Below are positions 1 to 64,000 of a stretch of DNA of 64,000 bases, in pieces. This stretch comes from Alphaproteobacteria bacterium. GTDB lineage: Bacteria; Pseudomonadota; Alphaproteobacteria; CBCXTS01. Location: NCBI GenBank assembly GCA_965178085.1, contig CBCXTS010000005.1, positions 27,811 through 91,810 on the forward strand, read 5' to 3'. The number at the start of each line of letters is the position of its first letter. Positions within the stretch are counted from its first letter, which is position 1. The notes beneath the pieces were generated by a model. That model searched no databases. It saw only the letters and a list, made by a program, of their open reading frames with translations, and was not told where the DNA came from. The translations under genes and the position numbers were made by a program.

Positions 1-3000
1 ATAGAACTAGTTGCTGGATTAGATAATACTAACCCTGACAAATCACGCCGCGATACTGTCCAAACACCAGCCGATGAAGCCATACCAGCTGATAATGTAG
101 CTCCCGTTGACATACCTGATATATAAACAACCAACGTTTCACTACCATCCGTGTCCATCACAGCAACCGATAGGTCAAGAGTCATGTCGCCAGCATCTAT
201 TCTGGAAAGATTTGATCCTGTTGATAAAGTCGCCGTATCCAAAACCGGTTGTATTGTAAGGGCTATCCGATTAACCAACATAGCAGTGATCGAAGGCGCT
301 GCGACTTCGTTGGATATCGTTGTAACGCTCAAAGTAAAATCTCCAGAAACATGGGTTAATGGCATTAACATCAACCCTTGCAAATCACCTTCTGCTACCG
401 TCCAAGTTGTACCTACCTGCGTGCCTTTTGATAATTGATAATCCAAATTAGGAACATTAATATAAATACCAACCGTTTGTGATCCATCCGTGTCAACATG
501 CCTAATAGAAATATCAAGCGACAAACCATTATCTTCTACACCTGCATGCGCTCCTAGCTGCGCATTTGATGGCTCAACAGGTTCAGTAACATTAATGATA
601 TAGTTGCTAGCTGCTGCTAGCACAGAAGTACCTGTATTTGTATCTTGTGCAACACCTGTAATATTAAGAGTAAACTCCGTTGTAGTTTGGTTTTTATTAG
701 TAACTTGCAAGCCTGATAAAGCAGAGGCTGCTACACTCCATTTTGTATTACTAATTGTACCTGTTGATAAAGAAAAGCTTGCAGGCAGATTGGATATAAT
801 AAAATATAATGTATCATCTTCAGATTTATATTTAAGGTCGTAGTCATACACATCGTTATCTTTTATTGATACGTCCATGATGAGATTCTCTGCTAGACCT
901 ATCTGGGGAAAATTATTTACACTAGTAAAGGCTAAGGTTTCAGCAATTTTTGTAGCCGTAAAAGTAAAAATAGCAGTATAAAAGTCTGAAACAACCGCCA
1001 AGGGTGCACCCCCGCCAGCATTATAGGTATATTGATAAAAGCCGGTGCCAGAGCTATCAATAATCGACACATAGTCACCACTATTGCTTATAATTTGATA
1101 ACGAGTAGCACCAACACTCACCAGAGTATCTTGCACCGCTGCTGGATCCTTAGTACCTAATCGTATTGAAGCAACATATTCCTTGCCTACGCTCAAATCA
1201 CCCATCAGGTATGTCGTTTGTCCAAGCGTATTGGCTCCAAATCTTAATGTGCTTTTTTGTGATGGAAAAAGAGCATTAACTGAGGCCAACCTAGTGTTCA
1301 CTATGTTCGTTTGAATAGCGCCGTTCAAGTTCCAGCCCGACTCTAAAAAAGTGTCACCTAGAGTGGCAAAAGGACGCTGTGGAATATGTTCAATATCAAC
1401 TAATTCAAAATTGTTGCTATCTGCTCTAACATTATTACGCACAAGATGAGCTGGAAGTGTTGGTGGAGGAGGTAAGATATTTTCCGCGTGCAGCACTATC
1501 GCGCTTGAGGACATGGTCGTCCTACCATCAAGGTTTGATATAGCCACTGCGCTAACTTGAAGCGTATAATCTCCATTAAACTTAGCTGGTGTAGTTATCG
1601 TTAAACCAGTTAATTGCTCAGCTCCAAATGTCCATTTGCCGTTTTGGGATGTTCCTGCAGAAAAAACACTCCCTGTTGGTGGTGTAATATAAATGGACCT
1701 AATCCCTTCAGAGCCATCCGTATCTGATATCCCTACAGACAAAGCCAATGTAAAGGCTGAAAACTCTTGGCTTGTAGCTACTCCACTAGTAGCAATCTTG
1801 GGTGTATCAACCCCTAAATCTATAATCACACTATTGATCGAGCCAAGCTTAGTGATAGTGCTTGAAACATCACGTGCTACAGACGTAAGCTGCATTGTAA
1901 AATCTTGGCGAGTGCCTTGTGGTGTAAAGGTAACATTTTCAAACTGACTAGCAGGGACTGTCCATTTTCCAGATATCTCTGTTCCAACAGATAATGTCAC
2001 ATTGCTAGGAACATCCGATATAAGGATAAAGTTGGTCTCACTACCATCTGTGTCATAAACTGCATAGCTAACTGTATAGCTACCTGCCTTGTTGATCTCA
2101 ATTGAATCTATCAATAAGCCAAAACCAGATTGGCCGCCACGAGGTGGCTGTTGCGCTCCGCCAACGGCGGTATTCATTTCCAATCGCTGGTTCCCATTTG
2201 CTCCTGTAAAAGTCAACAAGATCGTTGTAAATGTACCATCTGATGGCAAACTATTATTGTTAATGGCTAGGCGATGGCTACCATAAAAAAATATATTAAA
2301 GGTTTTGTTTGTAGACAATTCAACACCATTGGCATCAAATTGGCGTGCCATGCGTGCTTTTAAAATATACGTCTCTCCAACAACAGTCGGTAAAAAGGTA
2401 AGTTGTAACAAGTCCTGGCCTGGATTTATCGTATCTAAAACATAGTTAACAGACGATCCTCCAGGTATATTGGCAGCGTCATACGATAAAATCTGAAGGG
2501 TTGCAAGCGTCGATCCAAGAAGTCCCCAATTACCAGCAGCGCCATTAGCAAAATCTCCTTGAGCTACCTTGCCATCAGATCCAGGATAAATATCCGATTG
2601 TAGAGTAAATGAAGGCGCTGTTGCCTGTATAACATAACTATCAACATAATTTGCAATCGTTGCAGGTTGTAGATTTTCGGTTACAGCCACACCAAGGGTA
2701 GATATTTGGATAGCTGTGGTGCCATTATCTTCAGAGGTTAGCGCCGTAACATTTAAGGTAAAGTCACCATGTGGGCCAAGGGTAGTTTTCAAACCAGATA
2801 ACTGGCTAGGCTGCAACGTCCAAATACCAAGTGAAGATAACGTACCTGCTGATAATTTAGCTCCCGTTGGCGTACCTGAAATATAAACTACCAATGTCTC
2901 ACTACCATCGGTATCGATCACTGAGGTTGAGATCACCAGATCAACTGCAATATCTTCTAATGTAGATGTGCTAATCGTTTGTAAGTTAGCACTATCTGCA

Positions 3001-6000
3001 AGAGCATCCAGCCTAACCACAATTGGCGCTGTTGAGCTAGCAAAAGAACCACTACCACTGTCTGAAGTTAATGCTGTAACACTTAACGTAAAGTTCTCTC
3101 CATAATGGGGAGAAGGCGCCAATTTTAAACCCGTTAGCTGCGCTTGGCTCAATGTCCAAACATTCGATAATGACGTACCTGCTGATAATGTCGAGCCCAT
3201 AGGCGCACCCGATACATAAATAAGCAATGTTTCACTACCATCGGTATCAAGATTACCGCCAATGGATATATTAAGCCCCAGCATGCTATCATCTTCAATT
3301 CCTGAAATCGCTTGCCCTACAACAGTTGTTGTACGCACACCTGTATCAACCACCGTTTGTTGAATGGCACCAACTTTAGTAATATTGGTTGAAACATCAA
3401 GCGCCACAGACGTAAGCTGCATTGTAAAATCTTGAAGTGTCCCTGTTGATCTAAAGTCAATCGCATCAAATGCACTAGCTGCAACCGTCCATTTACCTGA
3501 AACCAACGTAGCACCTGATAAAGTACTACCCGATGGAATAGCCGATAGAGTAACACTTGAAGGCACACCTGTTACAACAACAAAGTTGGTCTCGCTACCA
3601 TCAGTATCATGAAGCGTTACCGATAATGGATCCTCATTTCGATGTAAGCTTATATCGCTAATTAAAAACCCATTATTTTCAGTGAACACCCTTGGAGTAG
3701 CACCACTCGTTCGAAATGTTTCATGTTCAATAGTGGGTATGCTTGTAGGCGTATAAGTATAAGTAAAGGTCGCAAATCCACCATCTGTTGGAAGTTCCGT
3801 ATATAGAACCCTTATAACAGGAGCCGATCCACCAGCAATCCAAACATTATGTGCAAGATTAGTTCCTCCCGTTTGAGGCCGCGCTAGCTTAATTGACAAT
3901 ACATACTCTTCATTAAGCGCTACGGAGTTTGGTATATGACGAAGCCCTTGATAATAATTGGTACTAGGTGTTGTATTTAATGTACCAAATACATAGCGCG
4001 TTGATGACCCACCAGGTATACCTGCAGCTTGTTCGCTTTTGATATCATTAGGAACACCCCCAGCCCCAGTTATTACAGTTATCCCAACAGGACCAGTAGC
4101 ACTCACATAAGATTGCGCAAGATGATCCGGGTTAAATGTAAATTTGCTTTGCGTATCATTGACATTCAACACGCTTGGTATACCTAAAATGGTAGCAGGT
4201 TGTAAGGTTTCAGTCACAGCCACACCAAGGCTAGATATTTGGACGGTTGAAGAACCACTATCTTCAGAGGTGAGCGCCGTCACACTTAAGGTAAAGTCAC
4301 CATGAGGACCAGGGGTAACTTGCAAACCAGATAATTGACTAGACTGCAACGTCCAAATACCAAGCGATGATAGCGTACCTGCTGATAATTTAGCTCCCGT
4401 TGGCGTACCTGAGATATAAACTACCAATGTCTCACTACCATCGGTATCTATAACTGAGGTAGATATCGCCAGATCAACCGCTAGATCTTCTAATGTAGAG
4501 GTACTGATTGTTTGTAATTTGGCGCTGTCAACTACACCTGATACGCTCACTGCAAGCGATGATGTGATAAATGTTGAAGACGTCCCGTCACTTTCTGATG
4601 TCAAGGATGTTACCGATAAGGTAAAATCTTGGGCAGAATGTGGCGTGGGCGTAATTTGCAAGCCTGATAAGTCACCTGATTGCAGCGTCCAAACACCAGA
4701 TGACAACATACCTGCTGATAATGTAGCTCCCGTTGGCGTACCCGATATATAGATAACCAATGTCTCAGAGCCATCGCTATCATCCAATGAGGTTGAAATC
4801 ACTAGATTAACCGATTGATCTTCTAGTGTTGATGCACTGATTGTTTGTAACTTGGCGCTATCAGCTACACCAGATACCCTAACTGCAAGCGATGATGTCG
4901 TAAATATCGAAGACGCACCGTCATCTTCTGATGTCAAAGCTGTTACCGCTAAGGTAAACTCAGCGCTTGCATGCTTACTTAGCGTTACTTGCAAGCCCGA
5001 TAATTGGTTTGGTTGCAACGTCCAAATACCAAGCGATGACACCGTACCTGCTGATAATGTAGCTCCCGTTGGCGTGCCCGAGATATAAACTACCAACGTT
5101 TCAGAGCCATCGCTATCAATGGCACTGGATGATATAGCAAGATTAACTGCTTGATCTTCAAATCCACTAGCGCTTACAACACCAATCGAAGCCGTATCAG
5201 CTATGCCTGATACTGTCACTAAAAGCTCTGATGTTGTCATCACAGACACTGCACCATTATTATCCGAAGTGACAGCAGTAACCGACAAGGTAAAGTCTTG
5301 GTTTGAATGGGTTAACGTTGTAACTTGTAACTGCAAACTTGAGAGTTGATGCTCATGGATTGTCCATATACCAACCGATGAAACCGTACCTGTTAATAGC
5401 TTTGCTCCCGTTGGAACATTGGATATATACAAAACTAGCGTTTGATCATTATTAATATCAACGTTTGAAACAGAAATAAACAAACTTGCTGTATAACCCT
5501 CTTGTGTTGAAGCACTCTGGGTATGCAAGTTGGCAACCAAGGGATTGGCTGACAAACGAGTAAATAAGCTAGCAACAGAAATGGTTGAATGCGTACCATC
5601 ACTTTCTGAGCTTAAAGCTGTAATCGATAAGGTAAAATCTCTAGTACCTGGCATCGGCGTTATCTGCAAACCTGATAATTGGTTGGTTTCTAATGTCCAA
5701 ACACCAACCGATGAAACCGTACCTGCTGACAACTTAGCTCCCGTTGGAACATCTGATATATAAAGCATTAATGTCTCAGAGCCATCTGTATCAATAAGCG
5801 ATGTTGATAATTGAAGCGTGATGCCATAACCTGCAAATCCACTAGCGCTTACAACACCAATCAAAGCCGTATCAGCAATACCTGATACCGTAACTGCAAG
5901 ATCGCTGGTCGTAAATACCGATGATGTACCATCACTCTCAGAGGTCAAGGCCGTAACCGATAAGGTAAACTCTTGGTCCAAATGGGCGCTTGGCGTTACC

Positions 6001-9000
6001 TGCAAGCCTGATAATTGACTGGTTTGTAATGTCCATATACCAGCAGATGAAACCGTACCTGCTGACAAGCTAGCACCCGTTGGCACACCCGATATATAGA
6101 CAACCAATGTCTCAGAGCCGTCGCTATCAATGGCAATGGCTGATATCTCAAGGTTAATTGCCTGATCTTCAAAACCACTAGCACTGACCACGCCAAACGA
6201 GGCCGTATCGGCTATGCCCGATACCGTAACTGCAAGGTCACTGGTGATAAATACCGATGATGTACCATCACTCTCAGAGGTCAAGGCCGTAACCGATAAG
6301 GTAAATTCTTGGTCTGAATGCACAAGCGGCGTTACCTGCAAGCCTGATAATTGACTGGTTTCTAATGTCCATACACCAACCGATGAAACCGTACCCGCTG
6401 ATAGCTTAGCACCCGTTGGTACATTAGATATATAGACAACCAATGTCTCAGAGCCATCACTATCAATGGCAATGGCTGATATCGCAAGGTTAATTGCTTG
6501 ATCTTCAAAACCACTAGCGCTTACAACACCAAACGAGGCCGTGTCAGCTATGCCCGATACCGTAACTGCAAGATCACTGGTCGTAAATACCGATGATGTA
6601 CCATCAGCTTCAGAGGTTAAGGCCGTAACCGATAGGGTAAATTCTTGGTCTGAATGCGCAAGCGGCGTTACCTGCAAGCCCGATAATTGACTGGTTTCTA
6701 ATGTCCAAACACCCGCCGATGAAACCGTACCTGCTGACAAGCTAGCACCCGTTGGTACATTAGATATATAGACAACCAATGTCTCAGAGCCATCACTATC
6801 AATGGCAATGGCTGATATAGCAAGGTTAATCCCTTGATCTTCAAAACCGCTAGCGCTTACAACACCAAACGAGGCCGTATCAGCAACACCTGATACCGTA
6901 ACTGCAAGATCGCTCGTGGTAAATATCGATGATGTACCATCACTCTCAGAGGTCAAGGCCGTAACCGATAGGGTAAACTCTTGGTTTGAATGCACGCTTG
7001 GCGTTACCTGCAAGCTTGATAATTGACTTGTTTGCAACGTCCAAACACCCGCCGATGAAACCGTACCTGCTGACAAGCTAGCACCCGTTGGTACACCCGA
7101 TATATAGACAACCAAGGTCTCGCTGCCATCACTATCAATGGCAATGGCTGATATAGCAAGATTAATTGCTTGATCTTCAAAACCACTAGCACTTACAACA
7201 CCAAACGAGGCCGTATCGGCTATGCCCGATAGCGTAACTGCAATATTGCCCATTGCAACGCTTGATGATATGCCATCACTCTCAGAGGTTAATGCCGTAA
7301 CCGACAAGGTAAATTCATTGTCTGAGTGCGCAGGTGGCGTCACCTGCAAACCTGATAATTGACTAGATTGGATTGTCCATATACCAGCCGATGAAACCGT
7401 ACCAGTTGATAGCTTAGCACCCGTTGGAAGATTGCCAATATAAAGAACGAGTGTTTCGCTGCCGTCTGTATCCAATATTGCAGATGATATCACAATATTG
7501 ATGCCTTGATCTTCAAAGCCACTGGCCTGAATTTGTTGCAAGGCTGGCGTGTCAGCTATGCCCGATACCGTAACTGCAAGATCGCTCGTGGTAAATATCG
7601 ATGATGTACCATCAGCTTCAGAGGTCAATGCCGTAACTGACAAAGTAAATTCTTGGTCTGAATGTGCGCTTGGCGTTACCTGCAAGCCTGATAATTGACT
7701 GGTTTCTAATGTCCATACACCAGCAGATGAGACCGTACCTGCTGACAAGCTAGCACCCGTTGGCACACCCGATATATAGACAACCAATGTCTCAGAGCCA
7801 TCGCTATCAATGGCAATAGCTGATATTGCAAGGTTAATTGCTTGATCTTCAAAACCACTAGCACTTACCACACCAAACGAGGCCGTATCGGCAATACCAG
7901 ACACCTTAACTGCAAGGTCACTGGTGGTAAATATCAATGATGTACCATCACTCTCAGAGGTCAAGGCCGTAACCGATAAGGTAAACTCTTGGTCTGAATG
8001 TGCGCTTGGCGTAATTTGCAAACCTGATAATTGACTGGTTTGGATTGTCCATATGCCAGCCGATGAAACCGTACCTGCTGATAGCTTTGTCCCCGTTGGA
8101 ACGTTTGATATGTAAACAATCAATGTCTCACTACCATCACTATCAGTGGCAACGGCTGATATAGCAATCGCAAGATTAATTGCTTGGTCCTCAAACCCGC
8201 TAGCGCTTACCACATTAACCGAAGCCGTGTCAGCTATGCCCGATACCGTTACTGCAAGATCGCTGGTGGTAAATACCGATGATGTACCATCACTCTCAGA
8301 GGTTAAGGCCGTAACCGATAGGGTAAACTCTTGGTCTGAATGGGCGCTTGGCGTTACCTGCAAGCCTGATAATTGACTGGTTTGTAACGTCCATATACCA
8401 GCAGATGAAACCGTACCCGCTGATAGCTTAGCCCCCGTTGGCACACCCGATATATAGACAACCAATGTCTCAGAGCCATCACTATCAATGGCAATGGCTG
8501 ATATCGCAAGGTTAATCCCTTGATCTTCAAAACCGCTAGCGCTTACAACACCAAGCGAGGCAGTGTCGGCAATACCTGATACCGTAACTGCAAGATCACT
8601 GGTGGTAAATATCGATGATGTACCATCACTCTCAGAGGTCAAGGCCGTAACCGATAGGGTAAATTCTCGCTCCAAATGCACGCTTGGCGTTACCTGCAAG
8701 CTTGATAATTGACTTGTTTGCAACGTCCAAACACCCGCCGATGAAACCGTACCTGCTGACAAGCTAGCACCCGTTGGTACATTGGATATATAAATAACCA
8801 AGGTCTCGCTGCCATCACTATCAATGGCAACAGCTGATATCGCAAGGTTAATTGCTTGATCCTCAAAACCACTAGCACTTACAACACCAAACGAGGCCGT
8901 ATCGGCTATGCCCGATAGCGTAACTGCAATATTGCCCGTTGCAACGCTTGATGATATGCCATCACTCTCAGAGGTTAATGCCGTAACCGACAAGGTAAAT

Positions 9001-12000
9001 TCATTGTCTGAGTGCGCAGGTGGCGTCACCTGCAAACCTGATAATTGACTAGATTGGATTGTCCATATACCAGCCGATGAAACCGTACCGGTTGATAGCT
9101 TAGCACCCGTTGGAAGATTGCCAATATAAAGAACGAGTGTTTCGCTGCCGTCTGTATCCAATATTGCAGATGATATCACAATATTGATGCCTTGATCTTC
9201 AAAGCCACTGGCCTGAATTTGTTGCAAGGCTGGCGTGTCAGCTATGCCCGATACCGTCACTGCAAGATCGCTCGTGGTAAATATCGATGATGTACCATCA
9301 CTCTCAGAGGTCAATGCCGTAACCGATAGGGTAAATTCTTGGTCTGAATGTGCGCTTGGCGTTACCTGCAAGCCTGATAATTGACTGGTTTCTAATGTCC
9401 ATACACCAGCAGATGAGACCGTACCTGCTGACAAGCTAGCACCCGTTGGCACACCCGATATATAGACAACCAATGTCTCAGAGCCATCGCTATCAATGGC
9501 AATAGCTGATATTGCAAGGTTAATTGCTTGATCTTCAAAACCACTAGCACTTACCACACCAAACGAGGCCGTATCGGCAATACCAGACACCTTAACTGCA
9601 AGGTCACTGGTGGTAAATATCAATGATGTACCATCACTCTCAGAGGTCAAGGCCGTAACCGATAAGGTAAACTCTTGGTCTGAATGTGCGCTTGGCGTAA
9701 TTTGCAAACCTGATAATTGACTGGTTTGGATTGTCCATATGCCAGCCGATGAAACCGTACCTGCTGACAAGCTAGCCCCCGTTGGAACGTTTGATATGTA
9801 AACAATCAATGTCTCACTACCATCACTATCAGTGGCAACGGCTGATATAGCAATCGCAAGATTAATTGCTTGGTCCTCAAACCCGCTAGCGCTTACCACA
9901 TTAACCGAAGCCGTGTCAGCTATGCCCGATACCGTAACTGCAAGATCGCTCGTGGTAAATATCGATGATGTACCATCGCTTTCAGAGGTTAAGGCCGTAA
10001 CCGATAGGGTAAACTCTTGGTCTGAATGGGCGCTTGGCGTTACTTGCAAGCCTGATAATTGACTGGTTTGTAACGTCCATATACCAGCAGATGAAACCGT
10101 ACCTGCTGACAAGCTAGCACCCGTTGGTACATTAGATATATAGACAACCAATGTCTCAGAGCCATCACTATCAATGGCAATGGCTGATATCGCAAGGTTA
10201 ATCCCTTGATCTTCAAAACCGCTAGCGCTTACAACACCAAGCGAGGCAGTGTCGGCAATACCTGATACCGTAACTGCAAGATCACTGGTGGTAAATATCG
10301 ATGATGTACCATCACTCTCAGAGGTCAAGGCCGTAACCGATAGGGTAAATTCTCGCTCCAAATGGGCGCTTGGCGTTACCTGCAAGCTTGATAATTGACT
10401 TGTTTGCAATGTCCATACACCAGCAGATGAAACCGTACCCGCTGATAGCTTTGCCCCCGTTGGCACATTAGATATATAGACAACCAATGTCTCAGAGCCA
10501 TCGCTATCAATGGCAATGGCTGATATCGCAAGGTTAATCCCTTGATCTTCAAAACCACTAGCACTTACAACACCAACCGAGGCCGTATCAGCAACACCTG
10601 ATACCGTAACTGCAAGATCGCTGGTCGTAAATACCGATGATGTACCATCACTCTCAGAGGTTAAGGCCGTGACCGATAGGGTAAATTCTCGATCTGAATG
10701 GGCGCTTGGCGTTACCTGCAAGCCTGATAATTGACTGGTTTGGATTGTCCAAACACCCGCCGATGAAACCGTACCTGCTGACAAGCTAGCCCCCGTTGGC
10801 AGGCTTGATATATAGACAACCAATGTCTCAGAGCCATCACTATCAATGGCAATAGCTGATATTGCAAGGTTAATCCCTTGATCTTCAAAACCGCTAGCGC
10901 TTACAACACCAAACGAGGCCGTATCAGCAACACCTGATACCGTAACTGCAAGGCCACTGGTGGTAAATATCGATGATGTACCATCACTCTCAGAGGTCAA
11001 GGCCGTAACTGACAAAGTAAATTCATTGTCTGAATGGGCGCTTGGTGTTACCTGCAAACCTGATAATTGACTTGTTTGCAACGTCCAAACACCCGCCGAT
11101 GAAACCGTACCTGCTGACAAGCTAGCACCCGTTGGTACATTGGATATATAAATAACCAAAGTCTCGCTGCCATCACTATCAATGGCAATGGCTGATATAG
11201 CAAGGTTAATTGCTTGATCTTCAAAACCACTAGCGCTTACAACACCAAACGAGGCCGTATCGGCTATACCCGATACCTTAACTGCAATATTGCCTGTCGT
11301 GAAACTCGATGACGTGCCATCATCTTCAGAAGTGATAGCCGTAACCGATAGGGTAAATTCATTGTCTGAGTGCGCAGGTGGCGTCACCTGCAAACCCGAT
11401 AATTGATTAGATTGGATTGTCCATATACCAGCCGATGAAACCGTACCGGTTGATAGCTTAGCTCCCGTTGGAAGATTGCCAATATAAAGAACGAGTGTTT
11501 CGCTGCCGTCTGTATCCAATATTGCAGATGATATCACAATATTGATGCCTTGATCTTCAAAGCCACTGGCCTGAATTTGTTGCAAGGCTGGCGTGTCAGC
11601 TATGCCCGATACCGTCACTGCAAGGTCACTGGTGGTAAATATCGATGATGTACCATCACTCTCAGAGGTCAATGCCGTAACCGATAGGGTAAATTCTTGG
11701 TCTGAATGGGCGCTTGGTGTTACCTGCAAACCTGATAATTGACTGGTTTCTAATGTCCATATACCAGCAGATGAAACCGTACCTGCTGACAAGCTAGCAC
11801 CCGTTGGCACACCCGATATATAGACAACCAATGTCTCAGAGCCGTCGCTATCAATGGCAATAGCTGATATTGCAAGGTTAATTGCTTGATCTTCAAAACC
11901 ACTAGCACTTACCACGCCAAACGAGGCAGTGTCGGCAATACCAGATACCGTAACTGCAAGATCACTGGTGATAAATACCGATGATGTACCATCACTCTCA

Positions 12001-15000
12001 GAGGTCAAGGCCGTAACCGATAAGGTAAATTCTTGGTCCAAATGGGCAAGCGGCGTTACCTGCAAACCTGATAATTGACTGGTTTCTAATGTCCATACAC
12101 CAACCGATGAAACCGTACCCGCTGATAGCTTAGCCCCCGTTGGTACATTAGATATATAGACAACCAATGTCTCAGAGCCATCACTATCAATGGCAATGGC
12201 TGATATAGCAAGGTTAATTGCTTGATCTTCAAAACCACTAGCGCTTACAACACCAAATGAGGCGGTATCGGCTATGCCCGATACCGTAACTGCAAGATCA
12301 CTGGTGGTAAATACCGATGATGTACCATCAGCTTCAGAGGTTAAGGCCGTAACCGATAGGGTAAACTCTTGGTCCAAATGGGCGCTTGGCGTTACCTGCA
12401 AACCTGATAATTGACTGGTTTCTAATGTCCAAACACCAACCGATGAAACCGTACCTGCTGATAGCTTAGCCCCCGTTGGCACACCCGATATATAGACAAC
12501 CAATGTCTCGCTGCCATCACTATCAATGGCAATGGCTGATATAGCAAGGTTAATCCCTTGATCTTCAAAACCACTAGCGCTTACAACACCAAACGAGGCC
12601 GTGTCAGCTATACCTGATACCGCAACTGCAAGATCGCTGGTGGTAAATATCGATGATGTACCATCACTCTCAGAGGTCAAGGCCGTAACCGATAGGGTAA
12701 ATTCTTGGTCCAAATGGGCGCTTGGTGTTACCTGCAAGCTTGATAATTGACTTGTTTGCAACGTCCATATACCCGCCGATGAAACCGTACCTGCTGACAA
12801 GCTAGCACCCGTTGGTACATTGGATATATAAATAACCAATGTCTCGCTGCCATCACTATCAATGGCAATGGCTGATATAGCAAGGTTAATTGCTTGATCC
12901 TCAAAACCGCTAGCGCTTACCACACCAAACGAGGCCGTATCGGCTATGCCCGATAGCGTAACTGCAATATTGCCCGTTGCAACGCTTGATGATATGCCAT
13001 CACTCTCAGAGGTTAAGGCCGTAACCGATAGGGTAAATTCTCGGTCTGAATGGGCGCTTGGTGTCACCTGCAAACCCGATAATTGATTAGATTGGATTGT
13101 CCATATACCAGCAGATGAAACCGTACCGGTTGATAGCTTAGCACCCGTTGGAAGATTGCCAATATAAAGAACGAGTGTTTCGCTGCCATCTGTATCTAAT
13201 ATCGCAGATGATATCACAATATTGATGCCTTGATCTTCAAAGCCACTGGCCTGAATTTGTTGCAAGGCTGGCGTGTCAGCTATGCCCGATACCGTCACTG
13301 CAAGGTCACTGGTGGTAAATATCGATGATGTACCATCAGCTTCAGAGGTCAATGCCGTAACCGATAGGGTGAATTCTTGGTCTGAATGGGCGCTTGGCGT
13401 TACCTGCAAGCCTGATAATTGACTGGTTTGGATTGTCCATATACCAGCAGATGAAACCGTACCTGCTGACAAGCTAGCACCCGTTGGCACACCCGATATA
13501 TAGACAACCAATGTCTCAGAGCCATCGCTATCAATGGCAATGGCTGATATAGCAAGGTTAATTGCTTGATCTTCAAAACCACTAGCACTTACCACACCAA
13601 ACGAGGCCGTGTCGGCTATGCCCGATAGCGTAACTGCAAGATCACTGGTGGTAAATATCGATGATGTACCATCACTCTCAGAGGTCAAGGCCGTAACCGA
13701 TAAGGTGAAATCATTGTCTGTGTGTGCAAGCGACGTTACTTGCAGACCTGATAATTGACTAGATTGGATTGTCCATATACCAACCGATGAAACCGTACCT
13801 GCTGACAAGCTAGCACCCGTTGGAAGATTGCCAATATAAAGAACGAGTGTTTCGCTGCCGTCTGTATCCAATATTGCAGATGATATCACAATATTGATGC
13901 CTTGATCTTCAAAACCACTGGCCTGAATTTGTTGCAAGGCTGGCGTGTCAGCTATGCCCGATACCGTCACTGCAAGGTCACTGGTGGTAAATATCGATGA
14001 TGTACCATCACTCTCAGAGGTCAAGGCCGTAACCGATAGGGTAAATTCTCGGTCTGAATGGGCGCTTGGTGTTACCTGCAAGCCTGATAATTGACTGGTT
14101 TGTAACGTCCAGACACCTAATGATGAAATCGTACCTGCTGACAAGCTAGCACCCGTTGGTACACCCGATATATAGACAACCAATGTCTCACTGCCATCAC
14201 TATCTATGAGCGAACTAGAAATTGTAAGCCCAATCGCTTGGTCTTCAATAGTAGATGCAGACATTGTCTCTAACGCTGCTGTGTCAGCTATACCCGATAC
14301 CGTAACTGCAAGATCACTTGTGGTAAAGATCGATGATGTGCCATCATCTTCAGAGGTTAAGGCCGTAACCGATAACGTGAATTCAGCGTCTGAATGCACG
14401 CTTGGCGTCACTTGCAAACCCGATAATTGACTAGATTGTATTGTCCAAACACCACCCGATGAAACCGTACCTGCTGACAAGCTAGCACCCGTTGGTACAC
14501 CCGATATATAGACAACCAATGTCTCACTACCATCGCTATCAATGGCAACAGCTGATATCGCAAGGTTAATTGCTTGATCCTCAAAACCACTAGCGCTTAC
14601 CACGCCAAACGAGGCCGTATCGGCTATACCCGATAGCGTAACTGCAATATTGCCCGTTGCAATGCTTGATGATGTACCGTCATCTTCAGAGGTTAAGGCC
14701 GTAACCGACAAGGTAAATTCATTGTCTGAATGCACAGGTGGCGTCACCTGCAAACCTGATAATTGATTAGATTGGATTGTCCAAACACCAGCCGATGATG
14801 CCGTACCCGCTGATAGCTTAGCTCCCGTTGGAAGATTGCCAATATAAAGAACGAGTGTTTCGCTGCCATCTGTATCTAATATCGCAGATGATATCACAAT
14901 ATTGATGCCTTGATCTTCAAAACCACTGGCTTGAATTTGTTGCAAAGCAGGAGTGTCAGCAACACCTGATACCGTAACTGCAAGATCACTGGTCGTAAAT

Positions 15001-18000
15001 ATCGATGATGTACCATCACTCTCAGAGGTTAAGGCCGTAACCGATAAAGTAAATTCTTGGTCTGAATGGGCGCTTGGCGTTACCTGCAAGCCCGATAATT
15101 GACTGGTTTGGATTGTCCATATACCAGCAGATGAAACCGTACCGGCTGACAAGCTAGCACCCGTTGGCACATTAGATATATAGACAACCAATGTCTCGGT
15201 GCCATCACTATCAATGGCAATGGCTGATATAGCAAGATTAATTGCTTGATCTTCAAAACCACTAGCGCTTACGACACCAAATGAGGCGGTATCGGCTATA
15301 CCCGATACCGTAACTGCAAGATCACTGGTCGTAAATACCGATGATGTACCATCACTCTCAGAGGTCAAGGCCGTAACTGACAAAGTAAATTCATTGTCTG
15401 AATGGGCGCTTGGCGTTACTTGCAAGCCTGATAATTGACTGGTTTGTAACGTCCAAACACCAGATGATGAGACCGTACCTGCTGATAGCTTTGCTCCCGT
15501 TGGCACATTTGATATATAAACAACCAACGTTTCACTACCATCAGTATCCATCACCGAGGTAGAAATTGTAAGCCCAATCGCTTGGTCTTCAACGGTCGAT
15601 GCAGACATTGTCCCCAACGCTGCCGTATCGGCTATACCAGATACCGTAACTGCAAGATCACTGGTCGTAAATACCGATGATGTACCATCACTCTCAGAGG
15701 TCAGTGCCGTAACCGACAATGTAAACTCATTGTCTGAATGGACAGGTGGCGTAATTTGCAAACCTGATAATTGATTGGTTTGTAACGTCCAAATACCAGA
15801 TGATGAAACCGTACCGGCTGACAAGCTAGCCCCCGTTGGCGTGCCAGATATATAAATCACTAATGTTTCACTGCCATCACTATCTATGAGCGAACTAGAA
15901 ATTGTAAGCCCAATCGCTTGGTCTTCAATAGTAGATGCAGACATTGTCCCCAACGCTGCTGTATCAGCTATACCCGATACCGTAACCGCAAGATCACTTG
16001 TGGTAAAGATCGATGATGTGCCATCACTCTCAGAGGTTAAGGCCGTAACCGATAACGTGAATTCAGCGTCTGAATGCACGCTTGGCGTCACTTGCAAGCT
16101 CGATAATTGATTGGATTGGATTGTCCAAACACCTGATGATGAAACCGTACCGGCTGATAATGTTGCCCCCGTTGGCACACCCGATATATAGACAACCAAT
16201 GTCTCACTACCATCGCTATCAATGGCAATGGCTGATATAGCAAGGTTAATTGCTTGATCTTCAAAACCACTAGCGCTTACAACACCAAATGAGGCGGTAT
16301 CGGCTATACCCGATACCGTAACTGCAAGGTCACTGGTAGTAAATACCGATGATGTACCATCACTCTCAGAGGTTAATGCCGTAATCGATAATGTAAATTC
16401 ATTATCCAGATGCGCAGGTGGTGTAACCTGCAAGCCTGATAATTGACTGGTTTGTAACGTCCAAACACCACCCGATGAAACCGTGCCTGCTGAAAGTGTT
16501 GCACCCGTTGGAACGTTTGATATGTAAACAACCAATGTTTCACTACCATCGGTATCTATCACCGAGGTAGAAATTACAAGATTGACCCCTTGGTCTTCAA
16601 ACCCACTAGCACTTACAACATCCAAAGAAGCGGTATCGGCTGTACCTGATACTGTAACTGCCAATGCAGATGTAGTAAATATCGATGATGAGCCGTCATC
16701 TTCAGAAGTTAGCGACGTAACCGACAAGGTAAATTCTTGATCTGAATGCACGCTTGGCGTAATTTGTAAACCTGATAATTGGCTGGTTTGTAATGTCCAG
16801 ACACCAGATGATGAAACCGTACCCGCTGATAGCTTAGCACCCGTTGGTACGCTTGATATATAAACAACCAACGTTTCACTACCATCGGTATCTATAACCG
16901 AGGTAGAAATTGCAAGATTGATCCCTTGATCTTCAAAGCCACTGGCGCTGATCACATCTAACGATGCCGTATCAGCTACGCCAGATATCTTAACTTGAAG
17001 ATCTGCAACTGCAAAAACAGACGATGTGCCATCATCTTCGGAGGTAACAACTGTAACTGATAAAGTAAGATCAAGATGTGAATGCGCAGGAGGTATTGCT
17101 GTTAAACCCGATAACTGGCTAGTTTGCAATGTCCACACACCAGCCGACGATACTGTACCCGCTGAAAGTGATATCCCTGTACGCAAATTGCTAACGTACA
17201 ATACGATCGTTTCACTACCATCTGTATCTAAAATAGCAGGAGATATATCAAGATGAAATGTTTGATCTTCCAAACCGCTCAAACTTAATCGTTGCAATGC
17301 CGCGGTATCTGCTATGCCTGACACCGTAACTGCAAGATCACTTGTGGTAAATATCGATGATGTGCCGTCATCTTCAGATGTAAGTGCCGTAACCGATAAC
17401 GTGAAGTCCTGGTCTGAATGGGCGCTTGGCGTTACCTGCAAGCCCGATAATTGACTGGGTTGTAATGTCCAAACACCAGCCGATGAAACCGTACCTGTCG
17501 AAAGTACTACACCCGTTGGCACATTAGATATATAGACAACCAATGTCTCAGAGCCGTCGCTGTCAATAGCAATGGCTGATATAGCAAGATCAATTGCTTG
17601 ATCTTCAAAGCCACTGGCACTCATCACACCAAACGAAGCCGTATCGGCTATACCCGATACCGTAATTGCAAGGTCACTGGTCGTAAATACCGATGATGTA
17701 CCATCACTCTCAGAGGTCAAGGCCGTAACCGACAAGGTAAACTCATTGTCTGAATGGACAGGTGGCGTTATCTGCAAACCTGATAATTGGCTGGTTTGCA
17801 ATGTCCAAATACCAGATGATGAGACCGTACCTGCCGATAGTTTGGCTCCCGTTGGAGCACCTGATATATAAACAACCAACGTCTCACTACCATCACTATC
17901 AACAAATGAGGTAGAAATTGTAATACCTATCGCTTGATCTTCAACGGTTGATGTATCAATTGTTTGCAGTGGCGCCGTATCAGCTATACCCGATACCGTA

Positions 18001-21000
18001 ACTGCAAGATCACTAGTAATGAAAATTGATGATGTACCATCACTCTCAGAGGTCAAGGCCGTAACCGATAGGGTAAATTCTTGATCTGAATGCAATGGTG
18101 GCGTTACCTGCAAACCCGATAATTGACTTGTCTGCAATGTCCAAACACCTAATGATGAAACCGTACCGGCTGATAATCTTGCCCCCGTTGGGGTACCCGA
18201 TATATAAACAACCAACGTCTCACTACCATCACTATCAACAAATGAGGTAGAAATTGTAATTCCTACTGTTTGATCTTCTAGCGTAGAGGCATCAACTGTT
18301 CCCAAGCGCGCTGTATCAGCAATAGCCGATACCGTAACTGCAATATTGCCTGTCGTGAAACTCGATGACGTGCCATCATCTTCAGAAGTGATAGCCGTAA
18401 CCGATAACGTGAATTCAGCGTCTGAATGTACAGGTGGAGTTACTTGCAAACCCGATAATTGATTGGATTGGATTGTCCAAACACCAGTTGATGATGCCGT
18501 ACCTGCTGATAGCTTTGCTCCCGTTGGAAGATCGCCAATGTAAAGGACAAGTGTTTCGCTACCATCTGTATCTAATATTGCAGATGATATCACAATATTG
18601 ATGCCTTGATCTTCAAAACCACTGGCTGCTATTTGTTGCAAGGCAGGAGTATCGGCTATACCCGATACCGTAACTGCAATATTGCCCGTTGTGATGTTTG
18701 ATGATGTGCCGTCATCTTCAGAGGTTAATGCCGTAACCGACAAGGTAAATTCATTGTCTGAATGCACGGGTGGCGTTACTTGTAAACCTGATAATTGATT
18801 GGATTGGATTGTCCAAACACCAGCCGATGATGCCGTACCTGCTGATAGCTTAGCTCCCGTTGGAAGATTGCCAATATAAAGAACGAGTGTTTCGCTGCCA
18901 TCTGTATCTAATATTGCAGATGATATCACAATATTGATGCCTTGATCTTCAAAACCACTGGCTTGAATTTGTTGCAAAGCGGGAGTGTCGGCTATGCCCG
19001 ATACCGTCACTGCAAGATCACTGGTCGTAAATACCGATGATGTACCATCACTCTCAGAGGTCAAGGCCGTAACCGACAAAGTAAATTCATTGTCTGAATG
19101 GACAGGTGGCGTTACCTGCAAACCCGATAATTGACTTGTTTGGATTGTCCATATACCAACCGATGAAACCGTACCTGCTGATAGCTTAGCTCCCGTTGGC
19201 ACTCCCGATATATAAATAACCAATGTCTCACTACCATCAGTATCTATCACCGAAGTAGAAATTGTAAGCCCTATCGCTTGATCTTCAACGGTAGATGCAG
19301 ACATTGTCTCCAACGCTGCCGTATCAGCTATACCCGATATCGTAACTGCAAGATCACTGGTCGTAAATACCGATGATGTACCATCACTCTCAGAGGTCAA
19401 GGCCGTAACCGACAAGGTAAACTCATTGTCTGAGTGCGCAGGTGGCGTTATCTGCAAGCCTGATAATTGGCTGGTTTGCAATGTCCAAATACCAGATGAT
19501 GAGACCGTACCTGCCGATAGTTTGGCTCCCGTTGGAGCACCTGATATATAAACAACCAACGTCTCACTACCATCACTATCAACAAATGAGGTAGAAATTG
19601 TAATACCTATCACTTGATCTTCAACGATCGATGTATCAATTGTTTGCAGTGGTACCGTGTCAGCTATACCCGATACCGTAACTGCAAGATCACTTGTGGT
19701 AAAGATCGATGATGTGCCATCACTCTCAGAGGTCAAGGCCGTAACCGATAACGTGAAATCTTCATCTGAATGCATAAAGGGCGTAATTTGCAAACCTGAT
19801 AATTGATTGGTTTGCAATGTCCAAACACCTGATGATGAAACCGTACCGGCTGATAATCTTGCCCCCGTTGGGGTACCCGATATATAAACAACCAACGTCT
19901 CACTACCATCACTATCAACAAATGAGGTAGAAATTGTAATTCCTACTGTTTGATCTTCTAGCGTAGAGGCATCAACTGTTCCCAAGCGCGCTGTATCAGC
20001 AATAGCCGATACTGTGACCGCAAGATCACTGGTCGTAAATACCGATGATGTACCATCATCTTCAGAGGTGAGTGCCGTAACCGATAACGTGAATTCAGCG
20101 TCTGAATGGACAGGTGGCGTTACTTGCAAACCCGATAATTGATTGGATTGGATTGTCCAAACACCAGCCGATGATGCCGTACCCGCTGATAGCTTGGCAC
20201 CCGTTGGAACGTTTGATATATAAACAACCAACGTCTCACTGCCATCGGTATCGACTAGCGATGATGAAATAATAAGAGGAATGCTTGTATCTTCAAGCCC
20301 GCTAGCTATAAGACCATCTAATTTAGCTGTATCGGCTATACCCGATACCGTAACTGCAATATTGCCCGTTGTGATGTTTGATGATGTGCCGTCATCTTCA
20401 GAGGTTAATGCCGTAACCGACAAGGTAAATTCATTGTCTGAATGCACGGGTGGCGTTACTTGTAAACCTGATAATTGATTGGATTGGATTGTCCAAACAC
20501 CAGCCGATGATGCCGTACCTGCTGATAGCTTAGCTCCCGTTGGAAGATTGCCAATATAAAGAACGAGTGTTTCGCTGCCATCTGTATCTAATATTGCAGA
20601 TGATATCACAATATTGATGCCTTGATCTTCAAAACCACTGGCTTGAATTTGTTGCAAAGCAGGAGTGTCGGCTATGCCCGATACCGTCACTGCAAGATCA
20701 CTGGTCGTAAATACCGATGATGTACCATCACTCTCAGAGGTCAAGGCCGTAACCGACAAAGTAAATTCATTGTCTGAATGGACAGGTGGGGTTACCTGCA
20801 AGCCCGATAATTGACTTGTTTGCAATGTCCATATACCAACCGATGAAACCGTACCTGCTGATAGCTTAGCTCCCGTTGGCACACCCGATATATAAATAAC
20901 CAATGTCTCACTACCATCAGTATCTATCACCGAAGTAGAAATTGTAAGCCCTATCGCTTGATCTTCAACGGTAGATGCAGACATTGTCTCCAACGCTGCC

Positions 21001-24000
21001 GTATCAGCTATACCCGATATCGTAACTGCAAGATCACTGGTCGTAAATACCGATGATGTACCATCACTCTCAGAGGTCAAGGCCGTAACCGACAATGTAA
21101 ATTCATTGTCTGAGTGCGCAGGTGGCGTTATCTGCAAGCCTGATAATTGGCTGGTTTGCAATGTCCAAATACCAGATGATGAGACCGTACCTGCCGATAG
21201 TTTGGCTCCCGTTGGAGCACCTGATATATAAACAACCAACGTCTCACTACCATCACTATCAACAAATGAGGTAGAAATTGTAATACCTATCACTTGATCT
21301 TCAACGATCGATGTATCAATTGTTTGCAGTGGTACCGTATCAGCTATACCCGATACCGTAACTGCAAGATCACTAGTAATGAAAATTGATGATGTACCAT
21401 CACTCTCAGAGGTCAAGGCCGTAACCGATAACGTGAAATCTTGATCCGAGTGTAGCCACGGTATAACTTGCAAGCCCGATAATTGACTTGTCTGCAATGT
21501 CCAAATACCAGATGATGAGACCGTACCGGCTGATAATCTTACCCCCGTTGGGGTACCCGATATATAAACAACCAACGTCTCACTACCATCACTATCAACA
21601 AATGAGGTAGAAATTGTAATTCCTACTGTTTGATCTTCTAACGTAGAGGCATCAACTGTTCCCAAGCGCGCTGTATCAGCAATAGCCGATACTGTGACCG
21701 CAAGATCAGAACTTGTTACAACCGAAGAAGTGCCATCATCTTCAGAGGTGAGTGCCGTAACCGATAACGTGAATTCAGCGTCTAAATGGACAGGTGGCGT
21801 TACTTGCAAACCCGATAATTGATTGGATTGGATTGTCCAAACACCAGCCGATGAAACCGTACCCGCTGATAGCTTGGCACCCGTTGGAACGTTTGATATA
21901 TAAACAACCAACGTCTCACTGCCATCGGTATCGACTAGCGATGATGAAATAATAAGAGGAATGCCTGTATCTTCAAGCCCGCTAGCTATAAGACCATCTA
22001 ATTTAGCTGTATCAGCAACACCCGATATCCTAACCATAAGTTCTGCCGTAGAAAAAACCGACGATGTACCATCATCTTCAGAGGTAAGCGCCGTAACCGA
22101 TAAGGTAAAGTCTCGATCCGAGTGCAACGGTGGTACGATATATAAACCTGATAATTGACTGGTTTGTAATGTCCAAACACCTGAAGAAGCTACTGTACCC
22201 GATGAAAGCATTACCCCTGAAGGTAAGTTGGTAAGATATACGATAATCGTTTCACTACCATCTGTATCCAAAATTGCAGGCGATATATCAAGTACAACTC
22301 GTTGATCTTCAAGCCCACTTAAATTCAATCGCTGCAGCGCTGGAGTGTCGGCTATACCTGATACCGTCACTGCAAGATCACTGGTAGTAAATACCGATGA
22401 TGTACCATCACTCTCAGAGGTCAAAGCCGTAACCGACAAAGTAAATTCATTGTCTGAGTGCGCAGGTGGCGTTACCTGCAAGCCCGATAATTGACTTGTT
22501 TGCAATGTCCATATACCAACCGATGAAACCGTACCTGCTGATAGCTTTGCTCCCGTTGGCACACCCGATATATAAATAACCAATGTCTCACTACCATCAG
22601 TATCTATCACCGAAGTAGAAATTGTAAGCCCTATCGCTTGGTCTTCAACGGTCGATGCAGACATTGTCTCCAACGCTGCCGTATCGGCTATACCCGATAT
22701 CGTAACTGCAAGATCACTGGTCGTAAATACCGATGATGTACCATCACTCTCAGAGGTCAAGGCCGTAACCGACAAGGTAAACTCATTGTCTGAGTGCGCA
22801 GGTGGCGTTATCTGCAAACCTGATAATTGGCTGGTTTGCAATGTCCAAATACCAGATGATGAGACCGTACCTGCCGATAGTTTGGCTCCCGTTGGAGCAC
22901 CTGATATATAAACAACCAACGTCTCACTACCATCACTATCAACAAATGAGGTAGAAATTGTAATACCTATCGCTTGATCTTCAACGATCGATATATCAAT
23001 TGTTTGCAGTGGTACCGTGTCGGCTATACCCGATACCGTAACTGCAAGATCACTAGTAATGAAAACTGATGATGTACCGTCATCTTCAGAGGTCAAGGCC
23101 GTAACCGATAACGTGAAATCTTGATCCGAGTGTAGCCACGGTATAACTTGCAAGCCCGATAATTGACTTGTCTGCAATGTCCAAACACCTGATGATGAAA
23201 CCGTACCCGTTGATAGCTTAGCACCCGTTGGGGTACCCGATATATAAACAACCAACGTCTCACTACCATCACTATCAACAAATGAGGTAGAAATTGTAAT
23301 CCCTACTGTTTGATCTTCTAGCGTAGAGGCATCAACTGTTCCCAAGCGCGCTGTATCAGCAATAGCCGATACCGTAACTGCAATATTGCCTGTCGTGAAA
23401 CTCGATGACGTGCCATCATCTTCAGAAGTGATAGCCGTAACCGATAACGTGAATTCAGCGTCTGAATGTACAGGTGGCGTTACTTGCAAACCCGATAATT
23501 GATTGGATTGGATTGTCCAAACACCAGCCGATGATGCCGTACCTGCTGATAGCTTAGCTCCCGTTGGAAGATCGCCAATATAAAGGACAAGTGTTTCGCT
23601 GCCATCTGTATCTAATATTGCAGATGATATCACAATATTGATGCCTTGATCTTCAAAACCACTGGCTGCTATTTGTTGCAAGGCAGGAGTATCGGCTATA
23701 CCCGATACCGTAACTGCAATATTGCCCGTTGTGATGTTTGATGATGTGCCGTCATCTTCAGAGGTTAATGCCGTAACCGACAAGGTAAATTCATTGTCTG
23801 AATGCACGGGTGGCGTTACTTGTAAACCTGATAATTGATTGGATTGGATTGTCCAAACACCAGCCGATGATGCCGTACCTGCTGATAGCTTAGCTCCCGT
23901 TGGAAGATTGCCAATATAAAGAACGAGTGTTTCGCTGCCATCTGTATCTAATATTGCAGATGATATCACAATATTGATGCCTTGATCTTCAAAACCACTG

Positions 24001-27000
24001 GCTTGAATTTGTTGCAAAGCGGGAGTGTCGGCTATGCCCGATACCGTCACTGCAAGATCACTGGTCGTAAATACCGATGATGTACCATCACTCTCAGAGG
24101 TCAAGGCCGTAACCGACAAAGTAAATTCATTGTCTGAATGGGCGCTTGGCGTTACCTGCAAGCCCGATAATTGACTTGTTTGCAATGTCCATATACCAAC
24201 CGATGAAACCGTACCTGCTGATAGCTTTGCTCCCGTTGGCACACCCGATATATAAATAACCAATGTCTCACTACCATCAGTATCTATCACCGAAGTAGAA
24301 ATTGTAAGCCCTATCGCTTGGTCTTCAACGGTCGATGCAGACATTGTCTCCAACGCTGCCGTATCGGCTATACCCGATATCGTAACTGCAAGATCACTGG
24401 TCGTAAATACCGATGATGTACCATCACTCTCAGAGGTCAAGGCCGTAACCGACAAGGTAAACTCATTGTCTGAGTGCGCAGGTGGCGTTATCTGCAAACC
24501 TGATAATTGGCTGGTTTGCAATGTCCAAATACCAGATGATGAGACCGTACCTGCCGATAGTTTGGCTCCCGTTGGAGCACCTGATATATAAACAACCAAC
24601 GTCTCACTACCATCACTATCAACAAATGAGGTAGAAATTGTAATACCTATCGCTTGATCTTCAACGATCGATATATCAATTGTTTGCAGTGGCGCCGTAT
24701 CAGCTATACCCGATACCGTAACTGCAAGATCACTAGTAATGAAAATTGATGATGTACCGTCATCTTCAGAGGTCAAGGCCGTAACCGATAACGTGAAATC
24801 TTGATCCGAGTGTAGCGACGGTATAACTTGCAAGCCCGATAATTGACTTGTCTGCAATGTCCAAATACCAGATGATGAAACCGTACCGGCTGATAATCTT
24901 GCCCCCGTTGGGGTACCCGATATATAAACAACCAACGTCTCACTACCATCACTATCAACAAATGAGGTAGAAATTGTAATTCCTACTGTTTGATCTTCTA
25001 ACGTAGAGGCATCAACTGTTCCCAAGCGCGCTGTATCAGCAATAGCCGATACTGTGACCGCAAGATCAGAACTTGTTACAACCGAAGAAGTGCCATCATC
25101 TTCAGAGGTGAGTGCCGTAACCGATAACGTGAATTCAGCGTCTGAATGGACAGGTGGCGTTACTTGCAAACCCGATAATTGATTGGATTGGATTGTCCAA
25201 ACACCAGCCGATGAAACCGTACCCGCTGATAGCTTGGCACCCGTTGGAACGTTTGATATATAAACAACCAACGTCTCACTGCCATCGGTATCGACTAGCG
25301 ATGATGAAATAATAAGAGGAATGCCTGTATCTTCAAGCCCGCTAGCTATAAGACCATCTAATTTAGCTGTATCAGCAACACCCGATATCCTAACCATAAG
25401 TTCTGCCGTAGAAAAAACCGACGATGTACCATCATCTTCAGAGGTAAGCGCCGTAATCGATAAGGTAAAGTCTCGATCCGAGTGCAACGGTGGTACGATA
25501 TGCAAACCTGATAATTGACTGGCTTGTAATGTCCAAACACCTGAAGAAGCTATTGTACCCGATGAAAGCATTACCCCTGAAGGTAAGTTGGTAAGATATA
25601 CGATAAGCGTTTCACTACCATCTGTATCCAAAATTGCAGGCGATATATCAAGTACAACTCGTTGATCTTCAAGCCCACTTAAATTCAATCGCTGCAGCGC
25701 TGGAGTGTCGGCTATACCTGATACCGTCACTGCAAGATCACTGGTAGTAAATACCGATGATGTACCATCACTCTCAGAGGTCAAAGCCGTAACCGACAAA
25801 GTAAATTCATTGTCTGAGTGCGCAGGTGGCGTTACCTGCAAGCCCGATAATTGACTTGTTTGCAATGTCCATATACCAACCGATGAAACCGTACCTGCTG
25901 ATAGCTTAGCTCCCGTTGGCACACCCGATATATAAATAACCAATGTCTCACTACCATCAGTATCTATCACCGAAGTAGAAATTGTAAGCCCTATCGCTTG
26001 GTCTTCAACGGTCGATGCAGACATTGTCTCCAACGCTGCCGTATCGGCTATACCCGATATCGTAACTGCAAGATCACTGGTCGTAAATACCGATGATGTA
26101 CCATCACTCTCAGAGGTCAAGGCCGTAACCGACAAGGTAAACTCATTGTCTGAGTGCGCAGGTGGCGTTATCTGCAAACCTGATAATTGGCTGGTTTGCA
26201 ATGTCCAAATACCAGATGATGAGACCGTACCTGCTGATAATTTGGCTCCCGTTGGAGCACCTGATATATAAACAACCAACGTCTCACTACCATCACTATC
26301 AACAAATGAGGTAGAAATTGTAATACCTATCGCTTGATCTTCAACGATCGATATATCAATTGTTTGCAGTGGCGCCGTATCAGCTATACCCGATACCGTA
26401 ACTGCAAGATCACTAGTAATGAAAATTGATGATGTACCGTCATCTTCAGAGGTCAAGGCCGTAACCGATAACGTGAAATCTTGATCCGAGTGTAGCGACG
26501 GTATAACTTGCAAGCCCGATAATTGACTTGTCTGCAATGTCCAAATACCAGATGATGAAACCGTACCGGCTGATAATCTTACCCCCGTTGGGGTACCCGA
26601 TATATAAACAACCAACGTCTCACTACCATCACTATCAACAAATGAGGTAGAAATTGTAATTCCTACTGTTTGATCTTCTAACGTAGAGGCATCAACTGTT
26701 CCCAAGCGCGCTGTATCAGCAATAGCCGATACTGTGACCGCAAGATCAGAACTTGTTACAACCGAAGAAGTGCCATCATCTTCAGAGGTGAGTGCCGTAA
26801 CCGATAACGTGAATTCAGCGTCTGAATGGACAGGTGGCGTTACTTGCAAACCCGATAATTGATTGGATTGGATTGTCCAAACACCTGATGATGAAACCGT
26901 ACCCGCTGATAGCTTGGCACCCGTTGGAACGTTTGATATATAAACAACCAACGTCTCACTGCCATCGGTATCGACTAGCGATGATGAAATAATAAGAGGA

Positions 27001-30000
27001 ATGCCTGTATCTTCAAGCCCGCTAGCTATAAGACCATCTAATTTAGCTGTATCAGCAACACCCGATATCCTAACCATAAGTTCTGCCGTAGAAAAAACCG
27101 ACGATGTACCATCATCTTCAGAGGTAAGCGCCGTAACCGATAAGGTAAAGTCTCGATCCGAGTGCAACGGTGGTACGATATATAAACCTGATAATTGACT
27201 GGTTTGTAATGTCCAAACACCTGAAGAAGCTACTGTACCCGATGAAAGCATTACCCCTGAAGGTAAGTTGGTAAGATATACGATAATCGTTTCACTACCA
27301 TCTGTATCCAAAATTGCAGGCGATATATCAAGTACAACTCGTTGATCTTCAAGCCCACTTAAATTCAATCGCTGCAGCGCTGCAGTGTCGGCTATACCTG
27401 ATACCGTCACTGCAAGATCACTGGTCGTAAATACCGATGATGTACCATCACTCTCAGAGGTCAAAGCCGTAACCGACAAAGTAAATTCATTGTCTGAGTG
27501 CGCAGGTGGCGTTACCTGCAAGCCCGATAATTGACTTGTTTGCAATGTCCATATACCAACCGATGAAACCGTACCTGCTGATAGCTTAGCTCCCGTTGGC
27601 ACACCCGATATATAAATAACCAATGTCTCACTACCATCAGTATCTATCACCGAAGTAGAAATTGTAAGCCCTATCGCTTGGTCTTCAACGGTCGATGCAG
27701 ACATTGTCTCCAACGCTGCCGTATCGGCTATACCCGATACCGTAACTGTCAATGCACTGGTGGTGAAAATCGATGATGTACCATCACTCTCAGAGGTCAA
27801 GGCCGTAACCGACAATGTAAACTCATCGTCTGAATGGACAGGTGGCGTAATTTGCAAACCTGATAATTGATTGGTTTGTAACGTCCAAATACCAGATGAT
27901 GAGACCGTACCTGCTGATAGTTTAGCTCCCGTTGGAGCACCTGATATATAAACAACTAACGTCTCACTACCATCACTATCAACAAATGAAGTAGAAATTG
28001 TAATACCTATCGCTTGATCTTCAATAGTAGATGCAGACATTGTCCCCAACGCTGCTGTATCGGCTATACCCGATACCCTAACTGCAAGATCACTGGTAGT
28101 AAATATCGATGATGTACCGTCATCTTCAGAGGTCAAAGCCGTAACCGATAGGGTAAATTCTTGATCTGAATGCAATGGTGGCGTTACCTGCAAACCCGAT
28201 AATTGATTGGATTGGATTGTCCAAACACCTGATGATGAAACCGTACCCGCTGATAGCTTGGCACCCGTTGGAACGTTTGATATATAAACAACCAACGTCT
28301 CACTGCCATCGGTATCAATGCGTAAAGCAGAAATAGAAAGCCCTATCGCTTGATCTTCAAACCCGCTAGCACTGATCACTCCAAACGAGGCCGTGTCAGC
28401 AATAGCCGATACTGTGACCGCAAGATCAGCGCTTGTTACAACCGAAGACGTGCCATCATCTTCTGAAGAAATAGCTGTAATTGAAAGCGTAAATTCTTGG
28501 TCTGAATGGGCAAGCGGAGTGATGGTTAACCCTGATAGTTGGTTAGTTTGTATTGTCCATGCACCTGATGATGAAACCGTACCCGCTGATAGCTTAGCAC
28601 CTGTTGGTACATTACCTACATATAGCACTAGCGTTTCACTACCATCTGTATCCAATATTGCAGATGATATTGTAATAGGAATGCCTGTATCTTCAAAACC
28701 ACTAGCGGCTAGTCGCTGCAATGCTGGAGTATCAGCTACACCCGATACCGTAACCGACAGCTCAGTTGTGGTGAAAACCGACGATGTACCGTCATCTTCA
28801 GAGGTGATAGTCGTAACCGATAAGGTAAAGTCTCGATCTGAATGCAGAGGCGGTATGATTTGTAAACCAGCTAATTGACTTGGCTGTAATGTCCAAACAC
28901 CAGTCGATGACAACGTTCCTGATGTCAATGTAGCGCCTGTGATCACACCTGCGATATAAACCACAATCGTCTCGCTACCATCTGTATCAATTAAAGGCGA
29001 TGATATCCCAAGATTGATCGCTTGATCTTCAAAACCACTAGCACTGCTCACCCCAAGCGAGGCCGTATCGGCTATACCCGATACCGTCACTGCAATATCA
29101 CTGGTGGTGAAAACCGATGACGTGCCATCAGCTTCAGAGATGAACGCCGTAACCGACAAAGTAAATTCATTGTCCGAATGGACAGGTGGCGTAATTTGCA
29201 AGCCTGATAATTGACTGGTTTGCAGCGTCCAAATACCAGATGATGAGATCGTACCTGCTGATAGCTTTGCTCCCGTTGGAGCACCTGATATATAAACAAC
29301 CAATGTCTCACTACCATCGCTATCAACAAAGGAGGTAGAAATTGTAAGACCTATCGCTTGATCTTCAACGGTAGATGCGTCGATTGTTTGCAGTGGCGCC
29401 GTATCGGCTATGCCCGATACCGTAACTGCAAGATCACTGGTGGTGAAAATCGATGATGTACCGTCATCTTCAGAGGTCAAGGCCGTAACCGATAACGTAA
29501 AATCTTCATCTGAATGTATAAAGGGCGTAATTTGCAAACCTGATAATTGATTGGTTTGTAACGTCCAAATACCAGATGATGAGACCGTACCTGCTGATAG
29601 TTTGGCTCCCGTTGGAGCACCTGATATATAAACAACCAACGTCTCACTACCATCACTATCAACAAATGAAGTAGAAATTGTAATACCTATCGCTTGATCT
29701 TCAACGGTCGATGTATCAGTTGTTTGCAGTGGCGCCGTATCGGCTATACCCGATACCCTAACTGCAAGATCACTGGTAGTAAATATCGATGATGTACCGT
29801 CATCTTCAGAGGTCAAGGCCGTAACCGATAGGGTAAATTCTTGATCTGAATGCAATGGTGGCGTTACCTGCAAACCCGATAATTGATTGGATTGGATTGT
29901 CCAAACACCTGATGATGAAACCGTACCCGCTGATAGCTTGGCACCCGTTGGAACGTTTGATATATAAACAACCAACGTCTCACTGCCATCGGTATCAATG

Positions 30001-33000
30001 CGTAAAGCAGAAATAGAAAGCCCTATCGCTTGATCTTCAAACCCGCTAGCACTGATCACTCCAAACGAGGCCGTGTCAGCAATAGCCGATACTGTGACCG
30101 CAAGATCAGCGCTTGTTACAACCGAAGACGTGCCATCATCTTCTGAAGAAATAGCTGTAATTGAAAGCGTAAATTCTTGGTCTGAATGGGCAAGCGGAGT
30201 GATGGTTAACCCTGATAGTTGGTTAGTTTGTATTGTCCATGCACCTGATGATGAAACCGTACCCGCTGATAGCTTAGCACCTGTTGGTACATTACCTACA
30301 TATAGCACTAGCGTTTCACTACCATCTGTATCCAATATTGCAGATGATATTGTAATAGGAATGCCTGTATCTTCAAAACCACTAGCGGCTAGTCGCTGCA
30401 ATGCTGGAGTATCAGCTACACCCGATACCGTAACCGACAGCTCAGTTGTGGTGAAAACCGACGATGTACCGTCATCTTCAGAGGTGATAGTCGTAACCGA
30501 TAAGGTAAAGTCTCGATCTGAATGCAGAGGCGGTATGATTTGTAAACCAGCTAATTGACTTGGCTGTAATGTCCAAACACCAGTCGATGACAACGTTCCT
30601 GATGTCAATGTAGCGCCTGTGATCACACCTGCGATATAAACCACAATCGTCTCGCTACCATCTGTATCAATTAAAGGCGATGATATCCCAAGATTGATCG
30701 CTTGATCTTCAAAACCACTAGCACTGCTCACCCCAAGCGAGGCCGTATCGGCTATACCCGATACCGTCACTGCAATATCACTGGTGGTGAAAACCGATGA
30801 CGTGCCATCAGCTTCAGAGATGAACGCCGTAACCGACAAAGTAAATTCATTGTCCGAATGGACAAGTGGCGTAATTTGCAAGCCTGATAATTGACTGGTT
30901 TGCAGCGTCCAAATACCAGATGATGAGATCGTACCTGCTGATAGCTTTGCTCCCGTTGGAGCACCTGATATATAAACAACCAATGTCTCACTACCATCGC
31001 TATCAACAAAGGAGGTAGAAATTGTAAGACCTATCGCTTGATCTTCAACGGTAGATGCGTCGATTGTTTGCAGTGGCGCCGTATCGGCTATGCCCGATAC
31101 CGTAACTGCAAGATCACTGGTGGTGAAAATCGATGATGTACCGTCATCTTCAGAGGTCAAGGCCGTAACCGATAACGTAAAATCTTCATCTGAATGTATA
31201 AAGGGCGTAATTTGCAAACCTGATAATTGATTGGTTTGTAACGTCCAAATACCAGATGATGAGACCGTACCTGCTGATAGTTTGGCTCCCGTTGGAGCAC
31301 CTGATATATAAACAACCAACGTCTCACTACCATCACTATCAACAAATGAAGTAGAAATTGTAATACCTATCGCTTGATCTTCAACGGTCGATGTATCAGT
31401 TGTTTGCAGTGGCGCCGTATCGGCTATACCCGATACCCTAACTGCAAGATCACTGGTAGTAAATATCGATGATGTACCGTCATCTTCAGAGGTCAAGGCC
31501 GTAACCGATAATGTAAAATCTTGATCTGAATGCAATGGTGGCGTTACCTGCAAACCCGATAATTGATTGGATTGGATTGTCCAAACACCTGATGATGAAA
31601 CCGTACCCGCTGATAGCTTGGCACCCGTTGGAACGTTTGATATATAAACAACCAACGTCTCACTGCCATCGGTATCAATGCGTAAAGCAGAAATAGAAAG
31701 CCCTATCGCTTGATCTTCAAACCCGCTAGCACTGATCACTCCAAACGAGGCCGTGTCAGCAATAGCCGATACTGTGACCGCAAGATCAGCGCTTGTTACA
31801 ACCGAAGACGTGCCATCATCTTCTGAAGAAATAGCTGTAATTGAAAGCGTAAATTCTTGGTCTGAATGGGCAAGCGGAGTGATGGTTAACCCTGATAATT
31901 GGTTAGTTTGTATTGTCCATACACCTGATGATGAAACCGTACCCGCTGATAGCTTAGCACCTGTTGGTATATTGTCTACATATAGCACTAGCGTTTCACT
32001 ACCATCTGTATCCAATATTGCAGATGATATTGTAATAGGAATGCCTGTATCTTCAAAACCACTAGCGGCTAGTCGCTGCAATGCTGGAGTATCAGCTACA
32101 CCCGATACCGTAACCGACAGCTCAGTTGTGGTGAAAACCGACGATGTACCGTCATCTTCAGAGGTGATAGTCGTAACCGATAAGGTAAAGTCTCGATCTG
32201 AATGCAGAGGCGGTATGATTTGTAAACCAGCTAATTGACTTGGCTGTAATGTCCAAACACCAGTCGATGACAACGTTCCTGATGTCAATGTAGCGCCTGT
32301 GATCACACCTGTGATATAAACCACAATCGTCTCGCTACCATCTGTATCAATTAAAGGCGATGATATCCCAAGATTGATCGCTTGATCTTCAAAACCACTA
32401 GCACTGCTCACCCCAAACGATGCCGTATCGGCTATACCCGATACCGTCACTGCAAGATTACTAGTCGTGAAAATCGATGACGTGCCATCAGCTTCAGAGG
32501 TAAGTGCTGTAATCGATAATGTGAAATCTTGATCCGAATGAGCAGATGGTGTTACTTGCAAACCCGACAATTGACTGGTTTGCAGCGTCCATTGGCCAGA
32601 TGATGAGATCGTACCTGCTGATAGCTTAGCACCCGTTGGCACGCCCGATATATAAACCACTAACGTCTCACTACCATCGCTATCAACAAAGAAGGTAGAA
32701 ATTGTAATACCTATCGCTTGATCTTCAACGGTAGATGCGTCGATTGTTTGCAGTGAGGCCGTATCGGCTATACCCGATACCCTAACTGCAAGATCACTGG
32801 TAGTAAATATCGACGATGCACCGTCATTTTCAGAGGTAAGCGCCGTAACCGACAATGTAAATTCATTGTCTGAGTGCGCAGGTGGCGTAATTTGCAAACC
32901 TGATAATTGATTGGTTTGTAACGTCCAAATACCAGATGATGAGACCGTACCTGCTGATAGTTTGGCTCCCGTTGGAGCACCTGATATATAAACAACCAAT

Positions 33001-36000
33001 GTCTCAGAACCGTCAGTATCAATGAGCGTAGTCGATATAATAAGATCAACGCTTTTATCTTCTACTGTCGAGGTATTTTGCACCCGCAGAACAGGAACAT
33101 CTGCCTCACCATACAATGTAACAACAAGATCTACTCTGCTTGCTAAAGAAGAAACACCGTCTCTTTCGGATGTTGTTGTGATAACAGTAAGGGTAAAATC
33201 TTCATTCGAATGAACAGGTGGAATCAAGTTTAATCCAGCAAGTTCACCCTTGCTTAAAGTCCATAATCCACCCGAAACTGTACCAGCAGTCAAACTAGCA
33301 CGCGGTGGTACGTTACTAATATAAATAATTGCAGTCTCACTGCCGTCTGTATCAACAATAGTTGCAACAATATCAAGAGAAACAACGCTATCTTCTAAAC
33401 CACTGATGTTTGAAAAGCTAAGCTGTGCTGTATCTGCTACCCCAACAACTTTAACGCTAATATCAGCCGTCGTAAAAACCGAAGAATTTGTATCATTTTC
33501 TGATGTAATAGCAGTAACCGATAAGGTAAAGTCTTGATCCGAATGAACAGGCGGTATTACTGCTAACCCTGAAACCAGTCCACCAGAAACAGTCCACACA
33601 GAAGAATGTAAAACCCCTGCAGAAAGCTTTGCACCTGCTGGTACATTTGAAACATAAACCACTAATGTTTCCGATGCATCCGTATCAACCAGAACAACTG
33701 AAAGACCAAGCGTAATTATAGTATCTTCCAAACCACACGTATCTTGCACTACAAGACTTACCGTATCTGCAACTCCTGTTAAATTAATGGTTATCATATT
33801 GGTTGTGATGACGCTACCAATTGCTTGATCTTCTGAGGTAACAGCTGTAACAGAAAGTGTAAAATCATATGCAGAATGTGCTGGTGCTTTCAGTTCTAGC
33901 CCTGAAAGTTCTGCCAATGAAACCGTCCATACATTATTGGCTAACGTTCCTGAAGACAAAAAAGAGTCTGTTGGAACGTTTGCAATGTAAAGTATTAACG
34001 TTTCAGAACCATCGGTGTCTTGCAATCCCAAAAAGGAGCTTAATATAATAGCATGATCTTCTGTTCCAGGGATCGCAGAAGTTAAAATATCACCAGCATC
34101 AATAACTGGCGCAATGGTAATATTTGATTGCGTTTTGCTAAGAACTTCATGCTCTCCATCTTTGATTACAACCAACGCTGTAATAGCAAAATTTCCTGAA
34201 TAATGCGCTGGAGGTGTGACAATTAAATCATTGCCAAATATCCTATATTCATTCAAATTTAACATCCAACGACCATTGGATTGTAGCGTTCCATGGTTCA
34301 AACGGGCTTGAGTTGGAAGAATAAACTCTACCTGGTGCAAACTATCGCCTGAACCTATAATGCCTACAGATAATTTTAATGAAAACCCTACATCTTCTGT
34401 GAGCATAGGATCCACAGTAATTGAAAGTGTTGGGATAGTAGCTAAAGAAGTAGCAACTGGAAGATTCTTGGGAGCGCCCAAAACAATAGCATCTTGATCA
34501 AGTATTGAAATTTGTAAATTAAAATTACCTTGATCAATTGGAGATATCAGATTGAGATTATCAAGCTCTGTCGTTGACAGTGTATATCTGCCATCTGGTT
34601 GACGTGTGCCACTACTTAAGCTGCTTAGTGCTGGAACACCGCCAATGACAACGCTAGTGGCAGGAACATCTACCAATGCAACAGAGCGAAATAATGCAAG
34701 AGGAAATAAAGGAGCGGTTATTGGCTGAGAATCAGGCGCTGTTGGCTGTAACAGAACAGCTCCTGAAATTTCAATTTGTTCAATTTCTCCAATCGTAACA
34801 CCTAGGCTTGTAAATTCGTATCTACCTTGTGCATTCAAACGAGAAAGGACAGATGAATTAGTAACGCTTCCTTGTTGCAATTGCTGTTGTAATATCTGTA
34901 AATCAAAAACATCAGAGCGGACATTTAAATTGCTAGCCAAAAGATCATTAGGACTAATCTTAACAACCAAACGGTCAATTCCTGCACCACCTGAAGCTAG
35001 GTCCTGCTGAGAAGCAATAGTTCCCGTACCTTGACTGGCAACAAATAACGTGTCATCTCCAAACCCACCATAAAGCTTATCAGCACCGCCTTCACCATCA
35101 AGAGCATCATTGCCAAACTCTCCAAATATAATATCATCCCCATCGCCACCTGATATTTGATCACCACTACTTGCAAGCAACTCCACTGACACCGTTGAAT
35201 GCAAAACCTGCGGATTAGTGTCTCCAACAACACTCGTAACCGACAGTGTGAACTCAGGTGTGCCAGATGCAATACCCGTGATTCTTAAGCTACTGAGGTT
35301 TGCAATAATTTTATCTGTATAAGGAAATGAAAACTGGCCCGTGCCCTCAGGCGTTGGGTAAATAGCAAATCCATCTTGATCAAAAAGTTCAAGCGATTGC
35401 CCTGGTTGCAAACCGCTAATAATCATTCGATCAAGCGGACCATCGGGGATAGGAGACCCTTGATATTTCAATGGAACCAATGCAACAAAAATAGAAGAAC
35501 CCATTACCACTTGTGGCGGATTGCCATCAATAAAGCTTGCTCCATAATCACCAAACAAAACCTGATTAGCTGCTTCTCCTTGTATACGATCGCTACCTCC
35601 TCCTCCACTAAAGGTAGCGGCATTCGTCACAGAAGATACTGTGTTAATATTTTGCAAATCTACAACACTAGTGTTTGCGTTTAAAATTAATGAAAACCCA
35701 TTATCAATGGGTTGAGCCGTAGGAACTGGCGGCAAGGTAATCTCATCGCTAGACCCTGAAAAAGGATCAAAACTTGATGGAACTGAGGGCAAGCTTACAA
35801 TAGGCAGTAATGGCAAAGACGGCCCAATAGGAGTAACAGAACTGCTAGAGGTATCACTGGTTGGCAAAACATCATCAACCGATGATATTGTATCGCTTAA
35901 ACTCACAATATCGCTTTGCGAAGACGATAAAACATTATTAGAAACATTCGCTGTTTGGATGATGTTGAGAGCATTTCTTTGTTCTACTTCATCAACAACA

Positions 36001-37076
36001 AAAACGTCTTCTGGATTTTGTGTAAATTCATCCAAAGTTTTAGGAGCTTCAATACTTGGTCTTAAAGCTTGAACATTTTCAACAAAAGTTGTTTCACGTC
36101 TAGCAAACTCACTATCCAATGTAGGTATTGCACCAAATTGAGCAATATCTTCTATGCTACCTTCTGTGGTATCTTCTGTGGTGTCTTCTGTGGTGTTATT
36201 GCCATCACTTGGTAAAGGAAGACCTTCAGGAGCATCCGATACTGCCAGCAAATCAATAGAAGATTGGATACTATTAGGAACCGTTGCCAAGCCATCATCC
36301 AAATCGGATGTGGCGCTGTTAGGATCAAAGGCAATTAAAGAACCTGTATCTTCTATTTCATCTAATAATTCATCAATAAAAATAAAATTTCCATCGCCTA
36401 AAACAAGAATAGGCGATAAGGCTCTAATGCTTTCGATATCTTCAATATCAAAGATCAGTTCATTGCCATTGGCTAATAAAATTCTAAATTGAAATTGATC
36501 AAGGACAATAGAGCTCGCACTGGCTAAAAGCGCACGGATATCATTAGCGCTCAAATTAACGTCCAGCACCATCCCTGGCTCAAGCAAGATATTTTGTCTA
36601 TCTGTTTGAGACAAATCTCCGATAGCAAAAGCAAGTTCAGGTGATATATTAATTTGTTGGCGCAATCTTTGTAAAAAGCCTGGATCTGTACGACTTAACT
36701 TTATGGTCAAATCTCGAGCATCTTGCGTTTCGACAAGTCTACCTTCTATCGTTGTATTACTGCCAGCTTGCAAAATAGAATGATCTCTGCTCCCTTCATA
36801 ACGATGCTCAATAAACAACTCTTTCTCATCAAGGGGTGCATTAGACTCATTATCAATGTTTTTTGTAGTCGTTATAGAATCATCCCTAGTGTTGGCATGC
36901 TCAATGTTAGACGATACATCTGTTTCTGCTTGCGCTTCATTGCTGTTGCGGGTCAAGTAGTTTGGTTGAGGTTGTGCCACCTCATCAGTTGAAGAGTTTA
37001 AAACACCATCAGACAAAACCTCGCTAGAGGCGCTTGCGCTTCCAAGGTCTGTTGTTGTTTTATTATCTTCGGCCAT
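1..37076 (-). CDS. Giant tandem-repeat adhesin-like protein, 5' portion (N-terminus in window; >12,350 codons, no stop before window edge). Probable RTX-family type I secretion substrate: no Sec signal peptide, RTX nonapeptide motif, ~100 tandem 112-aa Ig-like domains.
   Basis: Hand translation of the reverse strand from ATG at 37074-37076 (in-frame TAA 18 nt upstream) stays open through all segments examined. N-terminus [24 protein letters not shown]... Repeat domains read ..[71 protein letters not shown].. The ORF track lists no long ORF here because the stop lies outside the window. Confidence 0.8.
   Translation of the reverse strand, partial: [12358 protein letters not shown]
4400..34020 (-). 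repeat. Coding tandem array of ~90-100 units of 336 bp (112 aa Ig-like domain), organised in 1680/1686-bp higher-order repeats
   Basis: Landmark motif tgcaagcctgataattgactggtt recurs at 6001, 6337 and 6673 (336-bp spacing). Track ORF pairs recur at 1680/1686-bp and multiples (8146/9832, 7004/8690/10376, 21961/25321/27001, 28393/30073/31753). Confidence 0.9.
28050..32410 (-). repeat. Near-identical (~2.6 copies) 1680-bp higher-order tandem repeat inside the giant gene
   Basis: 60-nt lines at 28261/29941/31621, 28321/30001/31681 and 28981/30661/32341 are identical. The 161-aa track ORFs at 28393, 30073 and 31753 are identical between copies 1 and 2, and copy 3 differs at 4 residues. Identity breaks at ~28,040 and ~32,410. 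Confidence 0.85.
35041..35160 (-). other. RTX-type Ca-binding nonapeptide (GGxGxDxUx) triple repeat within the N-terminal region of the giant protein
   Basis: Reverse-strand translation gives [37 protein letters not shown]. Confidence 0.6.
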
Positions 37077-37289
37077 TGATGTTGGTTTGTTTTAAGCTTG
37101 TATAGGTGAACATTTGTTGTTCAATTTTACTGTGCCTTGTTACGTTTTATTTTGGCTAGCCATTTGATGGCGTCCCAGCGTCCATCATGTACTAATACAA
37201 AACTGACTATATAGTATCGCGTATCAATAACATTTTTATATAAGCATAACAAGCTAGTTCAAGCATTTTTGTAAATATAAAATAAAATT

Positions 37290-37787
37290 TTATGTTTTTT
37301 TTATGTTTGTTGCAATAATCACCGCTGCACCTATGAAAATAAAAGCATCTGCGCAATTAAAAGCAGGCCAATGCCATCCTTGAACATAAAAGTCTATAAA
37401 ATCAACAACACCATCTCTAAATATGCGATCTACTATATTACCTAAAGCTCCACCCAATATAGACGCAAGGGCAAAGCGCTCCGTAGTATTTTTAGCTTTT
37501 AAAAGCCAAATAAAAACAAAAATAACAGCGCTAATAATCAACATAAAAACCACTACACTAGTTAGCGCATTTCCATTGTGGAATAACCCAAAGCTAATCC
37601 CTCTATTATAAACAAAAACGATATTTAAAAATGAAGTAATTGCAACTGATGTGTGGATAGGTGTGCTTAAAAAATACCATTCTATGATTAACTTACTGAA
37701 CTGATCAACCATCAGCAATAATATCACTATCATAAAAGCATATAGCTTTTCTTTTAGAACTGGTTTTGCAAATGGAACAAACATCAT
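37290..37787 (-). CDS. lspA: Lipoprotein signal peptidase (signal peptidase II)
   Basis: 165 aa, four TM segments, conserved NRGISFGLF, GNIVDRIFRDGVVDFIDF and FNCADAFI motifs. Immediately downstream of ileS (classic ileS-lspA pair). Confidence 0.9.
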   Translation of the reverse strand: MMFVPFAKPVLKEKLYAFMIVILLLMVDQFSKLIIEWYFLSTPIHTSVAITSFLNIVFVYNRGISFGLFHNGNALTSVVVFMLIISAVIFVFIWLLKAKNTTERFALASILGGALGNIVDRIFRDGVVDFIDFYVQGWHWPAFNCADAFIFIGAAVIIATNIKKT

Positions 37788-37794
37788 AAAATGG

Positions 37795-40659
37795 CTATGA
37801 TGTCACCACTTTTGTACAACGTATACAAAGATCTGGATGCTGCTCGACTGTCCCAATTTGCTCTACAATTTGCCAGCAGCGTGCGCATTTGTTACCCTTC
37901 GCACGTTTGGCAACAGCAACACAGCCTGCTATTTCGCCAATAGCAAAACCGTTTTCAGGTGCTACATCGCATAAATGGATTCCAGATGTTATTGTCATCA
38001 ATTGAATAAGATCAAGCCAGTGTTCTATATCTTTATGATCTTCTAGATATAAAAATATTTCACTTTCCAAAGATGCTCCAAGTATTTTTTGTTCTCGAGC
38101 TATTTCAATAGCCCCCAAGATAACACGACGTATTTGTGAGCATCTCTTCCATTTATCTGCAAGTTCATCATCTCTCCAATGGTCTGGTGATAGTATAAAG
38201 CTTTGTAAATGAATACTCTCAAAATTATTTTGTTGCTGGTTTGATAAACCTTCTGCTTCTCTATGGCGTATTTCCCAAGCCTCTTCTGCCGTAAAGCATA
38301 AAATAGGAGCAAGCCATCGGACCAAATGATTGAAAACTTCATTCAAAGTAAATAATGTTGCATTTCTTGTTGGACTATCATTGCTATCGCAATAGAGGCT
38401 ATCTTTGCGAATATCAAAATAAAAGGATGATAAATCATTAATACAAAAATCATGTATCATCTTGAATAAACGATGGAAGTCGTAAGAATAGCAATATTGC
38501 TCATACTCTTTGCCAAGCATATATAGACGATGCAATACCCAGCGCTCAGGTTCAGGCAAATTTTGCTCACTGACAAACTCTAGAGGGCTATCACTAAGAT
38601 TGCCTAGAAGCCATCGAAGACAATTTCTCAATCGACGATATGATTCACTATGTTGTTTTAAAGTATTGCTACCAATTGATAAATCATCACTATAATTGGA
38701 ACCTACAACCCAAAGTCTTAATATATCTGCTCCATGCTGCTTAACAATTTTTTCTGGAGTAACAATATTCCCTAGCGATTTAGACATTTTCTGCCCATCT
38801 TCAGCAAGAACAAATCCATGCGTTATAATGGCTTCATAAGGCGCTCTATTTCTAGTGGCGCAGCTTTCCAATAATGATGAATGAAACCATCCACGGTGTT
38901 GGTCTGAGCCTTCTAGATACAGATCGGCTGGCCATTGTAAATCTTCTCGCTCTTCTAAGACAAACGCATGGGATGAGCCAGAGTCAAACCAAACATCAAT
39001 GACATCATACACAGGCTGCCATCGACTTTGATCATGTTCTTTGCTTAAAAACCTGCGCGGATCTCCTTGAAACCAAACATCTGCCCCCCCTTGTGCAAAA
39101 GCATGTTCTATACGATCCATCACCGCACTGTCGCGTAAAACCTCACCAGTTTTAGGATCTTTAAAAATCGCAATAGGAACACCCCATACTCTTTGTCGTG
39201 ACAAACACCAATCAGGCCTCAGCTTAATCATATCGTAAAGGCGTTTTTTCCCTTGTTCTGGATAAAAAATTGTTTTGTTAACGGCTTCAAGTGCTTTATT
39301 GCGCAGATTGTCAGTTTCCATAGAAACAAACCATTGCTCTGTCGTTCTAAATATAAGCGGAGCTTTTGATCTCCACGAATGAGGATAAGAGTGTTTTATC
39401 CTATTGATGCAATATAATTTTGCTGTCTTTTTAAGCGCTTCTAGAATATGAGGTTCTGCTGTGCCTTTTTTGCCTTTTTCATCATAAACTGTTAACCCAG
39501 CAAATCCTGGAACATGCTCCATGAAACTGCCATCTTCAGCAACTGTTTCAACAAGCTCAATGTTATGGGCCAAACCTAGATCATAATCATCTCTCCCATG
39601 CCCTGGTGCAATATGCACAAAGCCGGTACCTAGTTCATCGCTGACAAAATCACCATGATAAACATTAACTGGAAAATCATAACCAATGCTAATCAGTGGA
39701 TGCTGGCAAACCATTTGCTCTATCTTATCGCCCTCAATGGTTTCCAAACGCTTCCAACCGTTATCATTAAGTTTGCAACGCATTGCAAACTCTGACCAAA
39801 GCTTATCTGCTAAAATCAAACAAGTTCCTGCAGCTATAAAACTTTCTGGATTGCAGAGACTGTCATCATTAATTTTATAAAGTCCATAGGAAAGATTACG
39901 ATGATAAGAGATTGCTCTATTTGCTGGTAGTGTCCAGGGTGTTGTTGTCCAAATTACAATGTGCGCCCCAATGTAATGCTGATGGCTAGCTTTGATAACC
40001 TCAAACCCTAAATCAAGCGCTGTAGATTGATGATCTTGATATTCTATCTCTGCTTCAGCTAATGCTGTGCGCTCTACAATCGACCATAAAACTGGCTTTT
40101 TACCAAGATAAATTTTACCATCTAATAAAAATTTTCCTATCTCTCTAACAATAAGCGCCTCAGACTTGAAATCCATTGTTTTATAAGGATTTTTCCAGTC
40201 ACCCATAACTCCAAGACGTTGAAACTCACTAATTTGAATATTAACCCACTTATCGGCAAATTTTCTACATTCTTGACGAAATTCATTGATTGGAAGATTA
40301 TCTTTATCAATTCCTTGATCTCTAAAGCGTTCTTCTATTTTCCATTCAATGGGTAAACCATGGCAATCCCAACCTGGAACATAATTGGCATCAAAGCCCA
40401 TCATTTGTCGCGAGCGGTTAATAATATCTTTTAAAATTTTATTCAAGGCGTGGCCTATATGCAAATGCCCATTCGCATAAGGTGGTCCATCATGCAGGAT
40501 ATATTTTTTTTTGTTTTTACGCGACTGCCGTAATTTACTCCAAAGATCCTCCTTTTGCCATTTTTCAAGAAAAAGCGGCTCTTTTTCAGGCAATCCTGCC
40601 CGCATAGGAAATTGCGTATTGGGTAAACGAACGCTATCTCTATAATCAATTGACATCAA
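37795..40659 (-). CDS. ileS: Isoleucine--tRNA ligase
   Basis: 954 aa, class I HIGH motif (PYANGHLHIGHALNK), KMSKS motif, C-terminal Zn-finger CARCW...CIRC. Confidence 0.95.
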   Translation of the reverse strand: MMSIDYRDSVRLPNTQFPMRAGLPEKEPLFLEKWQKEDLWSKLRQSRKNKKKYILHDGPPYANGHLHIGHALNKILKDIINRSRQMMGFDANYVPGWDCHGLPIEWKIEERFRDQGIDKDNLPINEFRQECRKFADKWVNIQISEFQRLGVMGDWKNPYKTMDFKSEALIVREIGKFLLDGKIYLGKKPVLWSIVERTALAEAEIEYQDHQSTALDLGFEVIKASHQHYIGAHIVIWTTTPWTLPANRAISYHRNLSYGLYKINDDSLCNPESFIAAGTCLILADKLWSEFAMRCKLNDNGWKRLETIEGDKIEQMVCQHPLISIGYDFPVNVYHGDFVSDELGTGFVHIAPGHGRDDYDLGLAHNIELVETVAEDGSFMEHVPGFAGLTVYDEKGKKGTAEPHILEALKKTAKLYCINRIKHSYPHSWRSKAPLIFRTTEQWFVSMETDNLRNKALEAVNKTIFYPEQGKKRLYDMIKLRPDWCLSRQRVWGVPIAIFKDPKTGEVLRDSAVMDRIEHAFAQGGADVWFQGDPRRFLSKEHDQSRWQPVYDVIDVWFDSGSSHAFVLEEREDLQWPADLYLEGSDQHRGWFHSSLLESCATRNRAPYEAIITHGFVLAEDGQKMSKSLGNIVTPEKIVKQHGADILRLWVVGSNYSDDLSIGSNTLKQHSESYRRLRNCLRWLLGNLSDSPLEFVSEQNLPEPERWVLHRLYMLGKEYEQYCYSYDFHRLFKMIHDFCINDLSSFYFDIRKDSLYCDSNDSPTRNATLFTLNEVFNHLVRWLAPILCFTAEEAWEIRHREAEGLSNQQQNNFESIHLQSFILSPDHWRDDELADKWKRCSQIRRVILGAIEIAREQKILGASLESEIFLYLEDHKDIEHWLDLIQLMTITSGIHLCDVAPENGFAIGEIAGCVAVAKRAKGNKCARCWQIVEQIGTVEQHPDLCIRCTKVVTS

Positions 40660-40858
40660 GTTGGACCTTTTTATGATAGTTTTATACCGTAAAATTTTGA
40701 TTTTTTACAAATGTTACTACTTTACAAATATTACTACAAAGTGACTAAACGGTATAGTTCTGTTTTAATTAGCTTATTTTGTTTATTTATCATATATATT
40801 TTGGATGCTGCATGTAGCTTTTCATCAGCGATGTTATATAATCAGCAACCAAGATGGT

Positions 40859-42115
40859 TTAAATCTTATGAATAAGGTTCATCTTTTCAAGGTCTATAAA
40901 TAGCTTTTTAGCTAGATCAAGATCATCAATAATATTAGCTTGCATAAAATTACTTAAACTGATGTTTGTTTTTTGTTTGCAAAGCCACTCCATGGCTCCT
41001 TGATACGCTGGAGGAATAGGCATCATTTTATCTGATCCTTCAATTTTTAGTGCCTTTCCGTGAAGCGTTTGCGTTATTGCAATGCCACGGTTGATTAAAC
41101 TCCATTCTACTTCTTTTGAGGCATCATCATTGTCATTGTCAACTTTAACAGGCATAGAAAACCCACCTCTTATATAGCGATATTCGCGCTGTTTTAAATG
41201 TATTTGCTTGGTCAATGCTGGATTTTTCAATGTTTTTGAGAGAGTATCTGCCAATGCATGCACATGCTGGCGAAGTCGTTGTTCACCAAAAATAGTCGCA
41301 GGTAAGTTTTTGCGAAACAACTCTTCTTTTACAAGCGCTTCATACAATGCGTCTACAACATCAAGACCTATAATGGATGTTAATCCAAAAGCAATATGCA
41401 CCGAATAATCATCATTGGTTAATGCATCATGATACCAACCACGTGGAATGTAAAGTATATCACCTGGTTCCATACATACTTGTGTATATTTCTTTCCTTT
41501 GGCGTGATCAATCTTGCCTTGGCTCCATCTTTTAAAATCGCTATGATTAATTGGATGACTTTCTCTATTTTGCCATAAATTCCATACTTTCTTTCCTATT
41601 AAATGCACTGCCAGTACATCATGTGTGTCACAATGAGAATCAAAGGCTTTGTGCCTTTTTGCAGAATAATAAAGATTGGATTGCGCCCTTGCATCAAAAC
41701 TATCTTCTAACATATCTGAAAATTCTCTCAAAGATGGTGTTAAGCTATCAATTCCATCCAATACTAAGCTGGCTCCCTTTTGGAGCCATTGCATGATCAT
41801 TTGAGGTTCGGGGATCATCTCAAAATTACTGCCAATGCGCATATGCGTATTGCCTGTCATAGGGCTTATACAATATTCTACAGGTGGAATGATTTGACGA
41901 TCAAGCACCAGCTTCATATTATTAGAATTCCAAATATGGCTCATATTACAAATTTCAGTCAATTGTTGCCAACTCATCAATTGACTGAAATAGTCCTTTT
42001 TCATTGTCGATGCTTTAATATGTAGCCATTTTTTGTCATAATATTGATTAAAAAACTGTTGTTTTTTTATAGGAGCTAATAAATCATCAAAGGTAAATAT
42101 TGTTTTATTTTTCAT
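40859..42115 (-). CDS. JmjC/cupin-4 domain 2-oxoglutarate/Fe(II)-dependent oxygenase-like protein (ribosomal-protein hydroxylase YcfD/RoxA-like)
   Basis: 418 aa. HxD...H candidate facial triad (DSHCDTHDVLAVHLIGKKVW ... YSVHIAFG) and cupin-like core (PGDILYIPRGWYH). Assigned by motif only. Confidence 0.5.
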   Translation of the reverse strand: MKNKTIFTFDDLLAPIKKQQFFNQYYDKKWLHIKASTMKKDYFSQLMSWQQLTEICNMSHIWNSNNMKLVLDRQIIPPVEYCISPMTGNTHMRIGSNFEMIPEPQMIMQWLQKGASLVLDGIDSLTPSLREFSDMLEDSFDARAQSNLYYSAKRHKAFDSHCDTHDVLAVHLIGKKVWNLWQNRESHPINHSDFKRWSQGKIDHAKGKKYTQVCMEPGDILYIPRGWYHDALTNDDYSVHIAFGLTSIIGLDVVDALYEALVKEELFRKNLPATIFGEQRLRQHVHALADTLSKTLKNPALTKQIHLKQREYRYIRGGFSMPVKVDNDNDDASKEVEWSLINRGIAITQTLHGKALKIEGSDKMMPIPPAYQGAMEWLCKQKTNISLSNFMQANIIDDLDLAKKLFIDLEKMNLIHKI

Positions 42116-42313
42116 ATTGTTATCTTATTTGACTATATCATGTGTTATGCTGGTTGAGCCTTGATCAAGGATGGATTTGTAACAGGTGTATTTATTTTAA
42201 TACCCTAAACATGTTGAATCAACTATAATAGATAATATGGTTTCTATTTTTGTCAATTTTAATTGATATTTGATATATAGCCTAACATATACTCATGGTA
42301 AGGATATCAGAAA

Positions 42314-43621
42314 ATGACCAAGCAACAAGACAATGATTTTGCAGTACTGCATCTTCAACAATCCAATCAAAAGATTACATTACCTATTTTACATGCACAA
42401 GAAGGACCTTCTGTTCTTGATGTTCGTAAGCTTTATGCACAAACAGGCTTATTTACTTATGATCCTAGCTTTTCTTCTACAGCATCTTGTAACAGCGCCA
42501 TTACGTTTATTGATGGTGATAAAGGCATTTTACGCCACCGCGGCTACGCTATTGAAAGCCTTGCAGAACACTCAGATTACATGGAAGTCTGTTATCTTTT
42601 GCTTAATGGAGAGCTCCCAAATCAAAAACAGAAAGATGACTTCATTGATACTGTCACTTATCATTCAATGCTACATGAGCAAATGTTGTTTTTTTACAAA
42701 GGCTTTCGTCGAGATGCACATCCAATGGCAATTATGGTTGCAGTTGTCGGTGCATTATCTGCTTTTTATCACGATACAACAGACATTACAGACTCAGCCC
42801 AAAGAATCCTTGCGTTCAATCGTGTTGTTTCAAAGATGCCGACCATTACTGCAATGGCATATAAATATTCAATTGGACAGCCTTTTGTCTATCCAGACAA
42901 CAATCTTTCCTATGCGGCAAATTTTCTACGGATGACTTTTTCTACTCCTTGTGAAGAATATATCGTGCAACCTGCTGTTGCAAAAGCAATGGATCAAATT
43001 TTTATTTTGCATGCCGATCATGAACAAAATGCTTCTACATCTACCGTCCGTATGGCTGGTTCAACTGGAGCAAATCCCTATGCCTGTATAGCTGCTGGAA
43101 TATCTTCTCTTTGGGGTCCTGCCCACGGTGGTGCCAATGAGGCTGTCTTAAGCATGCTCGATGAAATTGGTGATAAGAAAAATATTCCTCACTTTTTAGA
43201 GCGCGCAAAAAACAAAGATGATCCTTTCCGATTAATGGGTTTTGGTCATCGAGTTTACAAAAATTTTGACCCGCGTGCAGGTGTCTTAAAAAAATCCTGC
43301 TACGATGTGCTTGAAACACTCAAAATTAATGATCCAAAGCTTGAACTGGCAATTGAATTGGAACAAAGAGCACTTCAAGATCCATATTTTGTAGAACGTA
43401 AACTCTTTCCTAATGTTGATTTCTATTCTGGCATTATTTTGAAGGCAATTGGGTTTCCTACCAGTATGTTTACTGCTTTGTTTTCACTCGCACGCGCTGT
43501 TGGATGGATGTCGCAATGGAATGAAATGGTTGAAGATCCCCAAATGCGGATTGCACGCCCTAGACAGCTTTTTATAGGAGAAAAAAGCCGCCCATATCTC
43601 TCTATTGAAGATCGTCGCTAA
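42314..43621 (+). CDS. gltA: Citrate synthase (type II)
   Basis: 435 aa. Strongly conserved citrate synthase blocks ([45 protein letters not shown]). Confidence 0.95.
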
Positions 43622-43646
43622 ATTTAAAAACCCCATCAATCATCGC

Positions 43647-43676
43647 TCTATATTCAATGGAATCATTGAATATAGA
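43647..43676 (+). terminator. 13-bp perfect stem / 4-nt loop hairpin between gltA and tadA (possible terminator or attenuator; no U-tract)
   Basis: tctatattcaatg-gaat-cattgaatataga read directly from sequence. Confidence 0.3.
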
Positions 43677-43744
43677 ATGATTTAACACCCTAGCATATGG
43701 ATTAATATTCCATATCTAGAACATTAATATTATCTGGAGGTTTC

Positions 43745-44227
43745 ATGCATGCTTTTTTGCTTGATGCGCATGCAAGGCTAGCAATGGAGCATGCTTTTAA
43801 AGCTGCCGCGCAAGCATTGGTCCATGATGAAGTTCCTGTAGGCGCAGCCATCGTTGACTCCAATGGAGTTTTACTATCAAGCGCTTCAAATCAAATGCGT
43901 TCAACTTGTGATGCAACTGCACATGCTGAAGTTGTCGCTATTAGAAAGGCTTGCAAAAAAATACATTCTTCTCGCTTAGATGGATGTATCTTGGCCGTAA
44001 CGTTAGAACCCTGCATGATGTGTACTGGAGCTATTGAGCTTGCGCGCCTTCAATGTGTTTTAATTAGTGCTGAAGATACTAAAAAAGGCTGTATCTTAAA
44101 TGGAATTCATTATTTCAATACTAAAATAGCAACCCATAAACCTGAAATTATAGCAAATATAGAACCTCAAAAAAGCAATGATTTAATCAAAGATTTTTTT
44201 AAAAAGAAACGTACCCTAAAGCCTTAA
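43745..44227 (+). CDS. tadA: tRNA-specific adenosine deaminase
   Basis: 160 aa. CDA-fold zinc motifs HAE (TAHAEVVAI) and PCxxC (LEPCMMCTGA). Confidence 0.85.
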   Translation: MHAFLLDAHARLAMEHAFKAAAQALVHDEVPVGAAIVDSNGVLLSSASNQMRSTCDATAHAEVVAIRKACKKIHSSRLDGCILAVTLEPCMMCTGAIELARLQCVLISAEDTKKGCILNGIHYFNTKIATHKPEIIANIEPQKSNDLIKDFFKKKRTLKP

Positions 44228-44291
44228 AATCATGCACTCCCAATACACCATGATCAATAAATTATACGAATAATCAACATAATACAACCTA

Positions 44292-45122
44292 TTAGATTGA
44301 ATGGTCGCTGTTCAAGCAGATAATAGAAATTTGGCGCCCATAATCGTCTTCTGAGCGTTTTGTAGAACGACGAAAGCTAAAAAACCTTTCTTCATCTTCA
44401 TACGTATCGCAAGCAATTGCTTCAATTGCTTCAATTCCTGCTTTTTGTAAACGATGCATCAAATAACTACATATGTTGAAGAGATATTTATTGTGCTCAT
44501 CTGGCACAAAAAACTCTTTATTTGATGGGCTCTGTTGCATGAAAGACGCTAACAAATCTTGCCCAACTTGATAGCTTTTTTGAGCAATGTGAGGGCCAAT
44601 GGCGGCTATAATATCACCACGTATACTACCTTGTGCAACCATCAAGTCAATGCATGATTCTACAACCCCATTTAAAGCACCCCGCCAGCCTGCATGCACT
44701 GCTCCTATAATTTTTTGCTTTCCATCACACAATAATATTGGCACACAATCGGCTGTAAGAATACCAAGGGCAATCGATGCATCTTTGCACACCATTCCAT
44801 CGCAATGGGTTTGTATAATATTACCCTGTTCTGGTACCATGTCAGAAGTAACCAGCACAACATTATTTGAATGTACTTGATAAACACCTACAATTGGCGC
44901 TTGAAAAATCATACTTGCACGCTTGCGGTTTTCAATTACGTTACACCGATCATCTTGAGATCCAAGCCCCATGTTGGCACTAGACCAAATATCCGAACTA
45001 ACGCCACCCTTGCGCGTTAAAAATCCATGGCGAATATATTGAATATTTTTAAATATATTCGCTGTTATCATTGAAGCTTGCATATCATTCATTGCGCTTG
45101 TTAGGGTCTGTTTTAACAACAA
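44292..45122 (-). CDS. pgeF: YfiH/PgeF family (DUF152) purine nucleoside phosphorylase/peptidoglycan editing factor, 'laccase domain' protein
   Basis: 276 aa with the characteristic HAGWRG motif (AVHAGWRGALNGVVE) and conserved Cys/His positions. Confidence 0.75.
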   Translation of the reverse strand: MLLKQTLTSAMNDMQASMITANIFKNIQYIRHGFLTRKGGVSSDIWSSANMGLGSQDDRCNVIENRKRASMIFQAPIVGVYQVHSNNVVLVTSDMVPEQGNIIQTHCDGMVCKDASIALGILTADCVPILLCDGKQKIIGAVHAGWRGALNGVVESCIDLMVAQGSIRGDIIAAIGPHIAQKSYQVGQDLLASFMQQSPSNKEFFVPDEHNKYLFNICSYLMHRLQKAGIEAIEAIACDTYEDEERFFSFRRSTKRSEDDYGRQISIICLNSDHSI

Positions 45123-45142
45123 TAATTTCCTTTTATCTTAAA

Positions 45143-46264
45143 TCATTTAGTATTGCGTTTGTAACACAACACCTTAAATAAATTACCCATCATTGCAGGA
45201 TCAATCAGTCGATGATAACCACTTCTGATTGCAATGTTGTGCTGTTGGTTGCCTTGAGCAGCTACAAGTTGTTGCGCGCGCGCATCAATGCCATGTGCTT
45301 GCAAAAACGCTCTTTGTGTTTGTACATACTCAATATTAGCCCCCCCAGATTGCAACGACAATTCTAGAGTCTTAAAATTAACATGTGCTGACAAATCAAC
45401 ACTACCAGAATGGTTTAGCATATTGCAATATTGGTGCTCTTTTAGACCTTGCAACGTTTCTCCAAAAGCGTTTTCAATGTAACCATAATCTATAATTAAT
45501 CCATATCCTTGATGCTGTGCAACTCGCTTTCCAAGCTTCAATGCTATCTCTTGAGCCTTAGGACATATCTCTAAAATATCTCCTTCTTTGGGTGTTTGTA
45601 TGGGCAAATCTTTTTGATCGAGTTTTACGCCATTAGTACAAACAATTTTAAGTCTTCCAGTTTGGTCTAATTCTACCATTCGCTCCAACCACTGCCCTTT
45701 GATCCATTGTAGTTGATGTATTGGAAGGGCGTCAAAAAACTCATTGGCCAACACTAAACTAGCACCAGGGGGTATGGCATCGATATTATCAACCCATACC
45801 CCTTTAGAGTGAAAATGCTTTAATACTGGATTAAGGCGTTTTTTTTGCTGTTTTGCAAGTATAGGACTTGCCTCTACAAACCAAAACTCTAGCGCATTCA
45901 AAAATGTTGGCCATTTTTTTGCCACGTTCAAAAAATCAAGAACCATACTGGCTCTTCCAGGTCCTAATTCTATCAATTGTATCTGTGGAGGTTTATCCAT
46001 TTGTAGCCATGCATTAACAGCCCAAATACCTAACATTTCACCAAATAATTGGCTAATTTCTGGCGAAGTAGTAAAATCTCCTTTATTACCGATAATTTGT
46101 TTGTTTTGATAGTATCCATGTTTTTGATGAAAAAGACATTGCTGCATGTAACGTACAATATTCCATCTTCCATCGTAGCCTAATTCTTCTTGCAACCATA
46201 AAGGGGCAACTGTAAGCTCTTGTAAGTTTTGTTCTTTGAACATGTTTCTACGGGTCTTAATCAT
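45143..46264 (-). CDS. MidA/NDUFAF7-like class I SAM-dependent methyltransferase (DUF185)
   Basis: 373 aa. Signature GDFTTSPEISQLFGEMLGIW typical of the MidA/NDUFAF7 family. Confidence 0.75.
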   Translation of the reverse strand: MIKTRRNMFKEQNLQELTVAPLWLQEELGYDGRWNIVRYMQQCLFHQKHGYYQNKQIIGNKGDFTTSPEISQLFGEMLGIWAVNAWLQMDKPPQIQLIELGPGRASMVLDFLNVAKKWPTFLNALEFWFVEASPILAKQQKKRLNPVLKHFHSKGVWVDNIDAIPPGASLVLANEFFDALPIHQLQWIKGQWLERMVELDQTGRLKIVCTNGVKLDQKDLPIQTPKEGDILEICPKAQEIALKLGKRVAQHQGYGLIIDYGYIENAFGETLQGLKEHQYCNMLNHSGSVDLSAHVNFKTLELSLQSGGANIEYVQTQRAFLQAHGIDARAQQLVAAQGNQQHNIAIRSGYHRLIDPAMMGNLFKVLCYKRNTK

Positions 46265-46268
46265 ACAT

Positions 46269-47060
46269 CTATCGATAGCTTCTTTTAATGCACCATATTC
46301 CTACAATAACCATTGGTAAACTTAACCATTGTCCCCAACTCGTGGCAAAAGGAAGTTGATTCACTAGCACTTCTTGTTCTCTCCATATCTCTGAAATAAT
46401 GCGCATTACCCCATAGCTAAGAAGAAAAAACCCTGATATCCTTCCATATTGATGCAAAGTCTGCTTTTTTAACGCTAATAACCACAATAAGGCAAATAAA
46501 AGCGCCCCTTCAAGCCCTGCTTCATACAGCTGACTAGGATGTCTGGGTTGGCTGTCAACTCTTGGAAAAACTACTGCCCACCAAACATCACTGGGCTTAC
46601 CCCAAAGCTCTCCATTGATAAAGTTTGCAATTCTTCCTAAAAGCAAACCAATAGGGGCAACACATGCCACTATATCAGCCATGGCTAGAAAAGGTATTTT
46701 ATGGGCTCGTGTAAATAATAACATCCCAACAATCACGCTAACAACAGCGCCATGAAAAGACATGCCTCCTTCCCATATTTTAAATATATCTAGTGGTTTT
46801 GCAAAATAATAATCGGGATAATAAAACAATACATGTCCTAGCCTACCTCCAATGATCACTGACAAAACAATCCATATTAATATCTTTTCTAAATGCTCTT
46901 CTTTAACAGGATGGTTCTGTAGTCTTACCAGATATATTGCTGCTCGATGCCCAAGCAAAAATCCTCCAATATAAGCAAGCGAATACCAGCGTATAGCAAT
47001 TGGCCCAATTGTAAAAATGATAGGGTCTAAATCATGAATAAAATAATGTTCCATACGCAA
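46269..47060 (-). CDS. lgt: Prolipoprotein diacylglyceryl transferase
   Basis: 263 aa polytopic membrane protein with the Lgt signature (IIGGRLGHVLFYYPDYY) and conserved C-terminal block. Confidence 0.9.
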   Translation of the reverse strand: MRMEHYFIHDLDPIIFTIGPIAIRWYSLAYIGGFLLGHRAAIYLVRLQNHPVKEEHLEKILIWIVLSVIIGGRLGHVLFYYPDYYFAKPLDIFKIWEGGMSFHGAVVSVIVGMLLFTRAHKIPFLAMADIVACVAPIGLLLGRIANFINGELWGKPSDVWWAVVFPRVDSQPRHPSQLYEAGLEGALLFALLWLLALKKQTLHQYGRISGFFLLSYGVMRIISEIWREQEVLVNQLPFATSWGQWLSLPMVIVGIWCIKRSYR

Positions 47061-47073
47061 TGTCTTTATATAA

Positions 47074-48120
47074 TTATCTATATTGATCCTTTGCTAGCAA
47101 GTAATCACACACATAGCTTCTTACACGCTCTGCAAATGACACTGTAGCGGCTTTTTGTCCAGTTATGTTCTCATATCGATGCATCGTTGCTTGCGTAAAA
47201 TACTGATAATGCTCTTTCAAATTATCTGGCAAAAGCACATATTCTATATCTGGTTGCTTATGCATCGCTTTATAAACCAAATTAGCCAATATTTCAAAAC
47301 TACGTGCTTGCCCAGTTGCAGAATTATATATCCCGGATTCACAACCATTTTCTAACAATTCTAGCATATGATTAATACAATCATCTACATGGACAAAATC
47401 ACGCTGTTGTTGACCATCTTGAATGTCCAAACGCCCTGATTGAAATAATCGCGCACGTCCAGTTTGTTGTATTTGGTTAACCCAATGTGGAATAACTGAA
47501 CTCTGTGCGTGTTTATGATACTCATTGGGCCCAAAAACATTAAAAAATTTCATCCCATACCAATGAGGAGGAGCCTTGCTAACATCACTGTTTGCATGTT
47601 TTGTAGCCCAAAGGTCAAAAATATGTTTAGAATTACCATAATGATTTAATGGACGTAACCGATTTAATAGCAATGGATCATCATCAAACCCGTGGCTTCC
47701 ATCGCCGTATGTTGCTGCTGAAGAGGCATAAACAAGATCAACGTGATGATGTGTGCACCAATTCCACATCGTTTGAGAAAATTTTATATTATTTTTGCGT
47801 AAATATTCGACATTGGTTACGGTCGTTGAGCTACTAGCTCCTATATGGAAAACAGCTCTGGGTTTTCTATCAATATGTTGATCAAGCCATTTGATAAGGT
47901 TTTGCGGGCTAATAAAGGCACAAATAGCATGCTTAGAAAGATTTTTATCTTTGTGGCTATCGTGATGATCGTGGGTATGGTCGTAAACGTAATCACTGAC
48001 AACAATATCAGCGCCCTTATTGACCAATCTAGCCACAAGATTACTACCTATAAAACCTCCTCCTCCCGTTACAATATATAAAGGAGGAGCGTTGGATAAA
48101 CCTAAATTATCGCTATCCAT
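47074..48120 (-). CDS. hldD: ADP-L-glycero-D-manno-heptose-6-epimerase (NAD-dependent epimerase). Start placed at internal Met (MDSDNLGL...); track ORF extends to 48228.
   Basis: Rossmann YIVTGGGGFIGSN, SSTT, YASSAATYG and the YxxxK region align with HldD/RfaD. The 36-aa N-terminal extension in the track ORF overlaps glcF by 100 nt and has no HldD counterpart. Confidence 0.75.
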   Translation of the reverse strand: MDSDNLGLSNAPPLYIVTGGGGFIGSNLVARLVNKGADIVVSDYVYDHTHDHHDSHKDKNLSKHAICAFISPQNLIKWLDQHIDRKPRAVFHIGASSSTTVTNVEYLRKNNIKFSQTMWNWCTHHHVDLVYASSAATYGDGSHGFDDDPLLLNRLRPLNHYGNSKHIFDLWATKHANSDVSKAPPHWYGMKFFNVFGPNEYHKHAQSSVIPHWVNQIQQTGRARLFQSGRLDIQDGQQQRDFVHVDDCINHMLELLENGCESGIYNSATGQARSFEILANLVYKAMHKQPDIEYVLLPDNLKEHYQYFTQATMHRYENITGQKAATVSFAERVRSYVCDYLLAKDQYR

Positions 48121-48127
48121 GATAACT

Positions 48128-49504
48128 TCACGACCTTTCTTGCATGAGACGTTCAGGCTCAAATGCACTATATACCCATGCCAATAATTCAGCCAAATGT
48201 AAAACTGGTATTCCGTTTTTTTTCTCAAGCTGCTTCATGCAACCAATATTGCTTGTTACAATAATATCTGGCTTTAAGCTATAAAGAGAATGCATTTTAC
48301 GCAATTTAAGATCCTGAGAAAGTTGTGCTTGAAACAATGCATAGGTGCCTGCAGAGCCACAACATAAATGAGCGTTTTTAGGGATTAAAACTTCAAACCC
48401 TGCTTGCTTTAAAAGTATTTGCGGCGCTGTTTTAATTTTTTGCCCATGCTGCAATGAACACGCACCATGATAAGCAACTATAATATTTTGGTGATCTTTT
48501 TTTCCTAAAAATTGTTTGATTTTCTCTTGGTTGGAAAGCAACGACCATTCTTTCCAATTAACTAAGAACGTTGATATATCAACGCTTATCGATGAAATTT
48601 GTTGCGCTTTTACTGCGATATCCTTTTGATTTGCAAATAAATCTCCATAATCTTTGACAACGCTACCACAACCTGATGCCGTCATGACAATTGCATCAAG
48701 CTTGTGTGCTTGTTTTTCTCCATGCCATACTTCAATGTTATTATGAGCTTTTTTTAACCCTACCTCTTGCTCTCCGGTATGCAAAGCAAGTGCTCCACAA
48801 CACCCAAGGCCTTCTGCTATCACCACCTCACAACCAAGGCTTGTCAATAACTGAGTTGCTGCTTTATTAATATCAGGAACTAATACAGGTTGTACACACC
48901 CGGGTAATAAACCAACTCGTATTCTAGGTTCTGGCAATATCGCCATATTATCGTGATCTTGGTTGATATGGTGGCCATTAAAAACCTGCTTTCTAGCACG
49001 TGAATGCTGCACAATCGGTACATGCTTAGGCAATGTTGCAATTTGATGGCGCAGCGTTGCTGGCAACAATGCTTGAAAAGGTCTTGCTAAATAAAGCAAT
49101 CCCAATGCTAACCTAAATTTTTGGCTTTCCATCAAAACCCCAACGATCAACGTACGATACCAGCGCTCAAAAAGAGGTCTGCGCCATTGTTTGGCAATCC
49201 GCGTTCGAGCTACATCTATTAATTTGCTATAATTTACACCTGCTGGACATGCTGTTACACACGCCAAGCACGAAAGACATCTATCAATATGTACAACAAA
49301 GCCTTGATGCATTTGATGATCGTTTTCAAGCATATCCTTGATCAAATAAATACGCCCACGCGGACCATCTAGCTCATCACCTAAAATTGTAAAAGTAGGG
49401 CATGTTGCATTGCACATTCCGCAATGTACACATTTGCGTATTTCTTGTTCAGCAATTTGGTTTTGCGGGTCTGTTAACTGCGTTTTTGTAAATTGTGTGC
49501 GCAT
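48128..49504 (-). CDS. glcF: Glycolate oxidase iron-sulfur subunit
   Basis: 458 aa. Two 4Fe-4S ferredoxin motifs (CVHCGMCNATCP; CLSCLACVTACP) followed by two CCG cysteine-rich domains (GCCGALAL; LCCGSAGTYAL). Confidence 0.85.
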   Translation of the reverse strand: MRTQFTKTQLTDPQNQIAEQEIRKCVHCGMCNATCPTFTILGDELDGPRGRIYLIKDMLENDHQMHQGFVVHIDRCLSCLACVTACPAGVNYSKLIDVARTRIAKQWRRPLFERWYRTLIVGVLMESQKFRLALGLLYLARPFQALLPATLRHQIATLPKHVPIVQHSRARKQVFNGHHINQDHDNMAILPEPRIRVGLLPGCVQPVLVPDINKAATQLLTSLGCEVVIAEGLGCCGALALHTGEQEVGLKKAHNNIEVWHGEKQAHKLDAIVMTASGCGSVVKDYGDLFANQKDIAVKAQQISSISVDISTFLVNWKEWSLLSNQEKIKQFLGKKDHQNIIVAYHGACSLQHGQKIKTAPQILLKQAGFEVLIPKNAHLCCGSAGTYALFQAQLSQDLKLRKMHSLYSLKPDIIVTSNIGCMKQLEKKNGIPVLHLAELLAWVYSAFEPERLMQERS

Positions 49505-49516
49505 ACTAATTTGCCA

Positions 49517-50803
49517 TTAAAATTTATAAAATCGCCCAGGATTTAAAATCCTTAATGGATCAAAACTATCCTTGATACGCACTTGCAAGGCTTTAGTAAT
49601 TGAATCAAGAGGGTGAAAAATATCTAGATCCTGCATATTTTTATGCTCGCTTCTAATCAATGTTGCATGCCCACTTAGTTTTTGCAATAATGTTGTTCTA
49701 ATGATTTGTGCTTGCTGTTGAATATTTGACATGCCTTCTAAATGAGGTACATCTATCAATATAGGCTCTTTTTGTGTTTTCAAACGATTAACCCCAACCC
49801 ATATCAAGCCACCTGACCAATCAAGATAATAATCAAAATCTAAATGCTCTTCTAGCGCACGTATTGCAATATCTGCTTGTGCAGGTGGTACATGCACACG
49901 CCATATATCCCGACAATCATAAGCGCTTTCAAAAGGATGTATATCTCTAATAGATTGCCATAATGCAAGTGACTCAGTATGTCCAATCTTGTTGACTTGT
50001 TTGCTTTTAAAAAGCATTGCAAGAGCATTAAAATGATGATCAAGCAAATTTTTTTCACCTTCTATACATAGAAAAACGCCACTTTTATTAGCCCTTTTAC
50101 TCTTGACAAGTTGCTTAGGTATATATGCCGATGCACAAATATTATAGGGTGAATTTAAAGCTTTTGTCATCCATGCTACAGCCTCTTCAAGCTCCACATT
50201 ATCAACCCATAATGTTACTTCATTTTGACTCAATGGCATGGTCTTAATCGTAACTTCATGCATGATACCAAGCGTTCCCCAACTGCCAGTCAATAGCTTA
50301 CATACATCATAACCTGTTACGTTTTTTACAACTTTGCCGCCTGCTTTGATGTCTTCTGCTCTTCCATTGACAAACGATACCCCAAGCAAATAATCCCTTG
50401 CTGGACCTGCCCCCAATCTTCTAGAACCATGATGGTTGGTCGCAAATGCACCGCCTAATGTTGCTTGCTTTGTTGTGCCTAAAAAACGATTGAAATCTGG
50501 CGGATCAAAAGCCAGTTTCTGATTAGATGCATTTAATATTTGCTCCAATAAAGCAATAGAAGTTGCTGCTTTGGTCGTTAAAATTAATTCTTCTGGGTGA
50601 TAGTCTATCACACCTGAAATATTGCTTAAATCCAACAATTGCACTTGCGTTTGTACATCATCGCTGGAGCATATTGGAGATCCTATCAATTGCTTACTTG
50701 CACCCCCTACAATCTCAAGAGATGTATTAAGATCAATCGCATTTGCAATGATGTCTTGCAGTTCTTTTGAGTCGGTTGGCTGATAGGGTTTCATGATATC
50801 CAA
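49517..50803 (-). CDS. glcE: Glycolate oxidase FAD-binding subunit
   Basis: 428 aa FAD-binding PCMH-type domain protein, lying between glcD and glcF as in glcDEF operons. Confidence 0.65.
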   Translation of the reverse strand: MDIMKPYQPTDSKELQDIIANAIDLNTSLEIVGGASKQLIGSPICSSDDVQTQVQLLDLSNISGVIDYHPEELILTTKAATSIALLEQILNASNQKLAFDPPDFNRFLGTTKQATLGGAFATNHHGSRRLGAGPARDYLLGVSFVNGRAEDIKAGGKVVKNVTGYDVCKLLTGSWGTLGIMHEVTIKTMPLSQNEVTLWVDNVELEEAVAWMTKALNSPYNICASAYIPKQLVKSKRANKSGVFLCIEGEKNLLDHHFNALAMLFKSKQVNKIGHTESLALWQSIRDIHPFESAYDCRDIWRVHVPPAQADIAIRALEEHLDFDYYLDWSGGLIWVGVNRLKTQKEPILIDVPHLEGMSNIQQQAQIIRTTLLQKLSGHATLIRSEHKNMQDLDIFHPLDSITKALQVRIKDSFDPLRILNPGRFYKF

Positions 50804-50879
50804 TGGATCGATAGCTTAATGCATCATATTGATTTGATAACGCACTTCAAAAGACAGCTTTAATGGCATGGTTAATAAA

Positions 50880-52373
50880 TCAAAATCTAGGTATTTCTGG
50901 ATGAGGTACAGCTCCTCGATGAACATGCAGCTTACTTAACTCTGCACAACGATGAAGGGTCGGAAAAACCTTCCCTGGGTTCAAAAGTTGATCTGGATCA
51001 AAAGCACATTTAATTCTTTGTTGCTGTTTTAAGTCAATCTCGGTGAACATTTCACCCATGATATCGCGTTTTTCTATGCCAACACCATGCTCGCCTGTTA
51101 AAACGCCCCCAACTTGAATGCAAAGACGCAAGATATCTGCTCCAAAAGCTTCTGCCTTATCAAGCTCTCCTTCAATACTTGCATCAAACAAAATAAGTGG
51201 ATGTAAATTTCCATCGCCAGCATGAAACACATTAATAACCGCCAATTGATAGTCTTTTGACATTTTACGCATCTGCTCAAGTACCTTAGGAAGCTGGAAT
51301 CGAGGGATGGTTCCATCCATGACTAAATAATCTGGTGACATTTTTCCACAAGCGCTAAAAGCTGCTTTCCTACCATCCCAAAATGCCATTCTTTCCTCAT
51401 CCGTTTTTGAGCATCTCCAGTATGTCGCACCATGTTGATTTGCAATTTGGTGTATCCGTTCAACTTGTAACTCTAGCGCATTTTTAAGTCCATCCAACTC
51501 AACAATCAAAAGCGCTTCTACATTGTTAGGATAACCAGCATCCATATAGCTTTGAATAGCCTCAATAGCTGCCTTGTCCATCATTTCCATACCTGCTGGA
51601 ATAATACCAGCACCAATGATAGCGCTAACGCAAGTGCCTGCGCCTGTTTCATCATCAAATCCAATCAGCATGGCACATCTTGTTTCAGGTTTTTGAAGGA
51701 TACGTACCGTTACCTCACTAACTACCCCTAGCAACCCTTCTGAGCCAGTTAAAATACCCATCACATCATAGCCCGCATGATCAAAAAACTTTCCTCCCAC
51801 GCGGATAATTTCTCCGTTGATCAATACAATCTCAAGACCAAGCAAATTATGCGTTGTAAGGCCATATTTTAAACAATGAATGCCCCCTGAATTTTCTGCT
51901 ACATTGCCACCAATAGAACACGCCATTTGACTAGAAGGATCTGGCGCATAGTAAAATCCTTGATCTTCAACTGCTTTTGTAATAGCAAGATTGGTAACGC
52001 AAGATTGCACAGTTACTGCACGATTGTCGTAATCAATCTCAAGAATTTGATTAAGTTTACCAAGTGAAACGATAATACCATCTTCAAGTGGATGAGATCC
52101 ACCACTTAACGATGTTCCAGCCCCGCGCGCTACCACTTTGATTTTATTGTTATAGCAATAACGTAATACTGATGATAACTCTTCCACATTGCTAGGCAAC
52201 ACAACCAATAATGGTAGCGTCTTATATGCCGTCAAAGCGTCACTCTCATAAGGTCTTAGACAATGCTCGTCATCAATCACTTGATCTGGAGCACCAACTA
52301 ATGCACGCAGTTCTTGTGCAATAATGGGCCTGCGCAATATCACCGCAGGATCGCTCGAAGGCATTGTAATCAT
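50880..52373 (-). CDS. glcD: Glycolate oxidase subunit GlcD (FAD-linked oxidase)
   Basis: 497 aa. FAD-binding type 4 domain plus C-terminal FAD-linked oxidase domain (GTITGEHGVG-like HGVGIEK). Confidence 0.85.
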   Translation of the reverse strand: MITMPSSDPAVILRRPIIAQELRALVGAPDQVIDDEHCLRPYESDALTAYKTLPLLVVLPSNVEELSSVLRYCYNNKIKVVARGAGTSLSGGSHPLEDGIIVSLGKLNQILEIDYDNRAVTVQSCVTNLAITKAVEDQGFYYAPDPSSQMACSIGGNVAENSGGIHCLKYGLTTHNLLGLEIVLINGEIIRVGGKFFDHAGYDVMGILTGSEGLLGVVSEVTVRILQKPETRCAMLIGFDDETGAGTCVSAIIGAGIIPAGMEMMDKAAIEAIQSYMDAGYPNNVEALLIVELDGLKNALELQVERIHQIANQHGATYWRCSKTDEERMAFWDGRKAAFSACGKMSPDYLVMDGTIPRFQLPKVLEQMRKMSKDYQLAVINVFHAGDGNLHPLILFDASIEGELDKAEAFGADILRLCIQVGGVLTGEHGVGIEKRDIMGEMFTEIDLKQQQRIKCAFDPDQLLNPGKVFPTLHRCAELSKLHVHRGAVPHPEIPRF

Positions 52374-52417
52374 TGGATGCGTTTCATCTCGATGTGATAG
52401 AAAAGCTTTACTATCAA

Positions 52418-53635
52418 TTATGCGCCTAGTTTGAGCCTTAAATTACCTTCAATTGCATCTAAAAACTGGTTTGTTGTCAACCATTGTGCCTCAGGCGCTA
52501 TCAAGATGGCCAAATCTTTAGTCATTTTTCCAGATTCAACCGTTTGGATACAGACTTCTTCAAGAGTTTTAGCAAATTTTACAACCTCAGATGTATCATC
52601 AAACTTACCTCGATAAGCCAATCCTGTTGTCCAAGCAAAAATAGATGCAATTGGATTTGTTGAAGTTTCTTGACCTGCTTGATGTTCTCGGTAATGACGT
52701 GTAACTGTGCCATGTGCTGCTTCAGATTCTACACATTGTCCATCAGGTGTTGTTAAAACACTAGTCATCAACCCAAGTGAACCATAACCTTGTGCTATTG
52801 TGTCAGATTGCACATCTCCATCATAATTTTTACATGCCCATAAAAAATCGCCTTCAGATCTTAAGGCCTGAGCAACCATATCGTCTATTAATCGGTGTTC
52901 ATACCAAATGTTTTTATCACTAAACTGATCTTTAAACTCATGATCAAAAATCTCTTGAAATAAGTCTTTAAAGCGCCCATCATATGCTTTTAAAATTGTA
53001 TTTTTAGTAGATAGATACACTGACACATTGCGCGTCAATGCATAATTAAAACAAGCTCTGGCAAAACCTATAATAGAATGATCTACGTTATACATTGCCA
53101 TAGCAACACCACTATTTTCAAAATGAAAAACCTCATGATGTATCTCTTGTCCACCATCATCAGGTGTAAAGCTAATGTTTAGCGTACCTGCACTTGGCAC
53201 TTTAAAATCGGTAGCCTTATATTGGTCTCCATATGCATGGCGTGCAATGATCATAGGTTTTGTCCAGTTTGGTACAAGGCGTGGTACGTTAGAACATATA
53301 ATTGGCTCTCTAAAAACCACACCATCTAAAATATTACGGATTGTGCCATTTGGTGATCTATACATTCTTTTAAGGCCAAATTCTTCCACGCGTGCTTCAT
53401 CAGGCGTGATTGTTGCACATTTAACGCCAACACGATGTTTTAAAATCGCATTTGCAGCATCAACAGTAATCTGATCATTGGTTGCATCGCGCTTTTCTAT
53501 ACCCAAATCATATGTCTCAAGTTTGATATCAAGATAAGGAAGGATCAGTTTTTCCTTGATAAATTTCCAGATAATCCGCGTCATCTCATCGCCATCAAGC
53601 TCAACTAATGCATTTTTAACTAAAATTTTAGCCAT
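52418..53635 (-). CDS. icd: NADP-dependent isocitrate dehydrogenase (dimeric eukaryote-like IDH1/2 type)
   Basis: 405 aa. N-terminus [23 protein letters not shown]... and blocks [17 protein letters not shown] and [12 protein letters not shown] match the alphaproteobacterial ~404-aa IDH. Confidence 0.95.
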
Positions 53636-53863
53636 ATTACCTACATTTCCTTTCTTTGATATTTGCTTATTCTTTCTAAGACATAACCTAAATTTAATAA
53701 AACCTCAATCATTACAAATCAATTTTATTAGGCCAATGCTGGTTTTATCAAGCCAGTACTTCATGCTATCATCATCATCATCAGTGCCGGTTTTAAAAAA
53801 TGGCCTAGATTCTGCTTAACTAGTTTGGAGCTTACTAGTTTTTAATTAAATCAAACCTTTGAC

Positions 53864-54454
53864 ATGAATACCAGCCCATTGCCACAAGACATGCTCGATA
53901 GCATTGATCGTGAGTCGCACGCTTTCTGGCAGTGGTCGAGTGCTATATGGCAACATCCTCAAGTAGAAAAAGCTGCCATTTCTTTGCAAGAAATATACTC
54001 TATTGATGTGCAATTATTATTGCTTAGTCAGTGGTATGGATTACAAAATAAAATACTAATACAGCCCTTGATTGAAGCTATCCTTTTTTCAAGTTTAAAT
54101 TGGTCTTTAAAAATAACATTGCCGCTGCGCTCAATGCAGATATATTTAAAAGAAACAAAACATTCTATATCACCAGAAACCCAAGAACAATTCAGACAAC
54201 AAATAAAGTATCTGGAGCTAGAAAGTGAGCGATTACAGCAATATCAAATTATCTATAGCTTACACAAAATAAACTTGCAAGAAGGCACACAAATTACAAC
54301 CACCTCTAGCCCTGTTGAAGCTATGCAAACTAATTTTATGCACATGATGCAAGCCTATCGTATCCAATATAACCCTAGAAAATCTGATGATGGTATTTTA
54401 AATTTAGCCAACATCTTATTGCAAACTATTTTAGATCATCCAACATCTTCTTGA
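53864..54454 (+). CDS. Conserved hypothetical protein, DUF2390/TIGR02444-like
   Basis: 196 aa. The pattern FWQWSSAIWQHPQVEKAAISLQEIYSIDVQLLLLSQWYG resembles the W.FSL.LY..P.V...CL.LQD.....N.LLF..W signature of that family. Recalled from memory, not searched. Confidence 0.4.
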   Translation: MNTSPLPQDMLDSIDRESHAFWQWSSAIWQHPQVEKAAISLQEIYSIDVQLLLLSQWYGLQNKILIQPLIEAILFSSLNWSLKITLPLRSMQIYLKETKHSISPETQEQFRQQIKYLELESERLQQYQIIYSLHKINLQEGTQITTTSSPVEAMQTNFMHMMQAYRIQYNPRKSDDGILNLANILLQTILDHPTSS

Positions 54455-54460
54455 GTATGA

Positions 54461-55660
54461 TTGACCATGGCCATTCGCCCTATTAATAGAATTGCTTCTG
54501 CTGCAACCCCTAGTGGTACAGTTTTTGGAGTACTGTATGGTGTTGAAAACTTTGGCCGTGCCATGTTAGCTACCACTATTTCGTTATATGGTATTGAGGT
54601 GATGGAGACGGTGCAATCGCTTTCTATTGTGTTGTTTGCTACTTCTATTATTTCACTCATTGTAACGCTAGGTTCAGGCGTTTTCATCCAAATAATATCA
54701 CGTAAATTTGTTTTTTCCATTGCCTGTTGCCTATCGCTAATATCAATGGTTTTCTTTTTAATTGAAACCCCTACAGGTTTTATACTAGCTAATACTTTTC
54801 GAGCATGCGCTGCAGGGTTAATTTTGATTTGCATATCTCTTTATGTGTTAGATTTTATACCTAAAAAAGAGCTTGCCAAGGCAGAAAGTCGAAGAATTTT
54901 TTTTGGAGGCTTTGCTTGGCTAATGGCTCCAGGAATAGGCACTTGGACATGGGCTAATATTGATCACTCTATCCCATTTCTTATTAGCTTTTTGACCACC
55001 GTAATATTGTTAGGACTTTTCTGGTGGTTGCGCATTAAAGAATCTCATGAAATTGACCCACCAAACTCTAAAAACTTAAATATTTTAACGAATGTTTTTA
55101 ATTATTTCAACAATGGCCATATGCGCGTTGCCTATATCATTGCTGTGTGTCGATCGAGTGCATGGGTTGTGTTTTTTGCTTATGGACCAATATACATGCT
55201 TGATGCTGGAGTGGCACCTGAATGGATTGGTTTTATCATCAGCGCCATTATGAGCGCACTTATGCTTTCGGCTCAATTTTTAAAATTTGCCCGCTTTGTT
55301 GGTATCCGTCGTATTATCGTTTATTGTTTTATCCTTGCGGGTATTTTCTTTGCAACAATTGGTTTATTGCCAAAACCTACTATTTGGGGTTTAGGCTTGT
55401 TTTTTATGGCATCTCTTTGCATTGATATGCTTGATGTTATAGGCAATTTACCGTTCTTGCGCACTGTACCTAAAAATACACGTGTTGAAATGACAACCGT
55501 TTTTTCAACATGGCGAGAATTATCGTTTACATTAACCCCTGGAATTGCTTATATTGTGTTAATATTTTTACCAGTCCATGGCCTTTTTCTAGTTTTAGGG
55601 TGTGCGTTTCTAGCAACTGGAGCTGTTGCTTCTACAATCCCTGTACGCATTGATAAATAA
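54461..55660 (+). CDS. Major facilitator superfamily transporter
   Basis: 399 aa, about 12 predicted hydrophobic helices. Begins 7 nt after the preceding ORF. Confidence 0.7.
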   Translation: MTMAIRPINRIASAATPSGTVFGVLYGVENFGRAMLATTISLYGIEVMETVQSLSIVLFATSIISLIVTLGSGVFIQIISRKFVFSIACCLSLISMVFFLIETPTGFILANTFRACAAGLILICISLYVLDFIPKKELAKAESRRIFFGGFAWLMAPGIGTWTWANIDHSIPFLISFLTTVILLGLFWWLRIKESHEIDPPNSKNLNILTNVFNYFNNGHMRVAYIIAVCRSSAWVVFFAYGPIYMLDAGVAPEWIGFIISAIMSALMLSAQFLKFARFVGIRRIIVYCFILAGIFFATIGLLPKPTIWGLGLFFMASLCIDMLDVIGNLPFLRTVPKNTRVEMTTVFSTWRELSFTLTPGIAYIVLIFLPVHGLFLVLGCAFLATGAVASTIPVRIDK

Positions 55661-55733
55661 ATATAAACGCGTTATTGTGGCCATCACTATCAAACAATCT
55701 TATTGTTCATAAACCATTAGTACATCTAACCAT

Positions 55734-56351
55734 ATGCTAGATATTTTTATAAGTGCTTTTATTATTTATCTTGTCATCATTGATCCAATGGGTACGGCAA
55801 GCGTTTTTATTGCCCTTTCATCAAAGCTTTCAAGAAAACAAAAAATTACCGCTTGTGTTGAAGCTATTCTGGTTGCTACTTTTATACTCATATTTTTTGC
55901 GCTTTTTGGCTCATGGTTATTAGATTATCTTAATGTTTCATTAGCTTCTTTCAAAATTTCAGGTGGCATTATTTTACTGCTGGTTGCTTTAGACATGTTG
56001 TCTAACAAACGCCAAGAACGCAAGCGTAACGATACCAATATTAATGATGATAGTGCCAATAGCATTATATTTCCTTTAGCTATCCCCATCATAGCAGGGC
56101 CTGCTGCCATTACTTCTGTGATGATCGTAAGCGCCAATTATCAAGATAATCTTAATAGTCTTTTATTAAATTATGCTGCCCTAGCAAGCGTGATGCTTTT
56201 AACATTAATTGTATTAATTATGGTCAGTATTGCTGGTCGATTGATTAATCTAAAAATAAGTGATGTTATTGCGCGTATTGCAGCAATTTTACTAACAGCA
56301 CTATCAATCCAATACATCCTTGATGGTATGAAAGAATCGCATTTGTTTTAA
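55734..56351 (+). CDS. marC: MarC family (UPF0056) integral membrane protein
   Basis: 205 aa, six TM segments, N-terminal FIIYLVIIDPMGTASVFIAL typical of the MarC family. Confidence 0.75.
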   Translation: MLDIFISAFIIYLVIIDPMGTASVFIALSSKLSRKQKITACVEAILVATFILIFFALFGSWLLDYLNVSLASFKISGGIILLLVALDMLSNKRQERKRNDTNINDDSANSIIFPLAIPIIAGPAAITSVMIVSANYQDNLNSLLLNYAALASVMLLTLIVLIMVSIAGRLINLKISDVIARIAAILLTALSIQYILDGMKESHLF

Positions 56352-56432
56352 AACTAAAACCATACCTCCATATCTCTTATAATAGCCTATCTGCCTTTTA
56401 ATTCTTCATATTTAATAGCAGCCTTATTTGTT

Positions 56433-57059
56433 TTATATTAATGGAACAAAGCGCACATCCCCAATGGTATCTTTGACGATGTTGCCCCCATTATTGATCA
56501 TGCGAACAAGCTCTTGACGTTGTGCTTGACCACCTATAGGAATAACCATAATACCTTGATTAGGATCAAGTTGGTCCAATAGTTTTTTAGGTACTTCAAT
56601 AGCAGCCGCGCTAACAATAATAGCTTGAAACATAATATCTTGAGGCCAACCAAGCCATCCATCTCCTTGGCGTAAGACGATATTATTGCGTATTAGATTT
56701 TGCTGGCGAAGAGTTTCAAGCCTATGCTTAACTGTTTGGGCAAGCAAAGGGTTGCTCTCTAATGAAAAAACCCTGCCTGCCAACCTTGATAGCAAAGCTG
56801 TTTGATAACCTGAGCCTGTACCAATTTCTAAAACCTTATCTGTTTTTTTGACATGGCTAAGTTCTATCATTTGCGCGACAAGGCTTGGTTGTGAAATGGT
56901 TTGCCCTTCACCTATAGGCAATGCCACATCTTCATGTGCATGTGATTGCATTGAAGCAGGTAAAAAATCACTCCTTGGGATAATACGCAATGCTTCTAAA
57001 AGAGCCTCATTGCGCACACCATTTTCATATGCTGATTGTACAAGAGTTTTAGCTGGCAT
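56433..57059 (-). CDS. pcm: Protein-L-isoaspartate O-methyltransferase
   Basis: 208 aa. SAM-binding motif VLEIGTGSGYQTALL and the conserved TISQP block. Confidence 0.9.
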   Translation of the reverse strand: MPAKTLVQSAYENGVRNEALLEALRIIPRSDFLPASMQSHAHEDVALPIGEGQTISQPSLVAQMIELSHVKKTDKVLEIGTGSGYQTALLSRLAGRVFSLESNPLLAQTVKHRLETLRQQNLIRNNIVLRQGDGWLGWPQDIMFQAIIVSAAAIEVPKKLLDQLDPNQGIMVIPIGGQAQRQELVRMINNGGNIVKDTIGDVRFVPLI

Positions 57060-57086
57060 CTTTAAACTTAAGGGTACAATTGCTCT

Positions 57087-58355
57087 TTAAAGCGTTATTT
57101 GTGTTTTACCTTGCATATAAGGCTGTAAAACTTTTGGTATTTGTATTGAGCCATCTTTTTGTTGATAATTTTCTAAAACAGCAATCAACGCCCTACCAAC
57201 AGCAAGACCTGATCCATTGAGTGTATGTATATACTCACTTTTTCTGTTGGTGCCTTTTAAGCGTGCATTCATCCTACGAGCTTGAAAATCGCAACAATTG
57301 GAACAGCTTGAAATTTCACGATAAGCATCTTCTCCTGGAAGCCACACTTCAATATCATAGGTTTTGGCTGCCCCAAACCCCATATCACCAGTACAAAGTG
57401 TTATGGTTCGATAGGCAATCTCTAAATATTCAAGAATTTTTTCTGCAGCACGTGTCATATGCTCCAACTCATCCCATGATTGCTCAGGAGTAGTGATTGA
57501 AACCATCTCAACCTTAGAAAATTGATGCTGGCGTATCATGCCTCTAGTGTCTTTGCCTGCAGCGCCTGCTTCGCGACGAAAACACGACGTCCATGCACAA
57601 TATCTTTTTGGCAAATCCTGCTCATTAAAATGGCTATTCATTGCTTGACCTGTCAGTGGCACTTCTGCCGTTGGCAATAACCATCGATCGTCTGTTGTTA
57701 AAAACAGATCATTAGCAAATTTTGGCAATTGCCCTGTGCCATAAACTGTTTGACTGCGTATTAGGGCTGGCGGGATTGTTTCTTCATATCCATGCTCATG
57801 AACATGGACATCCAACATAAAATTACCCAATGCTCGCTCAAGCTGTGCAAGAGCTCCGCGTAAAATCACAAAACGTGCACCTGAAATGGTTGATGCGGTT
57901 TCAAAATCCATCATTGCCAAGGCTTCTCCAAGCTCAAAATGGCGTTTTGGTACAAAATCAAACTCCTTAATCGTACCATGTTTGCGCAGCTCTACATTAG
58001 CGCTTTCATCTACACCTATTGGTACATCTTCAGCTGGAATATTTGGCAATTGCTCCAATATTGCCTTTAAATCGCCATCAAGCTGTTTTTGGCGCATCTC
58101 GAGGGCTTCAATTTGGCCTTTAATTGCCTTCATATCTGCAATTGAATCTTGCTCATGAATGCCTTTTTTTTGTGCTTGACCAATAGCGCGTGATACCTGA
58201 TTACGTTTGCTTTGCAACAATTGTAGCTCGGTTAGGGTTTGTCTATATTGCTTGTCAATTGCAAGACACATATCTGCGTGGGCTTCTAAGCCACGACTTG
58301 CAAGTGCTTGATCAAATTTTTGAGGATTTTCACGAAGAGCTTTGATATCATGCAT
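57087..58355 (-). CDS. serS: Serine--tRNA ligase
   Basis: 422 aa. N-terminal coiled-coil arm and class II synthetase motifs (FRREAG, GSGLAVGR). Confidence 0.95.
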   Translation of the reverse strand: MHDIKALRENPQKFDQALASRGLEAHADMCLAIDKQYRQTLTELQLLQSKRNQVSRAIGQAQKKGIHEQDSIADMKAIKGQIEALEMRQKQLDGDLKAILEQLPNIPAEDVPIGVDESANVELRKHGTIKEFDFVPKRHFELGEALAMMDFETASTISGARFVILRGALAQLERALGNFMLDVHVHEHGYEETIPPALIRSQTVYGTGQLPKFANDLFLTTDDRWLLPTAEVPLTGQAMNSHFNEQDLPKRYCAWTSCFRREAGAAGKDTRGMIRQHQFSKVEMVSITTPEQSWDELEHMTRAAEKILEYLEIAYRTITLCTGDMGFGAAKTYDIEVWLPGEDAYREISSCSNCCDFQARRMNARLKGTNRKSEYIHTLNGSGLAVGRALIAVLENYQQKDGSIQIPKVLQPYMQGKTQITL

Positions 58356-58461
58356 GATAGGTTTAACTTTTCTTTCAATATTGTATTAACTTCAATCGAT
58401 GTCCAACATAATCTTAATGAATCCAAACCATCAAAGCTTTGATGATTTAAGCATTAACAAT

Positions 58462-59280
58462 TTACTCTTTTGATGCACCACCACTAGAGTCTAAGCCATT
58501 AGAGGCTGATCCATTAAGGGTTGGTTTTTCTATAAACACTGCGCATAAAATGGACAATTCATATAGTATAATAATAGGTATTGCCAATCCTATTTGCGAC
58601 AACGGATCAGGCGGCGTTAAAATTGCCGCTGCTACAAAGGCACTAACAATTGCATAACGGCGCTTTTTTTTAAGCCCTTGCGCGCTTGTTATACCAGCTC
58701 GTACCATCAAGGTTAGTATAACAGGCAACTCAAAACTTATACCAAAAGCAAAAATCAAACGCATCACTAAACTAAGATATTCATTAACTTTAGGCTCAAT
58801 TTCAATAGCCAATAACCCGTCTCCGCCTGCTTGCTGAAACCCTAAAAAAAACTTCCACGCAACCGGTAGCACCAAATAATATACAAAAGCACCCCCTAAA
58901 ATAAACAATATAGGGGTTGCTACTAAAAACGGCAAAAAAGCCTTTTTCTCTTGGGCATAAAGACCTGGGGCAATAAATATCCAAAGCTGGGCTGTAATGA
59001 CTGGAAATGCAAGACAAAACCCTGCAAAAAATCCTATTTTAATTTGCGTAAAAAACTGCTCATGCAATGCCGTTGCAATCATGCGCCGGTTTGTCTCTTC
59101 TTGCCATAATTCTGCCAATGGAGCAGCCAGAAAATTATAAATCGGTTGGGCAAAATAAAAACAAATCATAAAACCTATCAATAATGCCGCCCCTGCAATG
59201 ATAAATCGCCTGCGTAACTCAACCAGATGGTCTTGCAACGACATTTTAATATCATCTTCTGGATCAAGAGCTTTTATCAT
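58462..59280 (-). CDS. tatC: Twin-arginine translocase subunit TatC
   Basis: 272 aa, six TM helices, conserved HLVELRRR N-terminal block. Confidence 0.9.
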   Translation of the reverse strand: MIKALDPEDDIKMSLQDHLVELRRRFIIAGAALLIGFMICFYFAQPIYNFLAAPLAELWQEETNRRMIATALHEQFFTQIKIGFFAGFCLAFPVITAQLWIFIAPGLYAQEKKAFLPFLVATPILFILGGAFVYYLVLPVAWKFFLGFQQAGGDGLLAIEIEPKVNEYLSLVMRLIFAFGISFELPVILTLMVRAGITSAQGLKKKRRYAIVSAFVAAAILTPPDPLSQIGLAIPIIILYELSILCAVFIEKPTLNGSASNGLDSSGGASKE

Positions 59281-59326
59281 ATCAATTTACGATAATGTTA
59301 TTAGGTTTTGAGGTTTTAAAAGGATC

Positions 59327-59836
59327 TTAAAGGGGTTTTGTTTTGTTTAGAGCAAGTTTTTTGTTAGTCGTTACAGTTTTTTGAGCTTTAGGCGCTTTAT
59401 TTTTAGATTTTGATGCTTGATTGGATGCTTCTATATTTGGTGCAGTTTGGGGTGCAGGCTGTTTGTTGACAATATCATCTTTGTTTAACATATCCTCAAA
59501 ATCTTTTTTGATGGTGGCCAAATCACTACCAAAATCATCATAGCCAGTGTTATCATGAGCAAACTCGCTTTGATTGAAGGCTTGTTTGCCAAAGTTTTTA
59601 ACATCTTTAGCTATGCTGTTAGGGTTAAAGTCTTTTGTTAAATCTTGATCCAATGTGCGCATATCACTGGCATCAGCCATTTCTTCCAGCCCTTGGCGAA
59701 ACTCACTTGCTAGCATGCGCATTTTACGCATTATTGACGTGATAGAGCGTACAATGCGCGGTAGCTCATTGGGCCCAATCACTACAATACCAACCGCCAT
59801 AACTACCAAAAGCTCAGGCCATCCAATATCAAGCAT
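59327..59836 (-). CDS. tatB: Twin-arginine translocase subunit TatB
   Basis: 169 aa. N-terminus MLDIGWPELLVVMAVGIVVIGPNELP, then an amphipathic helix and an acidic/low-complexity tail. Confidence 0.85.
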   Translation of the reverse strand: MLDIGWPELLVVMAVGIVVIGPNELPRIVRSITSIMRKMRMLASEFRQGLEEMADASDMRTLDQDLTKDFNPNSIAKDVKNFGKQAFNQSEFAHDNTGYDDFGSDLATIKKDFEDMLNKDDIVNKQPAPQTAPNIEASNQASKSKNKAPKAQKTVTTNKKLALNKTKPL

Positions 59837-59898
59837 TGCTAATGTACCAATGGATTAAGTTGATGTTGTGCAATCATTGCAATCTAGGTGATGGACAC

Positions 59899-60102
59899 TC
59901 ACACATTATGATCTTGTCGTGATTTGTCATCGCTTATTTCTACCTTTTCTTGGGTAGATGGGGTTTCTTTGACATTTTTTTTAAATGCTTTCAAACCTGA
60001 ACCAAAATCGCCCATCAGTTTAGAAATTTTACCACCACCGCCAAATAATACCAACACAACTGCTAGTACAATGAGCCAATGCCATATTGAAAATGTTCCC
60101 AT
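59899..60102 (-). CDS. tatA: Twin-arginine translocase subunit TatA
   Basis: 67 aa. [42 protein letters not shown]. Confidence 0.9.
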
Positions 60103-60368
60103 ATGATTATAAATCCTTCAAAATTAATAAAACAGTTTATCTTCTATCATAAATAATTATATAAATCACCTGATCTATTGTTAATGTTATCAAACATTCA
60201 TTTTAAAAACTTCCAACTTGCGTTCAATACCAAGTCCAATACCAAGTTCAAAGCCAAGTTTAATAGCAATTGCAATAATAATTTGCTTGCAATACTAATA
60301 TACTTTGTTCATGCCAGCTACTTGCTAGTCACAAACTATATCCAATGCTTGTAAGACTTGTTGATTGC

Positions 60369-61055
60369 TCAATATAATTTACAAAGCCAGTCGCTTAATC
60401 CATCACAGTGATAATCAATATAGGATGTGTCTTCTCCAGGTTTGCCAAAACCTGCCCCTTCTTCACTGCTATCTTCAACCCAAAGCGTTTTCATACCCAG
60501 CGCAAAAGGTACTTTAAGATTTTGGCTGATATCTTCAACCATGATTGATTTTTTAGGATCAATCGATGACATTTTGAGCATGCTATCATATGGCTCTTGA
60601 AAGGGTTTGGGTATAAAATCTGCAATGCGAATATCAAAAATATCGTCAAAAAAACCAACCAATTGCATTTGCTCAAGCACACAAAGAGCGTGTTCTTTAG
60701 ACCCATTGGTAAAAATATATTTTTTGCCAGATATGTTTTGCAATCCTTTTACAAGCTCCCCATCATAAGGTAATTTTGAATAGTCAATATCATGGACAAA
60801 TGACAAAAACTCTTCTGGATCACATTGATGATTGACCACCATCCCACGCATGGTTGTACCATATCCATGAAAATATTGAGTTTGCAATTGCTTGGCTTGC
60901 TCACGCTCCAAATCAAGGGCTGCCATCACATAATCGGTAATTTTTTTTGACACTTGGCAAAACAAATTATACCGCGCATGATAAATGGTATTATCAAGAT
61001 CAAAAATCCAATGCTCTATATGGCTTAAATCTTGTTTGAATGCGTTTTTGTCCAT
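60369..61055 (-). CDS. HAD-superfamily hydrolase, pyrimidine 5'-nucleotidase-like
   Basis: 228 aa. DxD motif I (WIFDLDNTIY), motif III K and motif IV (MVEDISQN) of HAD subfamily IA. Confidence 0.65.
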   Translation of the reverse strand: MDKNAFKQDLSHIEHWIFDLDNTIYHARYNLFCQVSKKITDYVMAALDLEREQAKQLQTQYFHGYGTTMRGMVVNHQCDPEEFLSFVHDIDYSKLPYDGELVKGLQNISGKKYIFTNGSKEHALCVLEQMQLVGFFDDIFDIRIADFIPKPFQEPYDSMLKMSSIDPKKSIMVEDISQNLKVPFALGMKTLWVEDSSEEGAGFGKPGEDTSYIDYHCDGLSDWLCKLY

Positions 61056-61309
61056 GGGATTACTTTCAAAAAAGTTGATTATGTAGATAATGTTAAAGCC
61101 GATCTTGATGATGGCAATGATGCATAGTTTCCAAGACTTGTATGTGTCAAAAAAAGCTATATTTGCCCAAAATAAACGTCTCCATGCATTGTAGGCAATT
61201 AATCAAAAAACATCGCTTTTAAAAAAAACACATCAAATAAAGATTGCAAACCTATGGTGATTCTAGCTTGGATCAAACTTAGCAATCTTGTTAAGTGATG
61301 GATTTAGGA

Positions 61310-62401
61310 TTAAACATTAAACCTAAAATGCGTAACATCGCCATCTTGCATGATATAATTGCGACCTTCTAGGCGCAATTTACCTTGCGTGCGTGCATTG
61401 GCCTCACCAGCTACATCAACATAATCTTGATAAGCAATGACCTCCGCAGCAATAAACCCTCTAGCAAAATCCGTATGGATCGTGCCAGCGCCTTCTTGGG
61501 CGGTACTATTTTTGCGGATAACCCAAGCGCGTGCTTCTTTAGGCCCTGCTGTAAAAAACGTTATCAGGCCTAGTTTTTCATAGCTTGCTCTAATGAGCAA
61601 ATCAAGCCCTGCCGTTTCGATGCCAAGGCCTTCTAGCATTTCTGCACGATCTTGTGCATCTTGCAATTGGGATAATTGTGATTCAATATTGGCGCAAATA
61701 TTGATCACTGGCACGTGTATATCATCTGCCAATGCTTTGACAGCTTGGCTATAACGATTGCCTTTTTCAATATCTTCTTCACCAACATTGCACACCAATA
61801 TTAACGGTTTTGCAGTTAATAATTGCAGTTGCTTGATCTCATCCATATCCATATCAATGCTTCTGGCTGGTTTTCCTTCTTCCAATACAGGCATAATGGT
61901 AGCAATTTGAGCAAGTAGCTTTTTTGCATCTTTATCATTACCGCGTGCTTTTTTAATCAGCTTTTCTTCTTGCTTTTGTAGGCTATCCATATCGGCTAAA
62001 ATCAGCTCCGTTTCAACAATTTCATAATCACCAGCAGGGTCAACAGCGTTATTGACATGGGTAACATTTTCATCATCAAAGCAACGCAATACATGGCAAA
62101 TGGCATCGACTTCTCGGATATTGGATAAAAATTGATTGCCCAAGCCTTCTCCTTGGGCTGCACCACTAACAAGGCCTGCTATATCTACAAAACTTATCCT
62201 TGTTGGAATGATCACTTTTGAACTTGCCAAATCGCCTAATATTGCAAGGCGTGGGTCTGGCACTTCAACTTGTCCTATATTGGGCTCAATGGTACAAAAT
62301 GGATAATTGGCAGCTTGTGCTTCTTGTGTGCGCGTTAATGCATTAAATAATGTTGATTTTCCTACATTTGGCAATCCAACAATCCCGCAATTCAATCCCA
62401 T
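61310..62401 (-). CDS. ychF: Ribosome-binding ATPase YchF (Obg-family GTPase)
   Basis: 363 aa. P-loop GIVGLPNVGKSTLFNALT, G4 NVGE in place of NKxD (YchF hallmark), C-terminal TGS domain. Confidence 0.95.
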   Translation of the reverse strand: MGLNCGIVGLPNVGKSTLFNALTRTQEAQAANYPFCTIEPNIGQVEVPDPRLAILGDLASSKVIIPTRISFVDIAGLVSGAAQGEGLGNQFLSNIREVDAICHVLRCFDDENVTHVNNAVDPAGDYEIVETELILADMDSLQKQEEKLIKKARGNDKDAKKLLAQIATIMPVLEEGKPARSIDMDMDEIKQLQLLTAKPLILVCNVGEEDIEKGNRYSQAVKALADDIHVPVINICANIESQLSQLQDAQDRAEMLEGLGIETAGLDLLIRASYEKLGLITFFTAGPKEARAWVIRKNSTAQEGAGTIHTDFARGFIAAEVIAYQDYVDVAGEANARTQGKLRLEGRNYIMQDGDVTHFRFNV

Positions 62402-62744
62402 ATTATTTCTCCTAAAACTTCATACCTAATGTAATATCGCCCTAATATCATATTGGCTTTATGTCATTTTAAAAACCCACCAAGTCAAAGCTTACCCAAG
62501 ATTGGGCCCCCAACCTTGGGTAAAGTCCTCATAAAGCTTAAAAATCAATGAAGATCCAAAATAGATACTACTTCAAAACAGATCCTATCGCCTACAATAA
62601 ACGCTATCACAATGCATAATTATTATATGCGACTATTTTTATAGCATTTATATATATAAATATCCAAAATGAACATCAATTTGTAGCAAATAGAACAACT
62701 TGATGCTTGATATTCTTTTACAATCATGTCAATACTTATCTTAT

Positions 62745-62990
62745 GAATGACGGCTTTTCGTGGAAGAGCTCAAGTGATTAGACTTTAAAAAAGCCTTATG
62801 GACTTGGCGCCGAAGGAGCAACAAACCTTCCGGAAACTCTCAGGCAAATGGACCACATCAAGCTATTATCATATCTGGAAAAGATGCTGTTGGGTGATGA
62901 CATCTAGATGTTAACATCAAACAACATCTACCGAAGGGGTAACACTCTCAGGTAACATGACAGATGGAGGGCTCTTAACATCTTATTGTC
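62745..62990 (+). promoter_or_regulatory. Tandem glycine riboswitch (two aptamers) in the gcvT leader
   Basis: Aptamer 1: ggaagag...ggcgccgaaggagcaa...ctctcaggcaaatggacc. Aptamer 2: ...taccgaaggggtaa...ctctcaggtaacatgacagatggag. These match the conserved ACCGAAGGGGCAA / CUCAGGCAAAAGGACAG cores. A 12-bp hairpin (63015-63041, atggttttgcaa-tat-ttgcaaaaccat) and SD aagggag follow before the gcvT ATG. Confidence 0.75.
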
Positions 62991-63065
62991 TAATGTCGGC
63001 CAATATGATGGGTTATGGTTTTGCAATATTTGCAAAACCATACTAAGCAACAAAAGGGAGTTCAA

Positions 63066-64000
63066 ATGTCAGATCAAACAACACAACCTTTGCACAGCAC
63101 TGCGCTAGCAACATTGCATGAATCACTATCAGCACGAATGGTACCTTTTGCTGGATATTCTATGCCTATTCAATATCCATCAGGTATTTTATCAGAGCAT
63201 CATTTTTGCCGTAAAAATGCCTCTATCTTTGATGTCTCGCATATGGGACAAGTGTTTTTACATGGCAATGACGCTTGCAAAAAACTCGAGCAACTTTGCG
63301 CTGCTGATTTACAAGAATTAGCCCCCGGCAAGCAGGTTTACACACAGCTTCTTAATGAAACGGGTACGATTATTGATGATTTAATGGTTGCAAAGCCATC
63401 ATCAGATAGTCCTTTTGCCAATGGTCTGATGCTAGTGATCAATGCAGCACGTAAAACCCAAGATTTGGGCGCCCTTGAACCTATATTTAAAAAAGATTTA
63501 GAGCGGATGGACAATCGCGCAATGATTGCCCTACAAGGTCCAATGGCAGAACAAGCACTTTGTCGTCTCAATAGCGATGTTGCAAAGCTTAATTTTATGG
63601 AATGGGCGCTATTACCGATCAACTCAACACCATGTATTATAACACGCTCAGGCTATACAGGCGAAGATGGTTTTGAAATTTCAATGCCAGACGCTGCGGC
63701 AATATCATTGGTTGAGACTTTATTAAAAGACGAATTGGTTGAGCTTGCAGGCCTTGGCGCACGCGATACATTGCGCCTTGAAGCAGGCTTGTGTCTTTAT
63801 GGTCAAGATATTGATGAAACCACCAGCCCTGTTGAAGCCGGATTGACATGGTCCATTGGCAAGCGTCGCCGGCGCGATGGCGGATTTCAAGGCGATGATC
63901 TTATTTTGCGCCAACTACGCGAAGGCGCAACACGAAAACTTACCGGGTTAGTGTTAGAAGGACGCTCACCTTTGCGCACCAATACATTAATTGCCAATGC
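63066..64000 (+). CDS. gcvT: Glycine cleavage system T protein (aminomethyltransferase), 5' partial in window
   Basis: ATG at 63066 preceded by aagggag. Translation MSDQTTQPLHSTALATLHESLSARMVPFAGYSMPIQYPSGILSEHHFCRKNASIFDVSHMGQ... is the canonical GcvT N-terminus. ORF still open at 64000. Confidence 0.9.
   Translation, partial: MSDQTTQPLHSTALATLHESLSARMVPFAGYSMPIQYPSGILSEHHFCRKNASIFDVSHMGQVFLHGNDACKKLEQLCAADLQELAPGKQVYTQLLNETGTIIDDLMVAKPSSDSPFANGLMLVINAARKTQDLGALEPIFKKDLERMDNRAMIALQGPMAEQALCRLNSDVAKLNFMEWALLPINSTPCIITRSGYTGEDGFEISMPDAAAISLVETLLKDELVELAGLGARDTLRLEAGLCLYGQDIDETTSPVEAGLTWSIGKRRRRDGGFQGDDLILRQLREGATRKLTGLVLEGRSPLRTNTLIAN

Follow-up and report, generated by a model that had tools for sequence, protein, structure and literature searches.

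A giant gene, probably encoding an RTX-adhesin-type surface fibre of about 100 tandem domains, in a low-GC alphaproteobacterium

The giant gene and its repeat array

More than half of the analyzed stretch of 64,000 nucleotides (hereafter, the window) is a single unbroken gene on the minus strand. The stop-free frame runs from position 37091 to position 3 and comprises 12,363 codons, with an ATG at 37076, and the resulting start, MAEDNK..., agrees with the MAEDKK... start of the homologue P0230. The part of the protein encoded from this ATG has 12,358 amino acids, a mass of 1.256 MDa, a pI of 4.05, a net charge of about -1080, and one cysteine. The 27 kb upstream of the gene contain housekeeping genes only (lspA, ileS, gltA and others), with no genes for a type I secretion system (T1SS), LapG, or LapD; no tRNA genes were found around the gene start, and no convincing promoter or terminator signals near it. 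The following features were identified:

3-37076, minus strand: giant adhesin-like gene; its 3' end, and thus the C-terminus of the protein, lies past the left edge of the window
36327-36746, minus strand: conserved N-terminal domain of ~140 aa
34941-35243, minus strand: RTX nonapeptide beta-roll block (GGDGDDIIFGEFGNDALDGEGGADKLYGGFGDDTLF...), aa 612-712, ahead of the array rather than C-terminal
34110-34655, minus strand: two degenerate unit copies leading into the array (profile matches at aa 813-865 and 898-994, i-E 3e-8 and 1e-7)
4212-34106, minus strand: unbroken array of 112-aa (336-bp) Ig/cadherin-like domains, defined by Tandem Repeats Finder, the unit list, back-to-back profile matches, an AF2 model, and dN/dS
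17901-33020, minus strand: part of the array with a five-unit (1680-bp) higher-order repeat, in which units have partners at multiples of five units
3693-4211, minus strand: insert 1, 173 aa, in a split unit; candidate ligand-binding domain of a carbohydrate-binding (CBM-like) type
12-3692, minus strand: eight diverged unit copies interleaved with the three inserts (profile i-E 1e-18 to 1e-40), at 3339-3692, 3006-3338, 2679-3002, 1815-2126, 1479-1811, 591-818, 246-581, and 12-242, the last one cut by the window edge
2127-2678, minus strand: insert 2, 184 aa, in a second split unit, seen as a gap between profile matches; paralogue of insert 1
819-1478, minus strand: insert 3, 220 aa, in a third split unit, likewise a gap between profile matches; distant paralogue

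Tandem Repeats Finder reports a period of 336 bp with 81.4 copies at 5656-33024 and two short diverged rows at 4315-5220, and base identity at the 336-bp offset is 0.72, compared with 0.23-0.30 at neighbouring offsets (background 0.25). The 336-bp periodicity described in the first-pass annotation is thus borne out, and no unit contains a stop. The D-x-D-G-S-E motif recurs at a spacing of exactly 112 residues in 78 of 93 successive intervals. The computed unit consensus, GIADTAxLxxxSASGFEDQAIxLxISxxxxDSDGSETLVVYISxVPTGAKLSAGTVSSxGVWTLQTSQLSGLQVTPPxHSDxEFTLSVTALTSExDGTSSxFTTSDLAVTVS, matches the conserved core quoted earlier, the quoted peptide being a translation of the minus strand, which had not been named. 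Across the complete frame, the unit profile matches 100 times, with an i-E below 1e-5 in 99 cases. The earlier count of about 100 units therefore holds for the whole gene, whereas the interval to which it had been assigned, 4400-34020, holds 88 contiguous units; the degenerate copies preceding the array and the eight diverged copies following it fall outside these coordinates.

At the DNA level, many units share 99-100% identity with the unit 5, 10, or 15 positions along, and thus the array contains a 1680-bp higher-order repeat. Each of units 4-48 has its best match at a distance of some multiple of five units; DNA identity averages 0.87 for units five places apart vs 0.75 for adjacent ones, and base identity at the 1680-bp offset is 0.76. 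With a dN/dS of 0.23 between units, the gene encodes about 100 tandem 112-residue beta-sandwich domains in one open frame under purifying selection. Such an array may grow and shrink by unequal recombination in five-unit blocks. A foreign origin of the repeats, considered on account of their GC content (45% vs 37% in the flanks), was rejected: the excess falls mostly at codon position 2 (0.52 vs 0.37), with a slight difference in GC3 (0.34 vs 0.29), and therefore reflects amino-acid composition.

The copy number is uncertain, since assembly can go wrong in an array where many units are 100% identical. We consider it rather improbable that the size of the gene is partly an assembly artefact, that is, a real gene whose near-identical 1680-bp blocks were miscounted, so that the true array is much shorter or longer, or two joined loci. 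The near-identity of many unit pairs five, ten, and fifteen units apart points in this direction, as do the closest relative, P0134, which is itself cut off inside the repeats, and the report on the ice-binding adhesin MpIBP that such arrays often fail to assemble, even with PacBio reads (PMC5550230); against it, the frame is open over 37 kb, adjacent units differ by ~25%, the array is bordered on either side by unique sequence that continues its frame, and the array changes gradually along its length, with block patterns that differ between units 4-48 and units 54-84, as expected of a real array.

Fold and class of the repeated unit

An AF2 model of two units (pLDDT 92.1) shows tandem all-beta sandwiches with seven to eight strands per unit. 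In this model, the D-x-D-G-S-E motif, taken in the first-pass annotation for a linker that starts each unit, is an intradomain loop between the second and third strands; the inter-domain linker is S-G-(I/V)-A-D-T-A, and the structural domain begins ~30 residues upstream of the unit start chosen there. The acidic residues E17/D18, D31/D33/E36, and E94 and the linker D are conserved and, in the predicted strand order, lie in loops by the junction.

Comparison of the unit profile with all PDB sequences revealed a match to 9cse_A (E=1.3e-5), which comprises the split domain of the adhesin AhLap and an RTX-like ligand-binding domain; six other matches were at chance level, and no MpIBP or SiiE chain appeared at E<=10. 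By sequence, the units are thus not BIg domains of the MpIBP or SiiE type. The word-indexed homologue search gave only 13 short fragments, and an exhaustive search with the unit profile was needed. It detected 4,038 cluster representatives at E<=1e-3, mostly from Rhodospirillales-like Alphaproteobacteria, many of them with 10-51 copies.

The units of the window are below threshold for every curated Pfam and NCBIfam model: (i) queries of two units reach Cadherin_4 at E=0.22 (12.5 bits vs a threshold of 25.1) and Big_9 at E=0.52, (ii) the tandem-95 model (NF012211) has no match at E<=1 in a 4,872-aa block of units, (iii) the Pfam Cadherin model PF00028 does not match the units, and (iv) the T1SS-143 (TIGR03660) and VCBS (TIGR01965) models, both of which we take to be contained in NCBIfam, have no match at E<=1 in the 4,872 aa of repeats or at E<=0.01 in the other parts of the protein. 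The homologues P0171, P0162, and P0181 pass Cadherin_4, Cadherin_5, and Big_9, and P0122 and P0126 also pass Pfam in this test, where the units of the window fail. The tandem-95 scores of P0171 and P0162 are 242 and 217 bits (cut-off 90). These models and the unit profile, with which the homologues score very high, cover the same stretches: in P0171, the unit profile matches residues 224-335, Cadherin_5 residues 225-311, and Big_9 residues 226-326. Since the homologues pass models that the window's units fail, the homology is transitive only.

The unit is a homologue of the AhLap split Ig-like domain and, through these intermediates, of the bacterial cadherin-like / Big_9 / tandem-95 domains (PF17803, PF17892, PF17963; NF012211). 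Hallmarks common to the latter homologues and the window's units are ...EDxxIxLxIxxxLxDTDGSExL...LSAGT...W(T/S)L...FTL, and relative to them the units form a divergent low-GC subfamily. The repeat class, left open in the first-pass annotation, is thus now partly assigned: the unit falls within the bacterial cadherin-like / Big_9 / tandem-95 superfamily, as a divergent branch, and is neither VCBS nor T1SS-143.

Both ends of the protein and the relatives

The conserved N-terminal domain is 31% identical to residues 31-170 of P0147 and is visibly shared with P0230. It has no match in Pfam (nothing meaningful up to E<=5), NCBIfam, or PDB sequences, and is a candidate anchor or retention element. 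No model of the canonical retention module matches the N-terminus of the giant protein, no LapG site, (T/A/P)AA(G/V), occurs near it, and the first 480 residues contain no AA dipeptide. The RTX-repeat families are the sole Pfam and NCBIfam matches in the first 1,359 aa. The RTX block scores 32.8-38.5 bits with Pfam HemolysinCabind (cut-off 23) and, in the PDB sequence search, matches the RTX block of CyaA (7usl_C, E=9e-24) and serralysins. Thus, a genuine RTX beta-roll precedes the array.

It is possible, although we regard it as doubtful, that the window's gene forms with P0134, P0147, and P0230 a distinct architectural class of giant T1SS fibres with a cell-proximal end of a non-LapA kind. 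In place of a LapA-type retention plug that LapG cuts, this end would be made up of the conserved 140-aa domain, a disordered spacer rich in acidic residues, and, ahead of the extender, an RTX beta-roll, and would therefore imply another way of anchoring or releasing the fibre. If so, the class would include, with at least 12,358 residues and ~100 domains, one of the longest proteins of any bacterium to have been assembled as a single frame.

At the other end of the protein, the class-defining RTX block and T1SS signal are not seen, because the C-terminus falls outside the window. It was not recovered in two genome scans and two metagenome scans: a peptide scan of genome contigs with aa 11880-12363 gave no relative, and metagenome scans with the C-terminus of P0134 and insert module 1 yielded at most a 34% relative. 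In the C-terminal 1,150 aa of P0134, a few GGxGxD-like motifs are visible, but there is no match to a Pfam or NCBIfam family.

Of the relatives tested, P0171 and P0181 carry C-terminal HemolysinCabind (RTX) repeats, and in 49 of the 150 best unit-profile matches the final 700 aa contain three or more RTX motifs. To characterize the genomic neighborhoods of relatives, flanking ORFs were clustered and scanned with Pfam. In 75 related loci, we found paired ABC exporters (15 loci), an HlyD membrane-fusion protein (13), a GGDEF regulator (6), and a Peptidase_C93 (LapG family) protease (5). A filter for ABC transporters based on LSGGQ and Walker A motifs was dropped, as it missed most T1SS ABC genes in these loci. 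The RTX-adhesin setting proposed in the first-pass annotation is consistent with these relatives, which combine C-terminal RTX repeats with adjoining T1SS genes and LapG-like proteases.

Export by another route, such as Sec with a two-partner or autotransporter system, or a role as a MARTX-type toxin-delivery protein, is highly improbable. Neither a T1SS signal nor T1SS genes were observed in the window, as such a route would have it; however, the N-terminus is hydrophilic and has no signal-peptide-like stretch, searches of the 12,358 aa revealed no beta-barrel, TPS, effector, or protease domain but did reveal an RTX beta-roll, the protein is extreme in its acidity and has almost no cysteine, and in homologues RTX repeats occur at the C-terminus and ABC and HlyD genes next to the gene.

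All three inserts are placed after the first strand of a unit. Compared with module 1, the module of insert 2 is 42% identical, and that of insert 3 is 25% identical with conserved hydrophobic landmarks. The word-indexed homologue search found nothing for any of the three modules, Pfam gave nothing meaningful at E<=5, and insert 1 has no match in the PDB sequence search. A structure model suggests a carbohydrate-binding, CBM-like fold for the inserts; this assignment is tentative because the confidence of the model is low (pLDDT 49.7).

That the same fibre is not an adhesin is unlikely. It would then be a giant protein for surface coating, spacing, or motility, either secreted or only loosely attached, for which SwmB of marine Synechococcus (10,791 aa) offers a comparison, or would be released into the biofilm matrix without an N-terminal plug. 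The N-terminus without a canonical retention module or LapG cleavage motif, the lack of LapG and LapD genes in the window, and inserts that have no known ligand and a fold resting on a low-confidence model are all in line with this explanation.

Proposed function and comparison with known systems

We favor the reading that the locus probably encodes an RTX-adhesin-type fibre at the cell surface, giant in size, very acidic, and with almost no cysteine, and we infer that the protein binds Ca2+, is located at the surface, and acts in adhesion. Since the protein has no N-terminal signal peptide, its probable export route is a T1SS, with the C-terminus leading. Once outside, it would take up Ca2+ in acidic pockets at the domain junctions, each predicted to be formed by the conserved positions ED (following strand A) and SDxE (preceding strand F) of one domain, by the ADTA linker, and by DTDGSE and SExDG of the next domain. 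The bound Ca2+ would turn the chain into a stiff rod of ~0.45-0.5 um, a length that, at 4.5-5 nm per domain as in MpIBP, makes the several hundred nanometres estimated in the first-pass annotation a reasonable inference. The array at 4212-34106 is interpreted as the extender region, and the stretch at 12-3692 is read as a ligand-presenting distal region. The rod would keep three CBM-like modules of jelly-roll fold at a distance from the cell, each budding sideways from a split domain and binding glycans or another surface, while the N-terminal module would retain the protein on the cell. The candidate modules lie distal to the array, in agreement with the earlier idea that the extender projects binding modules away from the cell.

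Giant repetitive adhesins decide the attachment targets of bacteria, yet they are often broken in or missing from assemblies. The 37-kb array in a single frame provides a natural example of array evolution, with five-unit block amplification and purifying selection on the fold. It also belongs to a large domain family that is only partly recognised by current Pfam and NCBIfam models, which miss the window's subfamily completely. The three candidate glycan-binding modules and the non-canonical N-terminal end are offered for experiment. The giant gene is an unusually large, divergent example of the known giant RTX-type adhesins and leaves the current picture of RTX adhesins unchanged.

With RTX adhesins of the LapA, MpIBP, and AhLap type, the protein shares a long central tandem array of Ig-like extender domains. 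In RTX adhesins, ligand-binding domains distal to the extender bud from split Ig-like domains, a placement that the candidate modules in the inserts may also have. The closest solved relative of the unit is the split Ig-like domain of AhLap, a 5,047-aa RTX adhesin of Aeromonas hydrophila (PDB 9CSE; PMC12077191). In AhLap, which has 28 highly similar extenders, the unit-type domain is matched only as a split domain, whereas here ~100 copies form the extender itself. A canonical N-terminal retention domain, present in AhLap, was not found here, and the C-terminal region, where AhLap has RTX repeats and a T1SS signal, here lies past the window; the RTX block in the window precedes the array. The relative P0152 has the same length as AhLap, 5,047 aa, but the construct boundary residues differ, and thus the shared length is a coincidence.

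In its scale, logic, and extreme DNA repetitiveness, the gene resembles that of MpIBP, the 1.5-MDa RTX adhesin of Marinomonas primoryensis, whose extender consists of ~120 tandem 104-aa Ca2+-bound Ig-like domains encoded in >37 kb and spanning 0.6 um, followed by ligand-binding domains (PMC5550230). The MpIBP repeats are mutually identical, whereas adjacent units here are ~75% identical and near-identity occurs only at five-unit intervals; the unit profile detected no sequence similarity to any MpIBP chain, and the protein has no ice-binding domain. Classical cadherin EC repeats show no sequence-level membership, but the placement of the acidic positions in the modelled fold appears to parallel their five Ca2+ motifs.

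The LapA/LapG/LapD system of Pseudomonas fluorescens is approached by the neighbors of the relatives (Peptidase_C93, GGDEF, ABC exporters, and HlyD), none of which is found in the window. LapD is of the GGDEF-EAL type, whereas the conserved signalling neighbor of the relatives is instead a dCache-PAS-HD_5 protein, present in 13 of the 75 loci.

Extent of the giant gene and its repeat array

In a six-frame scan of the window, one minus-strand frame stays free of stops for 12,363 codons (37091 down to 3). This giant gene runs off the window, which is why large genes are absent from the ORF list over the first 37 kb. The first ATG, at 37076, gives a protein starting MAEDNKTT..., and the homologous protein P0230 starts MAEDKKNE..., a resemblance that makes ATG 37076 the likely translation start. 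No Shine-Dalgarno-like sequence was found upstream of this ATG, and promoter-like matches in 37077-37289 do not exceed the frequency seen in shuffled sequence. The 213 bp that separate lspA from the giant gene (37077-37289) are AT-rich. Both the gene's 3' end and the protein C-terminus, with any secretion signal it carries, fall outside the window on the left; the part encoded within the window comprises 12,358 aa (1.256 MDa) and has one cysteine, a pI of 4.05, and a net charge close to -1080.

The first-pass annotation had described about 100 tandem 112-aa domains at 4400-34020, and several lines of evidence confirm the tandem arrangement: (i) Tandem Repeats Finder reports a period of 336 bp with 81.4 copies (5656-33024), (ii) base identity reaches 0.72 at an offset of 336 bp and 0.76 at 1680 bp, with 0.23-0.30 at neighbouring offsets, and (iii) of the 93 intervals between D-x-D-G-S-E motifs, 78 measure exactly 112 aa. 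Twenty-nine non-redundant units (alignment A1) were used to build a profile, which gave 100 matches in the whole open frame, in agreement with the earlier figure; a unit-by-unit list contains 88 contiguous copies within 4400-34020, the interval to which that figure had been attached. Back-to-back matches extend from aa 996 to 10960 (nt 34106-4212), and outside this array the profile detects two degenerate copies upstream and eight diverged ones downstream. None of the units is interrupted by a stop codon, and dN/dS among units is 0.23; thus, the array is coding sequence under selection. The ratio is 0.47 in the variable columns (first two strands) versus 0.19 elsewhere. Variation between units is centred on columns 6-13 and 20-31, in the first two strands, and the remaining domain is almost invariant.

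DNA identity is about 75% between adjacent units and averages 87% between units five apart; nearly every one of units 4-48 has its best partner at a distance of 5, 10, or 15 units, often with 99-100% identity. Such near-identity at five-unit steps points to array growth by recent duplication of 1680-bp blocks. Three open reading frames antisense to the array are related to this higher-order repeat:

28393-28878, plus strand, antisense GTG-start ORF of 161 aa
30073-30558, plus strand, antisense GTG-start ORF of 161 aa
31753-32238, plus strand, antisense GTG-start ORF of 161 aa

Their spacing of exactly 1680 bp results from the five-unit repeat, and they are unlikely to be genes rather than its by-products. 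Since perfect copies make the exact unit number an assembly-dependent figure, the array could have been over- or under-counted, although we consider a miscount less likely.

Superfamily and predicted fold of the unit

The class of the repeat had been left open by the first-pass annotation. The units have no Pfam or NCBIfam matches at E<=0.01, relaxed thresholds yield only Cadherin_4 (E=0.22) and Big_9 (E=0.52), and no tandem-95, VCBS, or T1SS-143 domain was found at E<=1 in a 4,872-aa block of units. In an exhaustive profile search, 4,038 cluster representatives passed E<=1e-3 and 894 passed E<=1e-30, with many of the proteins measuring 1,000-7,600 aa and carrying 10-51 copies. The Cadherin_4, Cadherin_5, and Big_9 models are passed by all three homologues scanned, on profile-covered stretches, and tandem-95 by two of the three. 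These matches, obtained via homologues with the window's own units staying below the model thresholds, indicate that the unit belongs to the bacterial cadherin-like superfamily, as a divergent branch.

An AlphaFold2 model of two consecutive units (44-row alignment, pLDDT 92.1) contains two beta-sandwiches, with D-x-D-G-S-E placed between strands spanning residues 24-28 and 36-43. This motif, previously taken for the linker, is an internal loop in the model, where the linker is S-G-(I/V)-A-D-T-A; the structural domain would thus begin about 30 residues ahead of the unit start originally chosen. The earlier interpretation largely stands, with the domain phase corrected and the repeat class assigned. 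The conserved acidic residues of the unit are E17/D18, D31/D33/E36, E94, and the linker aspartate. Judging by strand order in the model, they would fall in loops facing the domain junction, a placement that, from general knowledge of cadherins, appears to parallel cadherin Ca2+ motifs.

N-terminal and distal regions

Ahead of the array comes a conserved N-terminal domain (about 140 aa) that the protein shares with the homologues P0147 and P0230 only, followed by an acidic low-complexity spacer and then an RTX beta-roll; neither an N-terminal retention-module match nor a dialanine site was found. Non-repeat features of the protein are as follows:

aa 612-712, RTX beta-roll above the HemolysinCabind threshold, matching CyaA (7usl_C, E=9e-24)
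Past the array, units interrupted by three inserts (173, 184, and 220 aa), which were located as gaps between unit profile matches

Each insert is preceded by a strand-A-like LQPATI segment and followed by ...ED-x-L-x-V-x-L-x-DTDGSE. This layout would correspond to the split-domain arrangement that is a mark of ligand-binding regions in RTX adhesins (PMC12077191, PMC10865825). Structure 9CSE comprises a split Ig-like domain from AhLap, an RTX adhesin of Aeromonas hydrophila, together with an RTX-like ligand-binding domain (PMC12077191). Searches of Pfam, PDB sequences, and the database found no homologues of the inserts outside this lineage.

The closest relative, P0134 (7,609 aa, N-terminus cut off, 51 units), is 83-93% identical to the window in the distal modules and has six insert modules of two types: relative to window insert 1, three show 93% identity and the other three about 36-37%. 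Compared with the three modules of the window (3-4600), this implies that module number turns over quickly among close relatives. Clustered RTX motifs occur near the C-terminus in 49 of the best 150 homologues. In 15 of these 150 (e.g., P0135, P0150, and P0171), the RTX repeats are directly followed by a C-terminal ...ELTF-x-N-V-E-(R/K)-(I/L)-E-W motif; other homologues end in ...DGKVT(I/L)T(I/L)D...

Genomic context and comparison with known adhesins

Upstream of the giant gene, the window is ordinary chromosome with housekeeping genes only and a GC content of 36-41%:

37290-64000, lspA, ileS, JmjC/cupin protein, gltA, deaminase, Cu-oxidase_4 (laccase-family) protein, lgt, epimerase, three glycolate-oxidase-like genes, icd, MFS transporter, marC, pcm, serS, tatC, ychF

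No tRNA genes were found in the whole 64 kb. The best non-identical match of IleRS is 60%, and relatives with names reach about 55% and belong to the Rhodospirillales (e.g., Azospirillum, Ferrovibrio, and Aestuariispira); such distant relatives indicate a deep-branching, low-GC alphaproteobacterial host.

No T1SS genes are linked to the giant gene within the window, which would fit another export route, an alternative that we regard as less likely than type I secretion. Across 75 related loci, taken from named genomes (mostly of Rhodospirillales with some Gammaproteobacteria and Pirellulaceae), recurrent neighbours include paired ABC exporters (15 loci), an HlyD membrane-fusion protein (13), a GGDEF response regulator (6), and a LapG-family Peptidase_C93 protease (5). 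In 13 of the 75, a dCache-PAS-HD_5 protein of about 790 aa adjoins the giant repeat gene; it may take the place of LapD as the partner whose signalling controls adhesin release. Loci with this neighbour include L010, L012 (14084-16450), L015, L022, L029, and L037; the LapG-family protease is sometimes present beside it.

The gene product is best read as a giant RTX-adhesin-type surface fibre. The N-terminal module would form the cell-proximal end and the roughly 100 domains after it an extender, which Ca2+ probably stiffens; the distal region would display three candidate glycan-binding modules. At 4.5-5 nm per domain, if as in MpIBP (PMC5550230), the rod would measure about 0.45-0.5 um. A non-adhesive surface or matrix fibre is less likely than an adhesin. 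The unit differs from the repeats of MpIBP and SiiE in having no detectable sequence similarity to them, and the inserts appear to share the split-domain arrangement of ligand-binding regions in RTX adhesins; on this reading, the product is a very large, divergent member of the RTX-adhesin-type proteins already known.

What the first reader, a model, noticed from the sequence alone, without database searches (positions are those of the whole stretch)
18200..28050. Higher-order repeat family B: mosaic of near-identical 1680-bp blocks
Identical 60-nt lines recur at 1680, 3360 or 5040-bp offsets (for example 21961/25321/27001, 19733/23093/24773, 18601/23641, 20281/21961). The order of sub-blocks differs between copies. 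This pattern suggests recent and repeated recombination or gene conversion within the array, which could drive length (phase/size) variation of the adhesin between strains or within a population.
Basis: partly seen in the sequence, partly recalled or inferred. Interest (0 to 1): 0.55.

Follow-up and report, generated by a model that had tools for sequence, protein, structure and literature searches.

The report
Five-unit repeat blocks in giant adhesin
The flagged region is real: six in-frame 1,680-bp blocks, each encoding five Ig-like domains, lie inside a gene of more than 37 kb for a giant adhesin-like surface protein and have exchanged segments by recombination; this is a well-developed but ordinary example of how such genes evolve.

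Summary
Window 3..37076 (- strand) is one open frame of more than 12,358 codons, cut by the window start. It holds about 90 tandem 336-bp (112-aa) units.

Units 17-46 (17655-27734) form six copies of a five-unit, 1,680-bp higher-order repeat (HOR): IJKLM IJKLM INOLM IJKLM INKPM INOQM. Every exact repeat of 300 nt or more lies at an offset of 5, 10 or 15 units. Copies 3, 5 and 6 carry an alternative 450-770-nt tract that is 68-76% identical to the standard one.

Recombination between copies is supported:
- Groupings of copies conflict along the block (Rm >= 7; permutation p < 0.0005).
- Synonymous divergence is 0.07 within unit types and 0.52 between types.
- The closest homologue, P0014, also has a period-5 HOR, yet its units are only about 73% identical to these, against about 96% within the window.

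Strain-to-strain length variation could not be tested, because no close relative's locus was retrievable. Units are multiples of 3 bp, so size variation is expected, not on/off phase variation. This is a new member of a known kind.

The parts
3..37076 (-). Giant open reading frame. It starts at ATG 37076 and is cut by the window start, so the C-terminus is missing. It spans more than 12,358 codons without a stop.
   Evidence: Six-frame scan: one open stretch at 3..37091 of 12,363 codons. First ATG at 37076. pN/pS is 0.21-0.35, consistent with a real coding sequence.
17655..27734 (-). HOR domain 'B', the finding itself: six copies of a 1,680-bp, five-unit block. Copy 1 is 26055-27734, copy 2 24375-26054, copy 3 22695-24374, copy 4 21015-22694, copy 5 19335-21014 and copy 6 17655-19334.
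   Evidence: Unit typing gives IJKLM IJKLM INOLM IJKLM INKPM INOQM. Same-type units are mostly 95-100% identical per position; the diverging position-4 units (L, P, Q) are 89-99.7%. Exact runs lie only at offsets of 5, 10 or 15 units.
23373..24141 (-). Alternative 'N-O' tract in copy 3. It covers HOR nt 233-1001 and replaces the J-K sequence.
   Evidence: Site pattern 001011 followed by 001001. It is 68% (position 2) and 75-76% (position 3) identical to the J-K version, and 98-100% identical to the same tract in copy 6.
18333..19101 (-). The same alternative 'N-O' tract in copy 6.
   Evidence: There is a 540-nt exact run, 18562-19101 = 23602-24141.
20334..20781 (-). Shorter alternative 'N' tract in copy 5, covering HOR nt 233-680. 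The sequence returns to the K type at nt 681-686, which makes a hybrid block (INKPM).
   Evidence: Pattern 001011 ends at HOR nt 680 and 001001 starts at nt 686. Unit 39 is a mosaic.
28071..32438 (-). HOR domain 'C': (CDEFG)x2 + CDE. It has the same five-unit period and is 98-100% identical between copies.
   Evidence: Exact runs of 1,047 and 645 nt at offset 1680.
27735..28070 (-). Junction unit 16, a mosaic of the type-F unit (domain C) and a unit-52-like sequence (domain A).
   Evidence: Window painting.
5547..17654 (-). HOR domain 'A' (units 47-82). It is older and less regular, but still period 5 (cdefg, chijk, lmcde, lmcde). It includes 114-aa variant units and N-type units shared with domain B.
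   Evidence: The N type (unit 28) is 94.6% identical in DNA to unit 55.
32439..34109 (-). Five diverged leading units (3 x 111 aa and 2 x 112 aa) ahead of the homogenised arrays.
   Evidence: Anchor spacing. They are 43-82% identical to the reference unit in alignment A1.
35043..35150 (-). RTX Ca2+-binding nonapeptide block ([36 protein letters not shown]) in the N-terminal region.
   Evidence: PF00353 at 35 bits against a cut-off of 23. The block is conserved in homologue P0120.
3..5546 (-). Distal region in which units alternate with three inserted domains of about 190-210 aa (3633-4205, 2082-2672, 852-1475). Each insert sits after the first strand of a unit, the 'split-domain' layout of a ligand-binding region.
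   Evidence: Sequence reading and coordinates. The same modules occur in P0014 at 76-79% identity. The AF2 model of insert 1 is poor, with pLDDT 47.
37290..40659 (-). Upstream housekeeping genes ileS (37795-40659) and lspA (37290-37787). They show that the gene sits in the chromosome core.
   Evidence: Pfam matches to tRNA-synt_1 and Peptidase_A8.

Best explanation
The region is the middle part of the extender (stalk) of a giant, probably type-I-secreted, RTX-adhesin-like surface protein. The stalk is built from about 90 Ig-like beta-sandwich domains of 112 aa.

The DNA is organised as a higher-order repeat. Five diverged 336-bp units form a 1,680-bp block, and the blocks are nearly identical to one another.

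Shown by the sequence: long tracts of exact identity occur only in the five-unit register. Synonymous sites are homogenised within unit types. Copies are mosaics that share 450-770-nt alternative tracts, and short patches are shared out of register.

Inferred: homologous recombination between misaligned blocks (unequal crossing-over between sister chromosomes, or replication slippage) duplicates and deletes whole 1,680-bp blocks. Non-reciprocal gene conversion spreads variants between copies. All units are whole numbers of codons, so every such event keeps the frame. The expected phenotype is a change in stalk length by about five domains at a time, not an on/off switch.

The same five-unit period in the nearest homologue, with independently homogenised sequence, indicates that the process has run in register in both lineages since they split.
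For: - Array and period.
- Exact runs of at least 300 nt occur only at offsets of 5, 10 or 15 units.
- Unit typing and per-position identity.
- Mosaic statistics: Rm >= 7 and PHI-like p < 0.0005.
- Tract limits.
- Out-of-register patches: unit 40 nt 192-264 matches type F at 46-47/48, and unit 45 nt 216-264 matches type E at 48/48.
- pS is 0.068 within types and 0.52 between types; pN/pS is 0.21 within types.
- Homologue P0014 has a period-5 HOR (abcde abcdf ...). Window units match each other at a mean of 96% but P0014 units at 73%, while the non-array modules are 76-79% identical.
- Family context: 4,175 representative proteins match the unit profile. Many are giant, alphaproteobacterial, and carry RTX repeats or T1SS names.
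- Published precedent for patterned extenders and between-strain extender-number variation: bioRxiv 10.1101/2025.09.30.679566.
Against: - No second strain, read set or orthologous DNA locus was obtained, so copy-number change is inferred, not observed.
- P0014 could be a paralogue from a related genome and not the orthologue.
- The C-terminus is outside the window, so the T1SS signal and terminal beta-roll cannot be seen. The C-terminus of P0014 gives only sub-threshold RTX matches.
- No T1SS, lapD or lapG genes lie in the 27 kb upstream.
- No Pfam or NCBIfam repeat model recognises the unit.
- Adhesion itself is untested.
Confidence: 0.75

Rival explanations
1. Assembly artefact. The order and number of near-identical 1,680-bp blocks were mis-resolved by the assembler, through collapse, expansion or chimeric joins, so the 'mosaic' is not biological.
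For: Exact repeats of 300-1,047 nt exceed short-read length. Relatives from short-read MAGs are shattered into 'partial' pieces on contigs of 2-6 kb (AAF403_* proteins). The literature warns that such genes are often misassembled.
Against: The frame stays open for 37 kb with no stop or frameshift. Each block carries private variants as well as shared tracts. Exact identity in domain B never exceeds 546 nt, so long reads would resolve it. An independent homologue shows the same five-unit organisation.
Confidence: 0.07
2. The five-domain block is an old structural supermodule kept similar by selection on the protein, for example a five-domain structural period of the stalk, and not by recent DNA exchange.
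For: Period 5 is shared by the window protein and P0014 despite about 25% protein divergence. The units are under purifying selection, with pN/pS 0.21-0.35.
Against: Selection on the protein cannot keep synonymous sites identical. pS within types is 0.068 against 0.52 between types, and there are exact DNA runs of 300-1,047 nt. Block-to-block groupings conflict along the block. Other family members have period 1, period 3 or no repeat pattern.
Confidence: 0.08
3. Programmed cassette switching. The alternative J-K and N-O tracts are variant cassettes exchanged to vary the surface of the stalk, as in antigenic variation.
For: Two sharply different versions (68-76% identical) occupy the same HOR positions in different copies. 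N-type units recur in domain A.
Against: The window has no recombinase, reverse transcriptase or silent-cassette locus. All versions are expressed together in one polypeptide, so switching a tract would change only about 1-2% of the protein. Tract ends differ between copies, as expected for ordinary conversion.
Confidence: 0.05

Closest known systems
RTX adhesins anchored by type I secretion (LapA of Pseudomonas fluorescens, MpIBP of Marinomonas primoryensis, FrhA of Vibrio cholerae, AhLap of Aeromonas hydrophila)
   Same: Both are giant single polypeptides with a long stalk of tandem Ig-like extender domains of about 100-112 aa, whose DNA is nearly identical in the interior and diverged at the ends. 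Both have RTX nonapeptide repeats and a distal region where extra domains bud from split Ig-like domains. The unit here is homologous to the AhLap split domain (9CSE).
   Different: The RTX block seen here lies near the N-terminus. No recognisable retention module, LapG site, lapD/lapG or T1SS genes were found in the window. The C-terminus is not available. The host is a poorly sampled alphaproteobacterium-like lineage (IleRS at most 52% identical). Size is above 12,358 aa, against 1,500-15,000 aa for the family.
Patterned extender arrays described for RTX adhesins from long-read genomes (bioRxiv 10.1101/2025.09.30.679566)
   Same: That work reports runs of near-identical extenders, pairs of dissimilar extenders repeated in series, adjacent blocks and mixed patterns. 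It also reports isoforms that differ between strains in extender number.
   Different: Here the repeated block is five units long. It forms three successive domains of different ages and shows internal alternative tracts. That paper, as read here, mentions no five-unit period.
Higher-order repeats of eukaryotic alpha-satellite DNA (comparison from general knowledge)
   Same: Diverged monomers are grouped in a multimer that is itself tandemly repeated at 95-100% identity. Hybrid and variant multimers occur. Both are explained by unequal crossing-over and conversion.
   Different: This array is protein-coding and under purifying selection. It is in frame and lies in a bacterial chromosome. It holds only 3-7 block copies per domain.
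Alphaproteobacterial 'tandem-95 repeat', 'T1SS-143' and 'beta strand repeat-containing' giant proteins
   Same: The unit profile finds these proteins with the same DxDGSE...GVPxGAxLSAGT...W.L...L.GL.ITPP...F.L.V.A motif. Many carry RTX repeats and T1SS target domains.
   Different: The curated models themselves (NCBIfam; Pfam Cadherin_4, Cadherin_5 and Big_9) do not score the window units. Most of those proteins have all-divergent units with no HOR.
DDxP modular RTX proteins (PMC7730722)
   Same: Both are large T1SS-type proteins built from several module types that are reiterated.
   Different: The defining DDxP motif at module ends is absent, with no DD.P anywhere in the 12,363 residues. The proposed mechanism there is endonuclease-mediated insertion, for which nothing is seen here.

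Membership tests
RTX adhesin (LapA/MpIBP/FrhA/AhLap type) | Long tandem array of Ig-like beta-sandwich extender domains | tested here: met
RTX adhesin (LapA/MpIBP/FrhA/AhLap type) | Homology of a domain to an experimentally characterised RTX adhesin | tested here: met
RTX adhesin (LapA/MpIBP/FrhA/AhLap type) | RTX Ca2+-binding nonapeptide repeats | tested here: met
   PF00353 at 35 bits (cut-off 23) at 35046-35150. The position is atypical, being N-terminal.
RTX adhesin (LapA/MpIBP/FrhA/AhLap type) | C-terminal beta-roll and type I secretion signal | not testable with these tools
   The C-terminus lies beyond the window start. The C-terminus of homologue P0014 gives only sub-threshold RTX matches: NCBIfam E 4e-6 to 2e-3, far below the cut-offs, and Pfam E 1.3.
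RTX adhesin (LapA/MpIBP/FrhA/AhLap type) | N-terminal retention module with LapG cleavage site | not tested
   No Pfam or NCBIfam family matches the first 640 residues. The N-terminal 1,000 aa are collinear with P0120 at 38% identity.
RTX adhesin (LapA/MpIBP/FrhA/AhLap type) | Neighbouring T1SS (ABC, MFP, TolC-like) or lapD/lapG genes | tested here: not met
   All 20 large ORFs scanned at 37.3-62.4 kb are housekeeping or unassigned; none is a T1SS, lapD or lapG gene. The side downstream of the gene is outside the window.
RTX adhesin (LapA/MpIBP/FrhA/AhLap type) | Distal ligand-binding region with domains budding from split Ig-like domains | tested here: inconclusive
   Three inserts of 191-208 aa sit after the first strand of a unit. 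The AF2 model has pLDDT 47 and is unusable. No Pfam or NCBIfam match.
Higher-order repeat (HOR) array | Monomers within a block are diverged, blocks are nearly identical, and the period is a constant whole number of monomers | tested here: met
   Adjacent units are 64-89% identical in DNA. Units five apart are mostly 95-100% identical, falling to 89-93% at the diverging position 4 and 68-79% where the alternative tract replaces the standard one. Exact runs occur only at offsets of 5, 10 or 15 units.
NCBIfam tandem-95, T1SS-143 and VCBS repeats; Pfam Cadherin_4, Cadherin_5 and Big_9 | Score above the model's threshold | tested here: not met
   None of these models is listed for the array, even at E <= 10 in Pfam and E <= 0.1 in NCBIfam. 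They are recorded on distant homologues only.
DDxP modular proteins | DDxP motif at the end of each module | tested here: not met
   No DD.P motif occurs in the 12,363 residues.

The most novel reading that the evidence does not exclude
The five-domain period may itself be a selected property, not just a frozen accident. It is kept in two lineages whose unit sequences have been independently homogenised. This could mean the stalk has a five-domain structural or mechanical super-period, so only in-register 1,680-bp gains and losses are tolerated. The slightly raised GC3 of the arrays would then be a footprint of GC-biased conversion in a bacterial coding repeat.
Probability: 0.12. Interest if true: 0.55.

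Novelty: new member of a known kind. Interest (0 to 1): 0.3.

Why it matters
The finding gives a clean, fully resolved example of a higher-order repeat inside a bacterial protein-coding gene, with a measurable record of unequal exchange and conversion. It extends the RTX-adhesin-type architecture to a poorly sampled alphaproteobacterium-like lineage and to a protein of more than 12,358 residues.

There is also a practical point. The 112-aa unit family has 4,175 representative proteins but is missed by current Pfam and NCBIfam models. Genes of this kind are shattered in short-read MAGs, so their sizes and copy numbers in databases are unreliable. None of this changes current understanding of how repeat-rich adhesin genes evolve.

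Tried and rejected
- Exact-protein look-ups for LspA, citrate synthase and P0014 found nothing on record.
- The genome-contig scan with the N-terminal 1,000 aa found no relative.
- The genome-contig scan with IleRS gave a best match of 52% identity. That locus (L001) has no giant gene or tandem repeat downstream of ileS, so there is no synteny.
- The metagenome-contig scan with the alignment of the N-terminus and P0120 returned only an RTX-motif match.
- The search for homologous proteins with the unit profile returned only 13 short fragments because of its word index. With the N-terminus it returned only RTX-motif hits.
- The AF2 model of the inserted domain was too poor (pLDDT 47) for a fold search.
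- Pfam and NCBIfam gave nothing for the units or inserts.
- No tRNA genes are present.
- The DDxP-protein idea was rejected because the motif is absent.
- The + strand 161-aa ORFs inside the array were rejected as antisense by-products recurring every 1,680 bp.
Full report
**1. The observation**

A six-frame scan shows one open stretch on the minus strand from 37091 down to base 3. It spans 12,363 codons without a stop and runs off the window start. The first ATG is at 37076.

Tandem Repeats Finder reports a single array at 5656-33024 with a period of 336 bp and 81 copies. Across the array, self-identity is 0.75 at an offset of 336. It rises to 0.795 at 1680, 0.734 at 3360 and 0.711 at 5040. 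Other multiples of 336 give 0.63-0.72 and out-of-phase offsets about 0.24.

- 21961/25321/27001 and 18601/23641 are 60/60.
- 23093/24773 is 59/60.
- 20281/21961 is 56/60.
- 19733 matches its two partners at only 49/60.

All 18 exact in-register runs of at least 300 nt lie at offsets of exactly 5, 10 or 15 units.

**2. Anatomy of the array**

I anchored units on the invariant DxDGSE motif and clustered the 336-bp units by DNA identity. The array resolves into three successive domains, all with a five-unit period.

- Units 3-15 (28071-32438) read (CDEFG)x2 + CDE. Copies are 98-100% identical, with exact runs of up to 1,047 nt.
They read IJKLM IJKLM INOLM IJKLM INKPM INOQM.
- Units 47-82 (5547-17654) are older and less regular but still show five-unit blocks (cdefg, chijk, lmcde, lmcde).

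Within family B, same-type units in different copies are mostly 95-100% identical, while the position-4 units L, P and Q have drifted to 89-93%. Neighbouring units within a block are only 64-89% identical. This is the definition of a higher-order repeat.

The 'different order of sub-blocks' is a replacement, not a permutation. In copies 3, 5 and 6 an alternative tract starts at HOR nt 233. It runs to nt 680 in copy 5, and to nt 1001 in copies 3 and 6. It is 68-76% identical to the standard version. The N-type unit also occurs in domain A, at 94.6% DNA identity to unit 55.

**3. Evidence for exchange between copies**

The six copies group differently along the block:
- At position 1 the groups are {1,2,4}, {3} and {5,6}.
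- At position 2 they are {1,2,4} against {3,5,6}.
- At position 3 they are {1,2,4,5} against {3,6}.
- At position 5 they are {1,2,3}, {4,5} and {6}.

Of 21,528 pairs of informative sites, 2,705 fail the four-gamete test. The Hudson-Kaplan minimum is 7 events, and a PHI-like permutation test gives p < 0.0005.

Short patches match units from other HOR positions and other domains. Unit 40 nt 192-264 matches type F, and unit 45 nt 216-264 matches type E at 48/48.

Synonymous divergence is 0.068 within unit types and 0.52 between types. pN/pS is 0.21 and 0.35 respectively. The similarity of blocks is therefore due to recent common DNA ancestry and not to selection on the protein. The frame is nevertheless under purifying selection, which argues for a real gene.

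**4. A related protein**

An exhaustive profile search with 39 units finds 4,175 representative proteins at E <= 1e-3. The best is P0014 (7,609 aa; NCBI; on a 955-kb contig). It is a C-terminal fragment of a close homologue.

- Its non-array modules are 76-79% identical to those in the window.
- Its 22-unit array is also a period-5 HOR (abcde abcdf abcdf abcd...).
- Window units find their best partner inside the window at a mean of 96% protein identity, but in P0014 at only 73%, with a maximum of 81%.

This is the signature of concerted evolution, or of independent expansion, in each lineage. Its weight is limited by not knowing whether P0014 is the orthologue.

Of 16 other giant family members surveyed, 13 could be typed by this anchor method. 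Two have monomeric, (near-)identical arrays. One has a short period-3 pattern and one a single duplicated pair. The other nine have all-divergent units. The five-unit HOR is therefore specific to this small clade.

**5. What the protein is**

No Pfam or NCBIfam model scores the unit. AlphaFold2, run with the units as its alignment, gives a confident all-beta sandwich with pLDDT 89.

9CSE is the Ig-like split domain plus RTX-like domain of AhLap, a characterised 5,047-residue RTX adhesin of Aeromonas hydrophila (PMC12077191).

Other features of the window protein:
- It has a bona fide RTX nonapeptide block at 35046-35150.
- Its N-terminal 1,000 residues are collinear with P0120, a fragment from a related MAG, at 38% identity.
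- Its distal part has three 191-208-aa inserts placed after the first strand of a unit, the 'split domain' layout of RTX-adhesin ligand-binding regions. The fold of these inserts could not be resolved (pLDDT 47).

Distant homologues are mostly alphaproteobacterial. They are annotated as tandem-95, T1SS-143, RTX-like or T1SS-target proteins.

Several defining features remain unconfirmed:
- The C-terminus, and with it the T1SS signal, is outside the window.
- No T1SS, lapD or lapG genes lie in the 27 kb of housekeeping genes upstream.
- A retention module was not tested.

I therefore call the protein RTX-adhesin-like, with membership only partly established.

**6. Mechanism**

The steps above are shown by the sequence. 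What follows is inferred.

Direct repeats with 300-1,000 nt of exact identity spaced 1.7-5 kb apart are good substrates for homologous recombination and replication slippage. This is general knowledge and was not tested here. Misaligned exchange would add or remove whole 1,680-bp blocks, and conversion would spread tracts between copies.

All units are whole codons (333, 336 or 342 bp). The outcome is therefore an in-frame change of stalk length by about five domains, not phase variation.

Between-strain variation in extender number is documented for other RTX adhesins (bioRxiv 10.1101/2025.09.30.679566). It could not be checked for this gene, because no close relative's locus was retrievable.

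**7. Novelty and score**

Near-identical extender arrays are already described, and so are simple repeated pairs or blocks of extenders and strain-to-strain number variation. A five-unit HOR with three age classes and internal alternative tracts, in a protein of more than 12,358 residues from a poorly sampled lineage (IleRS at most 52% identical to any species representative found), is a nice new member of that kind. It is not a new kind. Interest is 0.3.

Noticed in passing
window 28393-28878, 30073-30558, 31753-32238 (+): Three identical-length 161-aa GTG ORFs recur every 1,680 bp on the strand opposite the giant gene. They are antisense by-products of the nearly identical HOR domain C, not genes.
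   Followed up: partly
window 5547-32438 compared with 34077-37076 and 37795-62401: The array is 44-47% GC, against 36-41% in the flanks. Most of the difference is at codon position 2 (0.52 against 0.37), which reflects amino-acid composition. GC3 is also higher in the arrays (0.33-0.36) than in the non-repeated N-terminus of the same gene (0.27) and in housekeeping genes (0.25-0.31). This could be a footprint of GC-biased conversion.
   Followed up: partly
window 35043-35150 (-): The only above-threshold RTX nonapeptide block lies about 640 residues from the N-terminus, ahead of the extender array. It is conserved in homologue P0120. In characterised RTX adhesins the beta-rolls are distal or C-terminal.
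   Followed up: partly
window 3633-4205, 2082-2672, 852-1475 (-): Three mutually diverged inserts of 191-208 aa (21-33% identity in an alignment that also holds two P0101 inserts) interrupt units after their first strand. They are probable ligand-binding domains of unknown fold, with no Pfam, NCBIfam or PDB sequence match. The AF2 model has pLDDT 47.
   Followed up: partly
window 37795-40659 (ileS) and the whole right flank: IleRS is at most 52% identical to any GTDB species representative found by the pattern scan, and the best hits are uncultured Alphaproteobacteria MAGs. Exact LspA and GltA proteins are not on record. The source organism appears poorly represented in public collections.
   Followed up: partly
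proteins P0101, P0120, P0176, P0186 (MAG locus tags AAF403_*): The nearest named relative's copy of this gene is split into several 'partial' proteins on contigs of 2-6 kb. This is a concrete case of short-read assemblies shattering such genes.
   Followed up: no
window 7899-8234 and 9585-9920 (-): Two units in domain A carry a 2-aa insertion, making them 114 aa. The pair recurs five units apart, so an indel variant has been propagated by block duplication.
   Followed up: no
window 59327-59836 (-): A 169-aa ORF between tatC and a HAD hydrolase gene has no Pfam family at E <= 1e-5.
   Followed up: no

What the first reader, a model, noticed from the sequence alone, without database searches (positions are those of the whole stretch)
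28050..32410. Near-perfect ~2.6-copy 1680-bp tandem duplication (assembly and evolution flag)
Copies beginning ~28,050, ~29,730 and ~31,410 are identical over whole 60-nt lines and differ by only a handful of substitutions over >4 kb (for example copy-3 residues N/T/I/S versus S/A/T/P in the 161-aa track ORF). This indicates very recent amplification. It is also exactly the kind of structure that short-read assemblers collapse or expand, so the true copy number here is uncertain.
Basis: seen in the sequence. Interest (0 to 1): 0.6.

Follow-up and report, generated by a model that had tools for sequence, protein, structure and literature searches.

The report
Five-domain super-repeat inside giant adhesin-like gene
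The near-perfect 1,680-bp triplication is real, but it is only the youngest in-frame duplication of a five-domain block inside a minus-strand gene of at least 37 kb that encodes about 97 copies of a 112-residue beta-sandwich domain, a familiar kind of repeat growth in giant bacterial surface proteins.

Summary
Window 28,057-32,416 holds 2.6 copies of a 1,680-bp unit, with 11 mismatches in 2,680 compared positions.

1,680 bp is 5 x 336 bp. The base 336-bp (112-aa) repeat runs from about 4.2 to 34.4 kb. It lies inside one stop-free minus-strand frame, 37,076..3, of at least 12,358 aa that leaves the window.

The same five-unit period covers almost the whole array:
- six more copies at 17.6-28.0 kb, with some units 100% identical 1,680 or 5,040 bp apart
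- an older trace at about 10.9-15.3 kb
- a 1,686-bp variant at 6.5-10.4 kb

A related 7,609-aa protein elsewhere also shows it.

Units evolve under purifying selection (dN/dS about 0.22). The AF2 model is all-beta, and its best fold matches are cadherin ectodomains and SiiE. No Pfam model reaches threshold.

Best reading: this is the extender stalk of a giant calcium-binding, RTX-adhesin-like surface protein. It grows by unequal homologous recombination between blocks five domains apart.

The copy number cannot be verified here. The 1,047-bp exact repeat does exceed short-read reach, so the assembly caveat stands. Each copy carries private variants, which argues against an artificial expansion.

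Ordinary in kind; modest interest.

The parts
3..37076 (-). Giant open reading frame, at least 12,358 aa from the ATG at 37,076. The stop-free frame runs 37,091..3 and leaves the window at its left end, so the C-terminus is not seen.
   Evidence: The six-frame scan finds a single 12,363-codon stop-free stretch. The first start codon is at 37,076. dN/dS between units is 0.21-0.25 in this frame.
28057..32416 (-). The flagged block: 2.6 copies of a 1,680-bp (560-aa, five-domain) super-repeat with unit types CDEFG-CDEFG-CDE. Copy 1 is 28,057-29,736, copy 2 is 29,737-31,416, and the partial copy 3 is 31,417-32,416 (the N-terminal side in the protein, about aa 1,559-3,012).
   Evidence: 11 mismatches in 2,680 positions. 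In the true frame these are 4 synonymous and 7 non-synonymous differences.
17604..28019 (-). Second, larger zone of the same five-unit super-repeat: a leading M-like unit, then IJKLM IJKLM INOLM IJKLM INK.M INO.M (six copies). Some units are 100% identical at 1,680 or 5,040 bp distance.
   Evidence: Exact repeats of 546, 540 and 493 bp are listed.
10884..15251 (-). Older trace of the five-unit period, with units 89-96% identical at a lag of 5.
6520..10390 (-). Fourth zone: about 2.3 copies of a 1,686-bp super-repeat (five units, one of them 114 aa), 89-100% identical.
   Evidence: A 437-bp exact repeat links 7,645 and 9,331. The 114-aa units are seen.
4179..34394 (-). Contiguous array of about 90 tandem 111-114-aa domains with a 336-bp period. 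This is the presumed extender stalk.
   Evidence: HMM of the unit. TRF. Nine invariant acidic positions per unit. The AF2 model is all-beta with pLDDT 67. Foldseek's top matches are cadherin ectodomains at E=1e-8 and SiiE at 1e-6.
34956..35237 (-). RTX-type calcium-binding nonapeptide repeats within the N-terminal region (aa about 614-707).
   Evidence: Pfam PF00353, E=6.5e-8, 32.8 bits against a cut-off of 23. NCBIfam RTX-family partial matches.
35319..37076 (-). N-terminal region of about 586 aa with no recognisable family and no hydrophobic signal peptide.
   Evidence: (only one weak hit, and that to the RTX motif).
837..4178 (-). Distal region in which divergent repeat units alternate with three related 180-213-aa insert domains (3,636-4,178; 2,094-2,633; 837-1,475). 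These are candidate ligand-binding modules.
   Evidence: 36% identity between inserts 1 and 2. No Pfam hit. Only one matching protein among 1.84 billion representatives.
28393..32238 (+). Three copies of a 161-aa plus-strand ORF (28,393-28,878; 30,073-30,558; 31,753-32,238). They are antisense artefacts of the repeat, not genes.
   Evidence: They lie wholly inside the selected minus-strand frame.

Best explanation
The flagged sequence is the youngest part of a higher-order tandem repeat inside one giant minus-strand gene. The gene encodes an N-terminal region of about 900 aa that includes RTX calcium-binding nonapeptides. This is followed by about 90 back-to-back 112-aa beta-sandwich domains of cadherin/bacterial-Ig type with invariant acidic residues. 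A distal region then interrupts the domains with three novel ~180-213-aa modules. The C-terminus lies outside the window. The domains come in sets of five different types, which are 58-83% identical to each other as protein. The whole five-domain block (1,680 bp) is what gets duplicated. This most likely happens by RecA-type unequal homologous recombination, or by replication slippage, between blocks in register. Every such event adds or removes exactly 560 aa in frame. At 28.06-32.42 kb this happened twice recently: first copy 3 split from the ancestor of copies 1 and 2, and then copies 1 and 2 split from each other. By analogy with RTX adhesins, the array is inferred to be a calcium-stiffened stalk that projects the distal modules away from the cell, so block gain or loss changes stalk length. 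Shown here: the repeat anatomy, the reading frame, purifying selection, the two-step order of duplication, and the beta-sandwich fold at moderate model confidence. Inferred: the recombination mechanism, calcium binding, surface location, type I secretion and the stalk function.
For: Repeat anatomy. A single 12,363-codon open frame on the minus strand. dN/dS of 0.21-0.25 at every divergence level. All duplications keep the frame and the 336-bp register. Copies 1 and 2 share derived states while copy 3 keeps the ancestral state. Protein identity is 90% at a lag of 5 units against 74% between neighbours. Fold: AF2 all-beta model, with Foldseek matches to cadherin ectodomains at E=1e-8 and the SiiE adhesin at 1e-6. 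Homologues at 51% identity or less carry PF17803, PF17892, PF17963 and PF00353, and sources name them Ig-like or calcium-binding proteins. RTX nonapeptides. A related 7,609-aa protein, P0242, has the same 560-aa period (85% identity at lag 560 against 72% at lag 112). GC3 is similar to the flanking genes (0.33 against 0.29), so the higher GC of the gene reflects amino-acid composition. Literature precedent: about 120 DNA-identical 104-aa extender repeats in MpAFP/MpIBP (PMC4083281), calcium in the linkers of RTX-adhesin extenders (PMC7493085), and recombination-driven length variation in Periscope Proteins (PMC8201768).
Against: The C-terminus and any type I secretion signal lie outside the window. 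No T1SS genes occur in the 27 kb to the right of the gene. The unit reaches no Pfam threshold; the best match is Cadherin_4 at 15.8 bits against a cut-off of 25.1. It has no PDB sequence match. No NCBIfam family other than partial, far-below-cutoff RTX-family matches hit the N-terminal 1,359 aa, so no adhesin retention-module family was detected. The RTX nonapeptides lie near the N-terminus, not the C-terminus as in classical RTX adhesins. The structural model has only moderate confidence (pLDDT 67, pTM 0.39). No second strain or assembly was available, so repeat-number variation and the assembled copy number are unverified.
Confidence: 0.78

Rival explanations
1. Assembly artefact. The 2.6 copies were created or miscounted by the assembler, and the true locus has a different number of 1,680-bp blocks.
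For: The exact repeats of 1,047 and 645 bp exceed short-read and insert lengths, and such arrays are known to be collapsed or misjudged (PMC6868369). No independent assembly could be found for comparison.
Against: Each copy has private variants, and copy 3 keeps ancestral bases that copies 1 and 2 have lost. An artificial duplication would not produce that pattern. The 37-kb frame is intact. The source contig is 445 kb long, and the window crosses 27 kb of repeats, which suggests long reads were used. The same period recurs elsewhere in the gene and in P0242. A collapse, meaning more copies in reality, is not excluded.
Confidence: 0.15
2. The repeat is non-coding satellite-like DNA or a decaying pseudogene, and the plus-strand 161-aa ORFs are the real genes.
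For: The 161-aa ORFs exist in three copies. The unit has no Pfam assignment.
Against: A 12,363-codon stop-free frame on the minus strand cannot arise by chance. dN/dS is about 0.22 in that frame. Hundreds of protein homologues align to that frame. All unit lengths are multiples of three.
Confidence: 0.02
3. The five-domain period is a selected structural unit, like the titin or nebulin super-repeats, rather than a by-product of recombination. The duplication is then selected because it adds whole functional modules.
For: The period of five units holds across about 27 kb. It is shared by a second giant protein that is 65-72% identical. A distinctive junction between types C and D recurs in every block and in P0242. 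Identical domains are never adjacent, which fits the idea that neighbouring identical domains risk misfolding (PMC8201768).
Against: Unit types are more similar within each protein than between the two proteins. That is the signature of concerted evolution, which by itself can generate and maintain higher-order periods. There are no structural or functional data.
Confidence: 0.2

Closest known systems
RTX adhesins with tandem beta-sandwich extender regions (MpIBP/MpAFP of Marinomonas primoryensis, SiiE of Salmonella, LapA-type proteins)
   Same: A very large protein made mostly of dozens to about 120 tandem domains of roughly 100 aa. The domains are beta-sandwiches of Ig/cadherin type and carry conserved acidic residues. 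Non-repeat modules sit near the distal end, and RTX nonapeptides are present. In MpAFP the repeats are DNA-identical (PMC4083281, PMC7493085). The fold search hits SiiE.
   Different: No adhesin-type family hit the N-terminal 1,359 aa in NCBIfam. The N-terminal 586 aa and the insert domains are orphans. The RTX motif lies near the N-terminus. The C-terminal secretion signal and any T1SS genes are unseen. The repeats are organised as five-type super-repeats, not as one homogeneous unit.
Periscope Proteins (SasG, Rib, Sgo_0707, CdrA)
   Same: Tandem folded domains with high DNA identity are expected to allow intragenic recombination and therefore stalk-length variation (PMC8201768).
   Different: Here the near-identical copies lie five domains apart, and neighbouring domains are only about 74% identical. 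Length variation between strains, the defining observation for the class, could not be tested.
Bacterial cadherin-like / Big_9 domain families (Pfam PF17803, PF17892, PF17963)
   Same: Homologues at 51% identity or less carry these domains. The best fold matches are cadherin ectodomains. DxDGSE- and ADT-type acidic motifs lie at the domain boundaries.
   Different: The units themselves score below threshold: Cadherin_4 at E=0.02 and 15.8 bits against a cut-off of 25.1.
Higher-order repeats and super-repeats (alpha-satellite HORs; the titin and nebulin domain super-repeats). This comparison rests on general knowledge, not on a tool result.
   Same: A short unit diverges into several types, and the multi-unit block is then amplified and homogenised as a whole.
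   Different: Those are eukaryotic. Here the pattern lies inside a bacterial coding sequence under purifying selection.

Membership tests
RTX adhesin (LapA / MpIBP / SiiE type) | Central extender region of many tandem beta-sandwich domains of about 80-120 aa | tested here: met
   About 90 contiguous 112-aa units. All-beta AF2 model. Foldseek matches to cadherins and SiiE.
RTX adhesin (LapA / MpIBP / SiiE type) | RTX nonapeptide repeats and a type I secretion signal at the C-terminus | not testable with these tools
   The C-terminus lies outside the window. RTX nonapeptides are present, but at aa about 614-707 near the N-terminus. The C-terminal 951 aa of the related P0242 have no Pfam or NCBIfam hit.
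RTX adhesin (LapA / MpIBP / SiiE type) | N-terminal retention module | tested here: not met
   NCBIfam and Pfam scans of the N-terminal 1,359 aa return only RTX-type partial matches. The first 894 aa have no homologue apart from one weak RTX-motif hit. That NCBIfam contains a retention-module model is my recollection, not something checked here.
RTX adhesin (LapA / MpIBP / SiiE type) | Adjacent type I secretion genes (ABC transporter, membrane fusion protein, TolC-like) | tested here: inconclusive
   None is present in the 27 kb to the right of the gene, which holds lspA, ileS and housekeeping genes. The other side lies outside the window.
RTX adhesin (LapA / MpIBP / SiiE type) | Calcium bound in the inter-domain linkers | not testable with these tools
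   Nine invariant Asp/Glu per unit are consistent with this but do not prove it.
Periscope Proteins | Long tandem repeats of folded domains with high DNA identity | tested here: met
   Blocks are 99.6% identical. Twenty exact repeats of at least 250 bp cover 11.25 kb. The identity holds at a distance of five units, not between neighbours.
Periscope Proteins | Repeat-number variation between strains | not testable with these tools
   No second assembly of this organism was found.
Pfam Cadherin_4 (PF17803), bacterial cadherin-like domain | Score at or above the Pfam gathering threshold | tested here: not met
   15.8 bits against 25.1, E=0.02. No hit at E below 0.01.

The most novel reading that the evidence does not exclude
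The five-domain (560-aa) super-repeat is a conserved, selected building block of a previously undescribed family of giant surface proteins from a deep-branching alphaproteobacterium-like lineage. Amplifying whole five-domain blocks would let the cell change stalk length quickly while never placing identical domains side by side. It would be a bacterial counterpart of the titin or nebulin super-repeats. The orphan ~180-213-aa insert domains, found in only one other protein among 1.84 billion representatives, would be new ligand-binding modules.
Probability: 0.2. Interest if true: 0.55.

Novelty: new member of a known kind. Interest (0 to 1): 0.3.

Why it matters
For the scan, the flag resolves into a giant gene, not a suspect intergenic duplication. 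The window holds at least 37 kb of one coding sequence. Any annotation that calls the 161-aa plus-strand ORFs, or that splits the gene, is wrong.

For biology, it is a clean example of how giant bacterial surface proteins grow. A five-domain block is copied in frame, repeatedly, with the order of events still readable from shared derived bases. The protein exceeds 12,000 aa, a size class reported as rare (10.1101/2023.11.21.568195). It comes from a lineage whose IleRS is only 60% identical to the nearest other sequence. Its terminal and insert modules have essentially no relatives.

None of this changes current understanding. DNA-identical extender repeats and recombination-driven length change are already well documented.

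Tried and rejected
- **Finding other assemblies of the locus.** Exact-protein look-ups of lspA, citrate synthase, the JmjC protein, the 100%-identical IleRS P0122 and P0242 all returned nothing. A GTDB scan with the N-terminal region gave no relatives. Two JGI metagenome scans, one with a unique 40-mer and one with the commonest 24-mer of the repeat, gave no matches.
- **Naming the organism.** The best IleRS among GTDB representatives is 52% identical and comes from an alphaproteobacterial MAG. In the protein collection the next-best is 60%. The cluster record carries no name.
- **Conserved position next to ileS-lspA.** No homologous repeats lie within 10 kb of ileS in 80 related loci.
- **Family assignment by HMM.** No Pfam or NCBIfam model reaches its threshold for the unit, the first ~586 aa of the N-terminal region, the inserts, or the C-terminus of P0242; the one above-threshold hit anywhere is PF00353 at aa ~643-677. 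PDB sequence and profile searches were empty.
- **Structure of the insert domain.** With a 3-sequence alignment the model was unusable (pLDDT 30), so no fold search was run on it.
- **Promoter and terminator scan upstream of the gene.** Nothing exceeded the shuffled expectation.
- **Strict one-to-one correspondence of unit types between the window protein and P0242.** Rejected, because within-protein similarity is higher than between-protein similarity.
- **Horizontal transfer as the cause of the higher GC.** Rejected as unsupported. The excess lies at codon position 2, not position 3.
Full report

Yes. Comparing the window with itself at a lag of 1,680 bp gives near-identity from 28,057 to 30,736, with partner positions up to 32,416. 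That is 4,360 bp, or 2.6 copies, with 11 mismatches in 2,680 compared positions.

Copies 1 (28,057-29,736) and 2 (29,737-31,416) differ at two positions. Copy 2 and the partial copy 3 (31,417-32,416) differ at nine. The longest exact repeat is 1,047 bp.

**2.

1,680 bp is 5 x 336 bp. Tandem Repeats Finder reports one 336-bp array from 5,656 to 33,024 with 81.4 copies. The repeat finder shows 27 in-register copies at exactly 336-bp spacing in the 24-33 kb stretch alone.

The whole array lies in a single stop-free frame on the minus strand, from 37,091 down to base 3. That is 12,363 codons running off the left edge of the window, with the first ATG at 37,076. No other frame has an open stretch above 1,000 codons. 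The 161-aa ORFs are therefore antisense artefacts that recur only because the underlying DNA recurs.

An HMM built from the units finds about 90 contiguous 111-114-aa copies (aa 900-10,971; window 4,179-34,394). Eight more divergent copies lie further on.

Between units, dN/dS in the minus frame is 0.21-0.25 at every level of divergence. The frame is therefore translated and under purifying selection.

**3. Higher-order structure**

I clustered the 336-bp units at 93% DNA identity or more. Read from N to C, this gives the string ..CDEFG CDEFG CDE. IJKLM IJKLM INOLM IJKLM INK.M INO.M ....

- The flagged block is (CDEFG) x 2.6.
- Directly after it comes a second zone of six five-unit copies (17,604-28,019). 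Some of its units are 100% identical at 1,680 or 5,040 bp distance, for example 27,012-27,347 = 21,972-22,307 and 23,652-23,987 = 18,612-18,947.
- A weaker period-5 trace occupies about 10.9-15.3 kb.
- A fourth zone at about 6.5-10.4 kb repeats with a 1,686-bp period, because one of its five units is 114 aa. It is 89-100% identical.

Twenty exact repeats of at least 250 bp cover 11.25 kb of the gene. Mean protein identity is 90% at a lag of five units but 74% between neighbours.

**4. History of the flagged block**

Of the 11 differences, 4 are synonymous and 7 are non-synonymous, affecting 6 codons in the true frame.

At 30,218 and 30,241, copies 1 and 2 share a G. Copy 3 carries the A found in every other unit of the array. 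Copy 3 therefore separated first, and copies 1 and 2 arose from a later duplication, so the history has at least two steps.

Every copy has at least one private variant. That is hard to reconcile with an assembler simply writing the same block twice.

**5. What the protein is**

The unit has nine invariant acidic residues, including a DxDGSE motif and an ADT motif near the domain boundary. A three-unit AlphaFold model is all-beta at moderate confidence (pLDDT 67). Foldseek against the PDB ranks cadherin ectodomains first (E=1e-8) and also finds the giant Salmonella adhesin SiiE (E=1e-6).

- Sequence homologues number in the hundreds but are at most 51% identical. They carry Pfam Cadherin_4, Cadherin_5, Big_9 and RTX domains, and their sources call them Ig-like or calcium-binding proteins.
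- The units themselves stay below every Pfam threshold. The best is Cadherin_4 at 15.8 bits against a cut-off of 25.1. They have no PDB sequence match.
- The N-terminal region has no signal-peptide-like hydrophobic stretch (read directly) and is an orphan. The exception is a block of RTX nonapeptides at aa about 614-707.
- Toward the distal end, three related 180-213-aa modules interrupt the repeats. They have no family. An exhaustive profile search of 1.84 billion representatives finds them in exactly one other protein, P0242, which is 7,609 aa long.

P0242 is a relative, 65-72% identical in the repeats, from an unnamed NCBI contig of 955 kb. Its first 2,500 aa show the same 560-aa period: 85% identity at lag 560 against 72% at lag 112. 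Its unit types include the same distinctive C-to-D-type junction. However, types are more alike within each protein than between the two proteins, which is the signature of concerted evolution.

**6. Context**

To the right of the gene lie lspA, ileS and ordinary housekeeping genes. There are no secretion genes in those 27 kb.

The gene has 44% GC against 39% in its neighbours. The excess is at codon position 2 (0.51 against 0.37) and not at position 3 (0.33 against 0.29). It therefore reflects a Ser/Thr/Ala/Gly-rich composition, not foreign origin.

A 100% identical IleRS sits on a 445-kb NCBI contig. The next-best IleRS is 60% identical, and named relatives at 53-55% are Rhodospirillales-type Alphaproteobacteria. 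No relative within reach carries such a gene next to ileS. A distant homologue contig, L081, shows a 330-bp array of 39 copies, so arrays of this kind are common in the wider family.

**7. Mechanism**

Best supported: the array is the extender stalk of a giant calcium-binding surface or secreted protein of the RTX-adhesin type. It grows and shrinks by unequal homologous recombination, or by slippage, between five-domain blocks in register. Each event changes the protein by exactly 560 aa.

The anatomy, frame, selection, fold class and order of events are shown here. Calcium binding, export, the stalk role and the recombination route are inferred from precedent:
- MpAFP has about 120 DNA-identical 104-aa Ig-like repeats that calcium stiffens into a rod (PMC4083281).
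- Extender domains of four RTX adhesins all bind calcium in their linkers (PMC7493085).
- High DNA identity between tandem domains is proposed to drive repeat gain and loss in Periscope Proteins (PMC8201768).

**8. Assembly question**

Exact repeats of 1,047 and 645 bp cannot be bridged by short reads (PMC6868369), so the caveat is legitimate.

Four things speak against a gross artefact: the private variants in each copy, the intact 37-kb frame, the 445-kb contig, and the recurrence of the same period elsewhere. None of them fixes the copy number, and a collapse cannot be excluded. I found no independent assembly to compare.

**9. Novelty and score**

Giant proteins above 10,000 aa are uncommon (10.1101/2023.11.21.568195), and the five-type super-repeat is a neat feature. 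But near-identical in-frame repeat amplification in giant bacterial surface proteins is well known.

I rate this a new member of a known kind, with interest 0.3. The most novel reading still open is that the five-domain block is itself a selected structural module of a new protein family. I give that about 0.2 probability.

Noticed in passing
window 837-4178 (minus strand): 3636-4178, 2094-2633, 837-1475: Three related 180-213-aa modules interrupt the distal repeats. They have no Pfam hit. A profile search of 1.84 billion representative proteins finds them in only one other protein, P0242 (7,609 aa). They are candidate novel ligand-binding domains. The AF2 model was unusable (pLDDT 30).
   Followed up: partly
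P0242 (protein; NCBI contig of 955,272 bp, unnamed): A second giant protein, 65-72% identical in the repeats. It has the same 560-aa five-domain period, plus a super-repeat of about 729 aa (extender domains plus an insert domain) repeated about six times. Its C-terminal 951 aa match no Pfam or NCBIfam family. Whether it is a paralogue in the same genome is unknown.
   Followed up: partly
window 37795-40659 (ileS) and the flanking genes: The source lineage looks deep-branching. Apart from one identical unnamed NCBI entry, the nearest IleRS is 60% identical. Named relatives at 53-55% are Rhodospirillales-type Alphaproteobacteria. GTDB representatives reach only 52%.
   Followed up: partly
window 35319-37076 (minus strand): The first ~586 aa of the giant protein are an orphan region with no signal peptide and no homologue. 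RTX nonapeptides follow at aa about 614-707, near the N-terminus and not at the usual C-terminal position.
   Followed up: partly
window 36146-36194: A 12-bp tandem repeat of 4.1 copies lies inside the N-terminal coding region and encodes a short TTED-type peptide repeat.
   Followed up: no
window 60222-60277: A 12-bp tandem repeat of 4.7 copies lies near the tat gene cluster (the TatC gene is at 58462-59280). Its context was not examined.
   Followed up: no
window 1-37000 versus 37000-64000: GC steps from about 44-47% in the giant gene to about 36-40% in the flanks. Codon-position analysis attributes this to amino-acid composition (GC2 0.51 against 0.37), not to foreign origin (GC3 0.33 against 0.29).
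   Followed up: yes
window 47074-52373 (minus strand): This is an apparent glycolate-oxidase-like trio: FAD_binding_4/FAD-oxidase_C, FAD_binding_4, and an Fe-S/CCG protein. The listed ORFs 47074-48228 and 48128-49504 overlap by about 100 nt, probably because the mechanical ORF list picks the most upstream start codon.
   Followed up: no
L081 (ENA contig ERZ25072490:ctg173297, 14.4 kb): The best-scoring homologue contig carries a 330-bp array of 39 copies. Its gene calls are broken into several pieces on a 2.4x-coverage long-read contig. This illustrates how such genes get fragmented in public data.
   Followed up: partly
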